Source: Candidatus Omnitrophota bacterium (lineage in GTDB: Bacteria > Omnitrophota > Gorgyraeia > Gygaellales > Profunditerraquicolaceae). From it: DNA of 64,000 bases. The notes beneath the pieces were generated by a model. That model made no database searches and had not been told where the DNA came from. It saw only the letters and a list, made by a program, of their open reading frames with translations. Below, piece by piece: positions 1-64,000 of this stretch; position 1 is the stretch's first letter, and each line of letters starts with the position of its first letter. Both the position numbers and the translations under genes were made by a program. The stretch spans positions 728,359-792,358 of the forward strand of contig CAWDSS010000010.1 in the NCBI GenBank assembly GCA_963805065.1, read 5' to 3'.

Positions 1-131
1 AATGGAAGAAAGACGGCGACGGTATAACACATTGTACGAAAGATATTAAATGTGATTTTAGAACAGTTAAAAGAATTCCTGATAACATAGCTAACCAACA
101 GTGGGATTTATCATTAGCCGTCCAACTAAGA

Positions 132-494
132 TTGTGGCAACTTGCTAAGTTACCCGATTTACCTGTCAATGTAAAAATAAACTTGCTGTTTCAGATAATC
201 GAGATTACCTTTCCAGATAGAACAGAGCAAACAAATTACCCTAAATATACTGATTCAAATGCATCTCCCGATCCTAAAACAGAATCCTTTTTGTTAAGAG
301 ATTTAGTGAGCCACGGTACCGAGGTAAGAATAAAGAACGACGATCTTAAAAAATATTGTAAATTTTTAAAAGTTAAAGAAACCTTTTATGATCCAGTAGA
401 CATTGATTTTAAGAAAGCTGTAGAGGGACGGTTCAAAATAGTAGAGGAAGAAGCGCGTAGAGTCATAAGTGAAAGGATCACCTTATCAAATTAA
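132..494 (+). CDS. hypothetical protein (120 aa) upstream of the phage late-operon leader
   Basis: Intact ORF in the track. I recognise no motif. A ~270-bp non-coding leader follows. Confidence 0.4.
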   Translation: MWQLAKLPDLPVNVKINLLFQIIEITFPDRTEQTNYPKYTDSNASPDPKTESFLLRDLVSHGTEVRIKNDDLKKYCKFLKVKETFYDPVDIDFKKAVEGRFKIVEEEARRVISERITLSN

Positions 495-605
495 CAGCTT
501 AAATCCGCAGTTTTTGATTGACCATCTCAATATACACCGCCAATATAGCTAACCTAATATCCAAGTCGTTCCTTAGACCTTTTTCAGCCACGCTGAATCA
601 CTTTC

Positions 606-634
606 TTGACACAATACAAATAATCCTATAAAGT
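606..634 (+). promoter_or_regulatory. sigma70-like promoter (TTGACA-17 nt-TAAAGT)
   Basis: TTGACA at 606-611, a 17-nt spacer, then TAAAGT at 629-634. It lies in a non-coding gap upstream of the structural genes. Confidence 0.35.
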
Positions 635-687
635 TTAGTTAACAGACAATTTAAAATAATTTAGGGTCGCTCCCTAAATTAAACACA

Positions 688-732
688 CGGCAGTTAAGGT
701 GCCTTAACCACCTTACTGCCGTTTTCTTTTTT
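688..732 (+). terminator. Rho-independent terminator-like hairpin with T-run
   Basis: The arm cggcagttaaggtg pairs with caccttactgccg (one bulge), followed by ttttctttttt. A second 9-bp hairpin (aatttaggg/ccctaaatt) lies at 658-680. Confidence 0.6.
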
Positions 733-764
733 AGCGAAAGAATTATTGGAAGAAAAGGTTAGCA

Positions 765-1220
765 ATGATTCTAGAAATCTTAAAAGCATTAAAAGATGCA
801 GTAGGGCTAAAAAATATTGCGGGAACGCGGATCGATCCCGCCAAGGAAGACGGTAACTTAGCTCTTATTAAAGCAAAGACCGATAATTTAGATATTGCTT
901 TATCAGCGATAAAAACCGGAACAGACAAAATACCTCCAAGCCCATCTACCGAAACCACCCTTAATGCTCTATTGGTAGTTTTGCAGCATCTGATCAATTC
1001 TTCTTTAGGCAGGTTGACTATCGACAGCGCGGGAAGATTAAGAATATTAATTGATGCGGCGGGGACAGCTACTCCTGTTACTCAATCAGGAACCTGGAGT
1101 GTTGCTCAGTCAGGTACTTGGAACCTTGGTAATTTTCCAATTGACCAGAGATGGGAAATGATTCAGCGGGCGAATATAGAATATAACGAATGTCAAAGAA
1201 GCAAGTTTACTTTTAGTTAA
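765..1220 (+). CDS. phage hypothetical protein (fibre-like; IKAKTDNL motif, QSGTW duplication)
   Basis: It shares the motif (I)KAKTDNL with the ORF at 2205-2663. It is the first gene after the leader terminator. Confidence 0.5.
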   Translation: MILEILKALKDAVGLKNIAGTRIDPAKEDGNLALIKAKTDNLDIALSAIKTGTDKIPPSPSTETTLNALLVVLQHLINSSLGRLTIDSAGRLRILIDAAGTATPVTQSGTWSVAQSGTWNLGNFPIDQRWEMIQRANIEYNECQRSKFTFS

Positions 1221-1248
1221 TCAGAATATGTATCCAGAGGAATAAAAT

Positions 1249-2196
1249 ATGCCGTTTAATCATAATTTAAAACAAGGCATTGACTTGCCGATGTGGCAAT
1301 GGTTGAGATTCCTGCCGACAGCAAATGTCGCCGGCGCTTGCCAAGTCAGCGATAAAAGGGGAACCGACAGATATATTTATTTTCTCTTTAGTACTGCTTC
1401 TTTTTGGCGGTATGACACGATAACCGACAGTTGGATACAGTTAGCCTCTCCGGGCGCTTTAGGAGGATCAGGAACCTGGGGTGCAGGAACTTGCATGGTG
1501 CTTGATCCTTCACAAGGCACGGCCGGAAGGATCTGGCTTTTAAACGGATATACAACGCAATGCGGATTTGGATATTACGATATTGCCACCAATGCCTGGA
1601 CTTCAAGATCCGTAACCAATCTACCGGCAGTCTGGGGGACTGACGGGGCGATGAGTCATACCTGCGCCAGCTACAATGCTGCCGGGAATGACGATTATAT
1701 TTACCTAATAGGCAATAATGCGACACCATTTTACAGGTATTCAATTTCCGGCAATTCATGGTCAGCGATGGCAAATGCCTTAACCGGTGCGGCTGGTGCC
1801 GGCTGCGGAATTCATTGGATACAAGGCACTGACCCCGACAAGCTTTTTGTAATAAGAGGCGGAGCCAATTCAACGATATACCGGTATTCAATAGGAACGC
1901 CGGGTTGGACAACATTAACCTATTATCCCAATTCGGAGACTTTCACGACCGGATCAGTATCTGCTTATGACTCCACCAATGGCAGAGTCTGGATACAAAA
2001 GGACGCCACCCACCGGCTTTATTATTACGATTTAGCAACGGATAAGATGATGAATGCCGGTGTAGTTCCTTATGTATCAGGTGCGGCAGTAGCTGGCGAC
2101 AGATTAAGTTATGTTAAAACAGCTGACGGAGCGCAGTACCTTTACTACACAAGAGCGTCAGGCACTGAGTTTTGCAGAACTTTAGTTTTTTACTAA
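1249..2196 (+). CDS. Kelch-like beta-propeller repeat protein (phage-associated)
   Basis: About five ~50-aa repeats each contain an aromatic-Y-D/S...W element (FWRYDTITDSW, FGYYDIATNAW, FYRYSISGNSW, IYRYSIGTPGW, LYYYDLATDKM). Confidence 0.6.
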   Translation: MPFNHNLKQGIDLPMWQWLRFLPTANVAGACQVSDKRGTDRYIYFLFSTASFWRYDTITDSWIQLASPGALGGSGTWGAGTCMVLDPSQGTAGRIWLLNGYTTQCGFGYYDIATNAWTSRSVTNLPAVWGTDGAMSHTCASYNAAGNDDYIYLIGNNATPFYRYSISGNSWSAMANALTGAAGAGCGIHWIQGTDPDKLFVIRGGANSTIYRYSIGTPGWTTLTYYPNSETFTTGSVSAYDSTNGRVWIQKDATHRLYYYDLATDKMMNAGVVPYVSGAAVAGDRLSYVKTADGAQYLYYTRASGTEFCRTLVFY

Positions 2197-2204
2197 GGAC
2201 AGAT

Positions 2205-2663
2205 ATGGATGCAATAAGAATACAGAACGGCCAGGCTGAGTGGATTAGGGTATTTATTTTTGATAATGACGGCAACGCCGTTACGGGCCTAAGCAATGTT
2301 TTCTTAAAAATATATAGGAAGTCAAACGGGCAATTCTATACAGGTTCAGCATGGCAGTTTGGATTCGCGGTAATTGTCATGACCGAAGAGGATGCAGTAA
2401 ATAAACCCGGCTGGTATTATTACGATTTCGATACCTCGGGGTTAGGCGACGATATTTACTATATGGAAGTCAGCTGTGCCTCAGCGATGGCAGGCTATCT
2501 GGCAGCCGGAGAATTAAAAGTAGGCGGCTATGTAGACAATATAGATGCAGCAGCATCAACGATTAAAGCCAAGACAGATAATTTACCAGTTGATCCTGCA
2601 AGTGAAACCGGCGCATTGGCGAAAGAAAGTGAAATACCTGTGCCCTATGATGTAGGTCCTTAA
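2205..2663 (+). CDS. phage hypothetical protein with C-terminal IKAKTDNLP motif
   Basis: ATG at 2205 follows an aagga RBS. The track start at 2172 is a TTG inside the previous gene. The motif STIKAKTDNLPVDPASE parallels the 765 ORF. Confidence 0.5.
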   Translation: MDAIRIQNGQAEWIRVFIFDNDGNAVTGLSNVFLKIYRKSNGQFYTGSAWQFGFAVIVMTEEDAVNKPGWYYYDFDTSGLGDDIYYMEVSCASAMAGYLAAGELKVGGYVDNIDAAASTIKAKTDNLPVDPASETGALAKESEIPVPYDVGP

Positions 2664-2678
2664 GATCAAAGGTGATTT

Positions 2679-3227
2679 ATGTCGGTAGAAAGAGAAAATG
2701 CAGTAATTAATAATCAGATAATCCTGAGGAATAATTTTAGATTTTCCCAAACCTCTGATTTGTTTGATCCTTATGTTGTATCAAAGGTAGAGATTTTAGA
2801 CAGCGACGGATCTGGTGTTCTTCAGACCTTTACCGGCGCCGAAATAATTAAGGACAGCACGGGCAAATACCATATAGTTGCAGCTGCGATAACCACTGCA
2901 AAAACTATATATGATAAATGGTATTTTACTCCTGCGCCGGGTGCCATAGAAATTACAAAGACAAATACATGCGTTGTTTGGGAGGCGTCAGCTGCACCCG
3001 GTGAAGTTGTACCGGCAACAGATCCGGCAGCGCTTTTAGCCGTTGTTAATAATGCTATTGCAGCTAGGCTTTCCGGAGGCGCAGTTGCAGCTTACAGCAT
3101 TAACGGACGCAACATTCAGTATATTTCGCTTAGCGAGCTGAAAGAGATGCGTAAAGAATTACAGGCACAAGTTTCAGCTGCAAAAGGTAACGCAAGGACA
3201 TTTGTATCTTTTAAGAATCCAATATGA
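2679..3227 (+). CDS. head-tail joining protein, gpW-like C-terminal domain
   Basis: The C-terminus (AARLSGGAVAAYSINGRNIQYISLSELKEMRKELQAQV) resembles lambda gpW. The gene sits directly upstream of, and overlaps, the portal gene as in lambda. Confidence 0.5.
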   Translation: MSVERENAVINNQIILRNNFRFSQTSDLFDPYVVSKVEILDSDGSGVLQTFTGAEIIKDSTGKYHIVAAAITTAKTIYDKWYFTPAPGAIEITKTNTCVVWEASAAPGEVVPATDPAALLAVVNNAIAARLSGGAVAAYSINGRNIQYISLSELKEMRKELQAQVSAAKGNARTFVSFKNPI

Positions 3228-4825
3228 AAGATAAAGACACTAACAAAATTACTTTTTCGGAACATCTCGACAGCCTAGTTGGTTTTTTCTCGCCCAGATT
3301 ATCCTTACAGCGAAAACTCTACCGGCTGGCCTTAAGGCAGTTCTCAAGCTATCGCGGAGCAGACAGATCACGACTGCGCGATTCCTGGATCCCGGGAAGA
3401 GGCTCAGCGGATTCAGACCTTCTTTTTGAGCTGTCAACGCTTCGGGAAAGAAGCCGGGACCTTAACCGCAACGACGCCCATGCATCCGGGATCACTTCAA
3501 CCATTGTCACTAATGTTATCGGCACCGGCATCAGGCCTCAAAGCCGTATTGACCGTGACAGTTTAAATATTACTGAAGAAGTAGCGGATCTCTTTCAGAA
3601 AAAAGCAGAGCGCGCTTGGCAGAAGTGGGTGCCTTTTGCTGATGCCGGAGAAAGGATGGACTTCTATGAAATCCAGCAGCTCGTTGAGCGTCAGATCTTA
3701 GAAAACGGGGAAGTTTTAATTATTCCTTTGATGGTTGATGCGCCTGAGCGGCCTTACATGCTTGCTTTAGAAATTGTCGAGGCCGACAGATTAGCCACAC
3801 CCTATGATTTAATGCAAAACAAAAATATTAGAAGCGGTGTGGAAATCGGCGAGAGGGGCGAGCCGGTTGCCTACTACATCAGAAAAAGTCATCCCGGGGA
3901 TATTTATTTTAATTATAGAGCGCTTGACTCAAGTTTTTATATCCGTTATCCGGCTAAGAACGAATTAGGCAGGCCTAATGTTCTGCATCTTTACTGGCTG
4001 AAACGCCCGGGGCAGACCAGGGGCGAGCCGTTCTTTGCACCAATTCTTACTTACTTTAAAGACTTGTCAGATTACATGGAAGCAGAACTTGTGGCAGCGC
4101 GTGTTGCTGCCTGTTTTGCTGCCTTTGTAAAAAAGACAGATCCAATAAATGCTGCTTTTGGCAGGGCAGATGCAACTAATGCTGCAAATCAAAAGATAGA
4201 AGCATTGGAACCAGGGATGATTGAGTATTTGGCGCCGGGTGAGGAGATTTCGCAGGTAAGTCCGAACCGGCCCGGAGGAACGTTTGAGCCGTTTGTAGAA
4301 CGCATCCTTCGGGCAATATCTGCAGGCCTAAATCTTCCCTATGAAGTAGTGGCAAAGGATTTTAGCAAATCCAGTTATTCCAGTGCCCGGGCAGCGCTCT
4401 TAGAGGCCAGAAGATTCTTTAGGGCAAGGCAGGAGTGGTTAGCCAAAAGATTATGCCAGCCGGTATACGAGATGTTTTTGGAGGAGGCGTATTTGTTAGG
4501 CGAGCTGCCGATACAAAACTTTTATGAGAGCAGGCTTGACTTAACACGGGCCCGCTGGATCGCACCCGGCTGGGGCTGGGTGGATCCCACAAAAGAAGTT
4601 GAGGCTTCGCGCAGTTCTGTGGATGGAAACCTTTCCACATTGGCTGATGAATGCGCAGCACTTGGTAAAGACTGGGAAGAAGTGATGGAGCAGAAGGCGC
4701 GCGAAGAGAAGAAACGCAAAGAGTTGGGCTTAGAAGATAAGCCGCTGGTTAAGAAAACAAACCCAAATCAAGGGGGAAGTGTTGTTGACCAAACCGTTCA
4801 AGAAGAAGCAGGAATCCAGCAGTAA
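3224..4825 (+). CDS. phage portal protein, lambda (gpB) family
   Basis: 533 aa. The N-terminal pattern (SYRGADRSRLRDSW...GSADSDLL..L..LRERSRDLNRNDAHASGI...NVIGTGIRPQ) is typical of lambda-family portals. Position precedes the protease and capsid genes. Confidence 0.85.
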   Translation: MKDKDTNKITFSEHLDSLVGFFSPRLSLQRKLYRLALRQFSSYRGADRSRLRDSWIPGRGSADSDLLFELSTLRERSRDLNRNDAHASGITSTIVTNVIGTGIRPQSRIDRDSLNITEEVADLFQKKAERAWQKWVPFADAGERMDFYEIQQLVERQILENGEVLIIPLMVDAPERPYMLALEIVEADRLATPYDLMQNKNIRSGVEIGERGEPVAYYIRKSHPGDIYFNYRALDSSFYIRYPAKNELGRPNVLHLYWLKRPGQTRGEPFFAPILTYFKDLSDYMEAELVAARVAACFAAFVKKTDPINAAFGRADATNAANQKIEALEPGMIEYLAPGEEISQVSPNRPGGTFEPFVERILRAISAGLNLPYEVVAKDFSKSSYSSARAALLEARRFFRARQEWLAKRLCQPVYEMFLEEAYLLGELPIQNFYESRLDLTRARWIAPGWGWVDPTKEVEASRSSVDGNLSTLADECAALGKDWEEVMEQKAREEKKRKELGLEDKPLVKKTNPNQGGSVVDQTVQEEAGIQQ

Positions 4826-4955
4826 AGAGCAAGTTGTGAAAAATAAGCGTTGCATGATTTTAACCTCAGATGATTTTCCGATTAAGGTTACAGTCGTGTC
4901 AAAGGATATGTTAGTTAAGCCTCAAGAGCTGATTATTGATATAAGACAGAATTAA

Positions 4956-6194
4956 ATGCCGAATCCAAAGCCGGGCGAGAAAGAAAAAGATTTTATCAAT
5001 AGGTGTGTGGCGGACTTAATTGAGAACGAGGGCAGAAAACCGGATCAGGCAGCAGCAATCTGCCACGGCATCTGGGATAAGCACAAGAAAAAGGAGAACG
5101 GTATGCAGGATGCATTAAAACATAAAAATACTTTTCGCGCAGATGTAGCAAGGGGCATTAGAGACGGTAAAGGCGGCATTGATAAGGAAACCGGCATTAT
5201 CTACGGCTTTAGCGTTCTCACCAAGGGAGAGGCGCGCGGACACGGTCTGGAGATTGATGAAACTACTTTGGATCAGGCAGTTGAGCTGGGAGCAAAGTTT
5301 TCAATCGGTCTTAAGTCGCGCTTCGGCCATCCGAATATGAGCAATTCTGCCGTCGGCACATTCTTAGGGAGGGCAAAGAATTTTAGGAAGGAATCCAACG
5401 TGGTGCGGGCTGACCTTTATTTTGACAAGACCGCCTACAATACTCCAAACGGAGACTTGGCAGGCTATGTTTTGGATTTAGCAGAGAGCGACCCTAATGC
5501 CTTTGGCTCATCCATTGTCTTTGACGGAGAGCCGGAATACCGGCTGAACGCAGACGGCACGCGCAAAAAGGATCCGGCTACCGGTAAGGATCTTTTGCCT
5601 TTAGCGCGTCTTACAAAGCTGTGGGCAGTGGATGTGGTGGATGACCCGGCAGCCAACAATGGAATGTTCGGCGCATTCTTTTCTGAGACGGTTAAGCCTT
5701 CAGCTGAGATAACCGTCTTTTTAGATAAATTTTTATCAAATCCAGAAGCAGTAGAAAAGACAATTGCGTTTTTAGAGCGTTATTCACTAACCAAGGAGGA
5801 GGTGACAAAAATGGAACTAAAGGATTTGACTTTGGAGATGCTAAAAAAAGAAAGGTCTGACCTCGCAGCCAGTTTAAGCGGTGAAGGATTAAATCAGGAA
5901 AAAGAGCGTATTATCAGTCTCTTAGATACTGCCAAGGCATTCCCGGGAACAGAGGCTCTTGTCTCTGAGGCAGTAAAGAACGGCGAAACTTCAGCCGTGC
6001 TTTTAGAAAAGTTAAAGACGCAGCGCCTGGAGGATTTGAAAAAGAAATCACCGGCCTCAGCGGGCCCGGGAGATGATCCCGCCAAAACGCAGGGCAAGAC
6101 TCATCTTGAAAGGGCAAAGGAGTATCAGAAACAGTTCGGCGGCACAATGACCGAGGCATTAAGGCAAACAGCTGAAAAAAGGAAACAATCTTAA
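4956..6194 (+). CDS. putative prohead protease / scaffolding protein
   Basis: It lies between the portal and the decoration/capsid genes. The C-terminal third is charged and coiled-coil-like, as in scaffolds. No catalytic motif is confidently seen. Confidence 0.45.
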   Translation: MPNPKPGEKEKDFINRCVADLIENEGRKPDQAAAICHGIWDKHKKKENGMQDALKHKNTFRADVARGIRDGKGGIDKETGIIYGFSVLTKGEARGHGLEIDETTLDQAVELGAKFSIGLKSRFGHPNMSNSAVGTFLGRAKNFRKESNVVRADLYFDKTAYNTPNGDLAGYVLDLAESDPNAFGSSIVFDGEPEYRLNADGTRKKDPATGKDLLPLARLTKLWAVDVVDDPAANNGMFGAFFSETVKPSAEITVFLDKFLSNPEAVEKTIAFLERYSLTKEEVTKMELKDLTLEMLKKERSDLAASLSGEGLNQEKERIISLLDTAKAFPGTEALVSEAVKNGETSAVLLEKLKTQRLEDLKKKSPASAGPGDDPAKTQGKTHLERAKEYQKQFGGTMTEALRQTAEKRKQS

Positions 6195-6209
6195 AAACGG
6201 AGGGAGAAG

Positions 6210-6563
6210 ATGTCACAGTTTAATATCGGTTCAAAAGCATTTGTCGCAGGAGAAGACCTTGAGGCATTCCGCAGGGTTAAATTGTCTGCAGGAAGCGGCA
6301 CGCAGGTGGTATATGCGGACGCAGGAGAAGCTTTTATTGGTTTTACCGCAGCCAAGGCTCTATCCGGTGAGATGGTATCAGTGGATTTAAAGACCAGCGG
6401 ACGGACCTTCAAGGTTGTAGCAGCTGGTGCCATAGGTGTGGGAGGAAGTTTCTACGGAGCAGCTGACGGTAAGGTGAGTGCCACCGTAAGCGGATCTATT
6501 CAAGGGGTAGTCCTTGAAGCCACAGCCGCAGACGGAGAAATCGTAGAAGGGTTGTTATCGTAA
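6210..6563 (+). CDS. head decoration / capsid cement protein (DUF2190-like)
   Basis: 117 aa, Gly/Ala/Val-rich and beta-type. It sits immediately upstream of the major capsid gene, matching the lambda gpD position. Confidence 0.55.
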   Translation: MSQFNIGSKAFVAGEDLEAFRRVKLSAGSGTQVVYADAGEAFIGFTAAKALSGEMVSVDLKTSGRTFKVVAAGAIGVGGSFYGAADGKVSATVSGSIQGVVLEATAADGEIVEGLLS

Positions 6564-6595
6564 ATTAACTATTTTTAATAAGAGGAGGAAATCAA

Positions 6596-7555
6596 ATGGG
6601 AGTGGAATATCAGGGTACCAGGGCAGTTCCGCGCTTAGAGCTGGGAGTAGCGGCTTTGGAGTTTATCCAGCAGCAGGATGAGTTCATCGGCACAAAAGCC
6701 TTGCCGATATTTCAGACAAGAAAGAAGGCCTCAATTTTTCCGGCAATCACCCGGGAAAGCATTACCCGCGACGCAGACACCAAGCGTGCACCCCGTGGCA
6801 ACTACAATCGGGACGGATTTCAGGCAAAGGACAAGCAGTATAACTGCGAGGAGTATGGCCTTGAGGGTCCTCTAGATGACGGCGAGCGCAATATGTACGC
6901 CTCAGATTTTGATGCAGAACTGACTACGGTGCAGATTGTCACCCGCCGGGTACTGCAGGCGCAGGAAAAGCGCATTGCTGCGCAGGTTTTTAATATCACT
7001 ACTTTTTCAGGAGCTGCGCTTTTTACCGATAACTCAGCTTCGCCCTGGGATAATATCGCAACAGATGTCGTGGCTCAGGTGCGTGCTGCCAGAGAAAAAG
7101 TGCGGGCAAATTCCGGGCTTGATCCCAGCTCGCTTATTTTAAGTAAGGCAAATATTGACCGGCTGCTCTTAAATACCGGCATCAAGGATGCAATTAAGTA
7201 TGTGGCACGGCTTACCGAGGCAGAGATCTTAAATGCCTTGGCAGACATCCTGGGTGTCAAGAGCATCATCGTCGGAAAAGCCATTTACAACAGCGCAAAA
7301 GAAGGCAAGGCCTTTATCAGCGCTGATGTTTGGAGCGATGATTATGCCATGGTGGCAGTCATTGGCAACAGCGACAGGCTGTCAGATCCAAGCATGGGCA
7401 GGACTTTCCTCTGGACCCAGGATTCTCCTGAAAACGCTACGGTCGAGCAGTACCGCGACGATGCGGCCAGAAGCGACATCTTCCGAGTCAGGCAGCACGT
7501 GGATGAGATCGTCATTGATCCGTATTTTGCGCATCTCATGAAGGTCGACGCTTAA
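6596..7555 (+). CDS. major capsid protein (lambda gpE-like family)
   Basis: 319 aa with a strong aggagga RBS, following the decoration gene. Size and position fit the gpE family. Confidence 0.75.
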   Translation: MGVEYQGTRAVPRLELGVAALEFIQQQDEFIGTKALPIFQTRKKASIFPAITRESITRDADTKRAPRGNYNRDGFQAKDKQYNCEEYGLEGPLDDGERNMYASDFDAELTTVQIVTRRVLQAQEKRIAAQVFNITTFSGAALFTDNSASPWDNIATDVVAQVRAAREKVRANSGLDPSSLILSKANIDRLLLNTGIKDAIKYVARLTEAEILNALADILGVKSIIVGKAIYNSAKEGKAFISADVWSDDYAMVAVIGNSDRLSDPSMGRTFLWTQDSPENATVEQYRDDAARSDIFRVRQHVDEIVIDPYFAHLMKVDA

Positions 7556-7581
7556 AAGCAGTTCTTAAGCGCAAATAAAAA

Positions 7582-7611
7582 TCCGGGAGGCCCTTTAAAA
7601 GGTCTTCCGGA
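7582..7611 (+). terminator. stem-loop after the capsid gene (no T-run)
   Basis: An 11-bp stem (tccgggaggcc/ggtcttccgga, including two G-U pairs) with an 8-nt loop. No U-tract follows, so it may be a stabiliser rather than a terminator. Confidence 0.3.
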
Positions 7612-7630
7612 TATAAGAAGAGGACTAATT

Positions 7631-7975
7631 ATGACCTTCAAGAGCCAGCTAAAGGAGGATGTTCTTAAATGTTTCCTGAACATAAATGAATTTGCCGAAA
7701 ATATCACCTATACCCCTGCAGGCGGCCAGGCAAGAATTATTAAAGCCCTTGTTAACCGCGGGACTATAAGCCCGAGCAAGGAAGACAGCCTGCGTACCCT
7801 CCAAAATCAAGCAGAGATTTTTGTCTTAAACGACGAAACCGCCGGGATCTCTTCAATCAATAAAAAAGACGACAAGATTATTTTAGCCGACTTTGAAGGC
7901 GACTCAAAAGAATGCCGCATTGTCGAGGTTTTAGATAAAGATGATGCCCTATGGCATTTATTAGTTGAGTGGTAG
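7631..7975 (+). CDS. putative head-tail connector/adaptor protein
   Basis: 114 aa. The call rests on position, directly after the capsid gene in a head-to-tail gene order. Confidence 0.4.
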   Translation: MTFKSQLKEDVLKCFLNINEFAENITYTPAGGQARIIKALVNRGTISPSKEDSLRTLQNQAEIFVLNDETAGISSINKKDDKIILADFEGDSKECRIVEVLDKDDALWHLLVEW

Positions 7976-8586
7976 GAATGAATGATTTTATTGACGTAAA
8001 AATTGACAAACAAAATCTGGACCGGGCAATAAGGATTATCCCGCAGGCCTTAAAGTTCGAGTTAGGGGATGCCTTTGACCATATCGGCAGGAGTTTCTTA
8101 AGCACCTTTAGAAAGGAAAGGCTTCAAGGCCCGCCGGGAGTTTACGGCGACGGCGCATATGGCCTTTACGGAACATTCAGAAGGGCAAGTCTTGTATCAA
8201 AGACCATTGAAGGAATGGGTCTTGAGATTTTTTCGGAGTCAAAGGTTTCTAAAAGGCATGAGTTCGGTGAAAGAGTTATGCCGGAACAGCAGGCCTTAGC
8301 CGTGCCAATCAGGTCATTGAATGAAGCAGAAATGTATACCGCTGGCCACCGTTTGAAGAAGCAATACAAATATCCGGCAGCAATCAAAAAGACCTTTGTG
8401 ATTACCTCAAGAGGAAAATCTTTTTTAGTCAAATGGATCTCAGGACGTTTGAGATTCTTGTATGTGTTTAAGCCTTATGTCGATGTCACAGCGCGATTAG
8501 AGTTTTACTACACCTGGGATGAGATGCAGGGAAAGATTTTTACTTACATTAATCAGGCTGTGGATAGGGCCTTAGCCAAAGTTTAA
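7969..8586 (+). CDS. putative head closure / neck protein
   Basis: 205 aa. It overlaps the upstream gene's stop. The call rests on position only. Confidence 0.35.
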   Translation: MVGMNDFIDVKIDKQNLDRAIRIIPQALKFELGDAFDHIGRSFLSTFRKERLQGPPGVYGDGAYGLYGTFRRASLVSKTIEGMGLEIFSESKVSKRHEFGERVMPEQQALAVPIRSLNEAEMYTAGHRLKKQYKYPAAIKKTFVITSRGKSFLVKWISGRLRFLYVFKPYVDVTARLEFYYTWDEMQGKIFTYINQAVDRALAKV

Positions 8587-8588
8587 AA

Positions 8589-9056
8589 ATGGAATCAGTC
8601 AGGGAAAGAATTATTGCCAATATTAAAACAAGCTTAGAGGTAATTACCCAGGCAAACGGCTATAACTTTGACTTCTCCTCTCAAACCGTGCAGCGTTGGT
8701 CAATGCACGGAAATACGCCTGTAGATATCCCGATGATTATTGTTACTCCCGGGGATGAGATGGAAGAGCCGTCAGTGCATCCGTTTACTGAATGTGTTTT
8801 AAGCGTTTTCTTAAGCGTCTTTTATATCAATGACAAAAATGATCCTGTGCCTACAGATACCTACTTAAACCGCCTGCAGGCAGATATAAAAAAGGCAGCG
8901 CTCTTGGATCACACAAGAGGAGGCGAGGCGATTGATACGGATATCGTCTCAACCAGTCCTTTTGTAAGTGTAGAAGGCCAGCACTACGCAGGCTTAATGA
9001 TAGAGCTAAAAGTAAAATACCGGCATTTAAGGAATGATCCTACAAGGAGGTCGTAA
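8589..9056 (+). CDS. putative tail completion/terminator protein
   Basis: 155 aa, tightly packed between the neck and tube genes. The call rests on position only. Confidence 0.35.
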   Translation: MESVRERIIANIKTSLEVITQANGYNFDFSSQTVQRWSMHGNTPVDIPMIIVTPGDEMEEPSVHPFTECVLSVFLSVFYINDKNDPVPTDTYLNRLQADIKKAALLDHTRGGEAIDTDIVSTSPFVSVEGQHYAGLMIELKVKYRHLRNDPTRRS

Positions 9057-9058
9057 AG

Positions 9059-10210
9059 ATGAGCAAATTATCAAGGATAAGGCAGTTGGTAGCGCGTATA
9101 GAAGCGCAAGAAGGCACGGCAGAAAACCTAAACGCTTCTGATGCGGGATTCCTAGTGGACTATGTACCAAAGGTAAGCTTTGAGCCGGAGATGTACCAGC
9201 GGGATCCGGTGCGGGAATCTTTGACAAAAATCGGAAAAATCAGCGGCAAGCGCATTGCCGGGTTTGATTTCAGCATGAAGTTAAAGGGCTCAGGCTCAAT
9301 TGCAACTATGCTGAAGGAAGCGCCGTTAGTCAGGGCCTGCGGCCATGAGGTCAATGTCTTAAAAAAGATCTCAATCGGCGCAGTAACCGGAGGACCTTTT
9401 AAGCACGGTGAAAGAATTACTGGAGGAACATCCGGCGCACAAGCAAGGGTGGTTGTTGATACGCCTAACGGCATAACTACGCTTTATTTCGTGGCGATAA
9501 GCGGTGTAATTCAAAATAATGAAACCGTTACTGGGCAGACTTCCGGCGCAAGCGCGCAAACTAGTTCAGCCGGTTCCAATGCCGGATACGAGATAAAGCC
9601 CTTAAGCAGAAACGCGCCCTCTTTAACCATGGCCTCTTATGAAGACGGCGTGCGCAAACTCTTAAGGGGTTGCCGGGGTTCTTTAAAGTTTACCTTAAAA
9701 CTTGGCTCGCCTATTGCCATGGATTTTAAGTTCATGGGCGTTGAGGCCGGGGTAATTGATGTGGCTTTGCTGGAAGGCGTTGACTACGGCACGACAGAAG
9801 AGCCGGTTATCCTGGGAGCGAGCTTTGCTGTTGCCGGAGTCTCGCTTAATGTCGGCTCAATCGATATCGATATCGCCAATAAACTCTCGCCCCGGGATAA
9901 GATTGACGACCCTAGTGGCATTCTCTCTTACATAATCACCGACCGCCAGCCTGCAGGGAACATGGATCCTGAAATGCTTTCTGTAGCCGAGCATGATTTC
10001 CACGGCAATTGGCTAAACAACGTCAAGATGCCTTTTGATTTTTCCTACGGCACAGCCGACGGAAATAAATTCCGCTTCTATGCACCGGCAATCCAATACA
10101 CAAAAGTTGAGGATGCAGATAAAGAAGGCATCCAGATTGCGCAGGTTGCCTTTGATTTAACCGGCTCATTCAGTCCGGGCGATGATGAGTATTGTGTTTT
10201 GTGTTTATAA
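9059..10210 (+). CDS. putative major tail (tube) protein
   Basis: 383 aa, immediately upstream of the chaperone pair and the tape measure. It carries an internal duplicated segment (GERITGGTSGAQARVVV / NETVTGQTSGASAQ). Confidence 0.5.
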   Translation: MSKLSRIRQLVARIEAQEGTAENLNASDAGFLVDYVPKVSFEPEMYQRDPVRESLTKIGKISGKRIAGFDFSMKLKGSGSIATMLKEAPLVRACGHEVNVLKKISIGAVTGGPFKHGERITGGTSGAQARVVVDTPNGITTLYFVAISGVIQNNETVTGQTSGASAQTSSAGSNAGYEIKPLSRNAPSLTMASYEDGVRKLLRGCRGSLKFTLKLGSPIAMDFKFMGVEAGVIDVALLEGVDYGTTEEPVILGASFAVAGVSLNVGSIDIDIANKLSPRDKIDDPSGILSYIITDRQPAGNMDPEMLSVAEHDFHGNWLNNVKMPFDFSYGTADGNKFRFYAPAIQYTKVEDADKEGIQIAQVAFDLTGSFSPGDDEYCVLCL

Positions 10211-10235
10211 CTAATAACTAAGAAGGAGGAGTGCG

Positions 10236-10661
10236 ATGCTTACAGGAATTGATATCAATGCCACCAGAAAATTTATCTCAAAACTTGACCCCGATCAGAA
10301 TAACCCGACGGTGTTTCATATCGGAGTACTGGATCCGGTGCTGCGCGCCGAGGTTGATGACGAAAGCTCAACCTATGAGTTAAGCTCCCGCAACCCCAAT
10401 GACAAAGCAAAGGTGCGGCTTAACTGGAATAAACGTCAGATTACCGCCATAAAGTTTGGGCTTAGGGGTCTTGAAAACTTCCTTGATCCGCAGACAAATA
10501 ATTCGGTGGAGTTAAACTTTGACACCATTCAATACGCCGGAAAAATGCGCCAGGCTGTGCCTGACAGGATCATTGCTATGTTTTCAAATGAGCTGCGACA
10601 GGAGCTGGCTGAGGCAGTTCTTAACGAGTCAAAACTTTCCGAGGAAGAACGAAAAAACTGA
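10236..10661 (+). CDS. tail assembly chaperone (gpG-like)
   Basis: 141 aa directly before the tape measure. It ends with the slippery heptamer A_AAA_AAC followed by TGA. Confidence 0.6.
   Translation: MLTGIDINATRKFISKLDPDQNNPTVFHIGVLDPVLRAEVDDESSTYELSSRNPNDKAKVRLNWNKRQITAIKFGLRGLENFLDPQTNNSVELNFDTIQYAGKMRQAVPDRIIAMFSNELRQELAEAVLNESKLSEEERKN
10652..10658 (+). promoter_or_regulatory. -1 programmed ribosomal frameshift slippery site A_AAA_AAC
   Basis: The zero-frame codons are cgA AAA AAC tga. A -1 slip reads AAA AAA CTG ATC TTG and enters the 10664 ORF frame. Confidence 0.55.
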
Positions 10662-10663
10662 TC

Positions 10664-10987
10664 TTGGCAGTTCACATTGCTGAACTTACTGTGGGCTGCC
10701 ATGGATGCCTAGCAGGTAAAAAGACGACTTGCGAGTTTGAGATCCCGGGGCAGGAGTTCTGGAAGTTTGAAGGAAAGCAGTATCAGGGTTGCCCTTTTAA
10801 GCAGGTTACTGATTTATCCGCTAATTTTTTGAGGGCATACAATTTTTATAAAAACGGCTATCTTCCCAACAAGGGGAGCTGGCTGGAGCAGCCGGCAAAG
10901 TTCATTGAGGCACTTGAGGTAATAGAAAACGAGCTTGCGGAAATAAGGCAGGACGAGATAAGGAAATACCGACATGCCCACAAATAG
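10664..10987 (+). CDS. frameshift extension of the tail chaperone (gpT-like part of G-T fusion)
   Basis: It has no ATG (the track start is TTG) and lies in the -1 frame relative to 10236-10661. It overlaps the tape measure start. Confidence 0.55.
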   Translation: MAVHIAELTVGCHGCLAGKKTTCEFEIPGQEFWKFEGKQYQGCPFKQVTDLSANFLRAYNFYKNGYLPNKGSWLEQPAKFIEALEVIENELAEIRQDEIRKYRHAHK

Positions 10988-12524
10988 GGAACTCTCCATA
11001 ATTATGCGCCTGAAAGATGAGGTGACGAAGCAGCTTCAGGGCGTAGAAGCCGGTTTGCAGAAGCTTGCTAACTCAACTCATAAACTAGGCCTAAATATGC
11101 GCCAGGTAGGCAGGGAGATTTCACAGGTAGGGCAGACTTTGGCTTTTGTGGGTGCGGCCATAACTGGTCCTTTGGCCTTAGCTTTTAAATCCTCGGAAAA
11201 ATACTCTCTTTCCGTCTCAAACGAGCTTAAGCGCTTGGATAACGCCTTTATTGCTTTACGCTTAAGCATTGCCGAGGCCTTGGTGCCGGTTGTGCATACT
11301 CTAGCCAATGTCTTTGGCAACCTGCTTGCGGCCTGGAATAGTATCCCTGCAGCAACCCAGCAGATGATTGTCCAAGGGGTAGCAATTACAGGAATATTTC
11401 TTACATTAAGCGGAGTTACTGTGGCGCTTATCGGCCGTCTAATCAGGGTGGGGGGGATTATTTTAGATTTGGTGAGCAAGTTTGCTTTGTTTGCCTTGGC
11501 CAATCCTTGGCTGGTGGCAATTGCTGCAATAGTCGCAGGCTTAATTGTAGTCTTTCTTAAATTCAGGGATGTGGCAGTGCCAGTGCTTAATGCAGTTGAG
11601 ATCGGAGCGGAGATGGTTTATATCGGCTTTGTAAAACTTATCAAATACCTCTTAGTGGGTTTTAATCAAATCTGCCTTGGTTTGCAGAAATTCTACGAGC
11701 TTCTAGGTAAGATCCCGGGTAAATTAGGCGAGCCTTACCGGGAGGCATCGGAGAATATCCAAAAATTCAGGGATAACTTAGAAGGTTTAATCAAGGCCTC
11801 GGATGCCGAGATGGACAAGGCCGGCAATAAAATATCGGACATCTTTATTACCGGCGAAGGAAGTTTGGTTAAAGGCTATGATAAGGCGCGCAATGCCATC
11901 GGTAATTTTATCAACTCGCTTAAAAACTTAGGCAAGAATGTCAAGATTGATGAGGTGGCGCAGTCCTTTGATGCCATAAAGGCAATAGGCGAGGGAACTG
12001 CACGGTCATTAGGCTCGTCTTTTAAACATTTCTTTAGTGATGCTTTTAAAGGCCAGTTGGATGATGCCAAGGACTATTTTGCGGAGTTCGGCAACATGAT
12101 GCTGGATGTTTTGGCAGAGGTTTTGGCAAAGATTCTCCTGATTAAAACAATCGGCGCGATATTCCCGAGCATGATTTCGTTCTTCCATCAGGGAGGCATG
12201 GTTTATCACACAGGAGGACCTATTCAGCCGATATTTGCGCATACAGGCCTTAGCCCTGATGAGGTGCCGATCATTGCCCAGTCAGGCGAGGGGGTAGTCT
12301 CAAGGCGAGGGATGTCAGTTTTAGGCGTAAATAATCTAAAGAAGTTAAATCGCGGAGAGGATGTTTCTGCAGGCAGCCAGATCTTTAATGTTTATATCAA
12401 TGCCAATGACGCAAAGTCTTTTAAGGATATGTTAGTGCAGCATCCGGATGTGTTTGAGAACGCGATAATTGATGCCTTAAACAAGAATAAGCCCATAAGA
12501 AGCGCAATCAGGAATAGTCTATGA
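10974..12524 (+). CDS. tail tape measure protein
   Basis: 516 aa with helical N- and C-terminal parts and a central hydrophobic block. Position follows the chaperone pair. Confidence 0.8.
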   Translation: MPTNRELSIIMRLKDEVTKQLQGVEAGLQKLANSTHKLGLNMRQVGREISQVGQTLAFVGAAITGPLALAFKSSEKYSLSVSNELKRLDNAFIALRLSIAEALVPVVHTLANVFGNLLAAWNSIPAATQQMIVQGVAITGIFLTLSGVTVALIGRLIRVGGIILDLVSKFALFALANPWLVAIAAIVAGLIVVFLKFRDVAVPVLNAVEIGAEMVYIGFVKLIKYLLVGFNQICLGLQKFYELLGKIPGKLGEPYREASENIQKFRDNLEGLIKASDAEMDKAGNKISDIFITGEGSLVKGYDKARNAIGNFINSLKNLGKNVKIDEVAQSFDAIKAIGEGTARSLGSSFKHFFSDAFKGQLDDAKDYFAEFGNMMLDVLAEVLAKILLIKTIGAIFPSMISFFHQGGMVYHTGGPIQPIFAHTGLSPDEVPIIAQSGEGVVSRRGMSVLGVNNLKKLNRGEDVSAGSQIFNVYINANDAKSFKDMLVQHPDVFENAIIDALNKNKPIRSAIRNSL

Positions 12525-13102
12525 GCACGGAAATTCTAACCTTTACGCCGATGTTCGGCTTGAAAGAGGATGCAGAGTTCTCAACTCTTATTTTTCAAGC
12601 AGACTCAGGAAGAGAGAAACGCAGATCCAAGTGGTCAAAGCCCATACGCACGCTTGACTGCTGGCTTGAGAATGAAAACGAAGAAGCGGTTAATTTAATC
12701 TGGGAATTCTTTAAGGCACGCAAAGGTAAATATGACACTTTTTGGGTAAAGTTTCCGACGAGTTTCAGGGTCAGTGCAGAAGCAGTGGGAATCGGCAATG
12801 ACTCTCAGACAATATTCAACTTTGATTATTTCCCGGTTGACCTGTCTTCAATCAAAGTTTATCTAAACGGCGTATTGCAGCTATCAGGCTATACAGTCGC
12901 TAACGATCTGACAAATGAAATAGCCAAGATAACTTTTAGTGTTCCTCCGGGCGCGGGTGTGGCAGTTACCGCGGATTATGAATACTTCATCCAGGTGCGC
13001 TTTGATGATGACAAGCTCTCAAGGGAATTGGTGCAGTATAAGTTATATAACACCACTTTAAAATTTAAAGAGGTGCTTTGGAATATTTATCAGGCGCCTT
13101 AA
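12521..13102 (+). CDS. distal tail protein, RcGTA g12 / DUF2460-like
   Basis: 193 aa. It overlaps the tape measure stop. The pattern SGRE.RRSKW..P.R......E....L..FF.ARKGKYDTF resembles DUF2460. Confidence 0.5.
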   Translation: MSTEILTFTPMFGLKEDAEFSTLIFQADSGREKRRSKWSKPIRTLDCWLENENEEAVNLIWEFFKARKGKYDTFWVKFPTSFRVSAEAVGIGNDSQTIFNFDYFPVDLSSIKVYLNGVLQLSGYTVANDLTNEIAKITFSVPPGAGVAVTADYEYFIQVRFDDDKLSRELVQYKLYNTTLKFKEVLWNIYQAP

Positions 13103-13111
13103 ATAAGAAAA

Positions 13112-13990
13112 ATGCAGGAATTAACCACCCAGTATAAAGATGAAGCGCAGAAACAGGAAAACAGTCCTATTGAACTGTACGACTTTTATTTAGGTGGGCA
13201 AGGCGCCTGCGATGCAAACACCTTTTATTTCTGCACGGACAATAAAAGGTGCCAGTTCTGGAACTTAGACGGAGTCTTACAGTATTACATTCCGCTGGGA
13301 ATAAAGCGTTCAGCTGTACCAGCAAGCAATCAACTGGAAATTGAGGCAGTGTCAGGCGAGTTTGACAATGTGGACCGAGCTTGGAGTAACTGGCTGAACA
13401 CAATTGATCTAAGAGGCAGGCGGGTGGTTATCCGCAAGGTTTTTCTCGACCTGCTTACAGATCAGACGCATGCCAAAGTAATGTTTGACGGGATTATTAA
13501 CGCTGTAGCCGAGTTAACCGAACTAAGCGTCAAAATAGAATGCAAGTCAAAACTCAAGTCTTTGGCAGTTGAAACCGGACGCATGCAGCAGCTTTACTGC
13601 AACTATATTTATGGAGATGAGTTTTGCCAGTTTAATGTCGCCGGCACAAGGATAACCGGGCAGGTAATCGGATATGGTTCTACAACAGGTTTTATCATCG
13701 ACTTATCACGGACAGAGGCAGATGATTTTTGGAATGACGGAGTGATTCAGTTTGAGCAGGGCGTAAACGCAGGCCTCAAAAGAAAGGTAGTCGATTTTAT
13801 TCTTGGAGAACACAAACTGATTTTAGATTACGCTTTACCGCAGGCACCGGAGGTCGGCGACACCTATTCAGTAGAAAAAGGCTGTGACAAGTCCTTTGAT
13901 GTCTGCAAAAACCGGCATAATAACCAAGCGAATTTCGGCGGGTTTAAACATATCCCGCAGCTGATAAATCCGATTAGCAAGGAAGAATGA
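13112..13990 (+). CDS. tail protein, DUF2163 + BR0599-type C-terminus (RcGTA g13-like)
   Basis: The C-terminal CDKSFDVCKNRHNNQANFGGFKHIPQ matches the BR0599 signature (C..C...N..NFGGF..IP). Confidence 0.65.
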   Translation: MQELTTQYKDEAQKQENSPIELYDFYLGGQGACDANTFYFCTDNKRCQFWNLDGVLQYYIPLGIKRSAVPASNQLEIEAVSGEFDNVDRAWSNWLNTIDLRGRRVVIRKVFLDLLTDQTHAKVMFDGIINAVAELTELSVKIECKSKLKSLAVETGRMQQLYCNYIYGDEFCQFNVAGTRITGQVIGYGSTTGFIIDLSRTEADDFWNDGVIQFEQGVNAGLKRKVVDFILGEHKLILDYALPQAPEVGDTYSVEKGCDKSFDVCKNRHNNQANFGGFKHIPQLINPISKEE

Positions 13991-16900
13991 AAAAGCTCGA
14001 TAATGAACTCTTAAATAAACTGGTGGGTATTAAATGGCTTGAGGACGGCCGGGACTTTAACGGCACAGACTGTGTGGGCCTGGTGCAGCTTTATTTTAAT
14101 GCAAAAGGGGTTAAAGGAATCGCGCCTAAGATCAGCGAAGTTGAGCAAGCTAAGCAGGATGAAATTCTTAAAAAAGTTATTGAGACGAACACCATTGTAA
14201 GTAAAGACGATCTTCAGGCAGAGGATGTTTTAGTTTTTAAAATTAATGAAGAGCTACATGTAGGGCTTTATTTAGGCTACGGCCGGATGCTGCATGCGCG
14301 TAAAGACGGGAAGTCCAGGATTTCCCGGCTCACGCCCTCTTGGGAAAAATACTTTTTATTCGCTATCCGCGAAAAAGACGGACAAATTTACATCCCGCCT
14401 GCAGGCCCGCCGGCTGCTATTGCTGTTGCCCTGGTAATTGCAGATTACGCTGCTGCCTCATTTATCGCCGGAGGTTTAATTTCCTTATCCTTAACGACCA
14501 TAGGCTGCCTTATCGGCACAGCCATGATCGGTTATTCTATAGGCTTGGCCATTCAAACCAGGCAGCAGTCAGGCTCAGGCGGATCCTCTGCCAGCCCTAG
14601 ATACAGCTTTGGCGAACTGCAGACTACCTCGACCAATCAGTATCCGGTGCCGGTACTTTACGGCGAGGCGCGCTTAGCCGGAAACATCGTTTTTCAAAAT
14701 CCGGTGATGGGTGGCGAGCAGATAGATTTATTAATCGTCCTTTGCCAAGGCGAAATTGAAAGTATCACCGATGTGCGTTTAAACGGCGAGCCGATTGGAA
14801 GCTTCCCGGGCTGCTCGTATCATTCTTTCTTAGGTACGCCGACACAAAATGTGCAAGACGATACCGGCCTTGATTTAGACGGTATCCAGTACCGCAATAC
14901 TGCCATGCTGCATGTGCATCTTGAGACTTCTGATAAATTAAAAGGCGGAAGGCCTAATATTACCTGCGTATGCCGTGGTAGGAAAGTTTCAACATGGAGC
15001 GGATCAATCTGGACAACGCTAAAGGCTTATTCGGATAATCCTTCAGCCTGCATTAGGGATTATCTCTTAATGAAGCTGCAGATAGGCGGGTGCGGGTATT
15101 TAGCAGCTGACATTGATGATTTGGCATTTGCCGAGGTTTATGATCATTGTCAGGAACTGGTAAGCGATGGCCAAGGAGGGCAGGAGCCAAGATATACGGT
15201 TTCCTTCTGCATAGATCAGAAACGCGCAGCCTCGGATAACTTAAGCGAGATGCTGGTAGGTTTTGCCGGAGCACTCATTCGGTCCGGCTCAAAACTAAAG
15301 CTGATCATCGCCAAACCGCAGGCAGCAGTGGCTTCATTCGATGAAGATGATATCCGTGATTTAAGGATTATTCAAAAAGGTCTGGATCAGAAGATTAACC
15401 GTTTCGGTATTGAATACTTTGATCCTACGCAGGATGATGCACGGATTCTCGCCTGGGGAGCAGAGGATAAGGTAGACCAGGATGAGCGGGGGTTGGTTGA
15501 GCAGACTTTAACTATACCGTCAATTAACCGTAAAACACAGGCCTCAAGGTTAAGCAACCAGTATTTTTATGAGTTAAAGCTTTGCCCTTTATCAGTTGAA
15601 TTTACTACTTCCTTAAATGCCGTAGGCCAAGAGATAGGGGATGTAATCGAGGTCACGCATTCGCTCATGGGCTGGACGAATAAACAGTTTATCATCCAGC
15701 GCATTGAAGAGGATGAAAAGGATGTCTATAAAATCACCGCGCAGGAATACAATTCATCTATTTACAATGATCGGCATGGAGCAACTATTGAGACATTTGA
15801 TTACGGCACTCCCGCAAACCCCTATGCCGCGGTTACAGATGTAGGCAATCTCGTTATTTCAGAAAGCGACTATTATTTGCATAAGGACGGTACCGTGGGT
15901 TCCGATATCTTAGTTTCATTCGACGCTCCGGCAGATGATTCCCGCGTGTTTTTAAGTCATTATCAAATTGAGCTCAAAAAGGGTTCAGGAGATTATATCG
16001 TTATAGGAACCACGAATAATACTAATTTTACGATCTATGGGGTAGAAGATGAGCAGACTTATTATATAAAAGTCAGAACTGTCTCAGTAAACGGAATTAT
16101 ATCAGACGGAACGGTTTCTTTACCTTTAACGGTGCTTGGAAAACTTTCCCCTCCGGCAAATGTAAGTAATTTTGGTTATACCTTCACAAATGAAATCGTA
16201 TTTAAATGGGATAGGAATACGGAAAAAGACCTGGGGGGATATGAGATAAGGCTAGAGGATGCAGACTGGGGAGTGCAAAACAGTAACCTCATATATAACG
16301 GATTAAGCAATAAATTCACCATTGTTTCTCCTGCGTCCAGGACGCCGGGTACTTACTATATCAAGGCTTTTGACACTTCCGGTAATTACTCCCAAGCAGC
16401 GCAGTCTGTAACGCCGGTGAACGCGGCTCCTTCAGCGCCGAGCATAGCGGCTACACAGTGGTTCGGGTTTGCCAAGATTGAATGGACTGATGTTAATGAT
16501 ACGGATTTAAAGCATTACGAGGTTTATAAGTCCCCAACCAATGTCTGGGCTGGAGAAGAGTCTCTAGAGGCAAAGATTCCAGGGACAGAAGTCATAGTTC
16601 AGGGTAATGCTCCGGTTGACGCCCAGGCTGATGCGGCAGATGCAACAAGCATTACGGATGCCGGTATAGCAGGTTACGGCCCTAATTACTTTGCCGGCGA
16701 CGTGATCGTGCAGATAAGTGGAACATATAAAGGCCAGGAGGCAGTAGTCTCGGCCTATAACAATTCAACCGGGCAGGTATCAGTAGCTTCCTGGCCGTCA
16801 GGAATACCTAGTGTCAATGATGAGTTTGTAATCAAAGACAAGGCTTATTATAAGGTAAGGGCGGTTGATGCTTTCGGCCCGGGAAGCTTTTCTTCCGCGG

Positions 16901-18075
16901 TTACCATAAACTTTACGCCTTTAAGCGAAGCAGAAATAGGCGATGCTATAATTTCGGCACGAAAGCTTATTGCTGGTGAGTTGATTACTTTATCCGCGCA
17001 GATAAAAGATCTCATTGTGACTAATGCCAAGATTTACGATTTAGACGGCGCAAAAATTCACGCTGAGTCAATTACACTTTCCAAGTTAGCCAGTGATGCA
17101 ATCCCGCCTAAAACGTATTATCAAGACAGCGAGCCTGCCTCCGGTATGAATGAAGGCGATTATTGGATTGATACCGATGATAACAATAAGCTTTATATTT
17201 ATCAGAACAGCAGCTGGGAAGTAGTATCTGAAAGCGGAGGTGGTGGAGTAGGTATAACTATCTTTAAACAGTCCTCTATTCCTGTTTCCTTGGCCATCGG
17301 CGATTTGTGGATAGATACCGATGACGGCGATAAATTGTATAGAGCAGCAAGCGTCGGCGCTGACCAAATTGCATCCGGCGAATGGGAATTGATAAATGCT
17401 GCTACTGCCACAGGCTGGGCGCACGGCTCTGACATAACTAAGATTGACGGCGGAAAGATTTACACCGACTCCATTACTGCTGACAAGATAGACGTCAATC
17501 AATTGGATGCCTTGGCTGTCAATACTGGCAGTCTTACTGTAGATGAATATATAAAGAGCTCTGATTATGTGGCTGGCACTACAGGGTATAAATTGAGTTC
17601 AGGGTCCGGCTTAGAAGTAAATACCGGAGTAATAAAAGGGCAGGTTTTAGAAACCAACGCCATTTCCGAAATAATAACCGCTACTGCCACAAATAAATCC
17701 ACAGGTAGCACTTCTTATGTGGATTTAATCAGCACGCAGATTACCACGCCGGATGCGACTAAATTATTAATATTATTTCAGGCAGGAGATTTAAGGCTGG
17801 ATTATCAGGAAGACCAATCTGACTGGATAGATATCCAGGTTTTAATTAACAGTGTTGAGAAAACCGGAGCCAGAGTTGGCGGGCTTTTTGCTGATATTTC
17901 CGGGGGTATACTTTTTTACAATCAAAGGCTTCCCACTCAAATTCATCACTGGGAAGCAGTCAACGCAGGCACATATACAGTCCTTGTCCGCTGGAAGGTG
18001 GGAAGATCAGGTATCACTGCTTATGCAGGCGACTCTTTTGCCGTAAAACTTTCATTGATGCAGAATAAAAAGTGA
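13987..18075 (+). CDS. NlpC/P60 peptidase fused to host-specificity/central tail fibre protein (RcGTA g14+g15-like)
   Basis: The N-terminal NlpC/P60 pattern is NGTDCVGLV...HVGLYLG...MLHA. A hydrophobic segment, a large g15/gpJ-like body, FN3-like repeats and two WIDTDD..KLY repeats follow. Confidence 0.75.
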   Translation: MKKLDNELLNKLVGIKWLEDGRDFNGTDCVGLVQLYFNAKGVKGIAPKISEVEQAKQDEILKKVIETNTIVSKDDLQAEDVLVFKINEELHVGLYLGYGRMLHARKDGKSRISRLTPSWEKYFLFAIREKDGQIYIPPAGPPAAIAVALVIADYAAASFIAGGLISLSLTTIGCLIGTAMIGYSIGLAIQTRQQSGSGGSSASPRYSFGELQTTSTNQYPVPVLYGEARLAGNIVFQNPVMGGEQIDLLIVLCQGEIESITDVRLNGEPIGSFPGCSYHSFLGTPTQNVQDDTGLDLDGIQYRNTAMLHVHLETSDKLKGGRPNITCVCRGRKVSTWSGSIWTTLKAYSDNPSACIRDYLLMKLQIGGCGYLAADIDDLAFAEVYDHCQELVSDGQGGQEPRYTVSFCIDQKRAASDNLSEMLVGFAGALIRSGSKLKLIIAKPQAAVASFDEDDIRDLRIIQKGLDQKINRFGIEYFDPTQDDARILAWGAEDKVDQDERGLVEQTLTIPSINRKTQASRLSNQYFYELKLCPLSVEFTTSLNAVGQEIGDVIEVTHSLMGWTNKQFIIQRIEEDEKDVYKITAQEYNSSIYNDRHGATIETFDYGTPANPYAAVTDVGNLVISESDYYLHKDGTVGSDILVSFDAPADDSRVFLSHYQIELKKGSGDYIVIGTTNNTNFTIYGVEDEQTYYIKVRTVSVNGIISDGTVSLPLTVLGKLSPPANVSNFGYTFTNEIVFKWDRNTEKDLGGYEIRLEDADWGVQNSNLIYNGLSNKFTIVSPASRTPGTYYIKAFDTSGNYSQAAQSVTPVNAAPSAPSIAATQWFGFAKIEWTDVNDTDLKHYEVYKSPTNVWAGEESLEAKIPGTEVIVQGNAPVDAQADAADATSITDAGIAGYGPNYFAGDVIVQISGTYKGQEAVVSAYNNSTGQVSVASWPSGIPSVNDEFVIKDKAYYKVRAVDAFGPGSFSSAVTINFTPLSEAEIGDAIISARKLIAGELITLSAQIKDLIVTNAKIYDLDGAKIHAESITLSKLASDAIPPKTYYQDSEPASGMNEGDYWIDTDDNNKLYIYQNSSWEVVSESGGGGVGITIFKQSSIPVSLAIGDLWIDTDDGDKLYRAASVGADQIASGEWELINAATATGWAHGSDITKIDGGKIYTDSITADKIDVNQLDALAVNTGSLTVDEYIKSSDYVAGTTGYKLSSGSGLEVNTGVIKGQVLETNAISEIITATATNKSTGSTSYVDLISTQITTPDATKLLILFQAGDLRLDYQEDQSDWIDIQVLINSVEKTGARVGGLFADISGGILFYNQRLPTQIHHWEAVNAGTYTVLVRWKVGRSGITAYAGDSFAVKLSLMQNKK

Positions 18076-18082
18076 GGTGTAA

Positions 18083-18250
18083 ATGCTGGAAGAATTAAAA
18101 CAGCAGTTAAAGCGGTTAGAAGCAACAGCCGTGCAGCTAAAGGAATCTCAGGAGAGGGCGAAGGTGGCTTACTGGCAGACCGTGGGTCGTGTAGCGCAAC
18201 TCGAAGAGATTATAGAAATGCTAAAGAAAGTGGAGGAAGATAGAAAATGA
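18083..18250 (+). CDS. small coiled-coil protein (55 aa), not in ORF track
   Basis: ATG at 18083. The stop overlaps the next ATG (ATGA at 18247-18250). The sequence has heptad character (MLEELKQQLKRLEATAVQLKE...). Confidence 0.35.
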   Translation: MLEELKQQLKRLEATAVQLKESQERAKVAYWQTVGRVAQLEEIIEMLKKVEEDRK

Positions 18251-18462
18251 ACGGCGAAACCAAGATAAGATTAAAAGCCGGGCTTGTAGGCGCAGTTGTT
18301 ACTTTGGTCCTTACTCTTGCCGGGATTGCCTTTGGGTACGGGCAGTTGAATAACAGAGTGGATGCGATGGAATCAAGGATAAGCTGTATTGAGGAGATCA
18401 GGGAGCGCCTGGTAAGAGTCGAGACGCTTGTAGAGCGGATAGATAAGAAAATCGCAAATTGA
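18247..18462 (+). CDS. small single-pass membrane protein (holin/spanin-like position)
   Basis: 71 aa with one TM segment (GLVGAVVTLVLTLAGIAFGY) and a coiled-coil tail. It follows the tail fibre gene. Confidence 0.4.
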   Translation: MNGETKIRLKAGLVGAVVTLVLTLAGIAFGYGQLNNRVDAMESRISCIEEIRERLVRVETLVERIDKKIAN

Positions 18463-18474
18463 GGAGGTGGAGAA

Positions 18475-18585
18475 ATGAAGGTATTGATAGCTTTTATTCT
18501 CGGGAACATTGTTGGCGGGCTGGGGATGTTTTTCTATCTTTGGATGAAAGGCAAGGTGCAGAATGCCGGAAACCGAAAAGTTTAG
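18475..18585 (+). CDS. 36-aa single-TM peptide, not in ORF track
   Basis: A gaggagg RBS lies at 18461-18467 and the ATG at 18475. The peptide is MKVLIAFILGNIVGGLGMFFYLWMKGK.... Confidence 0.3.
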   Translation: MKVLIAFILGNIVGGLGMFFYLWMKGKVQNAGNRKV

Positions 18586-18895
18586 TTTATTCAAATTCGC
18601 CGGGAGTTTCTTTCAGCTTTTGCCGTGGGTAAAGAACTTACGTTATGTGGCCGGAATCGCGCTTATCGGCTTTGTGGGCCTGACAATTTATCGGGCATTC
18701 TTTATGCCGACGCAAACCACAAAACAGATCACCCATATAATCGCCCAGCCCGGATCTCAGATAACAGTGGATCAGAAGAAAGAGGAGAAGAAGCCCGGGA
18801 TTGAGGTTAGTCCTTTCGTTGAAGGTTACGGGTTTGTCGAGTCAGATAACAGGAAAGGAGTTGGCGGTAAAGCCGGGATAAGGGTAGAATTCTAA
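18563..18895 (+). CDS. small membrane-anchored protein
   Basis: 110 aa with a TM segment (VAGIALIGFVGLTIYRAFF). It is the last ORF of the phage-like block. Confidence 0.4.
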   Translation: MPETEKFSLFKFAGSFFQLLPWVKNLRYVAGIALIGFVGLTIYRAFFMPTQTTKQITHIIAQPGSQITVDQKKEEKKPGIEVSPFVEGYGFVESDNRKGVGGKAGIRVEF

Positions 18896-19005
18896 TAATC
18901 CGAAGAGAATTCACGAAACGTACTATCTGTATATAGAAAGTCTTTCATTACACCGTATTTCTGGGCGGCCTTACAGGAGTCACCTCTTGAATTAGAGAAA
19001 TCACC

Positions 19006-19056
19006 TTGACAGAAGTAGATTTGAATGCTATATTTTATTTGTGAACAGTTGTTCAC
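19006..19056 (+). promoter_or_regulatory. promoter (TTGACA-17-TATATT) plus palindromic TetR operator GTGAACAgtTGTTCAC
   Basis: The -35 is at 19006-19011 and the -10 at 19029-19034. A perfect 7-2-7 inverted repeat lies at 19041-19056, just upstream of the TetR gene. Confidence 0.6.
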
Positions 19057-19085
19057 TAATTAGACAATATTCATAAGGAGAGTAA

Positions 19086-19697
19086 ATGAGCGTATTAAGC
19101 AGAAAGGAAAGAGATAGGGAATTACGCAGGTCCGATATCCTGAAAGCGGCCGAGCATTTGTTTGCCTTAAAAGGTTATCACAAGGCGACAATAAGAGATA
19201 TCGCAAAAGAAGCCCAGTATGCTACCGGAACAGTTTACCTACACTTTAAGGACAAAGACGTCCTTTATTTAGCCTTGCTTGAAGAGAAAATGAAAAGTAT
19301 GTTATTTGCAGTTAAGGAAAAGATAGGGCAGGTGAAAGATGCAAGAAAGAAGCTAGAGATTTATGTGCAAGAAGGTTTAGCCTTTTTTGAAAAGAACCAG
19401 GATTTCTTCTGCATATTTATTTCTGAGGGAAATGATTTAATCTCGGAGAGAAAACTCTTAAAATCTCCCATTGGGCTACAAATGCAAGAATACACAACAA
19501 GTCTAATAAAAGAGACGCAGGAGCAGGGAGTAATTAGTAGGGATTTTGACGCGGGACAGATCGCAGAGGTATTTACCTCTATCATAAAAACGATTATACT
19601 CAAATGGCTGCAAGAGAAGGATGAGAAGGATGACAATTTTGCTGATTTGCCTGGTATAATTCTTAGATTATTCCTAAACGGTACTGCAAATAAATAA
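19086..19697 (+). CDS. TetR/AcrR family transcriptional repressor
   Basis: The N-terminal HTH (RRSDILKAAEHLFALKGYHKATIRDIAKEAQYATGTVYLHFKDKD) is canonical TetR_N. Confidence 0.85.
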   Translation: MSVLSRKERDRELRRSDILKAAEHLFALKGYHKATIRDIAKEAQYATGTVYLHFKDKDVLYLALLEEKMKSMLFAVKEKIGQVKDARKKLEIYVQEGLAFFEKNQDFFCIFISEGNDLISERKLLKSPIGLQMQEYTTSLIKETQEQGVISRDFDAGQIAEVFTSIIKTIILKWLQEKDEKDDNFADLPGIILRLFLNGTANK

Positions 19698-19750
19698 TTC
19701 CCACCGCAATACCAATTTCGGCTAGTTTACTAAAATACTAAAAAACCACC

Positions 19751-19801
19751 TTGACAAAAGCCATGATGAATGTTATAGTCTAATTGTGAACACTTGTTCA
19801 T
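19751..19801 (+). promoter_or_regulatory. promoter (TTGACA-17-TATAGT) plus second operator copy GTGAACActTGTTCAt
   Basis: It shares CACCTTGACA and the same operator geometry as 19006-19056. It precedes the efflux operon. Confidence 0.6.
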
Positions 19802-19861
19802 ATAATGACACTATGTTCAAGATAAACATTGGCTATAGTTTTTCAAGAAAGGCAGAGCACA

Positions 19862-21262
19862 ATGGAATATAGGACTTATACAGGTAGTAACAGGTTGTTT
19901 TTTCATAAGAAAATAATGGCAACACTATCCATTCTATTTTGCATTACAGTTTGTTGTCCTTATTTTGGTTATGGCGCAGAGATCGCAGGTAAACCTGAAG
20001 TAAAGAGCAGTAATGTTATTACTATCCAGGAAGGGATTGCTATGGTGCTTAAGGATAACCGTTTGATAAAAATAACGCTTTCCGATAATGACATGGCCTA
20101 TCAGGATACCTTGCTTGCTCGTTCCGTACTATTACCCCAATTAAATTTGAGCGCGGTAAAAACTTACAATCGATACCAGAATAAAATGAAATTTGGGTCT
20201 CAAGAAGTGCCTACATCTGATAAAGACCCTTTTTCTTTCGGGGTAGATGTTTACCAGACTTTATTCGATTTTGGTAAAAGTCTTTCGAATTATCATGCCT
20301 CAAAAGACTTGTTTAAGGCAACAAAGGCGCATACCGAAAGCGTAAAGAAGGTAGCTACGCTTGAATTTATCGTTGCCTATTTTAATTTTTTGGAAACGGA
20401 GAAAATGATCACAGTTTCTGAGAAAGAAGTAGAAAGCCTTGCCTCTTACCTTAAAGATATGGAACATCTTTATGAACAGGGGAGCGTGGTTAAAAACGAT
20501 TTATTACCTGCCAAGGTAAAGCTTTCTGACGCTGAACAAAAACTCATTAGCGCGCAGAATGAATTAGAAATCGCAAGGGCGAGATTAAATAATATTCTCG
20601 CTCTTCCCCTAAGAGAGAATACTGAAGCTCAGGATATACAAATGGAGTCGCCAGAGTTGCCTGAAATGGAGGATGCCTGGGCAACTGCACAGTCTCAAAG
20701 GCCGGAAGTTGCCTTTTATGCCGATCAGATAAATGCATCGGTTTCGGCCGAAAGAGCAAAAGCAGTGGAGAACTTTCCTGTTCTTTTTGCTGATGGAGGC
20801 TACAGCTACTCACAGAATAAATACCAAGTTCACGAGGATAATCTATCGGCGAGTCTTGGGGTAAAGATGAACTTTTATGATGGTGGAGCTGCTCGGGCAG
20901 AACTATTAAAAGAGCGCTCGCGGCAGAAACAGCTAAAAGAACAAAAAGATAAGATTATCGATGACATAAAATTTGAAGTTGAGGATAGCTATTATAGTTT
21001 GAAGAACGCCTGCAAAAAAATAGCTGTTGTTAAAGATGCTGTCGAGCAGGCGGATGAAAACGTGCGCGCTTACCGGGTAAAATATATGGCCGGAAGCGCA
21101 ACTTCAACAGATGTACTTGAGGCAATAGCTCTTCAGACCAGGGCGCAAACAAATTATTACAGCGCTGATTATGAGTTAAAACGCAATTATGCAAAGCTTG
21201 AATACTCTATAGGTATGGATCTTTTATCCATTTATGAAAAGTTGGGAAAGGAGATTAAATGA
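19862..21262 (+). CDS. TolC-family outer membrane efflux protein
   Basis: It has a signal-like N-terminus and a two-repeat helical/beta pattern, and is the first gene of an OMP-HlyD-MFS operon. The ATG at 19862 is preferred over the track TTG at 19829. Confidence 0.8.
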   Translation: MEYRTYTGSNRLFFHKKIMATLSILFCITVCCPYFGYGAEIAGKPEVKSSNVITIQEGIAMVLKDNRLIKITLSDNDMAYQDTLLARSVLLPQLNLSAVKTYNRYQNKMKFGSQEVPTSDKDPFSFGVDVYQTLFDFGKSLSNYHASKDLFKATKAHTESVKKVATLEFIVAYFNFLETEKMITVSEKEVESLASYLKDMEHLYEQGSVVKNDLLPAKVKLSDAEQKLISAQNELEIARARLNNILALPLRENTEAQDIQMESPELPEMEDAWATAQSQRPEVAFYADQINASVSAERAKAVENFPVLFADGGYSYSQNKYQVHEDNLSASLGVKMNFYDGGAARAELLKERSRQKQLKEQKDKIIDDIKFEVEDSYYSLKNACKKIAVVKDAVEQADENVRAYRVKYMAGSATSTDVLEAIALQTRAQTNYYSADYELKRNYAKLEYSIGMDLLSIYEKLGKEIK

Positions 21263-22119
21263 GTTTGCCAAAACCTAAAGTAAAAAAGTTAGTAATTTTT
21301 ATCGCTATCGGCATTTTAGCCGCGATTATAGGCGGTAGGTATGTTATCAGTAGTTTTAATGTGGTTGAGACCGATGACGCATACATAGAAGGCAGGATCC
21401 ATAATATTGCGCCTAAGATTCCCGGAACGGTCAAGGTGGTAAAGATTGAGGATAATCAGAAAGTCAAAGAAGGTGATCTCCTTATTGAAATCGATCCTGT
21501 AGATTATGAGTTGAGAGTTAGCGAGGCGCAGGCAGGTTTAGATATGCGCAAGGCCTCATTTGAACAAGCCTCGCGCGATAAGGATCGCGCAGCAGCTCTC
21601 TATAAGGAAGAGGTGCTTCCAAAAGAGAAGTATGAGAATGTCCTTACTGCTTATAATCTGGCAAAAGCTCAAGTTGAGACTGCCGAAGCGCAGCTTAGTA
21701 TAACTAAAAGGAATCTGGAGTATACGAAGATATTCGCTCCTTCTGATGGCCATGTGACTAAAAAATCTGTTGAGATTGGCAATCAGGTGCAGCCTGGGCA
21801 GCCGCTTATGGCAATTGTCCCGGACGATATGTGGGTCGTGGCGAACTTTAAGGAAACGCAATTGACTCATATGCGTCCCGGACAAGAAGTAACAATCCGG
21901 ATGGATGTGTATCCGGGGAAAGTGTTTAAAGCTCATGTGGATAGCATCCAACGCGGAACAGGAGCTAAATTCAGCCTGTTCCCCCCGGAGAACGCCGCCG
22001 GTAATTTTGTCAAAGTTGTTCAGCGCATCCCCGTGAAGATCGTCTTTGATGAAAAAACTGACCAAGAACATCCACTTAGTATAGGTATGTCCGTCATCCC
22101 GAAGGTAGAGATACGCTGA
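21259..22119 (+). CDS. HlyD/EmrA-family membrane fusion protein
   Basis: It has an N-terminal TM and a biotinyl-lipoyl-like motif (IAPKIPGTVKVVKIEDNQKVKEGDLLIEIDPVDY). It overlaps both neighbouring genes. Confidence 0.85.
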   Translation: MSLPKPKVKKLVIFIAIGILAAIIGGRYVISSFNVVETDDAYIEGRIHNIAPKIPGTVKVVKIEDNQKVKEGDLLIEIDPVDYELRVSEAQAGLDMRKASFEQASRDKDRAAALYKEEVLPKEKYENVLTAYNLAKAQVETAEAQLSITKRNLEYTKIFAPSDGHVTKKSVEIGNQVQPGQPLMAIVPDDMWVVANFKETQLTHMRPGQEVTIRMDVYPGKVFKAHVDSIQRGTGAKFSLFPPENAAGNFVKVVQRIPVKIVFDEKTDQEHPLSIGMSVIPKVEIR

Positions 22120-23648
22120 TGCAGAACGATACCGCGAGCGAATCCTGGCGTCCTTCGCACAACCCCTGGCTGGCATGTGCCGCCGTCATGTTGGCGACGA
22201 CCCTGGAGGTTTTGGATACTACTATCACAAACGTTGCTTTGCCGCATATTGCTGGTAATCTTGGTGTAACTCCCCACGAAGCAACATGGGTAATAACTAG
22301 CTATCTTGTTTCAAACGCGATAATTTTACCTGCTGCCGCTTGGTTTAGCGGCTTCTTCGGCAGAAAGCGGATCCTCATGATCTGCACGGTTGTCTTTACG
22401 CTGGCATCTTTACTGTGCGGCGTAGCAGGCAGCCTTGGTTTTTTACTTTTCGCCCGGATTTTGCAAGGAGTGGGCGGAGGGGCATTGATGCCCATATCGC
22501 AGGCGGTATTGCTCGAAAGTTTCCCCAGAGAGAAACAAGGTATGGCAATGGCAGCCTTTGGGATGTGCGTTGTGCTTGCGCCCGTAGTCGGTCCTGTTAT
22601 AGGAGGGTGGCTTACCGATAATTATAACTGGCGCTGGATATTTTTTATTAATCTGCCAATAGGGATAATGGCGCTCCTGATGACCAATATCTTTGTTGAG
22701 GATCCGCCGTATATTAAAAAGGATAATACCATGATCGACTACGTCGGATTCCTCCTCATGGCGATAGGGCTGGGGACTCTTCAGATTGTGCTCGATAAAG
22801 GGCAGGAGGTCGATTGGTTCCAGGCATCGTGGCTTTGCAGAGCAAGCATAGTAGTTGTGGTAGCGCTTATAGCATTCGTCTTATGGGAATTGCGCGCAAA
22901 AAACCCTGTGGTCAATCTAAAGATATTTAAAGACAGGAATTTTTCCGCGGGAATGATATCCACCACTCTTATCGGCGCATGTATGTACGGTACTATGACC
23001 TTGATTACGCTATTTTATCAAACTCTACTTGGATATACCGCTTATCTGGGCGGTCTGGTAACGTCACCGCTTGGGATAGGTTGTTTTGTTGCTGCTTTGA
23101 CCGTTGGATACTTAAGCAACCGTTTCGATAACCGGATATTGTTCGTGTCAGGACTACTGATATTAGGGCTGGCGAGTTTTGGTATGGGGAACATTAATCT
23201 CGAGATCAGCATGCAAAGCAAGCTATTCGTTACTATCGCCATTGGTTTTGGTCTTATGATGTCTTTTATCCCATTAAGTATGTTGGCCGTAGGACATCTT
23301 GACAAAAAAGACATGGGAAATGGCACCGGGCTTTTCAATCTTATGAGAAATATAGGGGGCAGCATAGGTATAGCCGTGACTACGACGATGCTTTCGCGCA
23401 TGGGACAAGTGCACCAGACATTCCTTTCCGGCCATATTACGCCGTACGACTCTGTCTATCAAGAGACGTCTAAAGCGATGGGTCCGCGAATGGCGAACGG
23501 GCTTATTTACAGAGGTTTATTAGGCCAATCCGCGCTTCTTGCTTACATAGATAGTTTTTATTTGTTTGGCACCATAGCCATCGTATGCATATTTACAGTA
23601 TTCCTTTTTCGTAAGGTAAAAAGCACAGAGACGGTTATGGTTCATTAG
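22119..23648 (+). CDS. MFS drug efflux transporter, DHA2 (EmrB/QacA-like, 14-TMS type)
   Basis: 509 aa with the motifs LDTTITNVALPHI and GRKRILM, and many TM segments. Confidence 0.85.
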   Translation: MQNDTASESWRPSHNPWLACAAVMLATTLEVLDTTITNVALPHIAGNLGVTPHEATWVITSYLVSNAIILPAAAWFSGFFGRKRILMICTVVFTLASLLCGVAGSLGFLLFARILQGVGGGALMPISQAVLLESFPREKQGMAMAAFGMCVVLAPVVGPVIGGWLTDNYNWRWIFFINLPIGIMALLMTNIFVEDPPYIKKDNTMIDYVGFLLMAIGLGTLQIVLDKGQEVDWFQASWLCRASIVVVVALIAFVLWELRAKNPVVNLKIFKDRNFSAGMISTTLIGACMYGTMTLITLFYQTLLGYTAYLGGLVTSPLGIGCFVAALTVGYLSNRFDNRILFVSGLLILGLASFGMGNINLEISMQSKLFVTIAIGFGLMMSFIPLSMLAVGHLDKKDMGNGTGLFNLMRNIGGSIGIAVTTTMLSRMGQVHQTFLSGHITPYDSVYQETSKAMGPRMANGLIYRGLLGQSALLAYIDSFYLFGTIAIVCIFTVFLFRKVKSTETVMVH

Positions 23649-23676
23649 CAAGTCGTTTTTAACTGAAGAGATCCTA

Positions 23677-24225
23677 ATGAACGGAGATAGGAAGGAAAAT
23701 TTGGAATATATCTTAGATCAAATAGAATACGGCGTTATTGTGGCTAATAGGAAAACCCTGAAAATTATTAGGATTAACGAAGCAGCCAGGAAAATGTTTG
23801 CCCTCACTGAGATTGACGATAATTTTAATATGGTTTCATATATACAGAGCAAATTTAGAATTAATGTCAGCGACAACAGGTATTTTTATTTTGAAGGCGA
23901 GTCATCGGATACCTGCAATCGCGTTTTTGAAGTATATACGAAATTCATAGATAGTCTTGTTGCCGGAGAAGTGGATATGATTGTAGCGATTATCCGGGAA
24001 GTTACGGATATCAAGGCACAGGAGTCAAAAAGGCGGAATTTCCTGCAGGTTGTATCGTATAAATTAATAGCGCAAATAACCGAAGCAAAGTCTTCCCTTG
24101 CCTTATTAAAAGGAGAGGGTGTTATAGAAGAGCGGGAGCAGTCCTTAAAAGCACTGTGCGAACGTTTTAAAAAAATAGATGGACTGACTAAGGCATTATT
24201 AACATTTACGCTGTCGTTAAGATAA
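23677..24225 (+). CDS. PAS-like sensor domain protein
   Basis: The N-terminal LDQIEYGVIVANRKTLKIIRINEAARKMF resembles the start of a PAS fold. The gene abuts the HD-GYP gene (TAATG junction). Confidence 0.4.
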   Translation: MNGDRKENLEYILDQIEYGVIVANRKTLKIIRINEAARKMFALTEIDDNFNMVSYIQSKFRINVSDNRYFYFEGESSDTCNRVFEVYTKFIDSLVAGEVDMIVAIIREVTDIKAQESKRRNFLQVVSYKLIAQITEAKSSLALLKGEGVIEEREQSLKALCERFKKIDGLTKALLTFTLSLR

Positions 24226-24800
24226 TGGAAGATGCGGATCTAACATATGTAATTACAAGGTTATCGAATAAAAGCGAACCTGTTTTCGTTCACGGAAAAC
24301 GAGTTGCCAAACTTGCCTGTGCTATCGCTAAGATAATGGATTATTCTGATGGAGAGATTAAGCTGATTAATCAATCCGCAGTGGTGCATGATATTGGCAA
24401 ACTCGGGTTGCCTGCAGATATAGTAAATAAACCAGGTACGCTTAACAGCGAAGAGCTTGTTATAATCCAGAAACATCCGGAGCTAGGATACTCTATCCTG
24501 AAGCAGATTACAAAATCAGAATCCGTTATTACCAAAGTCGCGCTTCAGCATCATGAAAGACTGAATGGTTCGGGATATCCTTTCGGCTTGTGTGCCAAGG
24601 ATATTAATCCTGTCACGAGAATAATCTCGGTTGCCGATGTGGTTGATACTATGATTTCTCCACAGGTATATAGGCCAGCATTGAGTATGGATGAAGCTCT
24701 GAAGGAGATTAAGCAAAACAGCGGTTTGTCGTATGATTCAGAAGTTGTCAATGCGGCTTTGGTAATTATTGAAGTGCAGAAATTCAGTTTTAATCTATGA
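24225..24800 (+). CDS. HD-GYP domain phosphodiesterase
   Basis: It carries HDIGK and the HHERLNGSGYP signature. Confidence 0.8.
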   Translation: MEDADLTYVITRLSNKSEPVFVHGKRVAKLACAIAKIMDYSDGEIKLINQSAVVHDIGKLGLPADIVNKPGTLNSEELVIIQKHPELGYSILKQITKSESVITKVALQHHERLNGSGYPFGLCAKDINPVTRIISVADVVDTMISPQVYRPALSMDEALKEIKQNSGLSYDSEVVNAALVIIEVQKFSFNL

Positions 24801-24804
24801 AACA

Positions 24805-25992
24805 ATGCTAAAGCGTTTTCACTGGCTGATCGTAAGCGTTTTTCTTATCTCCGGATGCGCGAGCGTGCGGCACGCCGTCCCGCCAGATTTATTAAGCAGC
24901 GCGCGGTTTTCCGGCATGCAGGATATCCGGGCATTCAGCGGTATCCCAAGTGATTCTTTTAAGAAGGATTTCGTTAAATTGTTGGAACAGGAAGAAAAAG
25001 AAGAATCTTCTTTTTTCAATTTCAAGATTAACCGAACTTATTATATGCTTGCTATTTCAGGAGGTGCGGCAAATGGTGCTTATGGCGCGGGGTTGCTGAA
25101 CGGATGGTCACAATCGGGCACACGTCCGGTTTTTAAGGTAGTTACCGGTATAAGTACCGGAGGGATGATTGCGCCGCTTGCCTTTTTAGGGAGTAGATAT
25201 GATAATAAACTGAGGGAATTCTACACAAAATATTCGACGAAAGATATTGTACGAATACGGATTCCATTTAGCAATTCCTTTGCAAGTGCCCGGCCATTAG
25301 AGCGTCTTATTGAGCGGTATTTTGATGCAGAATTGTTAAAAGAGATAGCTATCGAATACAACAAAGGCCGCAGGCTTTATGTGGGAACGACTAATCTGGA
25401 TGCGCAGCGGCTTGTTATCTGGGATATGGGGAAAATTGCATCTATGGGCGATGATAATGCCCTAAGGTTGTTCCGAAAGGTCATTTTAGCATCGGCATCC
25501 ATCCCGATTGTATTTCCGCCGGTCTATTTAAATGTAGAGGTCAATGATAAAGCGTATGATGAGATGCACGTTGATGGCGGAGTAATGAAGCAGATATTTT
25601 TTCTTTATGATGTTGCCCAAGGTATCGAGAAAGCAGCCAGAGAAAAAGGAATAGATGTTTCTAAAATGCAATACAAAATTTATATTATTAGAAATGGTTA
25701 TGCAGATGCCGTTTGGAAAGAGGTTCCGGATAAACTTTCTTCTATAGCCGGACGCACTATTGATACGATGGTTAATGCTCAAAGCGTCGGAGATATTTAT
25801 CAATTGTATGCCTTTACAAAGTTAGGTAAAGGTGATTTTAATCTTGCCTATATCCCGGCAACCCATGTATCGAAAGCAAAAGAGCTCTTTGACCCTGTTG
25901 AAATGCGGGAACTTTTTGACTTAGGCTTTAAAGAGGCATCACAAGGATATCCTTGGAGAAAAAAGCCTCCCGGATTAGAAGAATTGAATTAA
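24805..25992 (+). CDS. patatin-like phospholipase, predicted lipoprotein
   Basis: It has a lipobox (LISGC), an oxyanion motif (SGGAANGAYGAG), the nucleophile GISTG and the catalytic DGG (HVDGGV). The ATG at 24805 is preferred over the track TTG at 24769. Confidence 0.8.
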   Translation: MLKRFHWLIVSVFLISGCASVRHAVPPDLLSSARFSGMQDIRAFSGIPSDSFKKDFVKLLEQEEKEESSFFNFKINRTYYMLAISGGAANGAYGAGLLNGWSQSGTRPVFKVVTGISTGGMIAPLAFLGSRYDNKLREFYTKYSTKDIVRIRIPFSNSFASARPLERLIERYFDAELLKEIAIEYNKGRRLYVGTTNLDAQRLVIWDMGKIASMGDDNALRLFRKVILASASIPIVFPPVYLNVEVNDKAYDEMHVDGGVMKQIFFLYDVAQGIEKAAREKGIDVSKMQYKIYIIRNGYADAVWKEVPDKLSSIAGRTIDTMVNAQSVGDIYQLYAFTKLGKGDFNLAYIPATHVSKAKELFDPVEMRELFDLGFKEASQGYPWRKKPPGLEELN

Positions 25993-26015
25993 GATAGACG
26001 CTGTAATAAAGGGAG

Positions 26016-26774
26016 ATGATGCGGAAGGGGTATTTTTATATAGCAAATAAGAATAATAACGGTAAAAGAACAGGGCTGATTTTTGTTCTTAATATCGGCG
26101 ACAGAAGACTTTTAAAGTTATCTACATTAAAATATATTTATAAAGACAACAGTATTCTCGTTGTTTTTACACCGGTTTCCAGCAATGAAGTCGGCGTTCT
26201 AAAGAAGCATTTGAAACAAGAGAAGTTTTTCCACAAATCCTTTGATACCGAAATTTGCAGATTGCTCGGGGAGATTATTTCCGGGATGCTGAAACCGGAT
26301 ATTGGTATGGATCTTGTTATTAGAGAGCTGACCGAAAAGCAAAATAAGGATTATAAAAATTTTGAATATAAGTGTTACGATAAGGTGTATATTCCCGGTA
26401 CTACCCCAATGAAACGGAGCAATGAAATCGAGGTGAATAACCACAAAATAAAACTCGGCGACTCGGTATTTAAGCTGTTTCTACGGCTTGTGCTGGAATT
26501 GAAAAAGGAGAAACAGGGATGGGTTAACAGGCATAGTCTGGGCTCAGACAGCATAATTGCGGATGTCGAGAAATTTCAGATTTACAGCAATCTCAGGACG
26601 GCTTTGCAGGGAAGCCTGCTGGATAAAGACGGTCAGAAGTTTATTGAGAATAACGGCTCAAAGCAGTATCGCATATCACTTCACCCCGATTTTATCGCCT
26701 ACGACAGAGAGAAACTCCTCAAACACCCCGATAGCAGTATTCAAAACCTCGCCAGAAAATTAACCCCAATATAA
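26016..26774 (+). CDS. hypothetical protein with possible C-terminal OmpR-type winged helix
   Basis: The segment HKIKLGDSVFKLFLRLVLELKKEKQGWVNRHSL...YSNLRTAL resembles the trans_reg_C pattern. This is weak. Confidence 0.35.
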   Translation: MMRKGYFYIANKNNNGKRTGLIFVLNIGDRRLLKLSTLKYIYKDNSILVVFTPVSSNEVGVLKKHLKQEKFFHKSFDTEICRLLGEIISGMLKPDIGMDLVIRELTEKQNKDYKNFEYKCYDKVYIPGTTPMKRSNEIEVNNHKIKLGDSVFKLFLRLVLELKKEKQGWVNRHSLGSDSIIADVEKFQIYSNLRTALQGSLLDKDGQKFIENNGSKQYRISLHPDFIAYDREKLLKHPDSSIQNLARKLTPI

Positions 26775-26802
26775 TTTGAACTTTGGAAGACAAAAATAAA
26801 TG

Positions 26803-26831
26803 TTGACAATGTTCGCTAACAATGATAACAT
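26803..26831 (+). promoter_or_regulatory. promoter TTGACA-17-TAACAT giving a probably leaderless mRNA
   Basis: The -10 ends 6 nt before the ATG at 26838 and no SD is present. A TGTTcgctAACA inverted repeat lies inside the spacer. Confidence 0.5.
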
Positions 26832-26837
26832 CTGTCT

Positions 26838-28082
26838 ATGCAAATTGGGGAGAAGATAAAAAGCGAGCGAATAAAGAAGAAAATATCTCTTAGAGAGTTC
26901 TCGCGTAAATTAGAGATTTCAGCTGCCTATCTCGTTGATATTGAAAAAGGAAGGAGACCGCCTAACCATGAACTACTACAAAAGATCTCTGATTTACTCG
27001 ATATTCCTGTATCCACACTTAATAAGTATAATTTAGAGATGCCAAAACACATACGCGATTGGATTGAAAAGCACCCTTTTTTCTCGAGACTCTTTAAATT
27101 TGCTTTAAAGCAGCCAGATCCCTTCAAGACAATTGAAGATATTGAGGCTGCATTGCCCGTTGTTAGTCAGCAAGTTAGCTTCGCGGCAATTTATGAATCC
27201 GAGTTGCAAGCAATAGGGCTGGAGAGTTCCTCATGGGAAACTGAAACGGGTGGGGACCTGTTTGGGGTTTGGCAGGATATCCCGATTATCTATTTAGCGA
27301 CTAGGGTCGGTCAGAAAGCCATCAGAAGTAATGCTCATTTTAGATTAGACGTCGACTATTTGATTAAAATCAGCTCAGAATTAAGCAGCGAATGGGGATT
27401 ACGTTACTTTGGTGACTGGCATTCGCATCATAAGCTAGGATTATACTCTCCAAGTACTGGTGATCGCGAGAGGGTTAAACGGCTGGCAGAGAAGAATAAT
27501 TTCAGAGAGATGATAGAATTTGTAGCGACTTTTTCAAATGAATCAAAAAAGAACAGGGTTATCCAGGTTCACCCATTTATCTACAAAAATTTTCCTGCCA
27601 CAGACCCTTCTGAATTGTCTTTGATTGTTCTAAGAGGCTTAAGCCCAGTCAGAGAGGCGCTGATGGCCAGGAAAAAAATGCCAGAACAGCAGTTAGATTC
27701 ATATTCGATATTTCAGATAGATAAAATAGGGCTTCCAAAAGAACAGCTTGGCCGTGTATCCGGAAATGAAGGTAATCCACAAAAAATAATATCCGATAAA
27801 GTACTATTAAACGCAGGAATAGAATTTAAGCGCGTTTCCTCTAAAGATATTGAAATACACCAGACTGAGTTTGGCCATATTCTTGTTGTGCCTGTCAGAG
27901 ACGAGCAGCATATCGCATTTGCATTAGACAATACTTGGCCTCATAAGGTATTACAGGTTGATTGGATTGACAGAAAAACAGGTAAATCTACCGAGCTGGA
28001 TATAAAAGAAACTGAATTGTCCTTAGTGAATTTGGATAAGATGATCCAGTGCTATAAATCAGTTAAAGAGAGTAGGGCATGA
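26838..28082 (+). CDS. XRE-family HTH fused to a JAB/MPN (JAMM) metallopeptidase domain (Cap3-like)
   Basis: The N-terminal HTH is ISLREFSRKLEISAAYLVDIEKGRR. The JAMM elements are ETGGDLFG and GDWHSHHKLGLYSPSTGD (HxH...SxxD, with one extra spacer residue). Confidence 0.8.
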   Translation: MQIGEKIKSERIKKKISLREFSRKLEISAAYLVDIEKGRRPPNHELLQKISDLLDIPVSTLNKYNLEMPKHIRDWIEKHPFFSRLFKFALKQPDPFKTIEDIEAALPVVSQQVSFAAIYESELQAIGLESSSWETETGGDLFGVWQDIPIIYLATRVGQKAIRSNAHFRLDVDYLIKISSELSSEWGLRYFGDWHSHHKLGLYSPSTGDRERVKRLAEKNNFREMIEFVATFSNESKKNRVIQVHPFIYKNFPATDPSELSLIVLRGLSPVREALMARKKMPEQQLDSYSIFQIDKIGLPKEQLGRVSGNEGNPQKIISDKVLLNAGIEFKRVSSKDIEIHQTEFGHILVVPVRDEQHIAFALDNTWPHKVLQVDWIDRKTGKSTELDIKETELSLVNLDKMIQCYKSVKESRA

Positions 28083-28531
28083 CTTTATTAGAAAGGCTAA
28101 ATTTAGAAAATCAAATATTAATCCGGGATGGGATGTCTCAGTTTTTGATTAAATATTATCAGCCTGATAATTTTTATTACATTTATGGAGATTACACATC
28201 TAATAGCGGAAGGAGCTATACGATTTGGTGCAGAATACCGGATTATTATCCAACCGTCTGCCCCAAGGTTTATGTCCATAAGCCTAATCCTTTGATCGGC
28301 TATGGGGGTGTTTCCATAAATAGCTATAAAGTATCTCATAATATGCATACTTTGGATAATGACAGCAGTGGCGAAGTCCAGATTTGCCATTGGAGACAAA
28401 GTCGATGGGATAGCAGCATTACCTTGAATAAGGTAATGCTAAAAGCAATGTTATGGTTTGAAGCTTTTGAGCAACACCTTGCAACAGGCCAGCCTATAGA
28501 CAATTTTGTATCTACCATGAGGGAAGCGTAG
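28079..28531 (+). CDS. stand-alone E2-like (UBC-fold) protein
   Basis: An HPN-like flap (VHKPNP) is followed by a candidate catalytic Cys in GEVQICHWRQSRW. The start overlaps the JAB gene's stop (ATGA). Confidence 0.65.
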   Translation: MTLLERLNLENQILIRDGMSQFLIKYYQPDNFYYIYGDYTSNSGRSYTIWCRIPDYYPTVCPKVYVHKPNPLIGYGGVSINSYKVSHNMHTLDNDSSGEVQICHWRQSRWDSSITLNKVMLKAMLWFEAFEQHLATGQPIDNFVSTMREA

Positions 28532-28540
28532 GGGTGAAAG

Positions 28541-28717
28541 ATGGATTCACAAAAAGAGCAAATACGAGAAGCGATGCAGTCGATTGCAGCACGCCGACAA
28601 GGCCACAATAAGTTAGTCTATGATAAGACAAAAAAAACGATAGTGGCTGTTTCGACAGCGGATTATACAACGACGGGATTAAATATTTCGGCGGAAGAAG
28701 CTGATATGTTTATTTAA
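28541..28717 (+). CDS. 58-aa ORF between E2 and E1 (below the ORF-track cutoff)
   Basis: The ATG at 28541 lies 10 nt after the E2 stop and follows ggggtgaaag. Its stop lies 1 nt before the E1 ATG. The peptide is MDSQKEQIREAMQSIAARRQGHNKLVYDKTKKTIVAVSTADYTTTGLNISAEEADMFI. Confidence 0.4.
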   Translation: MDSQKEQIREAMQSIAARRQGHNKLVYDKTKKTIVAVSTADYTTTGLNISAEEADMFI

Positions 28718-28718
28718 G

Positions 28719-30005
28719 ATGATTACCATACCTTCGGAATATATAAATAATAACTGGAAGAAGCTCCTTGATATTAAAACCCTACCAATCACTTTATCAG
28801 AGTGGGATGGCGGGGATGCTTATTCACTGAGTTCAATGGGTGCGTGTCCAAGCCAGAAAGAAGTTTATGGAGTAATAGTGATTGGTGAGCGCGATACTAA
28901 GGAATACCAAATCGTGATTCAGTTAATAAAGGTTTCTGATGAACAGCCTTTTGACTATGTGTCACCGACAGGCGAAAAATTTAAAGCGGTTTCTTATTCT
29001 AATGCGGGCAAAACAAAAGATGAAAAAATAGTTACGCATATAGTTAATGTTGGCTATGAAATTTCCTCAAGACACCAGGGTTTAATTGAAACAGGCCTGC
29101 TAAAGGATAGCTCTGTTTTAATACTCGGACTAGGGACAGGGGGGATCCAAATTGCTATTAATCTCGCAAAGTGCGGCGTTGGAAATTTCCACCTCATAGA
29201 TCCTGACAGGCTTGAGATTGGGAATATATGTAGGCACCAGGCTGGCATATCCCATATTGGCAGAAAAAAAGTTCTTGTAGCTAGGGATTTACTGTTGGAA
29301 AAAAACCCGGATATTAAAGTTTACCCATATCCAATCAAGGCGGATGAAACTACCAAAGACAAAATACAAGAAATAATCAAAGGCGTGGATTTAATTATAT
29401 GCGCTACAGATAACCGGGAAAGCAAGCTATTGGTTAACGCTATTAATATAGATTTTAAGAAGCCTGTGCTTTTCTCAGGAGCTTTTCGTAGGGCGTATGG
29501 AGGGCATGTGCTGAGAGTGTATCCCGGGGAAACAGCCTGTTATCATTGTTTTTTATTGGGTATGTCTGATATAGAAACCGATCAAGAGATTTCTTCAGTT
29601 GAGAGTGCTGAGGCAATAGCATATTCTGATATGCCAGTACCGATTGAACCTGGATTAGCTGTAGATGTTGAACCTATTGCCACAATGACTTCAAAGTTAG
29701 CTTTACAGGAGTTGATAAAAAATAAAGAATCTACGCTACATATTTTGGATAAAGATCTTTCAGCAAATTGGTATTTTTGGATTAATAGACCAGAGCCGGG
29801 TACGGCATATGCATCATTTCCACCGTTAAGCGATGAGGCAAAGGAAATGACAATATTACGTTGGTACGGCGTATCTTTTCCGAAAGGCGACGGCTGTCCG
29901 ACTTGTGGAAATTTTGAAAAGGCTTTACGGGAACAGTATGGTCTTCAACTAAATGAAAACGCTCAACCGGAAAGTTCTTCATTACCGCCGGATATTAAGC
30001 TATAA
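28719..30005 (+). CDS. E1-like ThiF/MoeB-family adenylating enzyme with an extra ~130-aa N-terminal domain
   Basis: The Rossmann motif is ILGLGTGGIQIAINLAKCGVGNFHLIDPDRLEIGNICRHQ. Paired CxxC motifs (CYHC, CPTC) are present. Confidence 0.85.
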   Translation: MITIPSEYINNNWKKLLDIKTLPITLSEWDGGDAYSLSSMGACPSQKEVYGVIVIGERDTKEYQIVIQLIKVSDEQPFDYVSPTGEKFKAVSYSNAGKTKDEKIVTHIVNVGYEISSRHQGLIETGLLKDSSVLILGLGTGGIQIAINLAKCGVGNFHLIDPDRLEIGNICRHQAGISHIGRKKVLVARDLLLEKNPDIKVYPYPIKADETTKDKIQEIIKGVDLIICATDNRESKLLVNAINIDFKKPVLFSGAFRRAYGGHVLRVYPGETACYHCFLLGMSDIETDQEISSVESAEAIAYSDMPVPIEPGLAVDVEPIATMTSKLALQELIKNKESTLHILDKDLSANWYFWINRPEPGTAYASFPPLSDEAKEMTILRWYGVSFPKGDGCPTCGNFEKALREQYGLQLNENAQPESSSLPPDIKL

Positions 30006-30017
30006 GGAGTTGCTACA

Positions 30018-30899
30018 ATGGAGATGAATTCGTACTTTGATGGCCTATTAGCAAGTATTGAGCCAGATCCCAATAATGTTAAATTGGCAAAAAAATCTCA
30101 TGAAGAAATAAGGGATTTTTTGGCAAAGGATGATGAGATTTCAAAAGCTAATCCAGAGACATTTCTTTCTGGTTCATATGCAAGAGAGACAGCTGTTAAT
30201 GATATTAAAGATGTTGATATCATCTTAATTATTGATTTGGATCGCAGTATTACAGAGCCAGAAGTCACTTTAGCTTGGGTGCAGGCTTCACTGCAAAAAG
30301 ATTACTCAAAGGTAAAAAGACAAGGAAGGTCGGTGAATGTTGTTAACGATAAAGGGTTTAGCCTGGATGTTGTTCCTGCAACTCCAATTTCAAATCGTTC
30401 TGGTCCGTTATGGATCCCAGACAGAGAAGCTAAAGCATGGGTGGCAACCCATCCGAAGGCGCAAATTGCGTTTTCTACTGAAAGAAATAAAGCTACCGAG
30501 GGTTGTTACGTTCCTTTGATTAAAATCATTAAATATTGGCGGGATAGATTGTCAAGTGAAAGTGCCAGGCCAAACTCCTATATAATTGAGAGCTTGGTTG
30601 CTCAATGCTTGATATCGGAGCCTTCTTCATATGGGGATGCTATTAAGAATATTTTTAGTCATATTTATTTTACCTATCAGAGTTATTTGACGGCGAAAAG
30701 TGTCCCGAATATTAGCGATCCTGGATATTCCAGTGTTAATGTCGCAAAGCGGTGGGAATTTGAAGAGTTTTTAGCTTTTATGGCAGAAGTAAAAAATGGT
30801 TATTCTACGGCTAAAGAAGCTTTGGAATCTAAAGATGAGGCAGAGTCTATTAAATTATGGAAAAAACTTTTTGGAACTAAATTCTCTTCACCTAGCTGA
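30018..30899 (+). CDS. CD-NTase/SMODS-like nucleotidyltransferase
   Basis: The pol-beta NTase signature is SGSYARETAVNDIKDVDIILII (GS...DxD), with a third acidic residue in SLDVVPA. An aaggag RBS precedes it. Confidence 0.7.
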   Translation: MEMNSYFDGLLASIEPDPNNVKLAKKSHEEIRDFLAKDDEISKANPETFLSGSYARETAVNDIKDVDIILIIDLDRSITEPEVTLAWVQASLQKDYSKVKRQGRSVNVVNDKGFSLDVVPATPISNRSGPLWIPDREAKAWVATHPKAQIAFSTERNKATEGCYVPLIKIIKYWRDRLSSESARPNSYIIESLVAQCLISEPSSYGDAIKNIFSHIYFTYQSYLTAKSVPNISDPGYSSVNVAKRWEFEEFLAFMAEVKNGYSTAKEALESKDEAESIKLWKKLFGTKFSSPS

Positions 30900-30920
30900 A
30901 AAAGTAAAGGAACCCAATAA

Positions 30921-31658
30921 ATGAAGAAAAAGAATCATATTGATATCAGAAAGATTTTTCTTGGTCTCCAGGATCACATGTACGCGAAGCTTTCGTTAAA
31001 CCGCCGTATTATTTGCCACCCAACAACAAAAGGGGATGCTTCTGAACTCGAATGGCTTGAGATGCTTTCTACTTATTTACCTAAAAGATATCAAGTTGAT
31101 AAAGCATTTGTTATTGATTGTAAGGGGAATATTAGTGAACAAATTGATATAGTAATATTTGATAGACATTATTCACCTTTTCTTTTTCGGCAGAATGGCG
31201 CTACCTATATTCCTGCAGAAAGTGTTTATGCAATAATCGAAGTTAAACCTTCTTTAACTAGCGCTAACATAAAATATGCTTCTAAAAAGGCCGCTTCCGT
31301 AAGGATATTAAAAAGGACAAATGCGAAAATAGTCCAAGCAGGAGGAGATATTGAAAAACCCAAAGAACCATTTGTCATTTTGGCCGGAATTTTAACAATA
31401 GACGGAAAATGTACCACCCGGATGATGAAGCAGTTAAGAAGTTTGAAAGAAGACGGGTTTCTTAATTTTGGTTGCGCGCTTAATAAAGAAGCTTTTTGGT
31501 TCAAAAGCAATCCGGAAGGCAGTCGAATTCTAGAGAACAGCAAGCAGAGCGAAGGATTGATATTCTTTTTCTTGAATCTTTTGTCAAAACTGCAACAACT
31601 CGGTACTGTTTCAGCGATGGATATGCAGTGTTATATTGATAAATTTAAGAAGAATTAA
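30921..31658 (+). CDS. nucC: NucC-like (DUF6602-type) PD-(D/E)xK endonuclease, probable effector
   Basis: The stretch KGDASELEWLEMLSTYLPKRYQ...EQIDIVIFDRHYSPF...IPAESVYAIIEVK matches my recollection of NucC, including its ID-x30-ExK active site and ~240-aa size. Confidence 0.7.
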   Translation: MKKKNHIDIRKIFLGLQDHMYAKLSLNRRIICHPTTKGDASELEWLEMLSTYLPKRYQVDKAFVIDCKGNISEQIDIVIFDRHYSPFLFRQNGATYIPAESVYAIIEVKPSLTSANIKYASKKAASVRILKRTNAKIVQAGGDIEKPKEPFVILAGILTIDGKCTTRMMKQLRSLKEDGFLNFGCALNKEAFWFKSNPEGSRILENSKQSEGLIFFFLNLLSKLQQLGTVSAMDMQCYIDKFKKN

Positions 31659-31749
31659 TCATCTTGGTGGTATAGACCGAATGGCCTCTATAAAACAATT
31701 GTCTAACGAGAATAAAAGGGGTAAAATAAGTAGCTAAAGAGAAAGTATT

Positions 31750-32946
31750 ATGCCAATAACCCTAGAACAAACAAAGCTGGATGTAATAAACAAAAGCAGA
31801 TCTAATATTTTCAATTGGAGAGGGCAGTTTACTCCCCAATTCGTAGAATATATTTTGCATAAATTCTCAACTAAGGGCGATGTTGTCCTTGATCCTTTCT
31901 GTGGTAGTGGTACGGTTTTACAAGAGTCTGCTATGGCCGGGCTCTCATCAGTCGGGCTAGAAATTAGCCCCGCTGCTCATGCAATGGCCAAATTTTATAG
32001 TTTTTGTAACTTAAATAGAGATCAGCGGCAAGCAATATTTGATTCTTTAATTGTAAAACTTAACAAGGCCGTAAAGCCTTATGATAATTTGCCGCTGTTA
32101 AATGCAGATAGACTTTTATTCAGAGACCGGTATCGAAATTTACTCGGGTTTAGCAGGAAACTTTTAGAGCAAATTAAAGACAAACAAGAAAAATTACTAG
32201 CCCTTTTGGTTTTATTTTATGCGGAAGATTCGTCTAAGGAAGATTTACCTTCAGCCATTTATAAAGCTCAGAGTAATCTCAGGGATCATCTGGTTTCTCT
32301 ACCCTATACCGAAGTAAGTATTCAGGCGGAGCTTTGCGATGCCCGCTTATCCCACCAGTGTTTGGAATCGAAAGCCAACCTTATTATTACCAGCCCGCCC
32401 TACATTAATGTTTTTAATTATCATCAGAACTATCGGGCGATTATTGAGCTCTTAGGTTTTGATATCCTGAAGGTTGCTGAAAGCGAAATGGGATCAAATC
32501 GTAAAAATCGAGCCAATCGTTTTAAGACTGTATTGCAGTATTGTTTAGACATGGAATTAGCTCTTCAGAGTTTTGCAAATTGCCTAAATCATGAAGGGCA
32601 CCTTATCATGGTGATAGGCAGGGAATCCAGAGTCCGAGGGATTCCGTTTTACAATTCATTAATCGTTAAAGAAATAATCCTATCTCTTAAATGTTTTAAA
32701 TTATCGGGAGTAAGTCAGAGGGGATTTATAAATAGGTTCGGTGAAAGAATATATGAGGATATTCTTGTTGCTGAGCGAAATCACGCCTCGCCTCAACTAG
32801 GTAGCGGTAGGGATATCGCTATAGAGCACTTGAAGAAAGGATTAATGCAGTCAGAGAAAGATGTCAAAAATGATATTCTCGGAGCTTTGGCGGAAGCAAA
32901 ATCAGTTATTCCGTCGCCATTTTTTAGCAGAAAGGAAATCATATAA
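31750..32946 (+). CDS. DNA methyltransferase (N6A or N4C, motif I before motif IV)
   Basis: It has motif I (VVLDPFCGSGTV) and motif IV (ITSPPYINV). Confidence 0.8.
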   Translation: MPITLEQTKLDVINKSRSNIFNWRGQFTPQFVEYILHKFSTKGDVVLDPFCGSGTVLQESAMAGLSSVGLEISPAAHAMAKFYSFCNLNRDQRQAIFDSLIVKLNKAVKPYDNLPLLNADRLLFRDRYRNLLGFSRKLLEQIKDKQEKLLALLVLFYAEDSSKEDLPSAIYKAQSNLRDHLVSLPYTEVSIQAELCDARLSHQCLESKANLIITSPPYINVFNYHQNYRAIIELLGFDILKVAESEMGSNRKNRANRFKTVLQYCLDMELALQSFANCLNHEGHLIMVIGRESRVRGIPFYNSLIVKEIILSLKCFKLSGVSQRGFINRFGERIYEDILVAERNHASPQLGSGRDIAIEHLKKGLMQSEKDVKNDILGALAEAKSVIPSPFFSRKEII

Positions 32947-33839
32947 TGATACAGACGCCACACAAAGACAAATTGGAAGCAGCCATAACTAACCCTAAAT
33001 GCGGCAAAGAAGATCAGCATCTTCTAAGAGAAGCGCTTAAAAGCTATGAGGCGTGGATTAAGAAAATGAACGCCATTACATCAACCGGAAGAGAAAGGGT
33101 TGATGAAATGACGAAGGCACTGAATGAATATAAAGATTTTTTAGAAGTAGAGTTGATTGGTAAGAATGGCTCAGATTTTATTAAGAGGCAAAAAGGACAA
33201 TTAAAACTCGACAATTCGGTGATAGAGGAATTTTTAATTCATTTGATCGACAAAAGGATTTTGGGTGGCTTACCAGATTTTAGGTTAGAGGTCGGTCCTC
33301 AAACGGCATTCATGTCTTTAGCATTTGCTCCGACAAGCCTTGCCGTTCTTGGGTCTAAGCCACCTGTTATCTTGAAAGAAAAGGATGCTGATTTTGCATT
33401 GGGTAAAACGATCTATTTTAAATTCTCTTCCGATTCTGGTTTTAAAGCATCAATGACCAGTGAGGGAAAACTTGTATTAGCTGTTTTAGCTGCTGAATGC
33501 AAAATAAATCTTGATAAAACAATGTTTCAGGAAGCGGCAGGCACTGCATCTCGTTTAAAACAGGGGTGCCCGATGTCTCGATACTACCTACTGGTTGAAT
33601 ATTTGGATATGGAGCCGGAAGACTGCAGATTAACAGCCATTGATAATGTCTTTTTACTAAGACATGCCAAAAGATTGCCGTTTGAGAAGCGCACCGTCTA
33701 TAAAGAAATTAAGAAGCAGCACGATGAAAACCCGATTGATAGCGATGTTATTTGGAAGTTTACTCAGGAAATCCAGAACTTTGTAAGCGCTATTTGGTAT
33801 GATCCAGCAAAAGTATTGCAGCAAGGGTCTTTTATCTAA
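32946..33839 (+). CDS. putative type II restriction endonuclease
   Basis: The start overlaps the methyltransferase stop (ATAATGA). A candidate PD-ExK core is present (DADFALGK ... LAAECKINLDK). Confidence 0.5.
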   Translation: MIQTPHKDKLEAAITNPKCGKEDQHLLREALKSYEAWIKKMNAITSTGRERVDEMTKALNEYKDFLEVELIGKNGSDFIKRQKGQLKLDNSVIEEFLIHLIDKRILGGLPDFRLEVGPQTAFMSLAFAPTSLAVLGSKPPVILKEKDADFALGKTIYFKFSSDSGFKASMTSEGKLVLAVLAAECKINLDKTMFQEAAGTASRLKQGCPMSRYYLLVEYLDMEPEDCRLTAIDNVFLLRHAKRLPFEKRTVYKEIKKQHDENPIDSDVIWKFTQEIQNFVSAIWYDPAKVLQQGSFI

Positions 33840-34049
33840 GCAAAGGCGTAAATCGAACTAAGGCATAATCGGTAAGGATAGAATCGGCTCATGAATGGCT
33901 CAATTGGCTCACCAAGACTTCCGCTATAGAGTTTTAATATCAGACATATATCGCATTTCGGACATAGAATGCGCCATAAACACGCCAAACGCACCATTTA
34001 TTGGTGGTTGTGATGGTTTATTGGCAACAATGGGCAAAAGGGCACCAAT

Positions 34050-35096
34050 ATGACAGATAAGAAATATATCGGTATTTATTATCCAAACTGCTACATAAAA
34101 AATAATCTTTCTTTAACCACGTTTTCTTTATTCTTTGATGAAGTTCATTTGGTAACAGTTTCAGACACCGCTAAAGACCCCACAGATTATTTGAAAAATC
34201 TTCCGTCGAAGATTTCTATCCAAGTAATAGGCAAAGAGCCCTCTAATGAGGAATCAGAAAGAGTAAAAAATTTTTATCAATTTGTCTTAAATAATCAAAA
34301 ACTCCTAGGAGACATTCTTTTTTATCATCCGCACCTCTTGAATACGGCAATTAATACTATATCATCTAAGCTGTTGTCAGGAAATCTGACTCAGGAAGAG
34401 CTGCTTAATTTTATTCTTGGGAAAACGGATGAATTGGAAACAATCAAAACATTTCAAGAAAAATATCCCGATTTAAAAGATAGTTTTATTTTTAAGTCGT
34501 CTTCGACGGCAATGAAATTAGCAGAGGATAACGATTGGATATTGATCGGAGACGACCCCGAAGTTCCTGTTCCGTATTTGTCTGATAGAATGAACACGGT
34601 GCGGTTTCTAACTTCAATCTTGGCAGAAGAATGTATCAAAATCAGCTTGCCCCAAAGTATTAGTTTAAACGCAGAAGACATCTTGATTGCAAGGGAGAAA
34701 TTAAAAGATTTACTTATTCCTTTTAGAATGGCAATGCAAAAACTGAGTATGCAGCTTAAAATTGCAATTAAAGATAGCCGGGATATCGATGTAATAAAAT
34801 CGGAAGCAAAATATATTGCGGAAAGCCAAGTTGAACCCGCCATTTTTGAGATCAAAAAGAAAATTGAGATGGAAAAAGATAAATTTTGGGTAAAAATATT
34901 TGGTAAAGTTATAAGCTGGACCCCTTTTATAGCTAAAGGCTTTGCAAATCCAACCCCGGAAAACATTTTTAAAGCGATGGAAAAGGTATATGGAGATGTC
35001 GGCAGCATAGCAAAAAGCGCGCAAGATATTGATATCGCCCGTGAACCAGGAATTTGTTTCTTACTCAAAATTAGTGAGGGAGTATTAGAAAATTAG
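34050..35096 (+). CDS. hypothetical protein (348 aa), no recognisable domain
   Basis: Long intact ORF, co-directional with its neighbours, with helical/amphipathic C-terminal character. Confidence 0.5.
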   Translation: MTDKKYIGIYYPNCYIKNNLSLTTFSLFFDEVHLVTVSDTAKDPTDYLKNLPSKISIQVIGKEPSNEESERVKNFYQFVLNNQKLLGDILFYHPHLLNTAINTISSKLLSGNLTQEELLNFILGKTDELETIKTFQEKYPDLKDSFIFKSSSTAMKLAEDNDWILIGDDPEVPVPYLSDRMNTVRFLTSILAEECIKISLPQSISLNAEDILIAREKLKDLLIPFRMAMQKLSMQLKIAIKDSRDIDVIKSEAKYIAESQVEPAIFEIKKKIEMEKDKFWVKIFGKVISWTPFIAKGFANPTPENIFKAMEKVYGDVGSIAKSAQDIDIAREPGICFLLKISEGVLEN

Positions 35097-35164
35097 GCTA
35101 ATATTTTCTCAATTCTACGTCTATAAGGAATCTTAATCCTTTGGCAACAGGAGTAACTATCGTA

Positions 35165-35174
35165 GGGGGGGGGG
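35165..35174 (+). repeat. G10 homopolymer occupying the SD position of the next gene
   Basis: Ten consecutive G residues end 4 nt before the ATG at 35179. Confidence 0.9.
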
Positions 35175-35178
35175 ATTT

Positions 35179-35898
35179 ATGACAGAATTTGATAAATCAC
35201 ATTGGGTTGAAAAAGATTTTTCCAATCAGTACCTGGAAGCAGCAGACATTTATATCCTTGAGAGGAAGCTACAATTAGAAATACTTAAATCATTCTACAA
35301 TCATTTCCTTTCCAGCAAAAATGACAATAAAGTTTTAGATTTAGGATGTGGAGACGGCATCATTAGTCACGAGCTTTTAAAGATTGATAAGTCCATTTCA
35401 GCAACATTAGTTGATGGCTCGGATGAAATGCTGAACAGAGCAAAGGAAAGATTATCCGGCTTTAGGGGTATTAATTTCTTGAGAGCAAGCTTTCAGGACC
35501 TATTGCAGAAAAATGTTATGCTTTCCAGTTTCGATTTTGTTGTTTCTTCGCTTGCTATTCATCACTTGACTATAGATGAGAAGAAATCACTTTTTGAATA
35601 TATCTACTCTAAATTAAACAGCGGAGGGTATTTTGTAAATATGGATATTATTCTTTCTCCGGCAAAAAACCTTGAAGATTGGTACCTCCTGTTATGGAAA
35701 GAGTGCATTAAAAAAACGCAGACAAAGCTAAAGCAGGAAGGCAATTATGAGGATATTGTAGAAAGATATAAAAGCAATGCGGATAATAAGCCTGATACTT
35801 TAATAGAACAATTAAAGGCATTGGAATCTGTTGGCTTTAAAGAAGTGGATTGTTTTTGGAAGTATGGAATATTCACGATGTTCGGTGGGAAAAGATAA
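35179..35898 (+). CDS. class I SAM-dependent methyltransferase
   Basis: It has motif I (VLDLGCGDGIIS) and post-I/II elements (LVDGSDEML, FDFVVSSLAIHHL). Confidence 0.8.
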   Translation: MTEFDKSHWVEKDFSNQYLEAADIYILERKLQLEILKSFYNHFLSSKNDNKVLDLGCGDGIISHELLKIDKSISATLVDGSDEMLNRAKERLSGFRGINFLRASFQDLLQKNVMLSSFDFVVSSLAIHHLTIDEKKSLFEYIYSKLNSGGYFVNMDIILSPAKNLEDWYLLLWKECIKKTQTKLKQEGNYEDIVERYKSNADNKPDTLIEQLKALESVGFKEVDCFWKYGIFTMFGGKR

Positions 35899-35906
35899 TC
35901 TTTTTC

Positions 35907-36338
35907 TTACCGTAACAGGCGTTCGATCTCGCTTTGGCGCTCTTTCTCGGTTCTAAGTCGGGAAATATATAAAAGTCTTCTGCCGGTAAAGATTCTCAGT
36001 TTTTCCTGATCGTCACAGGATCTCATATTTTCTACGAAGTCAGCGGGTAACCGGTTGACTATTTTTAACAAGTGTGCTAATTTGGACTCTGACATATTGA
36101 GTTCTCTACAGGTTTTTGCCCAGGTTATTCTGGTTGTACCGCTATTGATGAAGGTTTTAATTTTCAGGGCTTCTACTATGGTATTTGGGTAGACCCGGGG
36201 CCTTCTAATGGGTACCGGAGGTAAAGGATCTACTAAACTAAGCAAAGTTCGCTTGCTTCGCCGGATTTCCATCTTCACAACTAATTGCACTACTTGAAGT
36301 TCTGCGGTGCGGCGGGCGACAACGCTGGGCAGCCACAC
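35907..36338 (-). CDS. hypothetical small DNA-binding-like protein at the end of the recombinase cassette
   Basis: It has an HTH-like stretch (TRITWAKTCRELNMSESKLAHLLKIVNRL). The track start is a GTG inside repeat DR1, so the ATG at 36272 is an alternative start. Confidence 0.4.
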   Translation of the reverse strand: MWLPSVVARRTAELQVVQLVVKMEIRRSKRTLLSLVDPLPPVPIRRPRVYPNTIVEALKIKTFINSGTTRITWAKTCRELNMSESKLAHLLKIVNRLPADFVENMRSCDDQEKLRIFTGRRLLYISRLRTEKERQSEIERLLR

Positions 36339-36407
36339 AAATCTCTCAAATTCCAGATTGAGAGATAATGATTACCCTGATTAGTAACGTTAATCAGGGT
36401 ATTTTTT
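36327..36407 (+). ncRNA. candidate small RNA (two hairpins plus intrinsic terminator) at the start of DR1
   Basis: Hairpin 1 is tctctca/tgagaga (36342-36365). Hairpin 2 is a perfect 10-bp accctgatta/taatcagggt (36374-36400) followed by T6. Confidence 0.3.
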
Positions 36408-36555
36408 ATGTTTTGAGGTGGCAAAGAGTTAGGGCATTATTTTTCCTGTTGTTCTGCTGCTATTGATTTTTAATTTTGATCCTATTTAAGGTTAGCAAAA
36501 ATAAGCCAAATAAATCTCTTCGGAGTATCTCTTTATCTCTGAATTGCCACCTAGT
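36327..36555 (+). repeat. DR1, a ~229-bp diverged direct repeat (partner at 55500-55727)
   Basis: Hand alignment shows colinear similarity from GGGCAGCCACA through ...TCTCTTTATCTC..ATTG(C/G)C. I estimate roughly 75% identity by eye. Confidence 0.7.
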
Positions 36556-36668
36556 AAAGGCTCCACAGTAAATGGATATTCGGCGAAATTCTGCACAATA
36601 TAAAGCCTCAGTTAAGGCGTTTACTAGGAAACAACAATCCAGAGATAGAATCCCTCGATGATTTTCGG

Positions 36669-36789
36669 TGTCCGAACGGACAAAATGGGCGAAATTATGT
36701 CCGTTTTGTCCGGTCTTTTTTGACCATAAATTCTCTAACCTATTAAGGCATTAGGAGATATGGATGTCCGCCTCACTTGACCCGGACAT
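36669..36789. repeat. cluster of TGTCCG motifs (palindrome, direct pair, 26-bp inverted repeat) 3' of the recombinase gene
   Basis: TGTCCGAACGGACA lies at 36669-36682 and TGTCCG at 36698 and 36707. ATGTCCG-12 nt-CGGACAT lies at 36764-36789. Confidence 0.6.
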
Positions 36790-36865
36790 TGGTAATTTAT
36801 CTCCATTTTGGGTACGGTTCTTGTAAAATTTAAGAGGTATCCCCGTTAAGGACAACGGATTTATA

Positions 36866-38566
36866 CTAGAGAGGTAAAGCTTGATTCTTGGAGAGAGTTT
36901 CTTTGATGTTCTGCCAGATTTGGGTTTGTTTTTCCCAGTCAACTTCGGCAGCAAGAGAGCGGACCTTATATTCGGGAATAAACGAGATAATCTGTTTATC
37001 GCCATTGAGTATCTCATTTTGAATGGCAGGTGCAATAAGTAGCATAGTCATTAGGTGGTCAAGGCGGGCTTGGTCAAAATTAAGCCATTCAGAGGCCTGT
37101 TTAAGGCTCTTTATCTTGCCTTCGTCAAACAGCCTTTGTAATTGGTGTGCTAAGATTAAGTTCCTGCGAATCTTTGGTTCTTTTTCGATTTCCTCTTCCT
37201 TATGCCATTTGTTTAAAGGCCGCACCTGCTTTAAATCAACATCGAACTCAAGCCCAAGATCGCTGCCGTTTAAGACAATCTTGAGTTTTTTGGTATCATA
37301 AGAATAGTTGATTTCTTTGATAAGGGTGCGCAAGATTCGGCGTTTTTCTTGTGGGAATAAAGTATCCCAAACAGGAGACATAAGGGCCTCAATCTCTTGT
37401 TTGTCGGGATGGTCACTTAATTTTCTTTTATCAGAGAAGATCCGCTTTAAGCTATCTATTACGGCATCCTCAATTGCCTGGGCATTGATGGATTTGGTAG
37501 GGCAGGAGTGATAGCCGCGTTTCTGCGCGCTTGAGCAGACATAATAACGGTATTTATGCGTTGGCTTTTTCATCGTATAGGTGTGGTACATAAAGCTTCC
37601 GCAGGTCTTACATTGCAACAGGTGGCTCAATAATCCAGTACATTCGGTGTTCTTTGTAGCCCTGCGCTCAATGCGGTTTTGTTTAAGCTTTTCCTGGACT
37701 TTTTTGTATGTTTCCTCGTTTATTATGGCTTCTTGCTGGCCGTCGTAGATTTGGCCTGCATAGCAGACCTTTCCTAGGTAAAGAACATTGGTTATAATCT
37801 TCTGTATCTGGGTGATGCCGAATTTAAGGCCACCGAATGGCTTCCCGTCCTTGCGGATTCCCGATCTTGACCTATATCCCTTTTCATTTAGGATATTGGC
37901 TACTTTAAGGAGTGAGTTATCTTTGAGATATAAGTCAAAGATCTTACGGACAATCTCAGCTTCAGCCTTATTGATGAGAAGCCTTTTGTTTTCTATGTCA
38001 CGATCATATCCGAATGGTGTCCTGCCACCTAGCCATTTGCCACGCTTCCTTGCTGCACCCATCTTGTCTTTGGTTCTCTCTGAGATAATCTCCCGCTCAA
38101 ATTGGGCAAAGGAAAGAAGTATATTCAAGGTAAGCCTGCCCATAGAAGTATTGGTATTAAAGGCTTGGGTTACGGATACAAAAGTGACACTATTCTTATC
38201 AAAGAATTCAAGCAATTGTGCAAAATCCATCAAAGACCTGCTCAACCTATCAACCTTATAAACAACCACACAGTCTATTCCGCCTGCCTTAATATCCGAC
38301 AGAAGTTTTTGTAGGGCTGGTCGGTCAATGTTTGCTCCTGTAAAGCCGCCGTCATCGTATTGGCCTTGTAGCGCAACCCAGCCCTCATGCTTTTGGCTGT
38401 TAATGTAATTCTCGGCAGATTCGCGCTGGGCATCAAGAGATGTAAAGTCTTGATCTAAGCCTTCAGAAGTAGACTTACGGGTGTAAATTGCGCAGTAGAT
38501 GCGTTTTTTCTGCTGTTTATCTTCAACAGTCATATTCACCTCATAGATTAAAGAAGAGGTAGCCAT
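36866..38566 (-). mobile_element. large serine recombinase (resolvase/invertase N-domain plus recombinase and zinc-ribbon domains)
   Basis: The N-terminal YCAIYTRKSTSEGLDQDFTSLDAQRE contains the catalytic Ser region. The 566-aa size and Cys clusters (CKTCGS...YYVCSS) fit the family. Confidence 0.9.
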
Positions 38567-39008
38567 TCCAGTGTGCTCCGGTTACCTCCTTGGCAATGGC
38601 GCTTAGGCTTTTGTAGGTTTTATTATTGTATTCAAAGCCTTTCTCAAGGATTTTTAATTCATACTTCTTACTCTTATATTCCTTAGTAATGAGCGTTCCG
38701 GGGATAGGGAGGCGTCTATCCCTGCTAGGTTTCTTTTTATCAATCTGCCCATTTCCGTTATCGGGCCGGATGTTAGTATTGTTGACCGGGTCGTATTTTT
38801 TGATTAGCTCTTGGATTTTACCTTGAGTCTCCTCTGAGACATTGCCACATTTCAGCTCCTGTAGGCGATAGGCAATCTTACGCCAGAGAAATACCTTGTT
38901 ATTTGAAGGCGCATTTTGGGATGGGAACAGCTCTTCGTATTTTGCCTTTAGCTCAACGAGAGATTTTTCCTTAAGTTCCATTATTTGAGATAGATTAGTT
39001 TCTGCCAT
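38541..39008 (-). CDS. DUF2924-like protein (common partner of large serine recombinases)
   Basis: The pattern LKAKYEELF....NKVFLWRKIAYRLQE is present, and the gene overlaps the recombinase start. The ATG at 39008 (RBS aagggga) is preferred over the track start at 39062. Confidence 0.65.
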   Translation of the reverse strand: MAETNLSQIMELKEKSLVELKAKYEELFPSQNAPSNNKVFLWRKIAYRLQELKCGNVSEETQGKIQELIKKYDPVNNTNIRPDNGNGQIDKKKPSRDRRLPIPGTLITKEYKSKKYELKILEKGFEYNNKTYKSLSAIAKEVTGAHWNGYLFFNL

Positions 39009-39165
39009 AATTGATCCCCTTTTGTTAGTACACATATGTCCATACAATTCTAGATAAGTCAAGGCAATTAGAGAGGTATTTTTAGTTGTTTAACCTTTTG
39101 AAAAGAGGTATAATTAAGTTGTATTTTACGTGATAAAGGTAAAATAGAGGATTTGATAAAAATAC

Positions 39166-39194
39166 TTGACGATACCACTGTTTTGTTATATAAA
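39166..39194 (+). promoter_or_regulatory. promoter TTGACG-17-TATAAA for the AbiGi-like/PIN-like pair
   Basis: The hexamers lie at 39166-39171 and 39189-39194 with 17-nt spacing. Confidence 0.4.
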
Positions 39195-39252
39195 GAAATT
39201 ACAATTTGCCTAGTGGTATGTTTGAAGGGGGAACTGCCACGTTAAAATAATT

Positions 39253-39297
39253 AAAACCTTCGTTGGGCGAATACGCCTAGCGAAGGTTTTCTTATTT
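39253..39297 (+). terminator. leader hairpin with A-tract/T-tract arms (attenuator or bidirectional terminator-like)
   Basis: aaaaccttcg pairs with cgaaggtttt around an inner ggcg/cgcc stem, followed by cttattt. It lies between the promoter and the ATG at 39311. Confidence 0.45.
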
Positions 39298-39310
39298 GAG
39301 GGGGATAAAT

Positions 39311-40180
39311 ATGAGTAGATTCTATGCCCAAACAGTTCATTCCGATATTCTTATCCATTGGACAGGAAGAGATTTTGATAATGCGGTTCGAGAGAATCTT
39401 TATGATAATCCGGCACGGGACCAGCCATCAAAAACAAAGGATGATTTAAATAAAAGATATATAGAGCGGTTAATCGCCCTTTTGCGTTATGGGTTGTGGG
39501 TTACAGAAGATAAAACAGAGGATTATGTTGTAATAAATAATATAAAATTTGAACTTCCTAAATATCCTCGCGTTTGTTTTACTGAGCTGAAATTATCGGA
39601 ATCAAGAAAACATGCTTTTAAATTCGGAAGATTAGGCATTGGTTTTAAACGGTTATTCGTTATAGGAGCGGGAGGGCATCCGGTTTATTATTTGCATAAT
39701 CAAGGTAAAAGTATGTTTTTCCCATCATCCAAGTCTGAGCTGAAAGAAAGTAAATACGCTTATTTTAAAAGAATGAATTCCGATCCCGGAGATTTAAATT
39801 ACGACCTATTTGCAGAATCGGAATGGCGTATTGTATACGATCCAGAATTGCATTTGGAGAAATATTTTGTTAATCCACGAGGTAATCTAGGAGAAGAATT
39901 TGATAAATACCCATATAAGAAATATTTAGATTTTAAGGACTTCGAGCTGTTCTGTCAGAATGCAAGAGATAACTCTTGCTTGAAATTCCTTTTGCCTTTA
40001 AATGGATGGCTAGCAATGGTTATATATCCAAGTCCAGATGTCAAAAATATGGCAAAAGCCTTAGGTATTCACGATTTAGTCCAGAATATCAAAATGAATA
40101 ATCCACAGTCTATCAGTCCAAGATATGAGCAAGAAATGATGCCAGTAGAGTTGGATTTAGATCTGTGTGATCATTTCTAA
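39311..40180 (+). CDS. AbiGi-like abortive-infection family protein
   Basis: The pattern LIHWTG..., PRVCFTELKLSESRKHAFKFGRLGIGFKRLF....GGHPVYY and ESEWRIVY resembles the AbiGi family. The ATG follows a gaggggg RBS. Confidence 0.5.
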   Translation: MSRFYAQTVHSDILIHWTGRDFDNAVRENLYDNPARDQPSKTKDDLNKRYIERLIALLRYGLWVTEDKTEDYVVINNIKFELPKYPRVCFTELKLSESRKHAFKFGRLGIGFKRLFVIGAGGHPVYYLHNQGKSMFFPSSKSELKESKYAYFKRMNSDPGDLNYDLFAESEWRIVYDPELHLEKYFVNPRGNLGEEFDKYPYKKYLDFKDFELFCQNARDNSCLKFLLPLNGWLAMVIYPSPDVKNMAKALGIHDLVQNIKMNNPQSISPRYEQEMMPVELDLDLCDHF

Positions 40181-40198
40181 TCTGTTATTATCAAGGGT

Positions 40199-41293
40199 AT
40201 GAATATAATTATTGATAGCAATATTATTTGTGCTGATTTTCAATTCAAGGGCAGTTCTTTCCGAGTTTTGTTTGATAGTTCAGATCGAATCGGAGTAAGA
40301 TTGTGCATACCGCAGTTAGTGGTCGATGAAGTAAAAAACAAGTATGCTGAATGTTTTTGGGAAAACAAATCTAAAATAGATCGTATTATGTTAGATTTTA
40401 AACGGCTAACCGGGGAATTAATAGCTAATAGCGTTAGCGAAGATTTTGTGAAAGGAAAAGTAAAAAATTATAATCAAATGCTAATGAATAAATTATCTGA
40501 ACTGGAAGCTGTTATTCTAAAATACCCTACAATTTCCCATGAACATCTGGTGCAGCGAGCTTTATCAAGAAGAAAACCCTTTTCAGAAAGCGGCAAAGGT
40601 TATCGTGACACACTTATATGGGAAAACCTGGTTGAATTAATGACAGAGAATAAAAATGAAACAGTTTATTTTATAAATGCGAATTCACATGATTTCTGCG
40701 ATAAAGAGTTTGCTCTGCATCCGGATTTGATTACAGACCTTGAGAAAAGAGGACTCAACCCTAAAAATATTGTATTATTCAATAGTTTAGAAGGGTTTAT
40801 TAATGAACATATTAAACCAACTCTCGAAGCTTTGGAGAACATAAAAAATCAGCTTCTGTCCCGAAAACCTCCTAACATTACTTTGCATGATATGATTTTA
40901 GAGAAAATTGACGAATTGCTTCCCGGTAAAGACGTAGATCCTTCAGAGCTTGATTTTCCCCGGGAATATGAAAATCCTACAATTGCCTCCATCCAGGATA
41001 TATATAATATTGAAGTGATGGATGTGCGTAAATTGCATTCCGGAGAAATATATTTGATTGCAGAAATGGATGCGGAATGCGAATTTGATTTTTTCATTTT
41101 TAAATCAGATTTTTACGTAATGAACGAAGAGAAGATACCTTTTATATGGGATTACAATTGGAATGAACATTATGTTGCGGCATCTGGGTCTAGTCAGATT
41201 CACGTCATGCTTTATTTGACTTTTGATACTAAGCTCGAAGAAATTACTTCATTTGAGATGGGAACTATTATGGGGGTTTCTAGAACCGAATAA
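40199..41293 (+). CDS. PIN-like domain protein (DUF4935-like)
   Basis: The N-terminal strand is IIIDSNII. The segment GKGYRDTLIWENLVEL....VYFINANSHDF matches the DUF4935 PIN-like pattern as I recall it. Confidence 0.5.
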   Translation: MNIIIDSNIICADFQFKGSSFRVLFDSSDRIGVRLCIPQLVVDEVKNKYAECFWENKSKIDRIMLDFKRLTGELIANSVSEDFVKGKVKNYNQMLMNKLSELEAVILKYPTISHEHLVQRALSRRKPFSESGKGYRDTLIWENLVELMTENKNETVYFINANSHDFCDKEFALHPDLITDLEKRGLNPKNIVLFNSLEGFINEHIKPTLEALENIKNQLLSRKPPNITLHDMILEKIDELLPGKDVDPSELDFPREYENPTIASIQDIYNIEVMDVRKLHSGEIYLIAEMDAECEFDFFIFKSDFYVMNEEKIPFIWDYNWNEHYVAASGSSQIHVMLYLTFDTKLEEITSFEMGTIMGVSRTE

Positions 41294-41378
41294 CAAACCA
41301 TTTTTATCGCGCAAAAACTAAACACATTAAAACGATATATTATAACTAATATTTACAGGGCAAAGCGGATCAACTCAC

Positions 41379-41837
41379 ATGGAAATTTCTGGTTTCTCTA
41401 ACTGGATAAAATGGAAAGATCGTGTTAATTTAGAAGGCTTTGATTATCCAGGTGTTTATGCTTTAGCTATCTCAACTAAAGATATATCCGGTGAGCCGTT
41501 TTCGCTGATACAAGAAATCGAATATTTTGGTATGACGAATCGAAATAGGGACGGTTTAAGGGGCAGGTTAAATCAGTTTGAAAATACTATAAAAGGCAAA
41601 AAGGGGCACGGAGGGGCGCTTAGATTTCTGTGTCACTATAAAAATCAAGAAGATTGGATAAGCAATTTATATCTATCTGTAAACTATGTTAAATGTGACG
41701 TAACAACATTCAATCCATCTGATTGGAGAAAGATGGGAGAAATTGCTAAATTTGAATATATCTGTAATGCTGAATACCTTGAGAAGTTTCAAATATTGCC
41801 TAAATTTCACGATAAGCTAAAATCGCCTAAACATTAA
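41379..41837 (+). CDS. GIY-YIG-like nuclease domain protein
   Basis: It contains YPGVYAL ... IEYFGMTNRNRDGLRGRLNQF (a GIY...YIG...R arrangement). Confidence 0.4.
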   Translation: MEISGFSNWIKWKDRVNLEGFDYPGVYALAISTKDISGEPFSLIQEIEYFGMTNRNRDGLRGRLNQFENTIKGKKGHGGALRFLCHYKNQEDWISNLYLSVNYVKCDVTTFNPSDWRKMGEIAKFEYICNAEYLEKFQILPKFHDKLKSPKH

Positions 41838-41903
41838 CCCCTGACTGTGTAAAATTATCTCCTATATTAAGGCGGTTTTCATAAACATGAAAGGAGAAAC
41901 TAC

Positions 41904-42947
41904 ATGTCTATAGTCAATCCAGATAACAAGAAGATGGTATTAAGCTGTGACGGTGGCGGTATTCGCGGCATTATTATAGCAAGATGCCTTCAAAAATTGG
42001 AAGAACTTGAGCATAAACGCTGCAATGAAATCTTTTCCCTCATGGTAGGTACAAGTACTGGTGCAATTATTGTAGGAGCCTTGGCAAAGGGTATGCCTGC
42101 TAAGGAATTGGTCGAGCTTTACTTAAAAAGAGGAAAGGAAATATTCACAAAAACGCCCTGTTTATTGACAAGGTGGTGGAGATGGAAATACACAAAAATA
42201 GGAGTAAGGAAGGTTTTTAAGCAGATTTTCGGTGATACAGCGCTTGAAGATCTTCCAGTGGAGATATTAATTTCCTCTACGGATACGGTACGCGGGGAAA
42301 CCATGTTTTTTGAAAAGCATAAGACATTCGGCAAGATGCTTTTAAGAGAAGCAGTCGAATCAAGCATGTCTGCCCCTACGTATTTCGAACCCAATGGCAG
42401 GTATATAGATGGTGGAGTGGGCAGTTTTAATAACCCTTGTTATCAGGCTGCAGTTGAAGCAGTGCATTACCTTAATTACCCAAAACAGAACATTAGGATA
42501 TTGTCTTTCGGCACCGGCAGGGAAATGAACAATATGAAGGAAGGTGAGGCTGAGAAGAAAAACATAATTGGCTGGTGTCTCTATGTGATTGGTGAAGGAA
42601 TGGATGATGCTAATGAACAGCAGGTAGAGTTGGTACGAAGAGAATATCGGGCACGAAAAGAAGTGGAATTTAGAAGATACCAACTTTCCTTTAATAATCA
42701 GGTTTTTACCCAGATAGGTGTTCCGCTTGATAAAGTCAAAGATCCCAGAATCTTTGCAATGGATGCCGTTGAACACGTTGGAATCCTTAATATGATAGCT
42801 GAGAAATTTGTTCAGTGTATCAATTTCACAGAGAAAGACGGGGTAGAATTAGGAGTAAAGCCTAGGCTCCAGATAAATGACTACAATAGATATTTAAAAG
42901 GATTTCAACCCATAAAGCCCAAGTCGCGGTTTAAGATATTATCATAA
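41904..42947 (+). CDS. patatin-like phospholipase (cytoplasmic type)
   Basis: It has CDGGGIRG, the nucleophile motif GTSTGA and the catalytic IDGGVGSFNNP. Confidence 0.85.
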   Translation: MSIVNPDNKKMVLSCDGGGIRGIIIARCLQKLEELEHKRCNEIFSLMVGTSTGAIIVGALAKGMPAKELVELYLKRGKEIFTKTPCLLTRWWRWKYTKIGVRKVFKQIFGDTALEDLPVEILISSTDTVRGETMFFEKHKTFGKMLLREAVESSMSAPTYFEPNGRYIDGGVGSFNNPCYQAAVEAVHYLNYPKQNIRILSFGTGREMNNMKEGEAEKKNIIGWCLYVIGEGMDDANEQQVELVRREYRARKEVEFRRYQLSFNNQVFTQIGVPLDKVKDPRIFAMDAVEHVGILNMIAEKFVQCINFTEKDGVELGVKPRLQINDYNRYLKGFQPIKPKSRFKILS

Positions 42948-43063
42948 GGGGTGATTCAAACACACGCAGCTCCGCACATCTCTGAGTTATTGGTACAGTT
43001 TAAGAAGTCTGACAACCCGGAAAAAGAAAACACGGATAACTTACATGAAATGAGGTTTAGAAC

Positions 43064-43948
43064 ATGAGCAAAGAGTATCAATATGATGTAGTTTTAAGTT
43101 TTGCTGGAGAAGATAGATCTTATGTCGAAAAGGTTGCAGAATTTTTGAGGACAAAAGGTTTGCGCGAATTTTATGACCAATTTGAAGAGGTAAGCTTGTG
43201 GGGCAAGGATCTTGTCGCCCACCTTGATGATATTTACAGAAATAAGGCATGTTATTGCGTGATGTTCATATCAAAGCATTATGCTCCTAAAAGTTGGCCG
43301 AAAATGGAAAGAAGAAGTGCCTTTGCGCGCGCTTTGAGTGATGAAGGATATATTTTGCCCGCTAGGTTTGATGATACAGAGATCCCTGGTTTACCGCCGA
43401 CCATTCATTATATAGATTTGAGGCAAAAAACTCCTGTAGAATTAGGCGAGCTAATTATTCAGAAGCTTAAAAAGACACCTAGTTCCGCAACTATTACAAA
43501 CACTCATTCGTCTTTTCGCCGTCCTAAAGTAACAAAGGCGTTCGATCCTTATAAAGAATCCCAAGCCTGGATAGATTATTTAATGCTCGAGTTAGAAAAA
43601 AGAAGTAAGGATTCAGAAATATCGTTCAGTCATTTTCCCAGAGATGGTAAGCAGTGTTTAAGATTCGTGGTCAACGGGAAACCCGTCTACTCAATAAACA
43701 TACAATTGGGTGGGTTTTATCGTGATCACGGCTTAAGCTTCAGTTACGCCCATGGGGAAATGCAAATGACTTCCGGCTATAATGCTTTTGCGGATTTTGA
43801 ATGGGATAAAGAAAAAGAATGTGTTGTTTTAAAGCTCAATGATTTTAGTGCATTTTCAGCTGGCAGTTCAATACAGAATTTCACTCAGCTTGAGTTTCTT
43901 GAATATATCTGGGGAAAGGTATGTGACGCTGCTGAAGAAAAGTATTAG
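43064..43948 (+). CDS. TIR domain protein with an uncharacterised C-terminal domain
   Basis: YDVVLSFAGEDRSYVEKVAEFL...VMFISKHYAPKSWPKMERRSAF is a canonical bacterial TIR pattern that includes a candidate catalytic Glu. Confidence 0.8.
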   Translation: MSKEYQYDVVLSFAGEDRSYVEKVAEFLRTKGLREFYDQFEEVSLWGKDLVAHLDDIYRNKACYCVMFISKHYAPKSWPKMERRSAFARALSDEGYILPARFDDTEIPGLPPTIHYIDLRQKTPVELGELIIQKLKKTPSSATITNTHSSFRRPKVTKAFDPYKESQAWIDYLMLELEKRSKDSEISFSHFPRDGKQCLRFVVNGKPVYSINIQLGGFYRDHGLSFSYAHGEMQMTSGYNAFADFEWDKEKECVVLKLNDFSAFSAGSSIQNFTQLEFLEYIWGKVCDAAEEKY

Positions 43949-43960
43949 CAAGGAGGTAAT

Positions 43961-44104
43961 ATGAAAAAAGCAAAATTTAAATGTAAAAGATGTAGACACA
44001 CATTTGTTGTCGAAATATTTGAACTGGGAGAAGCCGAAGCCACGAGAAGGCCGACATCTCCAGTTTGTTGTCCTGAATGCGGAGGTCCGGTGGAAAGAGC
44101 ATAG
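43961..44104 (+). CDS. 47-aa zinc-ribbon protein (CxxC...CxxC), not in ORF track
   Basis: An aggagg RBS lies at 43951-43956. The peptide is MKKAKFKCKRCRHTFVVEIFELGEAEATRRPTSPVCCPECGGPVERA. Confidence 0.5.
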   Translation: MKKAKFKCKRCRHTFVVEIFELGEAEATRRPTSPVCCPECGGPVERA

Positions 44105-44153
44105 GCTTTCAAATAAAACGCAGAGTTTTTTTGTTCGGAACTAAGGCAAAACA

Positions 44154-44996
44154 ATGAGTATTAAAGTTTATTTAGATAATAATTTTTTTGATGAATATGA
44201 TAAATGCCGGGATTTATCTTTGAAATCAAAGATTAAGAGTGCATTTCAAGCAAAGGGGCTATCTTTTTACCCTTCTTGCGAGCTATTGAATGAAATGGTG
44301 AGAATTTTAGAATCTAAGAAACGAAAGGATTTATGGCCAGAAAGAAGAAAATTACTTTGGGATTTAAAACCACAAAGATTTTTTAATTATTGGGGAGATA
44401 TTGTTAAAGCTGAGGTTTTGGGTATGCCAGGCTCTATCTATTTAACTAAGGGCCAAGAAGAACAGTTAAGGAATATTTTATTTCGAATTGAGAAAGCAGA
44501 GCATATAATGGAAATTGCTGCTACAGTAAACGAAGCAAATTTAGGTCATTGGAAATGGCATAAGGATCAACAGAATGAAATACGTTTACTGAAAAAGCGG
44601 GGACTTAAAAAAGGTGAAATTAAATCTTTCGATGAATTTAACAAGAGGTATTGGAATAAGTATGGGGTTTCTTTATTGAAAGATATAATTTTCAGAGAAG
44701 AAAAAAACGAAGATAGTGCTCAAATAAAGGCCTGTAGTATTATGAATAGCATAGAGCAGTATCCGTATACTAATGCATTTCTGAGAACTCTTTCAGCTAT
44801 GTTTTTTCGGTATTTTTACGAAGATAGAGAAATCAAGAAAAGTGATTTCTATGATGCGGTTCAGCTTATTTATATGGTTGGTTTAGATGTTTTGATTACA
44901 GGTGACAGACCTTTTGGAGAGCTCTGTAGTTTAGTATTTAGCAACAAAAAGAAAATTTATAGCTTTAATGATATTAATTCTCTGCTTAGTGAATAG
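44154..44996 (+). CDS. hypothetical protein with PIN-like hallmarks
   Basis: It has an N-terminal VYLDNNFF strand and a C-terminal GLDVLITGDRPF. These resemble the first and last acidic motifs of PIN domains. This is weak. Confidence 0.35.
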   Translation: MSIKVYLDNNFFDEYDKCRDLSLKSKIKSAFQAKGLSFYPSCELLNEMVRILESKKRKDLWPERRKLLWDLKPQRFFNYWGDIVKAEVLGMPGSIYLTKGQEEQLRNILFRIEKAEHIMEIAATVNEANLGHWKWHKDQQNEIRLLKKRGLKKGEIKSFDEFNKRYWNKYGVSLLKDIIFREEKNEDSAQIKACSIMNSIEQYPYTNAFLRTLSAMFFRYFYEDREIKKSDFYDAVQLIYMVGLDVLITGDRPFGELCSLVFSNKKKIYSFNDINSLLSE

Positions 44997-45165
44997 GGAT
45001 GTCGCCCCCCAAGAGAAGTGATAATGCTCAACCTATTTAGGATATAATTATACCCCCCTTGTGCAATTAATTTTGAGGGAGGATAATCCATGAGAAATTT
45101 TGTATTACTATTTTAACAAGCTGTTCACTAAGGGAAGGTTATTCCGAAGTTGAAGGAGGAGCAGC

Positions 45166-45882
45166 GTGAGAAGACGAGTATTAACTTTAGCAACATTGTT
45201 GTTATTTATAACCTCGATTGCAGTAGCGCATCAATTGCTATCCACAAAAGAATCTCAAAAAGCTTTTGTTGAGAATGGGAGCATATTTTATTCTCTTGAT
45301 GGCAAGAATAAAATTAAGCTCACAAAGGGTCTGAAAGACAGAGCACCAGTTCTTTCACCTGATGGTAAGAAAGTTGCCTTTTTGAGAAAGTCAAGCAAAG
45401 AGGCGTATTTGGCAGCAGGGGCTCCGGAAGATTATCTTCAGGGAGGGCCTGATGGTATTCTGGCTGATCAGGTTTGGATAGTCGATATAGATGGCAAAAA
45501 TGAGAAAATGCTCGTTCGTGATCGCAACCCAGATGATAGTGGGTTTGATAAATTTAATGGGGAAGATGTTATAGCTCACATTGGTGATAACAGTTTGAAG
45601 TTTTCCCCAGATGGTAAGTCTGTATATTTTATTTCATCAGCTTGGGTAACGTCCGGTGGTTTGCATAGTGTCAATATCGATGGGTCTAATGAACATTTCG
45701 TTACAGCAGCTAATACTTTAGATAGGATCTTAGATAAGGGGGAATACAAAGGCGATCTAGTGATTTCACAACACAGGTATTTCTTGAGAGGGGGTAGCTA
45801 CGATTGGTACTATGTGTTTTCACCTGACGGAAAAGAAATTGGCCCATTAGGAGATGACCTGGGAAAAGTTGAGCCCTTTTGA
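45166..45882 (+). CDS. secreted PD40/TolB-like beta-propeller repeat protein
   Basis: It has a signal peptide, a GTG start after a gaaggagg RBS, and repeated SPDGK motifs (SPDGKKVAF, SPDGKSVYF, SPDGKEIG). Confidence 0.6.
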   Translation: MRRRVLTLATLLLFITSIAVAHQLLSTKESQKAFVENGSIFYSLDGKNKIKLTKGLKDRAPVLSPDGKKVAFLRKSSKEAYLAAGAPEDYLQGGPDGILADQVWIVDIDGKNEKMLVRDRNPDDSGFDKFNGEDVIAHIGDNSLKFSPDGKSVYFISSAWVTSGGLHSVNIDGSNEHFVTAANTLDRILDKGEYKGDLVISQHRYFLRGGSYDWYYVFSPDGKEIGPLGDDLGKVEPF

Positions 45883-46056
45883 TTACGAAAAACAGGCGTT
45901 ACTATCTTAACAAACTGTCCGCTAAAGAGGGGGAAGGTCATAAGGATTAAACTCTATGAGTGCAATATATATGGCTGTAGTTTTGAGATACAAGAAGATT
46001 GATAAGCAGTGTTCTAAAATAGGCGGGTTGTCTTTTAGACTTAAGGAGGTGTTACA

Positions 46057-46464
46057 ATGAGTAAGGTAAAGGTTTTAGCTTCGGTAGTTATTTCTGTAAT
46101 GTTTTGTTCAGTTGTTGCTTTTGGCCAAGATTCTAGCGAGAAGAATCAACCCGTTGCGGAAGAAAAAATGCAAGAAAAACAAATGGATAAGGAACGCATG
46201 GGTGGCATGATAATGCAGATGATGGGTGCGATGCAGAAGCAAATGGTTTCTACAAATGACGGCGGGGTTATTGTTCTGACAGGTAATAAGCTTCTCAAAT
46301 ACGACAAAGACTTGAACCTCGTAAAAGAAGTTGAATTAAAAACCGGTGTTGAATTAAAAATGGATGCCGGGTCTTTGCAGGAAATGATGAAAAGCATGAA
46401 AGAAAAATACGGGAAGAAAAACAAAATGCCGCAAGGAGACAATCAAGAGGCAGAAAAGAAATGA
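46057..46464 (+). CDS. secreted methionine-rich small protein
   Basis: It has a signal peptide and a Met-rich tract ([26 protein letters not shown]). Confidence 0.5.
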
Positions 46465-46877
46465 AATCTCATACTCAATATCTATGGTTTAATACAAAAA
46501 ACCGGCAAGAGTTTATCAATATAACCCCGCAGGTGGAAGAGGCAGTTAAGCAAAGCCAAGTTAAGGAAGGGCTTTGTCTTGTTAATGCAATGCACATAAC
46601 CAGTTCAGTTTTTATCAACGATGACGAGTCAGGGTTACATAGTGATTTTAGCAGTTGGCTGGAGAAACTTGCGCCATATGGCAAAGATAAATATGAGCAT
46701 AACCTTAGCGGCGAAGATAATGGAGATGCTCACTTAAAAAGGACAGTAATGGGTAGAGAAGTAGTAGTGGCGGTTACCAACGGTAAGCTTGATTTCGGTC
46801 CGTGGGAACAGATATTTTATGGCGAGTTTGATGGTAAGCGTAAAAAGCGGGTTTTGATAAAGATAATAGGTGAGTAG
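46461..46877 (+). CDS. yjbQ: YjbQ/UPF0047 family protein (secondary thiamine-phosphate synthase-like)
   Basis: It has family hallmarks ([19 protein letters not shown]..., [11 protein letters not shown], and a C-terminal [12 protein letters not shown]). Confidence 0.8.
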
Positions 46878-46908
46878 GACCGGAAAGCGTACAAAAGGAG
46901 CGAATGAC

Positions 46909-47178
46909 ATGGAAATAAAGGTGCAAAAACTTGGGAAAGGTGAGCTTAAGAAGATGGGCGTATTTGCATGGCCTATCTGGACAAAAGAGGTCTCGCGGTT
47001 TGACTGGCATTATGACTCAGTTGAGGAATGTTATCTTCTGGAAGGCGAAGTAATGGTAGAGCCCAAGAATGGAAAGAATGTAAGCTTCGGCAAGGGGGAT
47101 TTTGTGACTTTCCCAAAAGGCCTTTCCTGTACCTGGGATATTAAAAAACCCGTGCGCAAGCATTACAATTTCCGGTAA
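46909..47178 (+). CDS. cupin domain protein (DUF861-like)
   Basis: It carries W...E.CY.LEG.V.V.P..G....F..GD.V.FP.G..C.W.I. The ATG at 46909 follows an aaggag RBS, whereas the track start at 46870 is a GTG. Confidence 0.7.
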   Translation: MEIKVQKLGKGELKKMGVFAWPIWTKEVSRFDWHYDSVEECYLLEGEVMVEPKNGKNVSFGKGDFVTFPKGLSCTWDIKKPVRKHYNFR

Positions 47179-47249
47179 CAACTATTAAAGTTTTATCTTT
47201 TCGCCTGTTGCATCATCTGGGCGATTAGGACACTTTAGGAAGAGATGAG

Positions 47250-47936
47250 ATGAAAAAAGTTTTGGTGGCTATGACAGGCGGGTTTTTGATCGCAGGATTA
47301 CTGTTAACGGCGTCAGTTTTTGCGCAGGATTCCACGTCTAATATAAATAAGAAGGAGGCGAACATGAAAAAGTCTATCGGAGCAAAAACCATTGTTTTCC
47401 CAACGCCTGTTTTTGTCGTAGGGTCATACGATAAATCCGGTAATCCTAATGCAATGGTCGTTGCCTGGGGCGGCATTTGTTGTTCAAATCCTCCTTGCGT
47501 CTGTGTCGCTATCAGGGAAGCCACTTATACCTATGGTAATATCATGGCACGCAAGGCCTTTACGATAAGCATCCCTTCAGAGAAATTTATCAAAGAAGCA
47601 GATTACTTCGGGATCGTTTCGGGTAGGACAGAGGATAAGTTTGCCGCTACTAAGCTTACGCCTGTAAAAAGCGACCTTGTGGATGCCCCGTATGTTAAGG
47701 AATTCCCGTTTATTTTGGAATGCTCCGTAATCCAAGTTGTAAAATTAGGATTACATACGCTATTTATCGGTGAGATCAAGGATGCAAAGGTCGATGAGGC
47801 GGTACTGGGGAAAGGCGGAGTGCCTGACATTGAGAAGATAAAACCGATGATCTTTGACCCTGCAAACCGCACCTATTATGGCATTGGTAAATACTTAGGC
47901 GATGCATTTTCGGAAGGGAAGAAGATAAAGAAATAA
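47250..47936 (+). CDS. flavin reductase-like (FMN-binding split-barrel) protein with two candidate starts
   Basis: The flavin reductase-like core starts near residue 39. The internal ATG at 47364 has a strong aaggagg RBS. The upstream 38 codons encode a signal-peptide-like extension. Confidence 0.7.
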
Positions 47937-48339
47937 ACCAGCATAAATACCCTAAGCGTAATAGCAAAGACACCCTTTTGTAAGTCTCATTATGAGCTGC
48001 CTGTGCAAAAACCTAAACCCTACCCCCAATAATAATGCCTCGCCATACCGACCAGCGTTTCCTTGCAGCACAGACGGTTTCTTCCTGAGGCAGGCTATTA
48101 TTAATATTCGCACAAGCAAAAGTCAAAAACCCACTCCCTTCATTAAACAACTCCCTCATTTTCAATACCATACACCCCTAAATAAAGTACTGCCTTAGCC
48201 TTGACAAATCGATTTTATGTGTTAAACTTTAAACAATTATTTCCTGGAAGCGCTTTCTAAGTAAGCAGGAATTATTTTTTTCTGCATTAGTTAAATACTT
48301 TTCAAAAGTCTAAAATAAGATAATTTTAAGAACATATTT

Positions 48340-48409
48340 GCCACGGTGTTTCTTAAAATTTTACCTTTGGTCAGAAGGGTAAAATCGGAGGATAGCCGTG
48401 GCTTTTTTT
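48340..48409 (+). terminator. long structured hairpin plus T7 in the leader of the giant gene
   Basis: gccacgg (48340-48346) pairs with ccgtggc (48396-48402) around an inner ttttaccttt/aagggtaaaa stem. A T-run lies at 48403-48409, about 45 nt before the ATG. Confidence 0.5.
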
Positions 48410-48453
48410 ATTCTTATTCAAAACAGAAGAAATAAACCAAGAGGAGAAGACAA

Positions 48454-51400
48454 ATGAGTAATTTCAGGAAAAACAAAGCATTCTTAAGAGTAGCCTGTTT
48501 ATTCGTAGCCATGTCTTTCTTAAGCAGCGCAATCATGCCAGGGTTTGTCAGGGCACAGGATTTAATCCTACCCTCACCCACACAGTTTGTGAACCTATCC
48601 ACTGCTTATTCCTTCCCAGTTCTAAAAGGCATGAAATTTGACCCCTCTGACCCCTTAAAGATGCAGTTTATCATTGATACAGCAGACCAGGGCAAAGTAA
48701 GCCAGGAAGAAGCCTCCCAGCTGATTAAATACTTCTTAGCTGGTTTAACCATACCTGAAACAGACCTCTGGGTCAACATGTCTCCCTATGAGCATGACAA
48801 CATGATTACTACTGCTCTTTCTGAGACTGACTTAGGTAAAGACCTGCTCTCACAGGATTACATCCTAAAGCAGCTTTCTTCCTCCTTAACCTATCCTGAA
48901 AGCGATACTGGCAAGGACTACTGGGCCAAGACCTATCAGGAAGTCCAGCGTATAGCCCATACCACCAAACTACCAGTCAATACCTTTAACAAGATCTGGA
49001 TTATGCCTGAAAAAGCAGAAATCTATGAGAATGAAACTACAGCCTTAATCACCAAAGCAACTTTAAAGACATTACTAGACAGGGACTACCTGGCCTTAAA
49101 GAACAATCTCTCTAGTATCCAGAACAATAAGAAGAATATGCAGGAAGATCTGATTAACAAGGTAGATGAAGCCTCAAGCAAGGTCATGCGTGAGCAAATC
49201 CTTCCTAAAATCAACCAAGAAGTCAATTCCGGCAAGAACTTTGCCACTCTAAGACAGATATATCACTCACTAATTCTAGCCATATGGTTCAAACAGAAGT
49301 TCAAGGACTCTATTTATAAGCAATACATAGATAAAGGTAAGGTAAAAGGCATAGACCTAGCTGACAAGGATGCCAAAGACAAGATCTACAACCTCTATGT
49401 AGAAGCCTTTAAGAAGGGAGTCTACAACTACATAAAGTCAGACTTTGACCAAACCACACACCGCAACATCAAAAGACAATACTTCTCAGGCGGCTTCTCT
49501 GTAGGCAGCCCAGTTGACTTTATGAACAAACACCCCATGAATACACTTCCTGCCGTGAATGACCTGCTGGAAGGCAATAATGTTGGTTTATCTATAGTGG
49601 CAAGTCCGATAACGACAAAGGGAAAGAGTTCAGGGAGTCCGACTACCGACAGAATCGAACAAATAGATAAAGCCTATGAATTGATTAATACAATTTCCAC
49701 TAAGCCCCTTGGTCACGTTGCTATAACTAAACTGATAGAGGAAACTGATGTAGAGGTACTTAACCAGGCGCAACGTTTGCTCAATCAAAGAATCAAAGAG
49801 GCGCAAGATAAGGGCAATTATTCTGAGACAGCAAGGCTAGATAAAGTCGCACTGATTATTAAGGAAGTTATATTTATTAAAGAAATTCCTTCTAAACTAT
49901 CCAAAATCTTAATGGGATCAGGACAGGCTTCGGATGATAAAATAAAGCAAGCGCAGACTGATGCTTTAAACCGTATTTATCATATTGTAAAGGAGGCGCC
50001 AACTAAATACGGAAGAGGATTCCTTGAGTCGAAAAGTGCGGGGAGTCCGGCTACCAGCAAAGAAGATGAAGTATTGTTTAGGGCATCGACTATGAAGAAA
50101 ATTGCAAATCTTGACGGACAAATGATAATGATAGATGAACTGCTCCCCTTCACTTTTCTCCCTCAACATTTACGAGATAAATTATTATCTGTGGAAAAAT
50201 CTTTAAGAAAAGAAAAAAGTCTTTTAGAAGAACAGATAAAACAATATCAATCGTTAATCGTTCAAAGCCCGGATTTTTTATTTTTAGAGTTATTAGATTA
50301 TGCATCAACACATTTAGCTTTTCTTAATGGCCGAAATACTATATTAAAAGGAATAAGAGATGGCGAATTTAGCTCAATCGGCAAGAAGATAAAAGCTGAA
50401 GATATTAAAAAAGAGCAATTAACAAAAGATCATGCCACAAGATTAATAGTGCAAAATTTGGATGAGATAGACAGAGCAAGAAGAGCCTTGATAAGGACTC
50501 GCATCAATAAGAGCGAAAATATCCTTTTAGATGCTGCTAGCCTTATTATTTCGGCTATTAGGAATACAAAAATAATTCCTGCTGCAACAACGCTTTTGGG
50601 CGTGCGGCAACCGCTAAAAGAAATCTCAGATATTGTATTCAGAGCCAAAACGTTATTAACAGATTTATCCATGAATAATATGTTTGAAAATGTAATTATT
50701 AAAGCGAATGAAACGCTTATGTCAGATGCGTCTAAGATAAATGATTCTATCAAGCCTGTAGAATCAATCCAAAAAGTTCATGAACCATCTGTGAAAGATG
50801 AACTTATAGAAGCGTTAGTAAAAACAAAAAGAAGCCAGGATCGGGTCAAAATGGCTTCTTTGGTTCTATATGAGCCTATTTCTGAATTAAAAGAAGCAGG
50901 CGATCAGTCATCAACTCGTGAATTCCTTGAAGGAATAGTCACGTCACTGTCAACAGTTTCAGATGCCCTAGACAAAACAAAAGAGTTATTGAAACAACAT
51001 CTTCCCGACTCAGCCGGCTCGCCGATACAGGATTTTGACTCAACGCAGCATGCCCTTCGGGTGTTGATACAAATTTCTGACCCATCTAAGGAAGAGGAGT
51101 TTGATGCATTGCTCAAACAAATGGATATCGCAGGGGATCAGACAGAGAAGAAGTTTGAAAACTTTATCGCATCAGTTTTTGATAAAACCGGCGACCTTTT
51201 TAAATTACGTCCGGTACCAATTTGGGTTGTGAATACGATTCTTTTGTATACCGATCCAAAGATTATATTCAATTCAGAGATTCCAATTAAACCCACCGAA
51301 GCCGCAACAGATGCCTTGACCAAAATTTATCTTAATTTAACCGACCTTGAACAAACAAAGCTTCTTGCACACATTGAAGCTTTAGCTACAGGATTGAAGC

Positions 51401-54400
51401 CGTGGGAAGGTTTCTCATGGGTGCCGAAAGATTATGGCAAGCCTTATATTTTTGCTCAACGGTTACGGTCATCGGCGTATGAGGGGAAATTCGGGGTTAA
51501 CAGAGTTATATATGAATCCAGCGTCGCCGCCTCACCGATTTCTGCTAAAGAACTTTTTGCCAAAGCACATATTTTACTAGATACATTTGGAGTATCAGGA
51601 AAAGAAAGCCACGTTATAGTAGATGGCAAAAGAATGCAGATTGAACTATCCACAAGAAGTGCTTTAATAATTGCTGAACAGAAATTAACCAAGTTCGGTA
51701 GTATAAAGACAATTAGCTTAGAAGATATTCAAAAGTTTAAAGCAAGCGATGAAGGAAAAGTTTTAGATCCCGTAGCTTTTCACTTCATTGAGCAAGCCTA
51801 TAAAGAACTACCCAGTGCCTCCGGCATACCAATACTCAATCCACAAGATATTTCTAAGGCAATGTCACTTTATGAAAAATTCTATGGTGGTAGCAATTGG
51901 ACTAGAATGGCCATGGAACATTATTTAAAAGGTAATATAAGTCTTTCTCATGTAGCAAGGGTGATCGGCTTGGTTTCAGATGATTTACTTTCATTTGATG
52001 CTGCAAAAATCCCAGCTCTTACTGTGTATATCGCTTTAAAGTATGGTTTCCTTGAGCCAGAGGAATTTAAGAATATAAAATCAGCTATTGAGATTGCAGA
52101 AACAAATACTCCGGATTCATTTAACCGTGCCGAAGCATTAATTGCTCAAAACAAAGGTATTGATGCAGCAAGGGCAACAGAGATTCTTGATGATGTATTT
52201 AATCAGTTTAACAGGGCTCTGCCATTAACCGAAAAAGAAGACCAGCGCTTGCAAGTATCTTTATTACAAGGGAATTTCCCGAAAGGCATAGCCGGCTCGC
52301 CGATTTTTACCGCTTCAAAGATAGAAGTAGATAAAACAAGAGCAATAAATTTAGGAAAAATCGACAATGCAAAATATGGCCATAGAGAATTATTATTAAC
52401 TGAATCTGAATTGAGTGCTTTAACAGATGCTTTAACAGATAAAGATGCTCGCTTAGCCGTGTACCAAATATACGATTATGGCTCAATCAGTGAAAACTTG
52501 CTTTTTACGATCTATTTCGAAAATGGCTTGCCTATGGTTATAGGGCCAAATATTTGGCGTGACCAGCAAGATACATGGAAATACGGGCAATCCCCTAGTA
52601 AAGAGGACATTTTGATCTCTTATGACCCTGCTCATAAGAATTTACGTATTGAGACCCGGCAAGAAACAGATTCAAAAACCCTAAGAAATAATTATGAAAT
52701 AAGGCTGGAACAGGTTAAGGCATCCGGCTCGCCGATAGGCGAAGGTCTAACCAACAGTTTGATATTAAAACAGGATCTTAAAATCACAGTTACCGAAGAT
52801 GCGCCAGCAAGAAGCCATAGGCACGATGCCTTTTCCTATTTATATCTAGATTCCCAAGATGCAATAAAGTTTTTTGAATCCTTAAAGGACAAAATTATTA
52901 CACCACAATACGATTTAACCAACTTTAAAGATTACTTTGTATTATTTTCCTTTACTGCTCGTTCAGGAGACCAAAAACAAGATAGAATAATTCCCTTAGG
53001 AGTCGTAGCGCATAAAGATATTGGAAAAGAAAAAGAAGGAGAGGAAACAGTAATATTAAATTTCGCGGAAAGCGCCTTTGCGCAGTATTTACTAAAAGAG
53101 TGGGTTGATACAAATCCGCTAGTTAGCGGTAAGACATCATTTGTAGAATTTATTCACCTAAAGGATAACTTCGTTGTTAGAATGGAGAATTTTTCTTTGA
53201 GAGGAAATGAATTACAGCGAAAGGCGTTTGAGTCACCATACACGGGTCATAAGAGCGAAAATTATCCTTATATCTCAGGAAATATTGAAATTGTAGTTAA
53301 TGACAAAACCCAGGCTGGCTCGCCGGTTACCCATGAATTAAGTATTGATAAGCCTGTTGAATTTGGAGAGGGGCCGGTCCTCAGTGGCATCGAAACGACT
53401 ACCATCAAACTGCCTCCTTATAAAGAGCTAATTGGAAGAATCATAACTGTATATCAAACTTCTCCAGAAGGTGAAATTGCTCCCGATGCATCAGGCGATT
53501 TTCCAATAGTTAGCTTAGTTCTTCATTCTCCGAATGATGATCGTATGAGTGTTGAGAGAGCTAATTACCAAGGAACCCTTGAGCGCAACGGTTTTGATTT
53601 TGATGCTACTTATATGTGTTACATTTATGATGATAATCATGATCGTTTACTTATTTCAAGTTATGATGGAGGGGTTCTACAACTTAAAATTCCTCATTAT
53701 CTTAATTCGAGAAAAGACCGTCAGTATAAGGTAGTGATTGAATTAACTAAAGAAGAATTAGCTGCTAAAATAAAGTACTTAACAGAACAGGAAACGGACT
53801 TAGAAAATCGTATGAATGATTTGGCTAAAATAATAAATGATCAGAGTATAACAAGCGAACATCATATAACTGATCTAAAAGACTTTGTTGGTTTATACAA
53901 TCAACTGCGTGTATTTAGGGAAGAATCAAAAAAATTGAAAGCAAAGTCCATCGCAGCAAGCCCGCTAACCAAAGCAGAGGAAACAAGAATTAAGCAGCTG
54001 GAAGAAAACATGGATGGATATATTAATAACATGGAAATAGTATTAACAAATATTCAGGAAAACAGTGCTTTAATTGCCAGCCTTTCGAAAGTTAGGCGTA
54101 CTGAAATTTCTACAAAATTTGTGGTGCGAGATAAATTAGAAGATTTACAAGAGCGAAATAATAAAGAATATGTAGAATTTAAAAACTTACTAACTCTATT
54201 TAGATATGACTATAACGAATGGAATGATTTGAGAATTAAAAGTAATCAATCCGAACAAAAGGGGGGCGCCAGCTTGCCGGCGGTCGTAAGTTCAATAAAA
54301 GTGAGAATCGATGAAGCTAAGTTACTTTCTCTTGCAGGAGAATTGGCAGATAATAGCCCAAAAGGAACTTTATATCTAAAAACTAATGGGAGAATTAATT

Positions 54401-55128
54401 TTGACGAAACCAATCCTGCTATGCCTGAGATTTCCTCCCAAGCCAGTGCTTATTGGAAATTATTTTCTAAATTTATACAGTCGACGAAAGAAGCTCAAGA
54501 ACCAACTCCCGAATGGATGGGACCTATCCCTCGGGAAATAGTAATTCCCAAGAATTCTTCAAAAGACTTTATAATACAACGTCTTCTGAATGAGGCGGGT
54601 GTTACTGCCAGCTCGCCGGCTGGAGAAGTTTCTTCCAGCCCTGCAAATGACAGGAGCGATCCTAGGAATCGGTGGATTAACGATCCATGGCGAGAACCGC
54701 CCAGTTCGAGGTATCCTCGCGAACCTCGCTATGGCGGTAATCTAGACCTACCTTGGGGTTATTATCGTAGTACTTATGGTAATATAGTTAACAATTGGAA
54801 TGGTCATGTCTATACTCCAGAGCAATGGAAGGAAAAACAAAAAAAAGGCTCTAGCCCGCTACAAATGACACAAGAAGCTGCCAGTGGCTCAATAGGAGAA
54901 GAAAAAGGTGGTATTGACTTAGGCAGCATTGATGTTGTAGCTACTCCTAATTCAGTGCCTGTGAAAATACCTGCTATAGACCTGAGTAACTTAGAAGGCT
55001 TTACCTTCCAGATTATCAGGATGCAGCCGATAAACAACTTAAACCCCATGTTCGGCATCTTTCCAAAAGTAGGAGAGAATAAAGATAATACCGTAAAGAA
55101 CAAAGAACTGGCTTATTTGAAGAATTAA
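48454..55128 (+). CDS. giant secreted protein (2224 aa): conserved ~350-aa N-terminal domain plus SP-motif-punctuated modules
   Basis: An uninterrupted 6.7-kb ORF with an aggag RBS and a signal peptide (ACLFVAMSFLSSAIMPGFVRAQD). Its N-domain is paralogous to 61579-62409. Confidence 0.85.
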   Translation: MSNFRKNKAFLRVACLFVAMSFLSSAIMPGFVRAQDLILPSPTQFVNLSTAYSFPVLKGMKFDPSDPLKMQFIIDTADQGKVSQEEASQLIKYFLAGLTIPETDLWVNMSPYEHDNMITTALSETDLGKDLLSQDYILKQLSSSLTYPESDTGKDYWAKTYQEVQRIAHTTKLPVNTFNKIWIMPEKAEIYENETTALITKATLKTLLDRDYLALKNNLSSIQNNKKNMQEDLINKVDEASSKVMREQILPKINQEVNSGKNFATLRQIYHSLILAIWFKQKFKDSIYKQYIDKGKVKGIDLADKDAKDKIYNLYVEAFKKGVYNYIKSDFDQTTHRNIKRQYFSGGFSVGSPVDFMNKHPMNTLPAVNDLLEGNNVGLSIVASPITTKGKSSGSPTTDRIEQIDKAYELINTISTKPLGHVAITKLIEETDVEVLNQAQRLLNQRIKEAQDKGNYSETARLDKVALIIKEVIFIKEIPSKLSKILMGSGQASDDKIKQAQTDALNRIYHIVKEAPTKYGRGFLESKSAGSPATSKEDEVLFRASTMKKIANLDGQMIMIDELLPFTFLPQHLRDKLLSVEKSLRKEKSLLEEQIKQYQSLIVQSPDFLFLELLDYASTHLAFLNGRNTILKGIRDGEFSSIGKKIKAEDIKKEQLTKDHATRLIVQNLDEIDRARRALIRTRINKSENILLDAASLIISAIRNTKIIPAATTLLGVRQPLKEISDIVFRAKTLLTDLSMNNMFENVIIKANETLMSDASKINDSIKPVESIQKVHEPSVKDELIEALVKTKRSQDRVKMASLVLYEPISELKEAGDQSSTREFLEGIVTSLSTVSDALDKTKELLKQHLPDSAGSPIQDFDSTQHALRVLIQISDPSKEEEFDALLKQMDIAGDQTEKKFENFIASVFDKTGDLFKLRPVPIWVVNTILLYTDPKIIFNSEIPIKPTEAATDALTKIYLNLTDLEQTKLLAHIEALATGLKPWEGFSWVPKDYGKPYIFAQRLRSSAYEGKFGVNRVIYESSVAASPISAKELFAKAHILLDTFGVSGKESHVIVDGKRMQIELSTRSALIIAEQKLTKFGSIKTISLEDIQKFKASDEGKVLDPVAFHFIEQAYKELPSASGIPILNPQDISKAMSLYEKFYGGSNWTRMAMEHYLKGNISLSHVARVIGLVSDDLLSFDAAKIPALTVYIALKYGFLEPEEFKNIKSAIEIAETNTPDSFNRAEALIAQNKGIDAARATEILDDVFNQFNRALPLTEKEDQRLQVSLLQGNFPKGIAGSPIFTASKIEVDKTRAINLGKIDNAKYGHRELLLTESELSALTDALTDKDARLAVYQIYDYGSISENLLFTIYFENGLPMVIGPNIWRDQQDTWKYGQSPSKEDILISYDPAHKNLRIETRQETDSKTLRNNYEIRLEQVKASGSPIGEGLTNSLILKQDLKITVTEDAPARSHRHDAFSYLYLDSQDAIKFFESLKDKIITPQYDLTNFKDYFVLFSFTARSGDQKQDRIIPLGVVAHKDIGKEKEGEETVILNFAESAFAQYLLKEWVDTNPLVSGKTSFVEFIHLKDNFVVRMENFSLRGNELQRKAFESPYTGHKSENYPYISGNIEIVVNDKTQAGSPVTHELSIDKPVEFGEGPVLSGIETTTIKLPPYKELIGRIITVYQTSPEGEIAPDASGDFPIVSLVLHSPNDDRMSVERANYQGTLERNGFDFDATYMCYIYDDNHDRLLISSYDGGVLQLKIPHYLNSRKDRQYKVVIELTKEELAAKIKYLTEQETDLENRMNDLAKIINDQSITSEHHITDLKDFVGLYNQLRVFREESKKLKAKSIAASPLTKAEETRIKQLEENMDGYINNMEIVLTNIQENSALIASLSKVRRTEISTKFVVRDKLEDLQERNNKEYVEFKNLLTLFRYDYNEWNDLRIKSNQSEQKGGASLPAVVSSIKVRIDEAKLLSLAGELADNSPKGTLYLKTNGRINFDETNPAMPEISSQASAYWKLFSKFIQSTKEAQEPTPEWMGPIPREIVIPKNSSKDFIIQRLLNEAGVTASSPAGEVSSSPANDRSDPRNRWINDPWREPPSSRYPREPRYGGNLDLPWGYYRSTYGNIVNNWNGHVYTPEQWKEKQKKGSSPLQMTQEAASGSIGEEKGGIDLGSIDVVATPNSVPVKIPAIDLSNLEGFTFQIIRMQPINNLNPMFGIFPKVGENKDNTVKNKELAYLKN

Positions 55129-55164
55129 TATAAGCGGTTAGATTAAAAATGGCTGGTGAGATAA

Positions 55165-55193
55165 GGGCGAAGCGTTAAAGCTTCGCCCTTTTT
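55165..55193 (+). terminator. Rho-independent terminator of the giant gene
   Basis: A perfect 9-bp stem (gggcgaagc/gcttcgccc) with a 6-nt loop and a T5 tail. Confidence 0.7.
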
Positions 55194-55234
55194 GCAATGT
55201 ACTTACACCGAGTCAGAGCTCCTTTTAAAAGCGA

Positions 55235-55260
55235 ATGTCCACCTCTCGGAGGCTGGACAA
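55235..55260. repeat. 26-bp inverted repeat ATGTCCA-12-TGGACAA, similar to 36764-36789
   Basis: It has the same length and outer arms as the site next to the recombinase gene. A hand count gives 17 of 26 positions identical. Confidence 0.5.
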
Positions 55261-55499
55261 CGATAAATGTTTATGTTCCAAACAGTTAAGAAAAATGACC
55301 CCCTTAAAAAGTGGACAAATAAGACAAGAAATCGGCCCTTTTAAGAGCTACTCATTAATTTTTTCACCCTTCTAAAGGTTTGCCATAATCGTATCTTGAA
55401 ATCTATCTCTCATAGCTCATAATTTCTTGATATTTGCCCTATTTCCTATATAATTAGCCTATTAGTATTAAGAGATATAGTTATTACCTATACCAACAC

Positions 55500-55580
55500 G
55501 GGCAGCCACATAAATCTCTCGGAATCCAGTATGAGAGATAACTTAATCCCTGATTAGCAACGCTAGCCAGGGCATTTTTT
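55500..55580 (+). ncRNA. candidate small RNA, second copy
   Basis: Hairpin 1 is tctctc(g)/(t)gagaga. Hairpin 2 is ccctgattag/ctagccaggg (one mismatch, one wobble) followed by T6. Structure is kept despite sequence changes relative to DR1. Confidence 0.3.
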
Positions 55581-55727
55581 ATGTCCGCACGTTTCAAAGA
55601 GTTGGGGCATTATTTATTCTGCTGTTTTGTTGTTATCAATTTCAAATTCTAATCCTGCCCCAGGTTCGCAAAAATAAACCAAATAAATCTCATCGGCTTA
55701 TCTCTTTATCTCAGTATTGGCTATTAG
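55500..55727 (+). repeat. DR2, partner of DR1
   Basis: See DR1. This copy retains an upstream -10-like TATAGT and the shared ACGGGCAG leader motif. Confidence 0.7.
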
Positions 55728-55822
55728 TTTCTTAGGTTTAGTGTCTTGGTTATATGGCAATATAATGCGAATTACTGGCTTAAGAATTGATGAGGAACTG
55801 GAAAATTAGTAATATTTATCTG

Positions 55823-55851
55823 TTGACCCAATAGATAGTTAAAAGTATAAT
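55823..55851 (+). promoter_or_regulatory. strong sigma70-like promoter TTGACC-17-TATAAT for the FkbM gene
   Basis: The hexamers lie at 55823-55828 and 55846-55851. The downstream leader is CTAATATTTGTACGGGCAGGAGC with an aggag SD. Confidence 0.6.
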
Positions 55852-55885
55852 TATGCCTAATATTTGTACGGGCAGGAGCTAGCAT

Positions 55886-56638
55886 ATGTATAAAAAAATA
55901 TTCTTATGGGTGATTGTTGTTGCTATTTTTACTACTGAATTTCTGGTTGCAAGGAATATCTTCTTCAAAAATAGCATTTCTGGTGATTTAATCTCAAAAA
56001 CCGGGGGAAAACCTAATTCTGAAAGTCCCGAAGAGCTCATCCTTAATGATTTTTTCCATGGCCGCCGTAATGGCTTCTTCGTGGATATAGGTTGTGCCGA
56101 ATATAAAAATTCCAATCTGACTTACTATCTTGAAAAAGAATTAGGCTGGTCTGGAATAGCGGTTGACGCACTTCCAGAATTCGCATGGGGCTACTTAGAA
56201 TACCGGCCGAAAACTAAATTTTACAGTTTTATTGTCACGGACCACTCTGGTAAGATAGAACCTTTTTATAGATTGATAAAGGAGACATGGGGTTCTTCAA
56301 CAAACAAAAATTGGGCTGTTGGAATTGCCAAAGTAGAAAATGATAAATACGAAAAAATCTATATTCCTACTGTTACCTTAAATGACCTGTTAATTAAAAA
56401 CGGAGTATCCAAAATAGATTTTCTAACCATGGATATTGAAACCGGTGAGCCAGCCGCACTCGCAGGCTTTGATATTGCAAAATTCAGGCCTCAACTTGTT
56501 TGTATAGAAGTGCAGGATCTTAACAGACACAAAATTGTCAAGTATTTTAAAGACCACGGATATAAACGTATTGATAAATATTTGAAATATTTTAGACACG
56601 ACCAACCAAACTGGTATTTTAAACCCAATGAAAATTAA
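55886..56638 (+). CDS. FkbM-family methyltransferase
   Basis: It contains FFVDIGCAEYKNSN and IDFLTMDIETGEPAALAGF, patterns typical of FkbM-type enzymes. Confidence 0.7.
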   Translation: MYKKIFLWVIVVAIFTTEFLVARNIFFKNSISGDLISKTGGKPNSESPEELILNDFFHGRRNGFFVDIGCAEYKNSNLTYYLEKELGWSGIAVDALPEFAWGYLEYRPKTKFYSFIVTDHSGKIEPFYRLIKETWGSSTNKNWAVGIAKVENDKYEKIYIPTVTLNDLLIKNGVSKIDFLTMDIETGEPAALAGFDIAKFRPQLVCIEVQDLNRHKIVKYFKDHGYKRIDKYLKYFRHDQPNWYFKPNEN

Positions 56639-56700
56639 TTTATGAAAATCTTGGTCCCACTTGACTGTTTTGGTAAAATAAGTCCTGAAGGAGTGGTATA

Positions 56701-56790
56701 TTATGACTCAGGCACAGTGAGATATTAATCGTAAGTTAAGGATATTAAATTATGCGAAGGAAGATAGCAATGTCGTAAAATGTTATGGAT
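56701..56790 (+). pseudogene. possible remnant of an IS481-like transposase N-terminus
   Basis: MTQAQ-stop is followed, in another frame, by DINRKLRILNYAKEDSNVVKCYG-stop. This resembles the HTH region (..R..IL.YA...GNV..TCRYFGI) of IS481-type integrases. Confidence 0.25.
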
Positions 56791-57049
56791 AATAGACTCT
56801 TTAAAAAGGCGACAAAAGCGACATCAAAAACAACCTCTCTAGATTCCGTTTATTAATATTTGCCCCCCAGGCTATTTCGAACCAAATACCGTAATCGTAC
56901 CTTAAAATACCTCTCCAAACTAGCATTATTTGGCTTTATTCTGCCTTATTAAAGTACTTGGAAAGTGGCAAAAGTTGAGATACAATTATAACTAATATTT
57001 GCACGGGCAGCCATAAAATATACCAGAGTAGTTAAACTATTTTGAAAAA

Positions 57050-57883
57050 ATGCCTAAGGCTGGAAATAGAATTATTAAAATAACTGTAAAAATAGCCGCA
57101 GGCTTAATTATACTTCTGGCGGGTTTTTATTTCCTGTGGATTTATCCCAGATACACCCCACCCATACTTACCTATCACAGTTTTGATTACCGAAAAAGCT
57201 TATTATCCGTTTCTCCCGAGAATTTTGAAAGGCAAATGCGCTATCTCAAAGACAAGCGCTTTAATGTTATCTCCTTGGGCGAGTTAATTAAAGGAATAAA
57301 AACAGGGAAAAAATTCAGCCATAACACCATCGTTATTACCATAGACGATGGTTATGAAAATAACTTCAAGCTAGCCTACCCCATCCTTAAGAAATACGGA
57401 TTTCCCGCGATAATATTTTTGACTACCGATCATATAGGTGTTGATAAAAAATTTCTAACTTGGAACGAAATTAAAGAGATGGGGAAAAATAACATTTCTT
57501 TCGGCGGGCATACAAAAACACACGCGTACCTTCCGGCGATAAAGGATAAAAATGTGTTATGGAATGAGATAGCGGGTCCTAAAAAAGTTATCGCAGAACG
57601 AGCCGGAATACCGGTTGATTACTTTTGTTATCCTATCGGCGGCCTGACAGAAGAAGTAAGAATTCTTGTAGAAAAAGCAGGTTATAAGGGAGCCTGCACA
57701 ACCAATCATGGCTCTGATAAGCTAAACAGGAACGATGTTTATGGGCTGAATAGGATTTCAGTTAGAAACGCTAATCCATATTTTTCATTTTCTAATCTAT
57801 GCGCTCCTTTTAGATTCAGGACTAAGCTCTCAGGTTACTATAACCTTTTTAGAAAACCAAACCTTGAGAATAAGAAGCCTTAA
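57050..57883 (+). CDS. polysaccharide deacetylase (NodB homology domain), membrane-anchored
   Basis: It has an N-terminal TM segment, the ITIDDGYENN motif and GGHTKTHAYL. Confidence 0.85.
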   Translation: MPKAGNRIIKITVKIAAGLIILLAGFYFLWIYPRYTPPILTYHSFDYRKSLLSVSPENFERQMRYLKDKRFNVISLGELIKGIKTGKKFSHNTIVITIDDGYENNFKLAYPILKKYGFPAIIFLTTDHIGVDKKFLTWNEIKEMGKNNISFGGHTKTHAYLPAIKDKNVLWNEIAGPKKVIAERAGIPVDYFCYPIGGLTEEVRILVEKAGYKGACTTNHGSDKLNRNDVYGLNRISVRNANPYFSFSNLCAPFRFRTKLSGYYNLFRKPNLENKKP

Positions 57884-57939
57884 ATAAGTAATGTCCACCA
57901 GGGGCAAGGTGACGAGGTATAATTATAAAGGGGTGTATT

Positions 57940-58308
57940 ATGAAGAAAGTCTTAATAGTGGATGATGAATTTGAATTTACTAAAGATTTTGCCAAGGCAT
58001 TGGAGATTTTTGGCTATGAGGCTTATATGGCAGGAGACGGTGAAAGCGCATTTAATGCCGTAGAAAAGAAAAACCCTGATGCCATATTTTGTGATTATAG
58101 GCTGCCTGATATGGATGGAGATAAAATTTTAGAGGAGATAAAAAAAATACATCCTGAAATAAAATTTGTCATGGTTACGGCGTATTACGATGAAGTAGTA
58201 GAAAAGCGTTTTCGCAATTTAGGCGCAGATGAGGTAATATTTAAACCCATAGTCTTGACAGAAATCGAGGCTCTATTAACCAGGCTCCTGGCAAAAAGAG
58301 AATACTGA
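57940..58308 (+). CDS. single-domain response regulator (CheY-like receiver)
   Basis: It contains VLIVDDE, the phospho-acceptor region IFCDYRLPDMDG, and KP near the C-terminus. Confidence 0.85.
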   Translation: MKKVLIVDDEFEFTKDFAKALEIFGYEAYMAGDGESAFNAVEKKNPDAIFCDYRLPDMDGDKILEEIKKIHPEIKFVMVTAYYDEVVEKRFRNLGADEVIFKPIVLTEIEALLTRLLAKREY

Positions 58309-58559
58309 TGTCAACAATAAGAGAATTATTCCACGAAATCGGCAATTGGCACAATAAGATAACCCTGGGTGCTGGCGTAACAAGGCTGGAATTAAAACGC
58401 GAATTCAAAGATAAGCCCTTGCCTAAAGAAACCGAAAAATTAATAGAGAAGCTCACTGAATTAGAGCACCAGGCAGTAGAGGCGAATAACGCCCTTATTC
58501 AACTCAAAAATTTGATTTATGATATAATAGACCCTGATAGCGATAAACCCAGGGGGTAA
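58308..58559 (+). CDS. small helical protein with H-box-like motif (possible phosphotransfer protein)
   Basis: 83 aa. The start overlaps the upstream stop by 1 nt. The motif LFHEIGNWHNKI is followed by predicted helices. Confidence 0.3.
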   Translation: MSTIRELFHEIGNWHNKITLGAGVTRLELKREFKDKPLPKETEKLIEKLTELEHQAVEANNALIQLKNLIYDIIDPDSDKPRG

Positions 58560-58560
58560 A

Positions 58561-59379
58561 ATGGCTGGCCCTAAAAAGATTCTCATTGTCGATGATGAAA
58601 AATATGTCACCGATACATTGGAGGGATTCTTCAGGAGCAAGGGCTACAAGATATTTAAGGCGCAAGACGGCCGCACTAGCTTAAGCTTTATTACTAACGA
58701 GAAACCGGATTTAGTGCTCTTAGACATAAAGTTGCCTAGTGTTGACGGAATTGATATTCTTAGGCTACTACGCCAGTTTTACTCGGGAGTTAAAGTCATT
58801 GTCATGACTGCCTATGACAGGGAGTATAAAACAAAAGCAGAGAGCATTGGATACGATGCATTATTCCTTAAGCCCATTTTGATAGACGAATTAATCATAA
58901 AAGTAGAAGAATTATTATCGCGGGATCCTGCTGTCCAGCAAACAGAAATAACAGAAACAAGGATACCAGAGGGCGTCCTTCCTAAAGCCCGCTTGCTTAT
59001 TGTCAGCCTTAGAGATCCTGTCTTAAGTTTAATCAGGGATTTCTTTGCCAAACAGAATGATTGCCAAGGCGTTTACGAAATAGTCGGGCTTGGCCTGGAA
59101 CAATTGGAATACGTCAAAGATTTTCAGCCGGATATAGTTTTATTAGATGTGGCTTTGATAGGTGCGCTGGGAGAATTTGGTTTAACGCTGATGAAACTGC
59201 CCCAGCCGCCGAAAGAAATCATTATTTTCGGTGACCCTGCCGCGAAATGGGAAGAGGTAGAAACGCTGCTTAAGAACGGCGCCAAACAGGATAATTTACT
59301 GATTAAGGAAATTCTTTCGCGCCTGAATAATTCAGTAAAAGAAATCTGCGCAAAACACCGCTTATTCACCCGTTCTTAA
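58561..59379 (+). CDS. response regulator with an N-terminal receiver and a second receiver-like domain
   Basis: It contains ILIVDDE...LVLLDIKLPSVDG...LKP. A second segment is ARLLIVS...PDIVLLDVAL. Confidence 0.7.
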   Translation: MAGPKKILIVDDEKYVTDTLEGFFRSKGYKIFKAQDGRTSLSFITNEKPDLVLLDIKLPSVDGIDILRLLRQFYSGVKVIVMTAYDREYKTKAESIGYDALFLKPILIDELIIKVEELLSRDPAVQQTEITETRIPEGVLPKARLLIVSLRDPVLSLIRDFFAKQNDCQGVYEIVGLGLEQLEYVKDFQPDIVLLDVALIGALGEFGLTLMKLPQPPKEIIIFGDPAAKWEEVETLLKNGAKQDNLLIKEILSRLNNSVKEICAKHRLFTRS

Positions 59380-59387
59380 AAATATAA

Positions 59388-61454
59388 ATGAATATAACCA
59401 AGAAATTTCCTTCTGGGCTGCCAATATTACTGTTTGTAATGTTGGCAGCTTTTTTTATGCGATTCGCAAATTACATCCTTATGGAAAGGCATAACCCGGT
59501 ATTCAGCCTGCCGCTCGTTGATTCCGCAGAGTATGTGAATGATGCGCATTATTATATAGAGCAGAATTGGCTGGGCAGGTGCGCTGCCTATCGCCATCCT
59601 CCGGCGTATCCTTACGCCATAGCCATATTATTTAAGATATTCGGTAATTCTGTAAAGGTAGTTAAGCTATTTCAAATCCTGCTTGATTTGCTAAATACTT
59701 TTTTTGTTTACCTTATTGCCAAAGAAGTTTTTAATGCAACCGCAGGGTTAGTTGCCTCGGCCTTATACGCACTGTACATGCCGATCATATTTTACAGCAT
59801 AGAAATCCTGCCTCCGATTCTTGCCATATTTTTACTGCTGGCAAGCATACTAAGCCTGATAAAATCCTATCAGCTGCAAAACACCCAAGCCTCAGGGAAA
59901 CCTTGGTTATCTATATCAGGGATTAGTTTTGGCCTGCTGTTGGCAACTATATTTAATTTTATCATCAGCCTTCCGCTCATATTGCTGTGGCAGTATAGAT
60001 GTTTTAAGGGGTCTATTCGCCGCAGGTTAGCTTACTTGTCTATATTCGCCGCGTTTTCTTTGGCTCCTGTAATTCTGACATCAGCCAGGAATTGCATATT
60101 TGCAGATGATTGTGCAGTAGTAACCAGTAACGGCGGCTCGAATTTTTATATCGGCAATAACCAGGATATTTATAAAACAGTTTCGCTGCGCGAGGGCATT
60201 GGGTGGGTGGGTTTAAGATTGTCTCCTTTTCAAACTGTGCAGATACGTAACCTAAGAGATCTGGACTTATTTTTCTATAAACAGGGAAAGGAGTTTGTTG
60301 TGCATCAGCCGCTAAAATGGCTATGGGTAATGCTGAAGAAAACGGTCCTTTTCTTCAATGCTTACGAGTTGCCGCGCAATTTTGATTTTTATTTTTTCAG
60401 CAATTTCTCTGCATTGGCCCGTTTGCCATTGGTGCGGTTTGGGCTAGTTTTACCGCTTGGCCTAAGCGCAATATTGTACCTGATGTTTATGGCGGCAAAC
60501 CACAAACAGCGGCAATTAACCTCTTTAATTCTCATAATATTATTGTCTTATTGTTTCTCCATAATTATCTTTTTCGTCGCAGGCAGGTATCGCCTGCCGA
60601 TTATCCCTCTTTTTATAATTTTAGCTGCGTATTATATTGTTACTTTCATCGGGCATTATGTGAATAGGCAGTACCGCATAGTAGCAGCCATGGTTGCATG
60701 CGCCTGTTTTTTTGCTGCCTTGGCCCAGCAGAAATTTTTCAAAGATAATTATCCCTATCAGCTAGACCTGGCCCACAGTTATGCACAGATTGCCAGGGTT
60801 TTCTTCATGACGCATCAGCCGGATGCTGCCTATGCGTTTGTTCAGGAAGGGCTAAAAAACAAGCCCGATAGTTCTACCTACAAGCTATACTCTTTATTGG
60901 GGCTTTATTATGCGAATACAGGAGAAAGACAAAAGGCAATTGCTTCTTTGGAGAAGACCCTTGAATTAAAACCGGAAAACTTCTTTGACTATGGTAGTAT
61001 TGCAGTGCTTCTGGCGTCGGAAGGAAAGCCTGGGCAGGCAATAGCTTATTTTAAGAAGGGTATCGAAATAGCTCCTTACTATCCGGAAAATTACTTGGGG
61101 CTGGCGCAACTTTACAGCTCCAGAGGCGATGATAATAACGCTGCCTCGGCCCTTTTATCTTACCACAAAACCTGTGTATCCATGCATCCTCTTATTGAGT
61201 ATAATTTAGGTAAATTGTATATGGATGCGTTTAGGGATATGCAAAAAGCGATTACGCATTTTGGAAACGCAGCCCGCTACCCGCAGTTCCTGGATAATTA
61301 TGAAGCAGAATGCTCTGACCTCTATAGCAGGCTGGGATTATGTTACCGGCGCCTTGGTGAGTCAGAAAAAGCAAAACGAACGTGGCTACAAGGTTTAAAG
61401 TTTTTCCCCCGCAATAATTACCTTAAGAATAATCTCGCTATGCTGCAAAGATAA
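59388..61454 (+). CDS. GT-C (ArnT/PMT-like) glycosyltransferase with C-terminal TPR repeats
   Basis: It is multi-TM at the N-terminus, with YRHPPAYPY in the first loop. The C-terminal ~230 aa are TPR-like (LGLYYANTGERQKAIASLEKTLELKP...). Confidence 0.75.
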   Translation: MNITKKFPSGLPILLFVMLAAFFMRFANYILMERHNPVFSLPLVDSAEYVNDAHYYIEQNWLGRCAAYRHPPAYPYAIAILFKIFGNSVKVVKLFQILLDLLNTFFVYLIAKEVFNATAGLVASALYALYMPIIFYSIEILPPILAIFLLLASILSLIKSYQLQNTQASGKPWLSISGISFGLLLATIFNFIISLPLILLWQYRCFKGSIRRRLAYLSIFAAFSLAPVILTSARNCIFADDCAVVTSNGGSNFYIGNNQDIYKTVSLREGIGWVGLRLSPFQTVQIRNLRDLDLFFYKQGKEFVVHQPLKWLWVMLKKTVLFFNAYELPRNFDFYFFSNFSALARLPLVRFGLVLPLGLSAILYLMFMAANHKQRQLTSLILIILLSYCFSIIIFFVAGRYRLPIIPLFIILAAYYIVTFIGHYVNRQYRIVAAMVACACFFAALAQQKFFKDNYPYQLDLAHSYAQIARVFFMTHQPDAAYAFVQEGLKNKPDSSTYKLYSLLGLYYANTGERQKAIASLEKTLELKPENFFDYGSIAVLLASEGKPGQAIAYFKKGIEIAPYYPENYLGLAQLYSSRGDDNNAASALLSYHKTCVSMHPLIEYNLGKLYMDAFRDMQKAITHFGNAARYPQFLDNYEAECSDLYSRLGLCYRRLGESEKAKRTWLQGLKFFPRNNYLKNNLAMLQR

Positions 61455-61539
61455 AAAGAAACCGCTTTCCTAAAGCTACCCTTTACCCATTGAAAACCCC
61501 TTACCTATATAGCATACTTATTGTAACTAACGGCTGATA

Positions 61540-61574
61540 AACCAAGAACCTAGAACCCATAACCTATAACCCAA
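61540..61574 (+). repeat. five tandem heptamers AACCnnn abutting the start codon
   Basis: AACCAAG AACCTAG AACCCAT AACCTAT AACCCAA is followed by TACA and the ATG at 61579. No SD is present. Confidence 0.85.
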
Positions 61575-61578
61575 TACA

Positions 61579-64000
61579 ATGCCACGGAAGATTAATAAGT
61601 TATTATCATTTTTAATCTGTTTTTGTTTTCTCTTTGAGCAAAGCGGCCTTGCGCAAACCCTGCCCTTGCTTCAGCCAACCACTCTGCCTCCCGCGCCATT
61701 ATTACGCTATCTAAGCGTTAATGCTGCCAACCCTTTTAATTATTTCAACTTTTTATTAGACAAAGGGGATGGCTCTATCGATAAAGAAAATCTGAATAAA
61801 GAGGCAAAAAAGCTGATTAATTATTTCTTTTTAGGCATAACCCTGCCCAGCGAATCTTTGTGGGTAAATTTACGGCCTGATGAAGCCGGCAGAATTACCT
61901 CTAATGAAATCTCAAACACAGATTTAGGCAGAGCCCTCCTCGAGCAGGACCTGCAGTTAAAAAAGGATGTTGCAAGGTATATCCATCCATCTCATCCCAA
62001 AGGAAAACAATACTGGGAAAAACTTTATGCTGCCATAGGCAAAGATAAAGTTAAAAAGGTGGAAATTACCACTTCTAACCGTGTGTGGATTGTTCCGGGT
62101 GAGGCGATTGTCCTGGAAACAGAAGACGGCGCTTTTGTAGTATCTGCCAAACTAAAAGTGCTTCTGGAAAATAATTACCTGAAACTAAACCCCAAGGATG
62201 AAACTCAGGCCATCTCTGAAAAACTGATGAAGGAGATAATCCTCCCTCCGTTAACAGAGGAGATAAATAATAGTGCAACTTATGCACCGCTTCGTCAAAT
62301 ATACCAATCCTTAATTTTAGCTGAATGGTTTAAGCGAAAACATAGTAAATCCAACAGCGTATATTCCTACTGCATTAATAAAGGATATACAAACGGATTA
62401 GAATCATAACTTCCCTGGTCAAAACAGGCAATCTGGCAGGAATATTTAAAGTCTTACAAAAACGGAGAATACAAATTAGATGATAGCTTATTTGGGTTAA
62501 GAAGGACATATTTTAGTGGAGGGATAACTTTAGCTTTGGCTAAGACTCCCGGGAGTTCACCAATTAATGGCGAGAAAGGTTCTCAAGCCGGAGCAGCTGG
62601 TTTAACAGTATTTAATCTTAAGGGTATTGAGGAAAACGCAAGCCTGGGCAATAGCAACACAGGTAATTCAACCATGTTACCCAACAGTGAAATAATGCGC
62701 CTATTAAAGTCAGTCAATTTGTCTGTTTCCGACACTTCCATTGCTGATATCCCAAAGCAGCTGCGTTTATCTTTTGCAAATTCAGCATTGCTTATCTCCG
62801 CCACAAGCCCGGTTATAGAAAATAAGTTTCCGAATAGTAACATGCAAGTATTATCAATAGGAGAGGCGCCCTCGACGAAATCGGTTTATCAGCCGATTAC
62901 AGGCCCGTCCGAAAGAGGCGTCTCTTCGACTAAAATCGCCGACTCACCGATGAATACAAAAATTGCCGCCTCGTCTATAAAGAGTTGGGCGACAAGAGCG
63001 CTTGTAGTTAGTAGCTTAGCCACGCTTTTGGTTACGGGTTTACATGCGAATATCTATGGTAGCGATATTGGAATGCAGCAAAAAAATCCTTTTGCTACTA
63101 CAGAATTATTAGTGTTAAAGGGTGACCAAAACGCCTTCAAAGAATTAACCAAACAGGCACAGGAAGGTAATATAAATGCCATCATGGCTGCGATTGACCT
63201 TAAGTCACAGGGTGTTGAAAAGGTCGACACCTTATTGCGCAATCTTGATCTTAAGCCATGCGTTGAGAGGAGCAAAGGAGATGCAAGAAATATCGTAAAA
63301 ATTCTAAATTTTCTTGTTGTCTATTTCAATCATGACCAAGCCAAAAAAATCTCAAATAAACTTGATATTACGCCGTTTAAGCAGCCTAATGAAGAAAATA
63401 TTATGATTTTGGACAGCCTCGCCATTAATGGCAATAATAAGCAGGCACAGAGGGAATTGCATTTATATGAGGTTGATGAATTTATCCAGAAGGCTCAAAA
63501 AATGGATAAAGATGCCTTTGATGTTTTAGAATTTTTAGTAAATAATTATCATAACGAAAAAGCTATTATGGGGTTGCGCAATTTAAAAGTTGATGAATTT
63601 TTAAAAGATGCTGAGAAGGGGGATATTGATGCCCTTGACACAGCACACGTGCTGGGAAGATTTTATAATAATAAGCAAGCCAGCAAGGGATTGAGTCTTA
63701 TGGATGGTAGGATATATATCAGCCAGGCTCAAGATGAAAATAATTATATGAGACTCAAATATATTGATGCTGTGCATACATTACTCGAAAACAATAATAA
63801 ATCAGTTGCAGAAAAATTGATTGATTTGACTATTAAAGATAAATGGGATGCTGCGCCTAACATATTATCAGATGCATGTAATAAGATAGTCCGTCAACTC
63901 CGCGCTGCTCATCTTGATGAAGGGATTTCTGATAAAGAGTTAAAAAACCGTCTTACCGAAAGAAGTTTTAATAATCCATTTATGCTTTATAGGTTATATT
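61579..64000 (+). pseudogene. paralogue of the giant protein, interrupted by an in-frame TAA at 62407-62409 and open to the window end
   Basis: The same frame stays open from 62410 to 64000 by manual translation. Homology to 48454-55128 continues across the stop (NKGYTNGLES*LPWSKQAIWQEYLKSYKNGEYK...RTYFSGG vs DKGKVKGIDLADKDAKDKIYNLYVEAFKKGVYNY...RQYFSGG). Confidence 0.65.

Follow-up and report, generated by a model that had tools for sequence, protein, structure and literature searches.

RESULTS

Two diverged direct repeats and the genes between them

The window, by which we mean the whole 64,000-nucleotide stretch of Omnitrophota DNA analyzed here, has as its longest direct repeat a pair of sequences, DR1 (36327-36555) and DR2 (55500-55728), that are 77% identical over 229 nt without gaps (79% column identity in a MAFFT alignment). 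The original prediction had described repeats aligning over their whole length at about three-quarters identity, each with a common start, a hairpin, and a terminator with T6. This description was borne out, as identity did not fall to background and each copy begins with GGGCAGCCA, followed by an inverted repeat and then by a stem-loop and T6. RNA folding predicted two hairpins in DR1 and two in DR2, and a covariance model made from 31 members of the family found exactly two hits in the window, DR1 and DR2 (E=5e-22 and 6e-19). Past the right ends of the repeats, weaker homology with the same architecture continues for ~90 nt, to ~36630 and ~55810. A third GGGCAGCCA, at 57005-57013, follows a degraded version of the sequence found upstream of DR2. 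The features of the locus are listed below.

1..36326, no strand: part of element Y within the window, with prophage structural genes, efflux genes, a CBASS-like operon, and a restriction-modification system
35907..36338, minus: 143-aa ORF of no family at the right end of Y, abutting DR1; a homologue has the same position and orientation beside a displaced trailer at L016
36327..36335, plus: displaced tRNA-Gln(CUG) 3' end, GGGCAGCCA, forming the left junction of element X and possibly containing the crossover; identical to the tRNA ends of L063 and L003-L011
36339..36368, plus: hairpin 1, AAATCTCTC-N12-GAGAGATAA, two AGAGATA-type motifs in inverted orientation; invariant core and variable loop in 31 copies
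36373..36407, plus: predicted rho-independent terminator with a 13-bp stem and T6, from folding and covariation (96.5% of cells paired)
36420..36442, plus: conserved block A (GGCAAAGAGTTAGGGCATTATTT), kept in the trailer copies of many loci
36506..36539, plus: conserved block B (CCAAATAAATCTC..TATCTCTTTATCTC) with two direct minus-strand AGAGATA motifs, conserved in related loci
36552..36647, plus: distal recombinase-side arm with 9-mers TAGTAAAGG, AGTAAATGG, and inverted TTTACTAGG, then another AGAGATA; subfamily-specific
36866..38566, minus: large serine recombinase (LSR) of X, 566 aa (Pfam Resolvase 5e-39, Recombinase 1e-16, Zn_ribbon_recom 1e-14)
38541..39062, minus: DUF2924 protein, always encoded upstream of the LSR in this family (Pfam 1.5e-37)
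39296..55128, plus: cargo of X from domain searches, namely AbiGi-like, PIN, patatin, TIR, UPF0047, cupin, and flavin reductase, then a 2224-aa giant ORF
55399..55499, plus: conserved right-end arm (P arm) of X, with homologous arms in L027, L003, L005, L006, and L019
55500..55728, plus: DR2, made up of GGGCAGCCA and the trailer of Z, a second element now decayed (hairpin 1 at 55512-55541, terminator at 55546-55580)
55729..55810, plus: continuation of the recombinase-side arm of Z, with 9-mers TTAGTTTCT, TAGTGTCTT, and inverted GAGGAACTGG; subfamily of L030-L033, L048, and L008
55886..56638, plus: FkbM-type methyltransferase, the sole gene left in Z, from a domain search
56976..57013, plus: degraded P arm of Z (56976-57004) and third GGGCAGCCA (57005-57013), then non-trailer DNA as the distal border of the array

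As had been predicted, the repeats delimit a recombinase-bearing mobile segment, element X, which is intact and 19.2 kb long (36327-55499). Its LSR gene ends at 36866, ~540 nt from the junction at 36327, and the recombinase gene is thus at the element end. The protein gave a PHROG integrase match (2e-122) and has 36 close relatives in metagenomes. Directly upstream, the DUF2924 gene accompanies the LSR in related loci at 64 to 88% identity; no DUF2924 relative has a solved structure, and a single-sequence AlphaFold model (pLDDT 43) was too low in confidence for use. Domain searches of the ORFs revealed no further recombinase within X. BLAST searches of phages and plasmids with the repeat and with a 22-kb segment returned no match.

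The repeats begin with a displaced tRNA-Gln(CUG) 3' end

GGGCAGCCA is the 3' end of tRNA-Gln(CUG), comprising the acceptor 3' strand, the discriminator, and CCA (six genome loci). The intact tRNA-Gln(CUG) lies outside the window, 8.6 kb to its left, on the overlapping contig L063, which is the same sequence in another assembly: L063 overlaps window positions 1-3651 with zero mismatches, and it opens with the final 33 nt of the tRNA. A complete tRNA is present at L064, which has a 95% identical LSR. The intact tRNA gene stands at the proximal border of an array that reads, in order, tRNA-Gln; the 44.9-kb prophage Y; DR1 and X; DR2 and the 1.5-kb remnant Z; and a last GGGCAGCCA at 57005. The copies at 36327, 55500, and 57005, along with the tRNA itself, form tRNA-fragment direct repeats at the element borders.

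Element Y begins at approximately window coordinate -8573 and has its own LSR beside the intact tRNA-Gln. This enzyme shares the three-domain architecture of the X recombinase (resolvase, Recombinase, and zinc ribbon) and is only distantly related to it. Among relatives of the Y LSR on viral contigs, the gene abuts a tRNA in 25 of 41. No tyrosine integrase domain (Phage_integrase) was found among the ORFs of X, those of the L027 element, the scanned ORFs of Y, or the gene table of L063. Exact-protein look-ups gave no record for the flanking methyltransferase at 35179-35898 and one short, identical contig for the FkbM protein.

Related loci define the two ends of the element

We examined 36 metagenomic loci whose LSRs are relatives of the X enzyme at 54 to 93% identity. 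In 17 of them, a convergent tRNA gene (Gln-CUG, Gln-UUG, Asn, Met, Trp, or Lys) lies ~270-540 nt past the LSR stop, and in most of these 17 loci block B, block A, and the terminator are found between the two genes. Since the segment between LSR and tRNA is conserved in this way, it belongs to the element and not to the chromosome. The 9-mer architecture is common to all LSR-adjacent copies, while the sequence of the 9-mers differs by subfamily. The flank of DR2 belongs to a subfamily in which an LSR gene comes next (L030-L033, L048, and L008); Z has no LSR gene, and DR2 could have been domesticated as a trailer long ago instead of being a recent remnant.

One locus, L027, holds a complete 10.4-kb element in the order gltX, tRNA-Gln, trailer, LSR, DUF2924, giant ORF, P arm, and GGGCAACCA with a second trailer. 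Its giant ORF occupies the same position as that of X, its P arm and window positions 55426-55499 are nearly identical, and its genes include no second recombinase. A scan of viral contigs with the trailer pattern gave 14 matches, which we attribute to chance because none of them has the hairpin-terminator module.

Within the P arm, a predicted outward promoter, TTGATA-N16-TATAAT at 55427-55454, matches at 11 of 12 positions and lies between two AGAGATA motifs in inverted orientation (55399-55410 and 55471-55477). A TATAGT upstream of DR2, noted previously as a -10-like element, is indeed present, but it falls within this conserved arm, where the site at 55427-55454 is a much better candidate. 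We also considered whether the P arm might be a decayed tRNA (74 nt, TGCCC to CCA) and rejected this, as L005, L006, and L027 do not share the 5' match. P arms are joined to non-trailer DNA at the third copy in the window, at L006b, and at L003, indicating that an element can do without the distal trailer. Of the 17 AGAGATA sites in the window, eight lie within two ~300-bp patches, at both element ends, and these arrays probably bind a protein of the element. With regard to the idea that they serve as half-sites for the LSR, an AGAGATA inverted repeat spans the junction and is placed asymmetrically to the proposed crossover.

The hairpin-terminator module is a tRNA trailer

The two hairpins differ in covariation. 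The terminator stem (helix 2) has changes on both sides in 7 of 10 pairs, and the second hairpin is a genuine terminator selected for its structure. In hairpin 1, the seven core pairs are invariant across 31 copies, without compensatory change, while its loop varies; of the eight pairs scored in helix 1, four never vary and one has changed on both sides. The arms of hairpin 1 are copies of AGAGATA, a motif also found in contexts that form no hairpin. Pairing-preserving substitutions had been offered as a sign of structured RNA, and this holds for the terminator stem but lacks covariation support in hairpin 1. The A-U to G-U change cited for hairpin 1 is real, but it affects only the outermost pair, which does not form in 14 of the 31 members of the family.

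The original prediction took each repeat to be an independent ~80-nt structured sRNA, with an element inserted into or replacing an sRNA locus. Two hairpins ending in a T-run in both DR1 and DR2, the covarying terminator stem, and a strong promoter 45 nt upstream of DR2, which makes a ~115-nt transcript plausible, all fit such a gene. We nevertheless consider it very unlikely, because the 5' end of the module is the 3' end of tRNA-Gln, because at 13 or more loci the module sits immediately beside a whole tRNA gene and has no promoter of its own, and because an LSR gene or its remnants is always linked to it. No promoter-like site was found at DR1, and the promoter at DR2 belongs to the right-end arm of X, so that a promoter and terminator of its own are not found in each copy; nor do all helices covary, since only the terminator stem does. 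Rfam yielded nothing meaningful at gathering or permissive thresholds, with no family at gathering score and NsiR1 (E=0.56) as the best weak match. The idea of a replacement copy survives in altered form: the element does carry a replacement for part of an RNA locus, but that locus is tRNA-Gln(CUG). The module is a tRNA trailer supplied by the element, and its terminator would both end the tRNA transcript and shield the convergent recombinase gene.

Proposed integration at the tRNA 3' end

Where the previous reading had a single insertion, comparison of subfamilies points to DR1 and DR2 as homologous ends of two different elements. We think it probable that they are the recombinase-proximal ends (the P' side of attP) of two LSR elements inserted at tRNA 3' ends. 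Such elements would be mobilized by the LSR paired with the DUF2924 protein, and their target would be the extreme 3' end of tRNA genes; upon insertion, the last tRNA bases carried by the element (GGGCAGCCA here) would restore the gene. On the recombinase side, the element would bring the tRNA end, the AGAGATA inverted repeat, the terminator, the two conserved blocks, and the three 9-mers, and at its opposite end a ~100-bp arm would hold an outward promoter between AGAGATA motifs. The LSR itself probably catalyzes the integration; neither an empty site nor a circular junction turned up for X.

The place of the exchange can be bounded. The identical block shared by attL and attR is only ~9 nt, a length compatible with the short att sites of serine integrases, and the crossover is bounded by attL versus attR of L027, by the L003 junction (GGGCAG/TTAAAATG), and by the displaced copy at L006 versus its local tRNA. 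It probably falls among the final ~9 nt of the tRNA. Wherever readable (Gln and Asn tRNAs), the tRNA/trailer junction is CCA-NNNN-AATCTCTC. Serine integrase att sites are ~40-50 bp with a 2-bp crossover and do not require long identity, and the conserved ends here (~320 bp and ~100 bp) far exceed this requirement.

Two other explanations of the long repeats were weighed against element ends. One is that the 229-bp sequence is native chromosomal DNA past the tRNA, with attB beyond block B and X starting at ~36550. A short dyad around GGC just after block B is in keeping with this, and the two flank types past block B at first resembled an element side and a chromosomal side. We dropped that assignment, and with it an attB at the distal end of the trailer, because the flank types are subfamilies that all occur beside LSR genes and because the same sequence lies behind six tRNA species wherever an LSR is present. 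Displaced copies, moreover, start at the tRNA 3' end, with the conserved element arm just before them, and the tRNA-Gln at L012 has a different trailer of its own. A chromosomal origin thus seems scarcely credible. Direct repeats of this length at 77% identity could instead be an old segmental duplication, or the product of homologous recombination, with no site-specific integration involved. This we regard as extremely improbable, since the paired architecture recurs on the unrelated contigs L027, L004, and L006, DR1 and DR2 fall in different subfamilies that are each found elsewhere, and the junctions lie exactly at the tRNA 3' end.

If DR1 and DR2 are element ends, the tandem array would have arisen from repeated insertions behind one tRNA-Gln(CUG), in an order that we infer. 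Z (55500-57004) would have lost its recombinase, and the copy at 57005 would be the original tRNA 3' end. The rules of serine integrases disfavor recombination of attP with attL, yet P arm/trailer junctions are common within the family, and array formation therefore needs either site tolerance or another route.

DISCUSSION

The locus belongs to a known kind of tRNA-gene island array, with integrases that are rarely linked to tRNA targets. Tyrosine integrases have been regarded as distinguished by a preference for tRNA genes. The tandem tRNA-island model has been described together with a survey of tycheposons in which 910 of 937 had tyrosine integrases (bioRxiv 10.1101/2020.12.28.424599). Elsewhere, 44.5% of Y-Int elements were found at t(m)RNA genes as compared to 4.9% of S-Int elements, and the use of these genes by S-Int elements was called previously unreported, and in need of experimental proof, in 2020 (PMC7192596). 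Our array resembles Islander/TIGER elements and Prochlorococcus tycheposons in its intact proximal tRNA, in the displaced tRNA 3' ends between elements, in its distal degenerate remnants, and in a cargo rich in defense and niche genes. It differs from Islander elements and tycheposons in that both families here use large serine recombinases, not tyrosine integrases, and in that the tRNA repeat is only ~9 nt, extended by ~220-320 bp of element-borne sequence.

A small RNA is known from a comparable position, as the E. coli sRNA 3'ETS-leuZ comes from a tRNA 3' external transcribed spacer. There, too, a hairpin and terminator lie directly 3' of a tRNA and are cotranscribed with it; here, however, a mobile element brings in the trailer, which is linked to a recombinase gene. 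Among serine recombinase systems, SCCmec inserts at the 3' end of rlmH/orfX, which is preserved, and can form tandem composite islands with short direct repeats. The elements described here share with SCCmec the insertion at the preserved 3' end of a conserved gene and the possibility of tandem composites, and with phiC31, Bxb1, A118, and SCCmec alike they share a three-domain LSR whose gene sits beside one element end. What sets them apart from these four is the tRNA target, the obligatory DUF2924 partner, the very long ends with AGAGATA arrays and an outward promoter, and the use of different tRNAs by closely related enzymes. An LSR gene adjoining a DUF2924 gene is also found in the recombinase module of Wolbachia prophage WO, in an account that makes no mention of tRNA targets (PMC11376236).

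A broader and more tentative proposal, which we offer as a possibility that may well prove wrong, is that two unrelated LSR families habitually have attB at tRNA 3' ends, that close relatives in one of them, the family with the DUF2924 partner, retarget to different tRNAs through a crossover at the near-universal discriminator and CCA, and that the AGAGATA motifs and 9-mers together with DUF2924 form an undescribed accessory or directionality system controlling the outward promoter of a ~115-nt RNA made only at tandem or attP-type junctions. If confirmed, these elements would supply serine-integrase/att pairs, well defined and retargeted in nature, that could interest genome engineers, a handle on the role of DUF2924, and a route by which defense islands and giant genes could move in Omnitrophota-like bacteria. 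For annotation, a conserved repeat of a hairpin plus a terminator may be an element end and not an sRNA gene. At this one locus, two different serine-integrase elements lie behind the same tRNA, and the pattern repeats at ~ten tRNA species overall.

A direct repeat in the window

The longest direct repeat in the window pairs 36327-36555 (DR1) with 55500-55728 (DR2) over 229 nt, at 77% identity without gaps; column identity reaches 79% once the flanks are included in the alignment. In both copies GGGCAGCCA comes first and is followed by the inverted repeat AAATCTCTC…GAGAGATAA and then by a stem-loop with T6, which bears out the direct repeats of the original prediction. A third copy of GGGCAGCCA lies at 57005-57013, and the sequence before it resembles the region upstream of DR2. 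No Rfam family matched the repeats, and ARAGORN predicted no tRNA gene in the window. Shorter, in-frame-looking direct repeats occur within coding regions at 17155-17341 (43 nt, spacing 144 nt) and 63472-63638 (50 nt, spacing 117 nt).

A search for GGGCAGCCANANAAATCTCTC in one genome per species returned 11 loci, mostly from Omnitrophota and 'Planctomycetales' MAGs. At six of the 11, the motif is the final 9 nt of tRNA-Gln(CUG), comprising the 3' strand of the acceptor, the discriminator and CCA, which makes GGGCAGCCA the end of a tRNA gene. The hairpin and terminator come after the tRNA-Gln 3' end at these six loci wherever the contig extends; four of them also have the conserved blocks A and B further along this trailer (P'), and gltX lies upstream of the tRNA in four. 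The gltX–tRNA-Gln(CUG) pair is a conserved chromosomal context for an integration hot spot. At three of the 11 loci (L004, L006 and L012), an intact tRNA-Gln is followed 0.3-2.4 kb on by a displaced copy of its 3' end plus trailer. L009 has a similar layout with the second copy about 0.2 kb downstream, inside which the contig stops. The second copy in L004 begins in the T-loop and brackets a Fic and HNH islet. Among Omnitrophota-like genomes, gltX (glutamyl-tRNA synthetase) stands directly upstream of tRNA-Gln(CUG) in L004, L007, L008, L010, L012 and L027.

The trailer and its recombinase

To the right of DR1 sits the large serine recombinase (LSR) gene of the element we call X, preceded by a DUF2924 gene that is the constant partner of the LSR across related loci. 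Among 36 retrieved metagenomic loci with relatives of this LSR (54-93% identity), 17 have a convergent tRNA gene 270-540 nt past the LSR stop, and in most of these 17 the interval contains blocks B and A as well as the terminator and the inverted repeat. The tRNA varies by locus (Gln-CUG, Gln-UUG, Asn, Met, Trp or Lys), and its junction with the trailer reads CCA-NNNN-AATCTCTC in all readable cases, those of Gln and Asn tRNAs. No chromosomal trailer would follow six different tRNAs, and the trailer is therefore part of the element.

Trailer copies adjacent to an LSR carry a 9-mer twice in direct and once in inverted orientation between block B and the LSR stop, and subfamilies are defined by the sequence of this 9-mer. 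DR1, whose own LSR is present, belongs to the TAGTAAATG subfamily. As far as about 55810, the DR2 flank is of the TAGTTTCTC subfamily, which adjoins LSR genes in L030-33, L048 and L008; in the window it is followed by an FkbM methyltransferase gene in place of an LSR gene. The stretch from the 9-mer region to the LSR stop codon also contains, at 36677-36712 on the + strand, a strong stem-loop of 15 bp with a T-run; a related sequence adjoins the right-end arm of L027.

The P arm and the crossover

Most displaced copies follow a conserved arm of about 100 bp, the P arm, which lies at the element end away from the LSR:

55399-55499, P arm upstream of DR2; also in L027, L003, L005, L006 and L019

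The arm runs from AAATCTATCTCT through a TTGATA-N16-TATAAT promoter and AGAGATAnAGTTAT…CAACAC to the tRNA-like 9-mer, and a degraded copy precedes the third GGGCAGCCA of the window. L027 provides an independent complete example, in the order gltX, tRNA-Gln, trailer, LSR, DUF2924, a 2481-aa ORF, the P arm, and GGGCAACCA with a second trailer. This order is that of X. Such elements may carry giant genes with them as cargo. Since the P arm is joined to non-trailer DNA in three cases (window 57005, L006b and L003), the distal trailer is whatever stood behind the tRNA at insertion.

In the mechanism we propose, attP consists of the P arm and the P' trailer, and the LSR would recombine it with a tRNA gene at the 3' end. 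The final tRNA bases would be renewed by P', which would also bring a terminator, and the original tRNA end, displaced, would stay at the distal border of the element. Three comparisons suggest that the crossover is bounded to roughly the final 9 nt of the tRNA: identity between attL and attR of L027 begins exactly at GGGCAACCA; the distal junction after the right-end arm of L003 (1811-1870) is GGGCAG joined to TTAAAATG, without CCA; and the displaced GGGCAGCCA of L006 has only CAGCCA in common with the local tRNA end CTCCAGCCA. The presumed native tRNA flank in L003 has no encoded CCA, and the end supplied by the element has one.

The nearest relatives of the window LSR (73-76% identity) are those at tRNA-Asn, though it is placed at a Gln-type end, and close relatives therefore switch tRNA targets. 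Such switching would be easy with a crossover in the discriminator-CCA end, which is near-universal. attL is not normally a substrate for serine integrases, so that arrays would form either through relaxed use of such sites or by a different route.

RNA structure and putative DNA signals in the trailer

Base pairs were counted over 31 distinct trailer copies. With both partners changed in 7 of its 10 pairs and 96.5% of cells paired, the terminator helix is under real selection for structure. In hairpin 1, the inverted repeat, the seven core pairs never change on both sides, and the loop varies in sequence and length. Its arms are copies of AGAGATA. Two inverted copies of this motif flank the P-arm promoter, two direct copies stand in block B, and it recurs close to the DUF2924 start in several loci. 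Two patches of about 300 bp at element ends hold 8 of the 17 AGAGATA sites of the window, where the window counts predict about 0.05 per patch. Hairpin 1 is more probably a protein-binding palindrome than an RNA element. The earlier reading of the repeats as sRNA modules was largely wrong, but the suggestion of a replacement copy of an RNA locus was right in spirit.

A third element and the whole array

Logan contig L063 matches window 1-3651 without a mismatch and reaches 8.6 kb further left. It starts with the final 33 nt of tRNA-Gln(CUG), …GGTTCGATTCCATGCGGGGCAGCCA, directly followed by a minus-strand LSR and then by prophage genes. This LSR shows 28% identity to that of X (all three domains). 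The 44.9 kb from the tRNA to DR1 is therefore a third element, Y. From the tRNA on L063 and the three GGGCAGCCA borders, the array is, from left to right: tRNA-Gln; Y; GGGCAGCCA-DR1 and X (36327-55499); GGGCAGCCA-DR2 and the remnant Z (55500-57004); and GGGCAGCCA with native DNA. Y contains a prophage, efflux genes, a CBASS-like operon and a restriction-modification system, and may itself be composite:

19829-23648, outer-membrane efflux (OEP) and MFS transporter genes, between prophage tail genes and the Y defence cluster
24769-31658, CBASS-like operon: patatin effector, HTH and JAB-like protein, E1/ThiF, SMODS nucleotidyltransferase, DUF6602
31750-33839, DNA methylase and Bpu10I-family restriction endonuclease (E=8e-71), adjoining the CBASS-like operon

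Among relatives of the Y LSR, a convergent tRNA (Gln, Asn, His, Arg, Ser or Glu) abuts or overlaps the LSR 3' end in 25 of 41 viral contigs, and the closest relative, at 95% identity, abuts tRNA-Gln(CUG). This second LSR family comprises L063:1-1680(-) and L064-L104; in L064, L071 and L080 the LSR ORF continues through the tRNA in antisense. attP would therefore lie within the recombinase gene, whose C-terminal codons should be altered by integration.

Comparison with known systems

In anatomy the array is like Islander/TIGER elements and tycheposons, which are tRNA-gene island arrays, but it differs from them in its enzymes, which are serine integrases. LSRs are a small minority among tycheposons (bioRxiv 10.1101/2020.12.28.424599). 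A 2020 survey described S-Int use of t(m)RNA genes as not reported before; it found just 14 computational cases out of 297 and marked them as requiring proof (PMC7192596). We found no description of a tRNA-targeting LSR family of this kind in the later literature searched. Among serine-recombinase systems SCCmec comes nearest, as its islands stack in tandem behind a conserved gene, at the 3' end.

Other genes at element ends

An ORF of 143 aa without assigned function (35907-36338, minus strand) abuts the displaced tRNA end and trailer, and its counterpart at L016:11968-12399 has the same position and orientation at an unrelated locus. One of the two loci has a Gln-type and the other an Asn-type tRNA end. 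This ORF may be a right-end marker of another type of element. The giant ORFs of 2224 aa (window 48454-55128) and 2481 aa (L027:535-7980, minus strand) sit in matching positions, immediately ahead of the right-end arm, in two independent elements, and neither has a match in Pfam. They have in common an N-terminal domain of about 350 aa (31% identity, E=3e-50), which is also found in a 276-aa ORF beyond the array at window 61579-62409.
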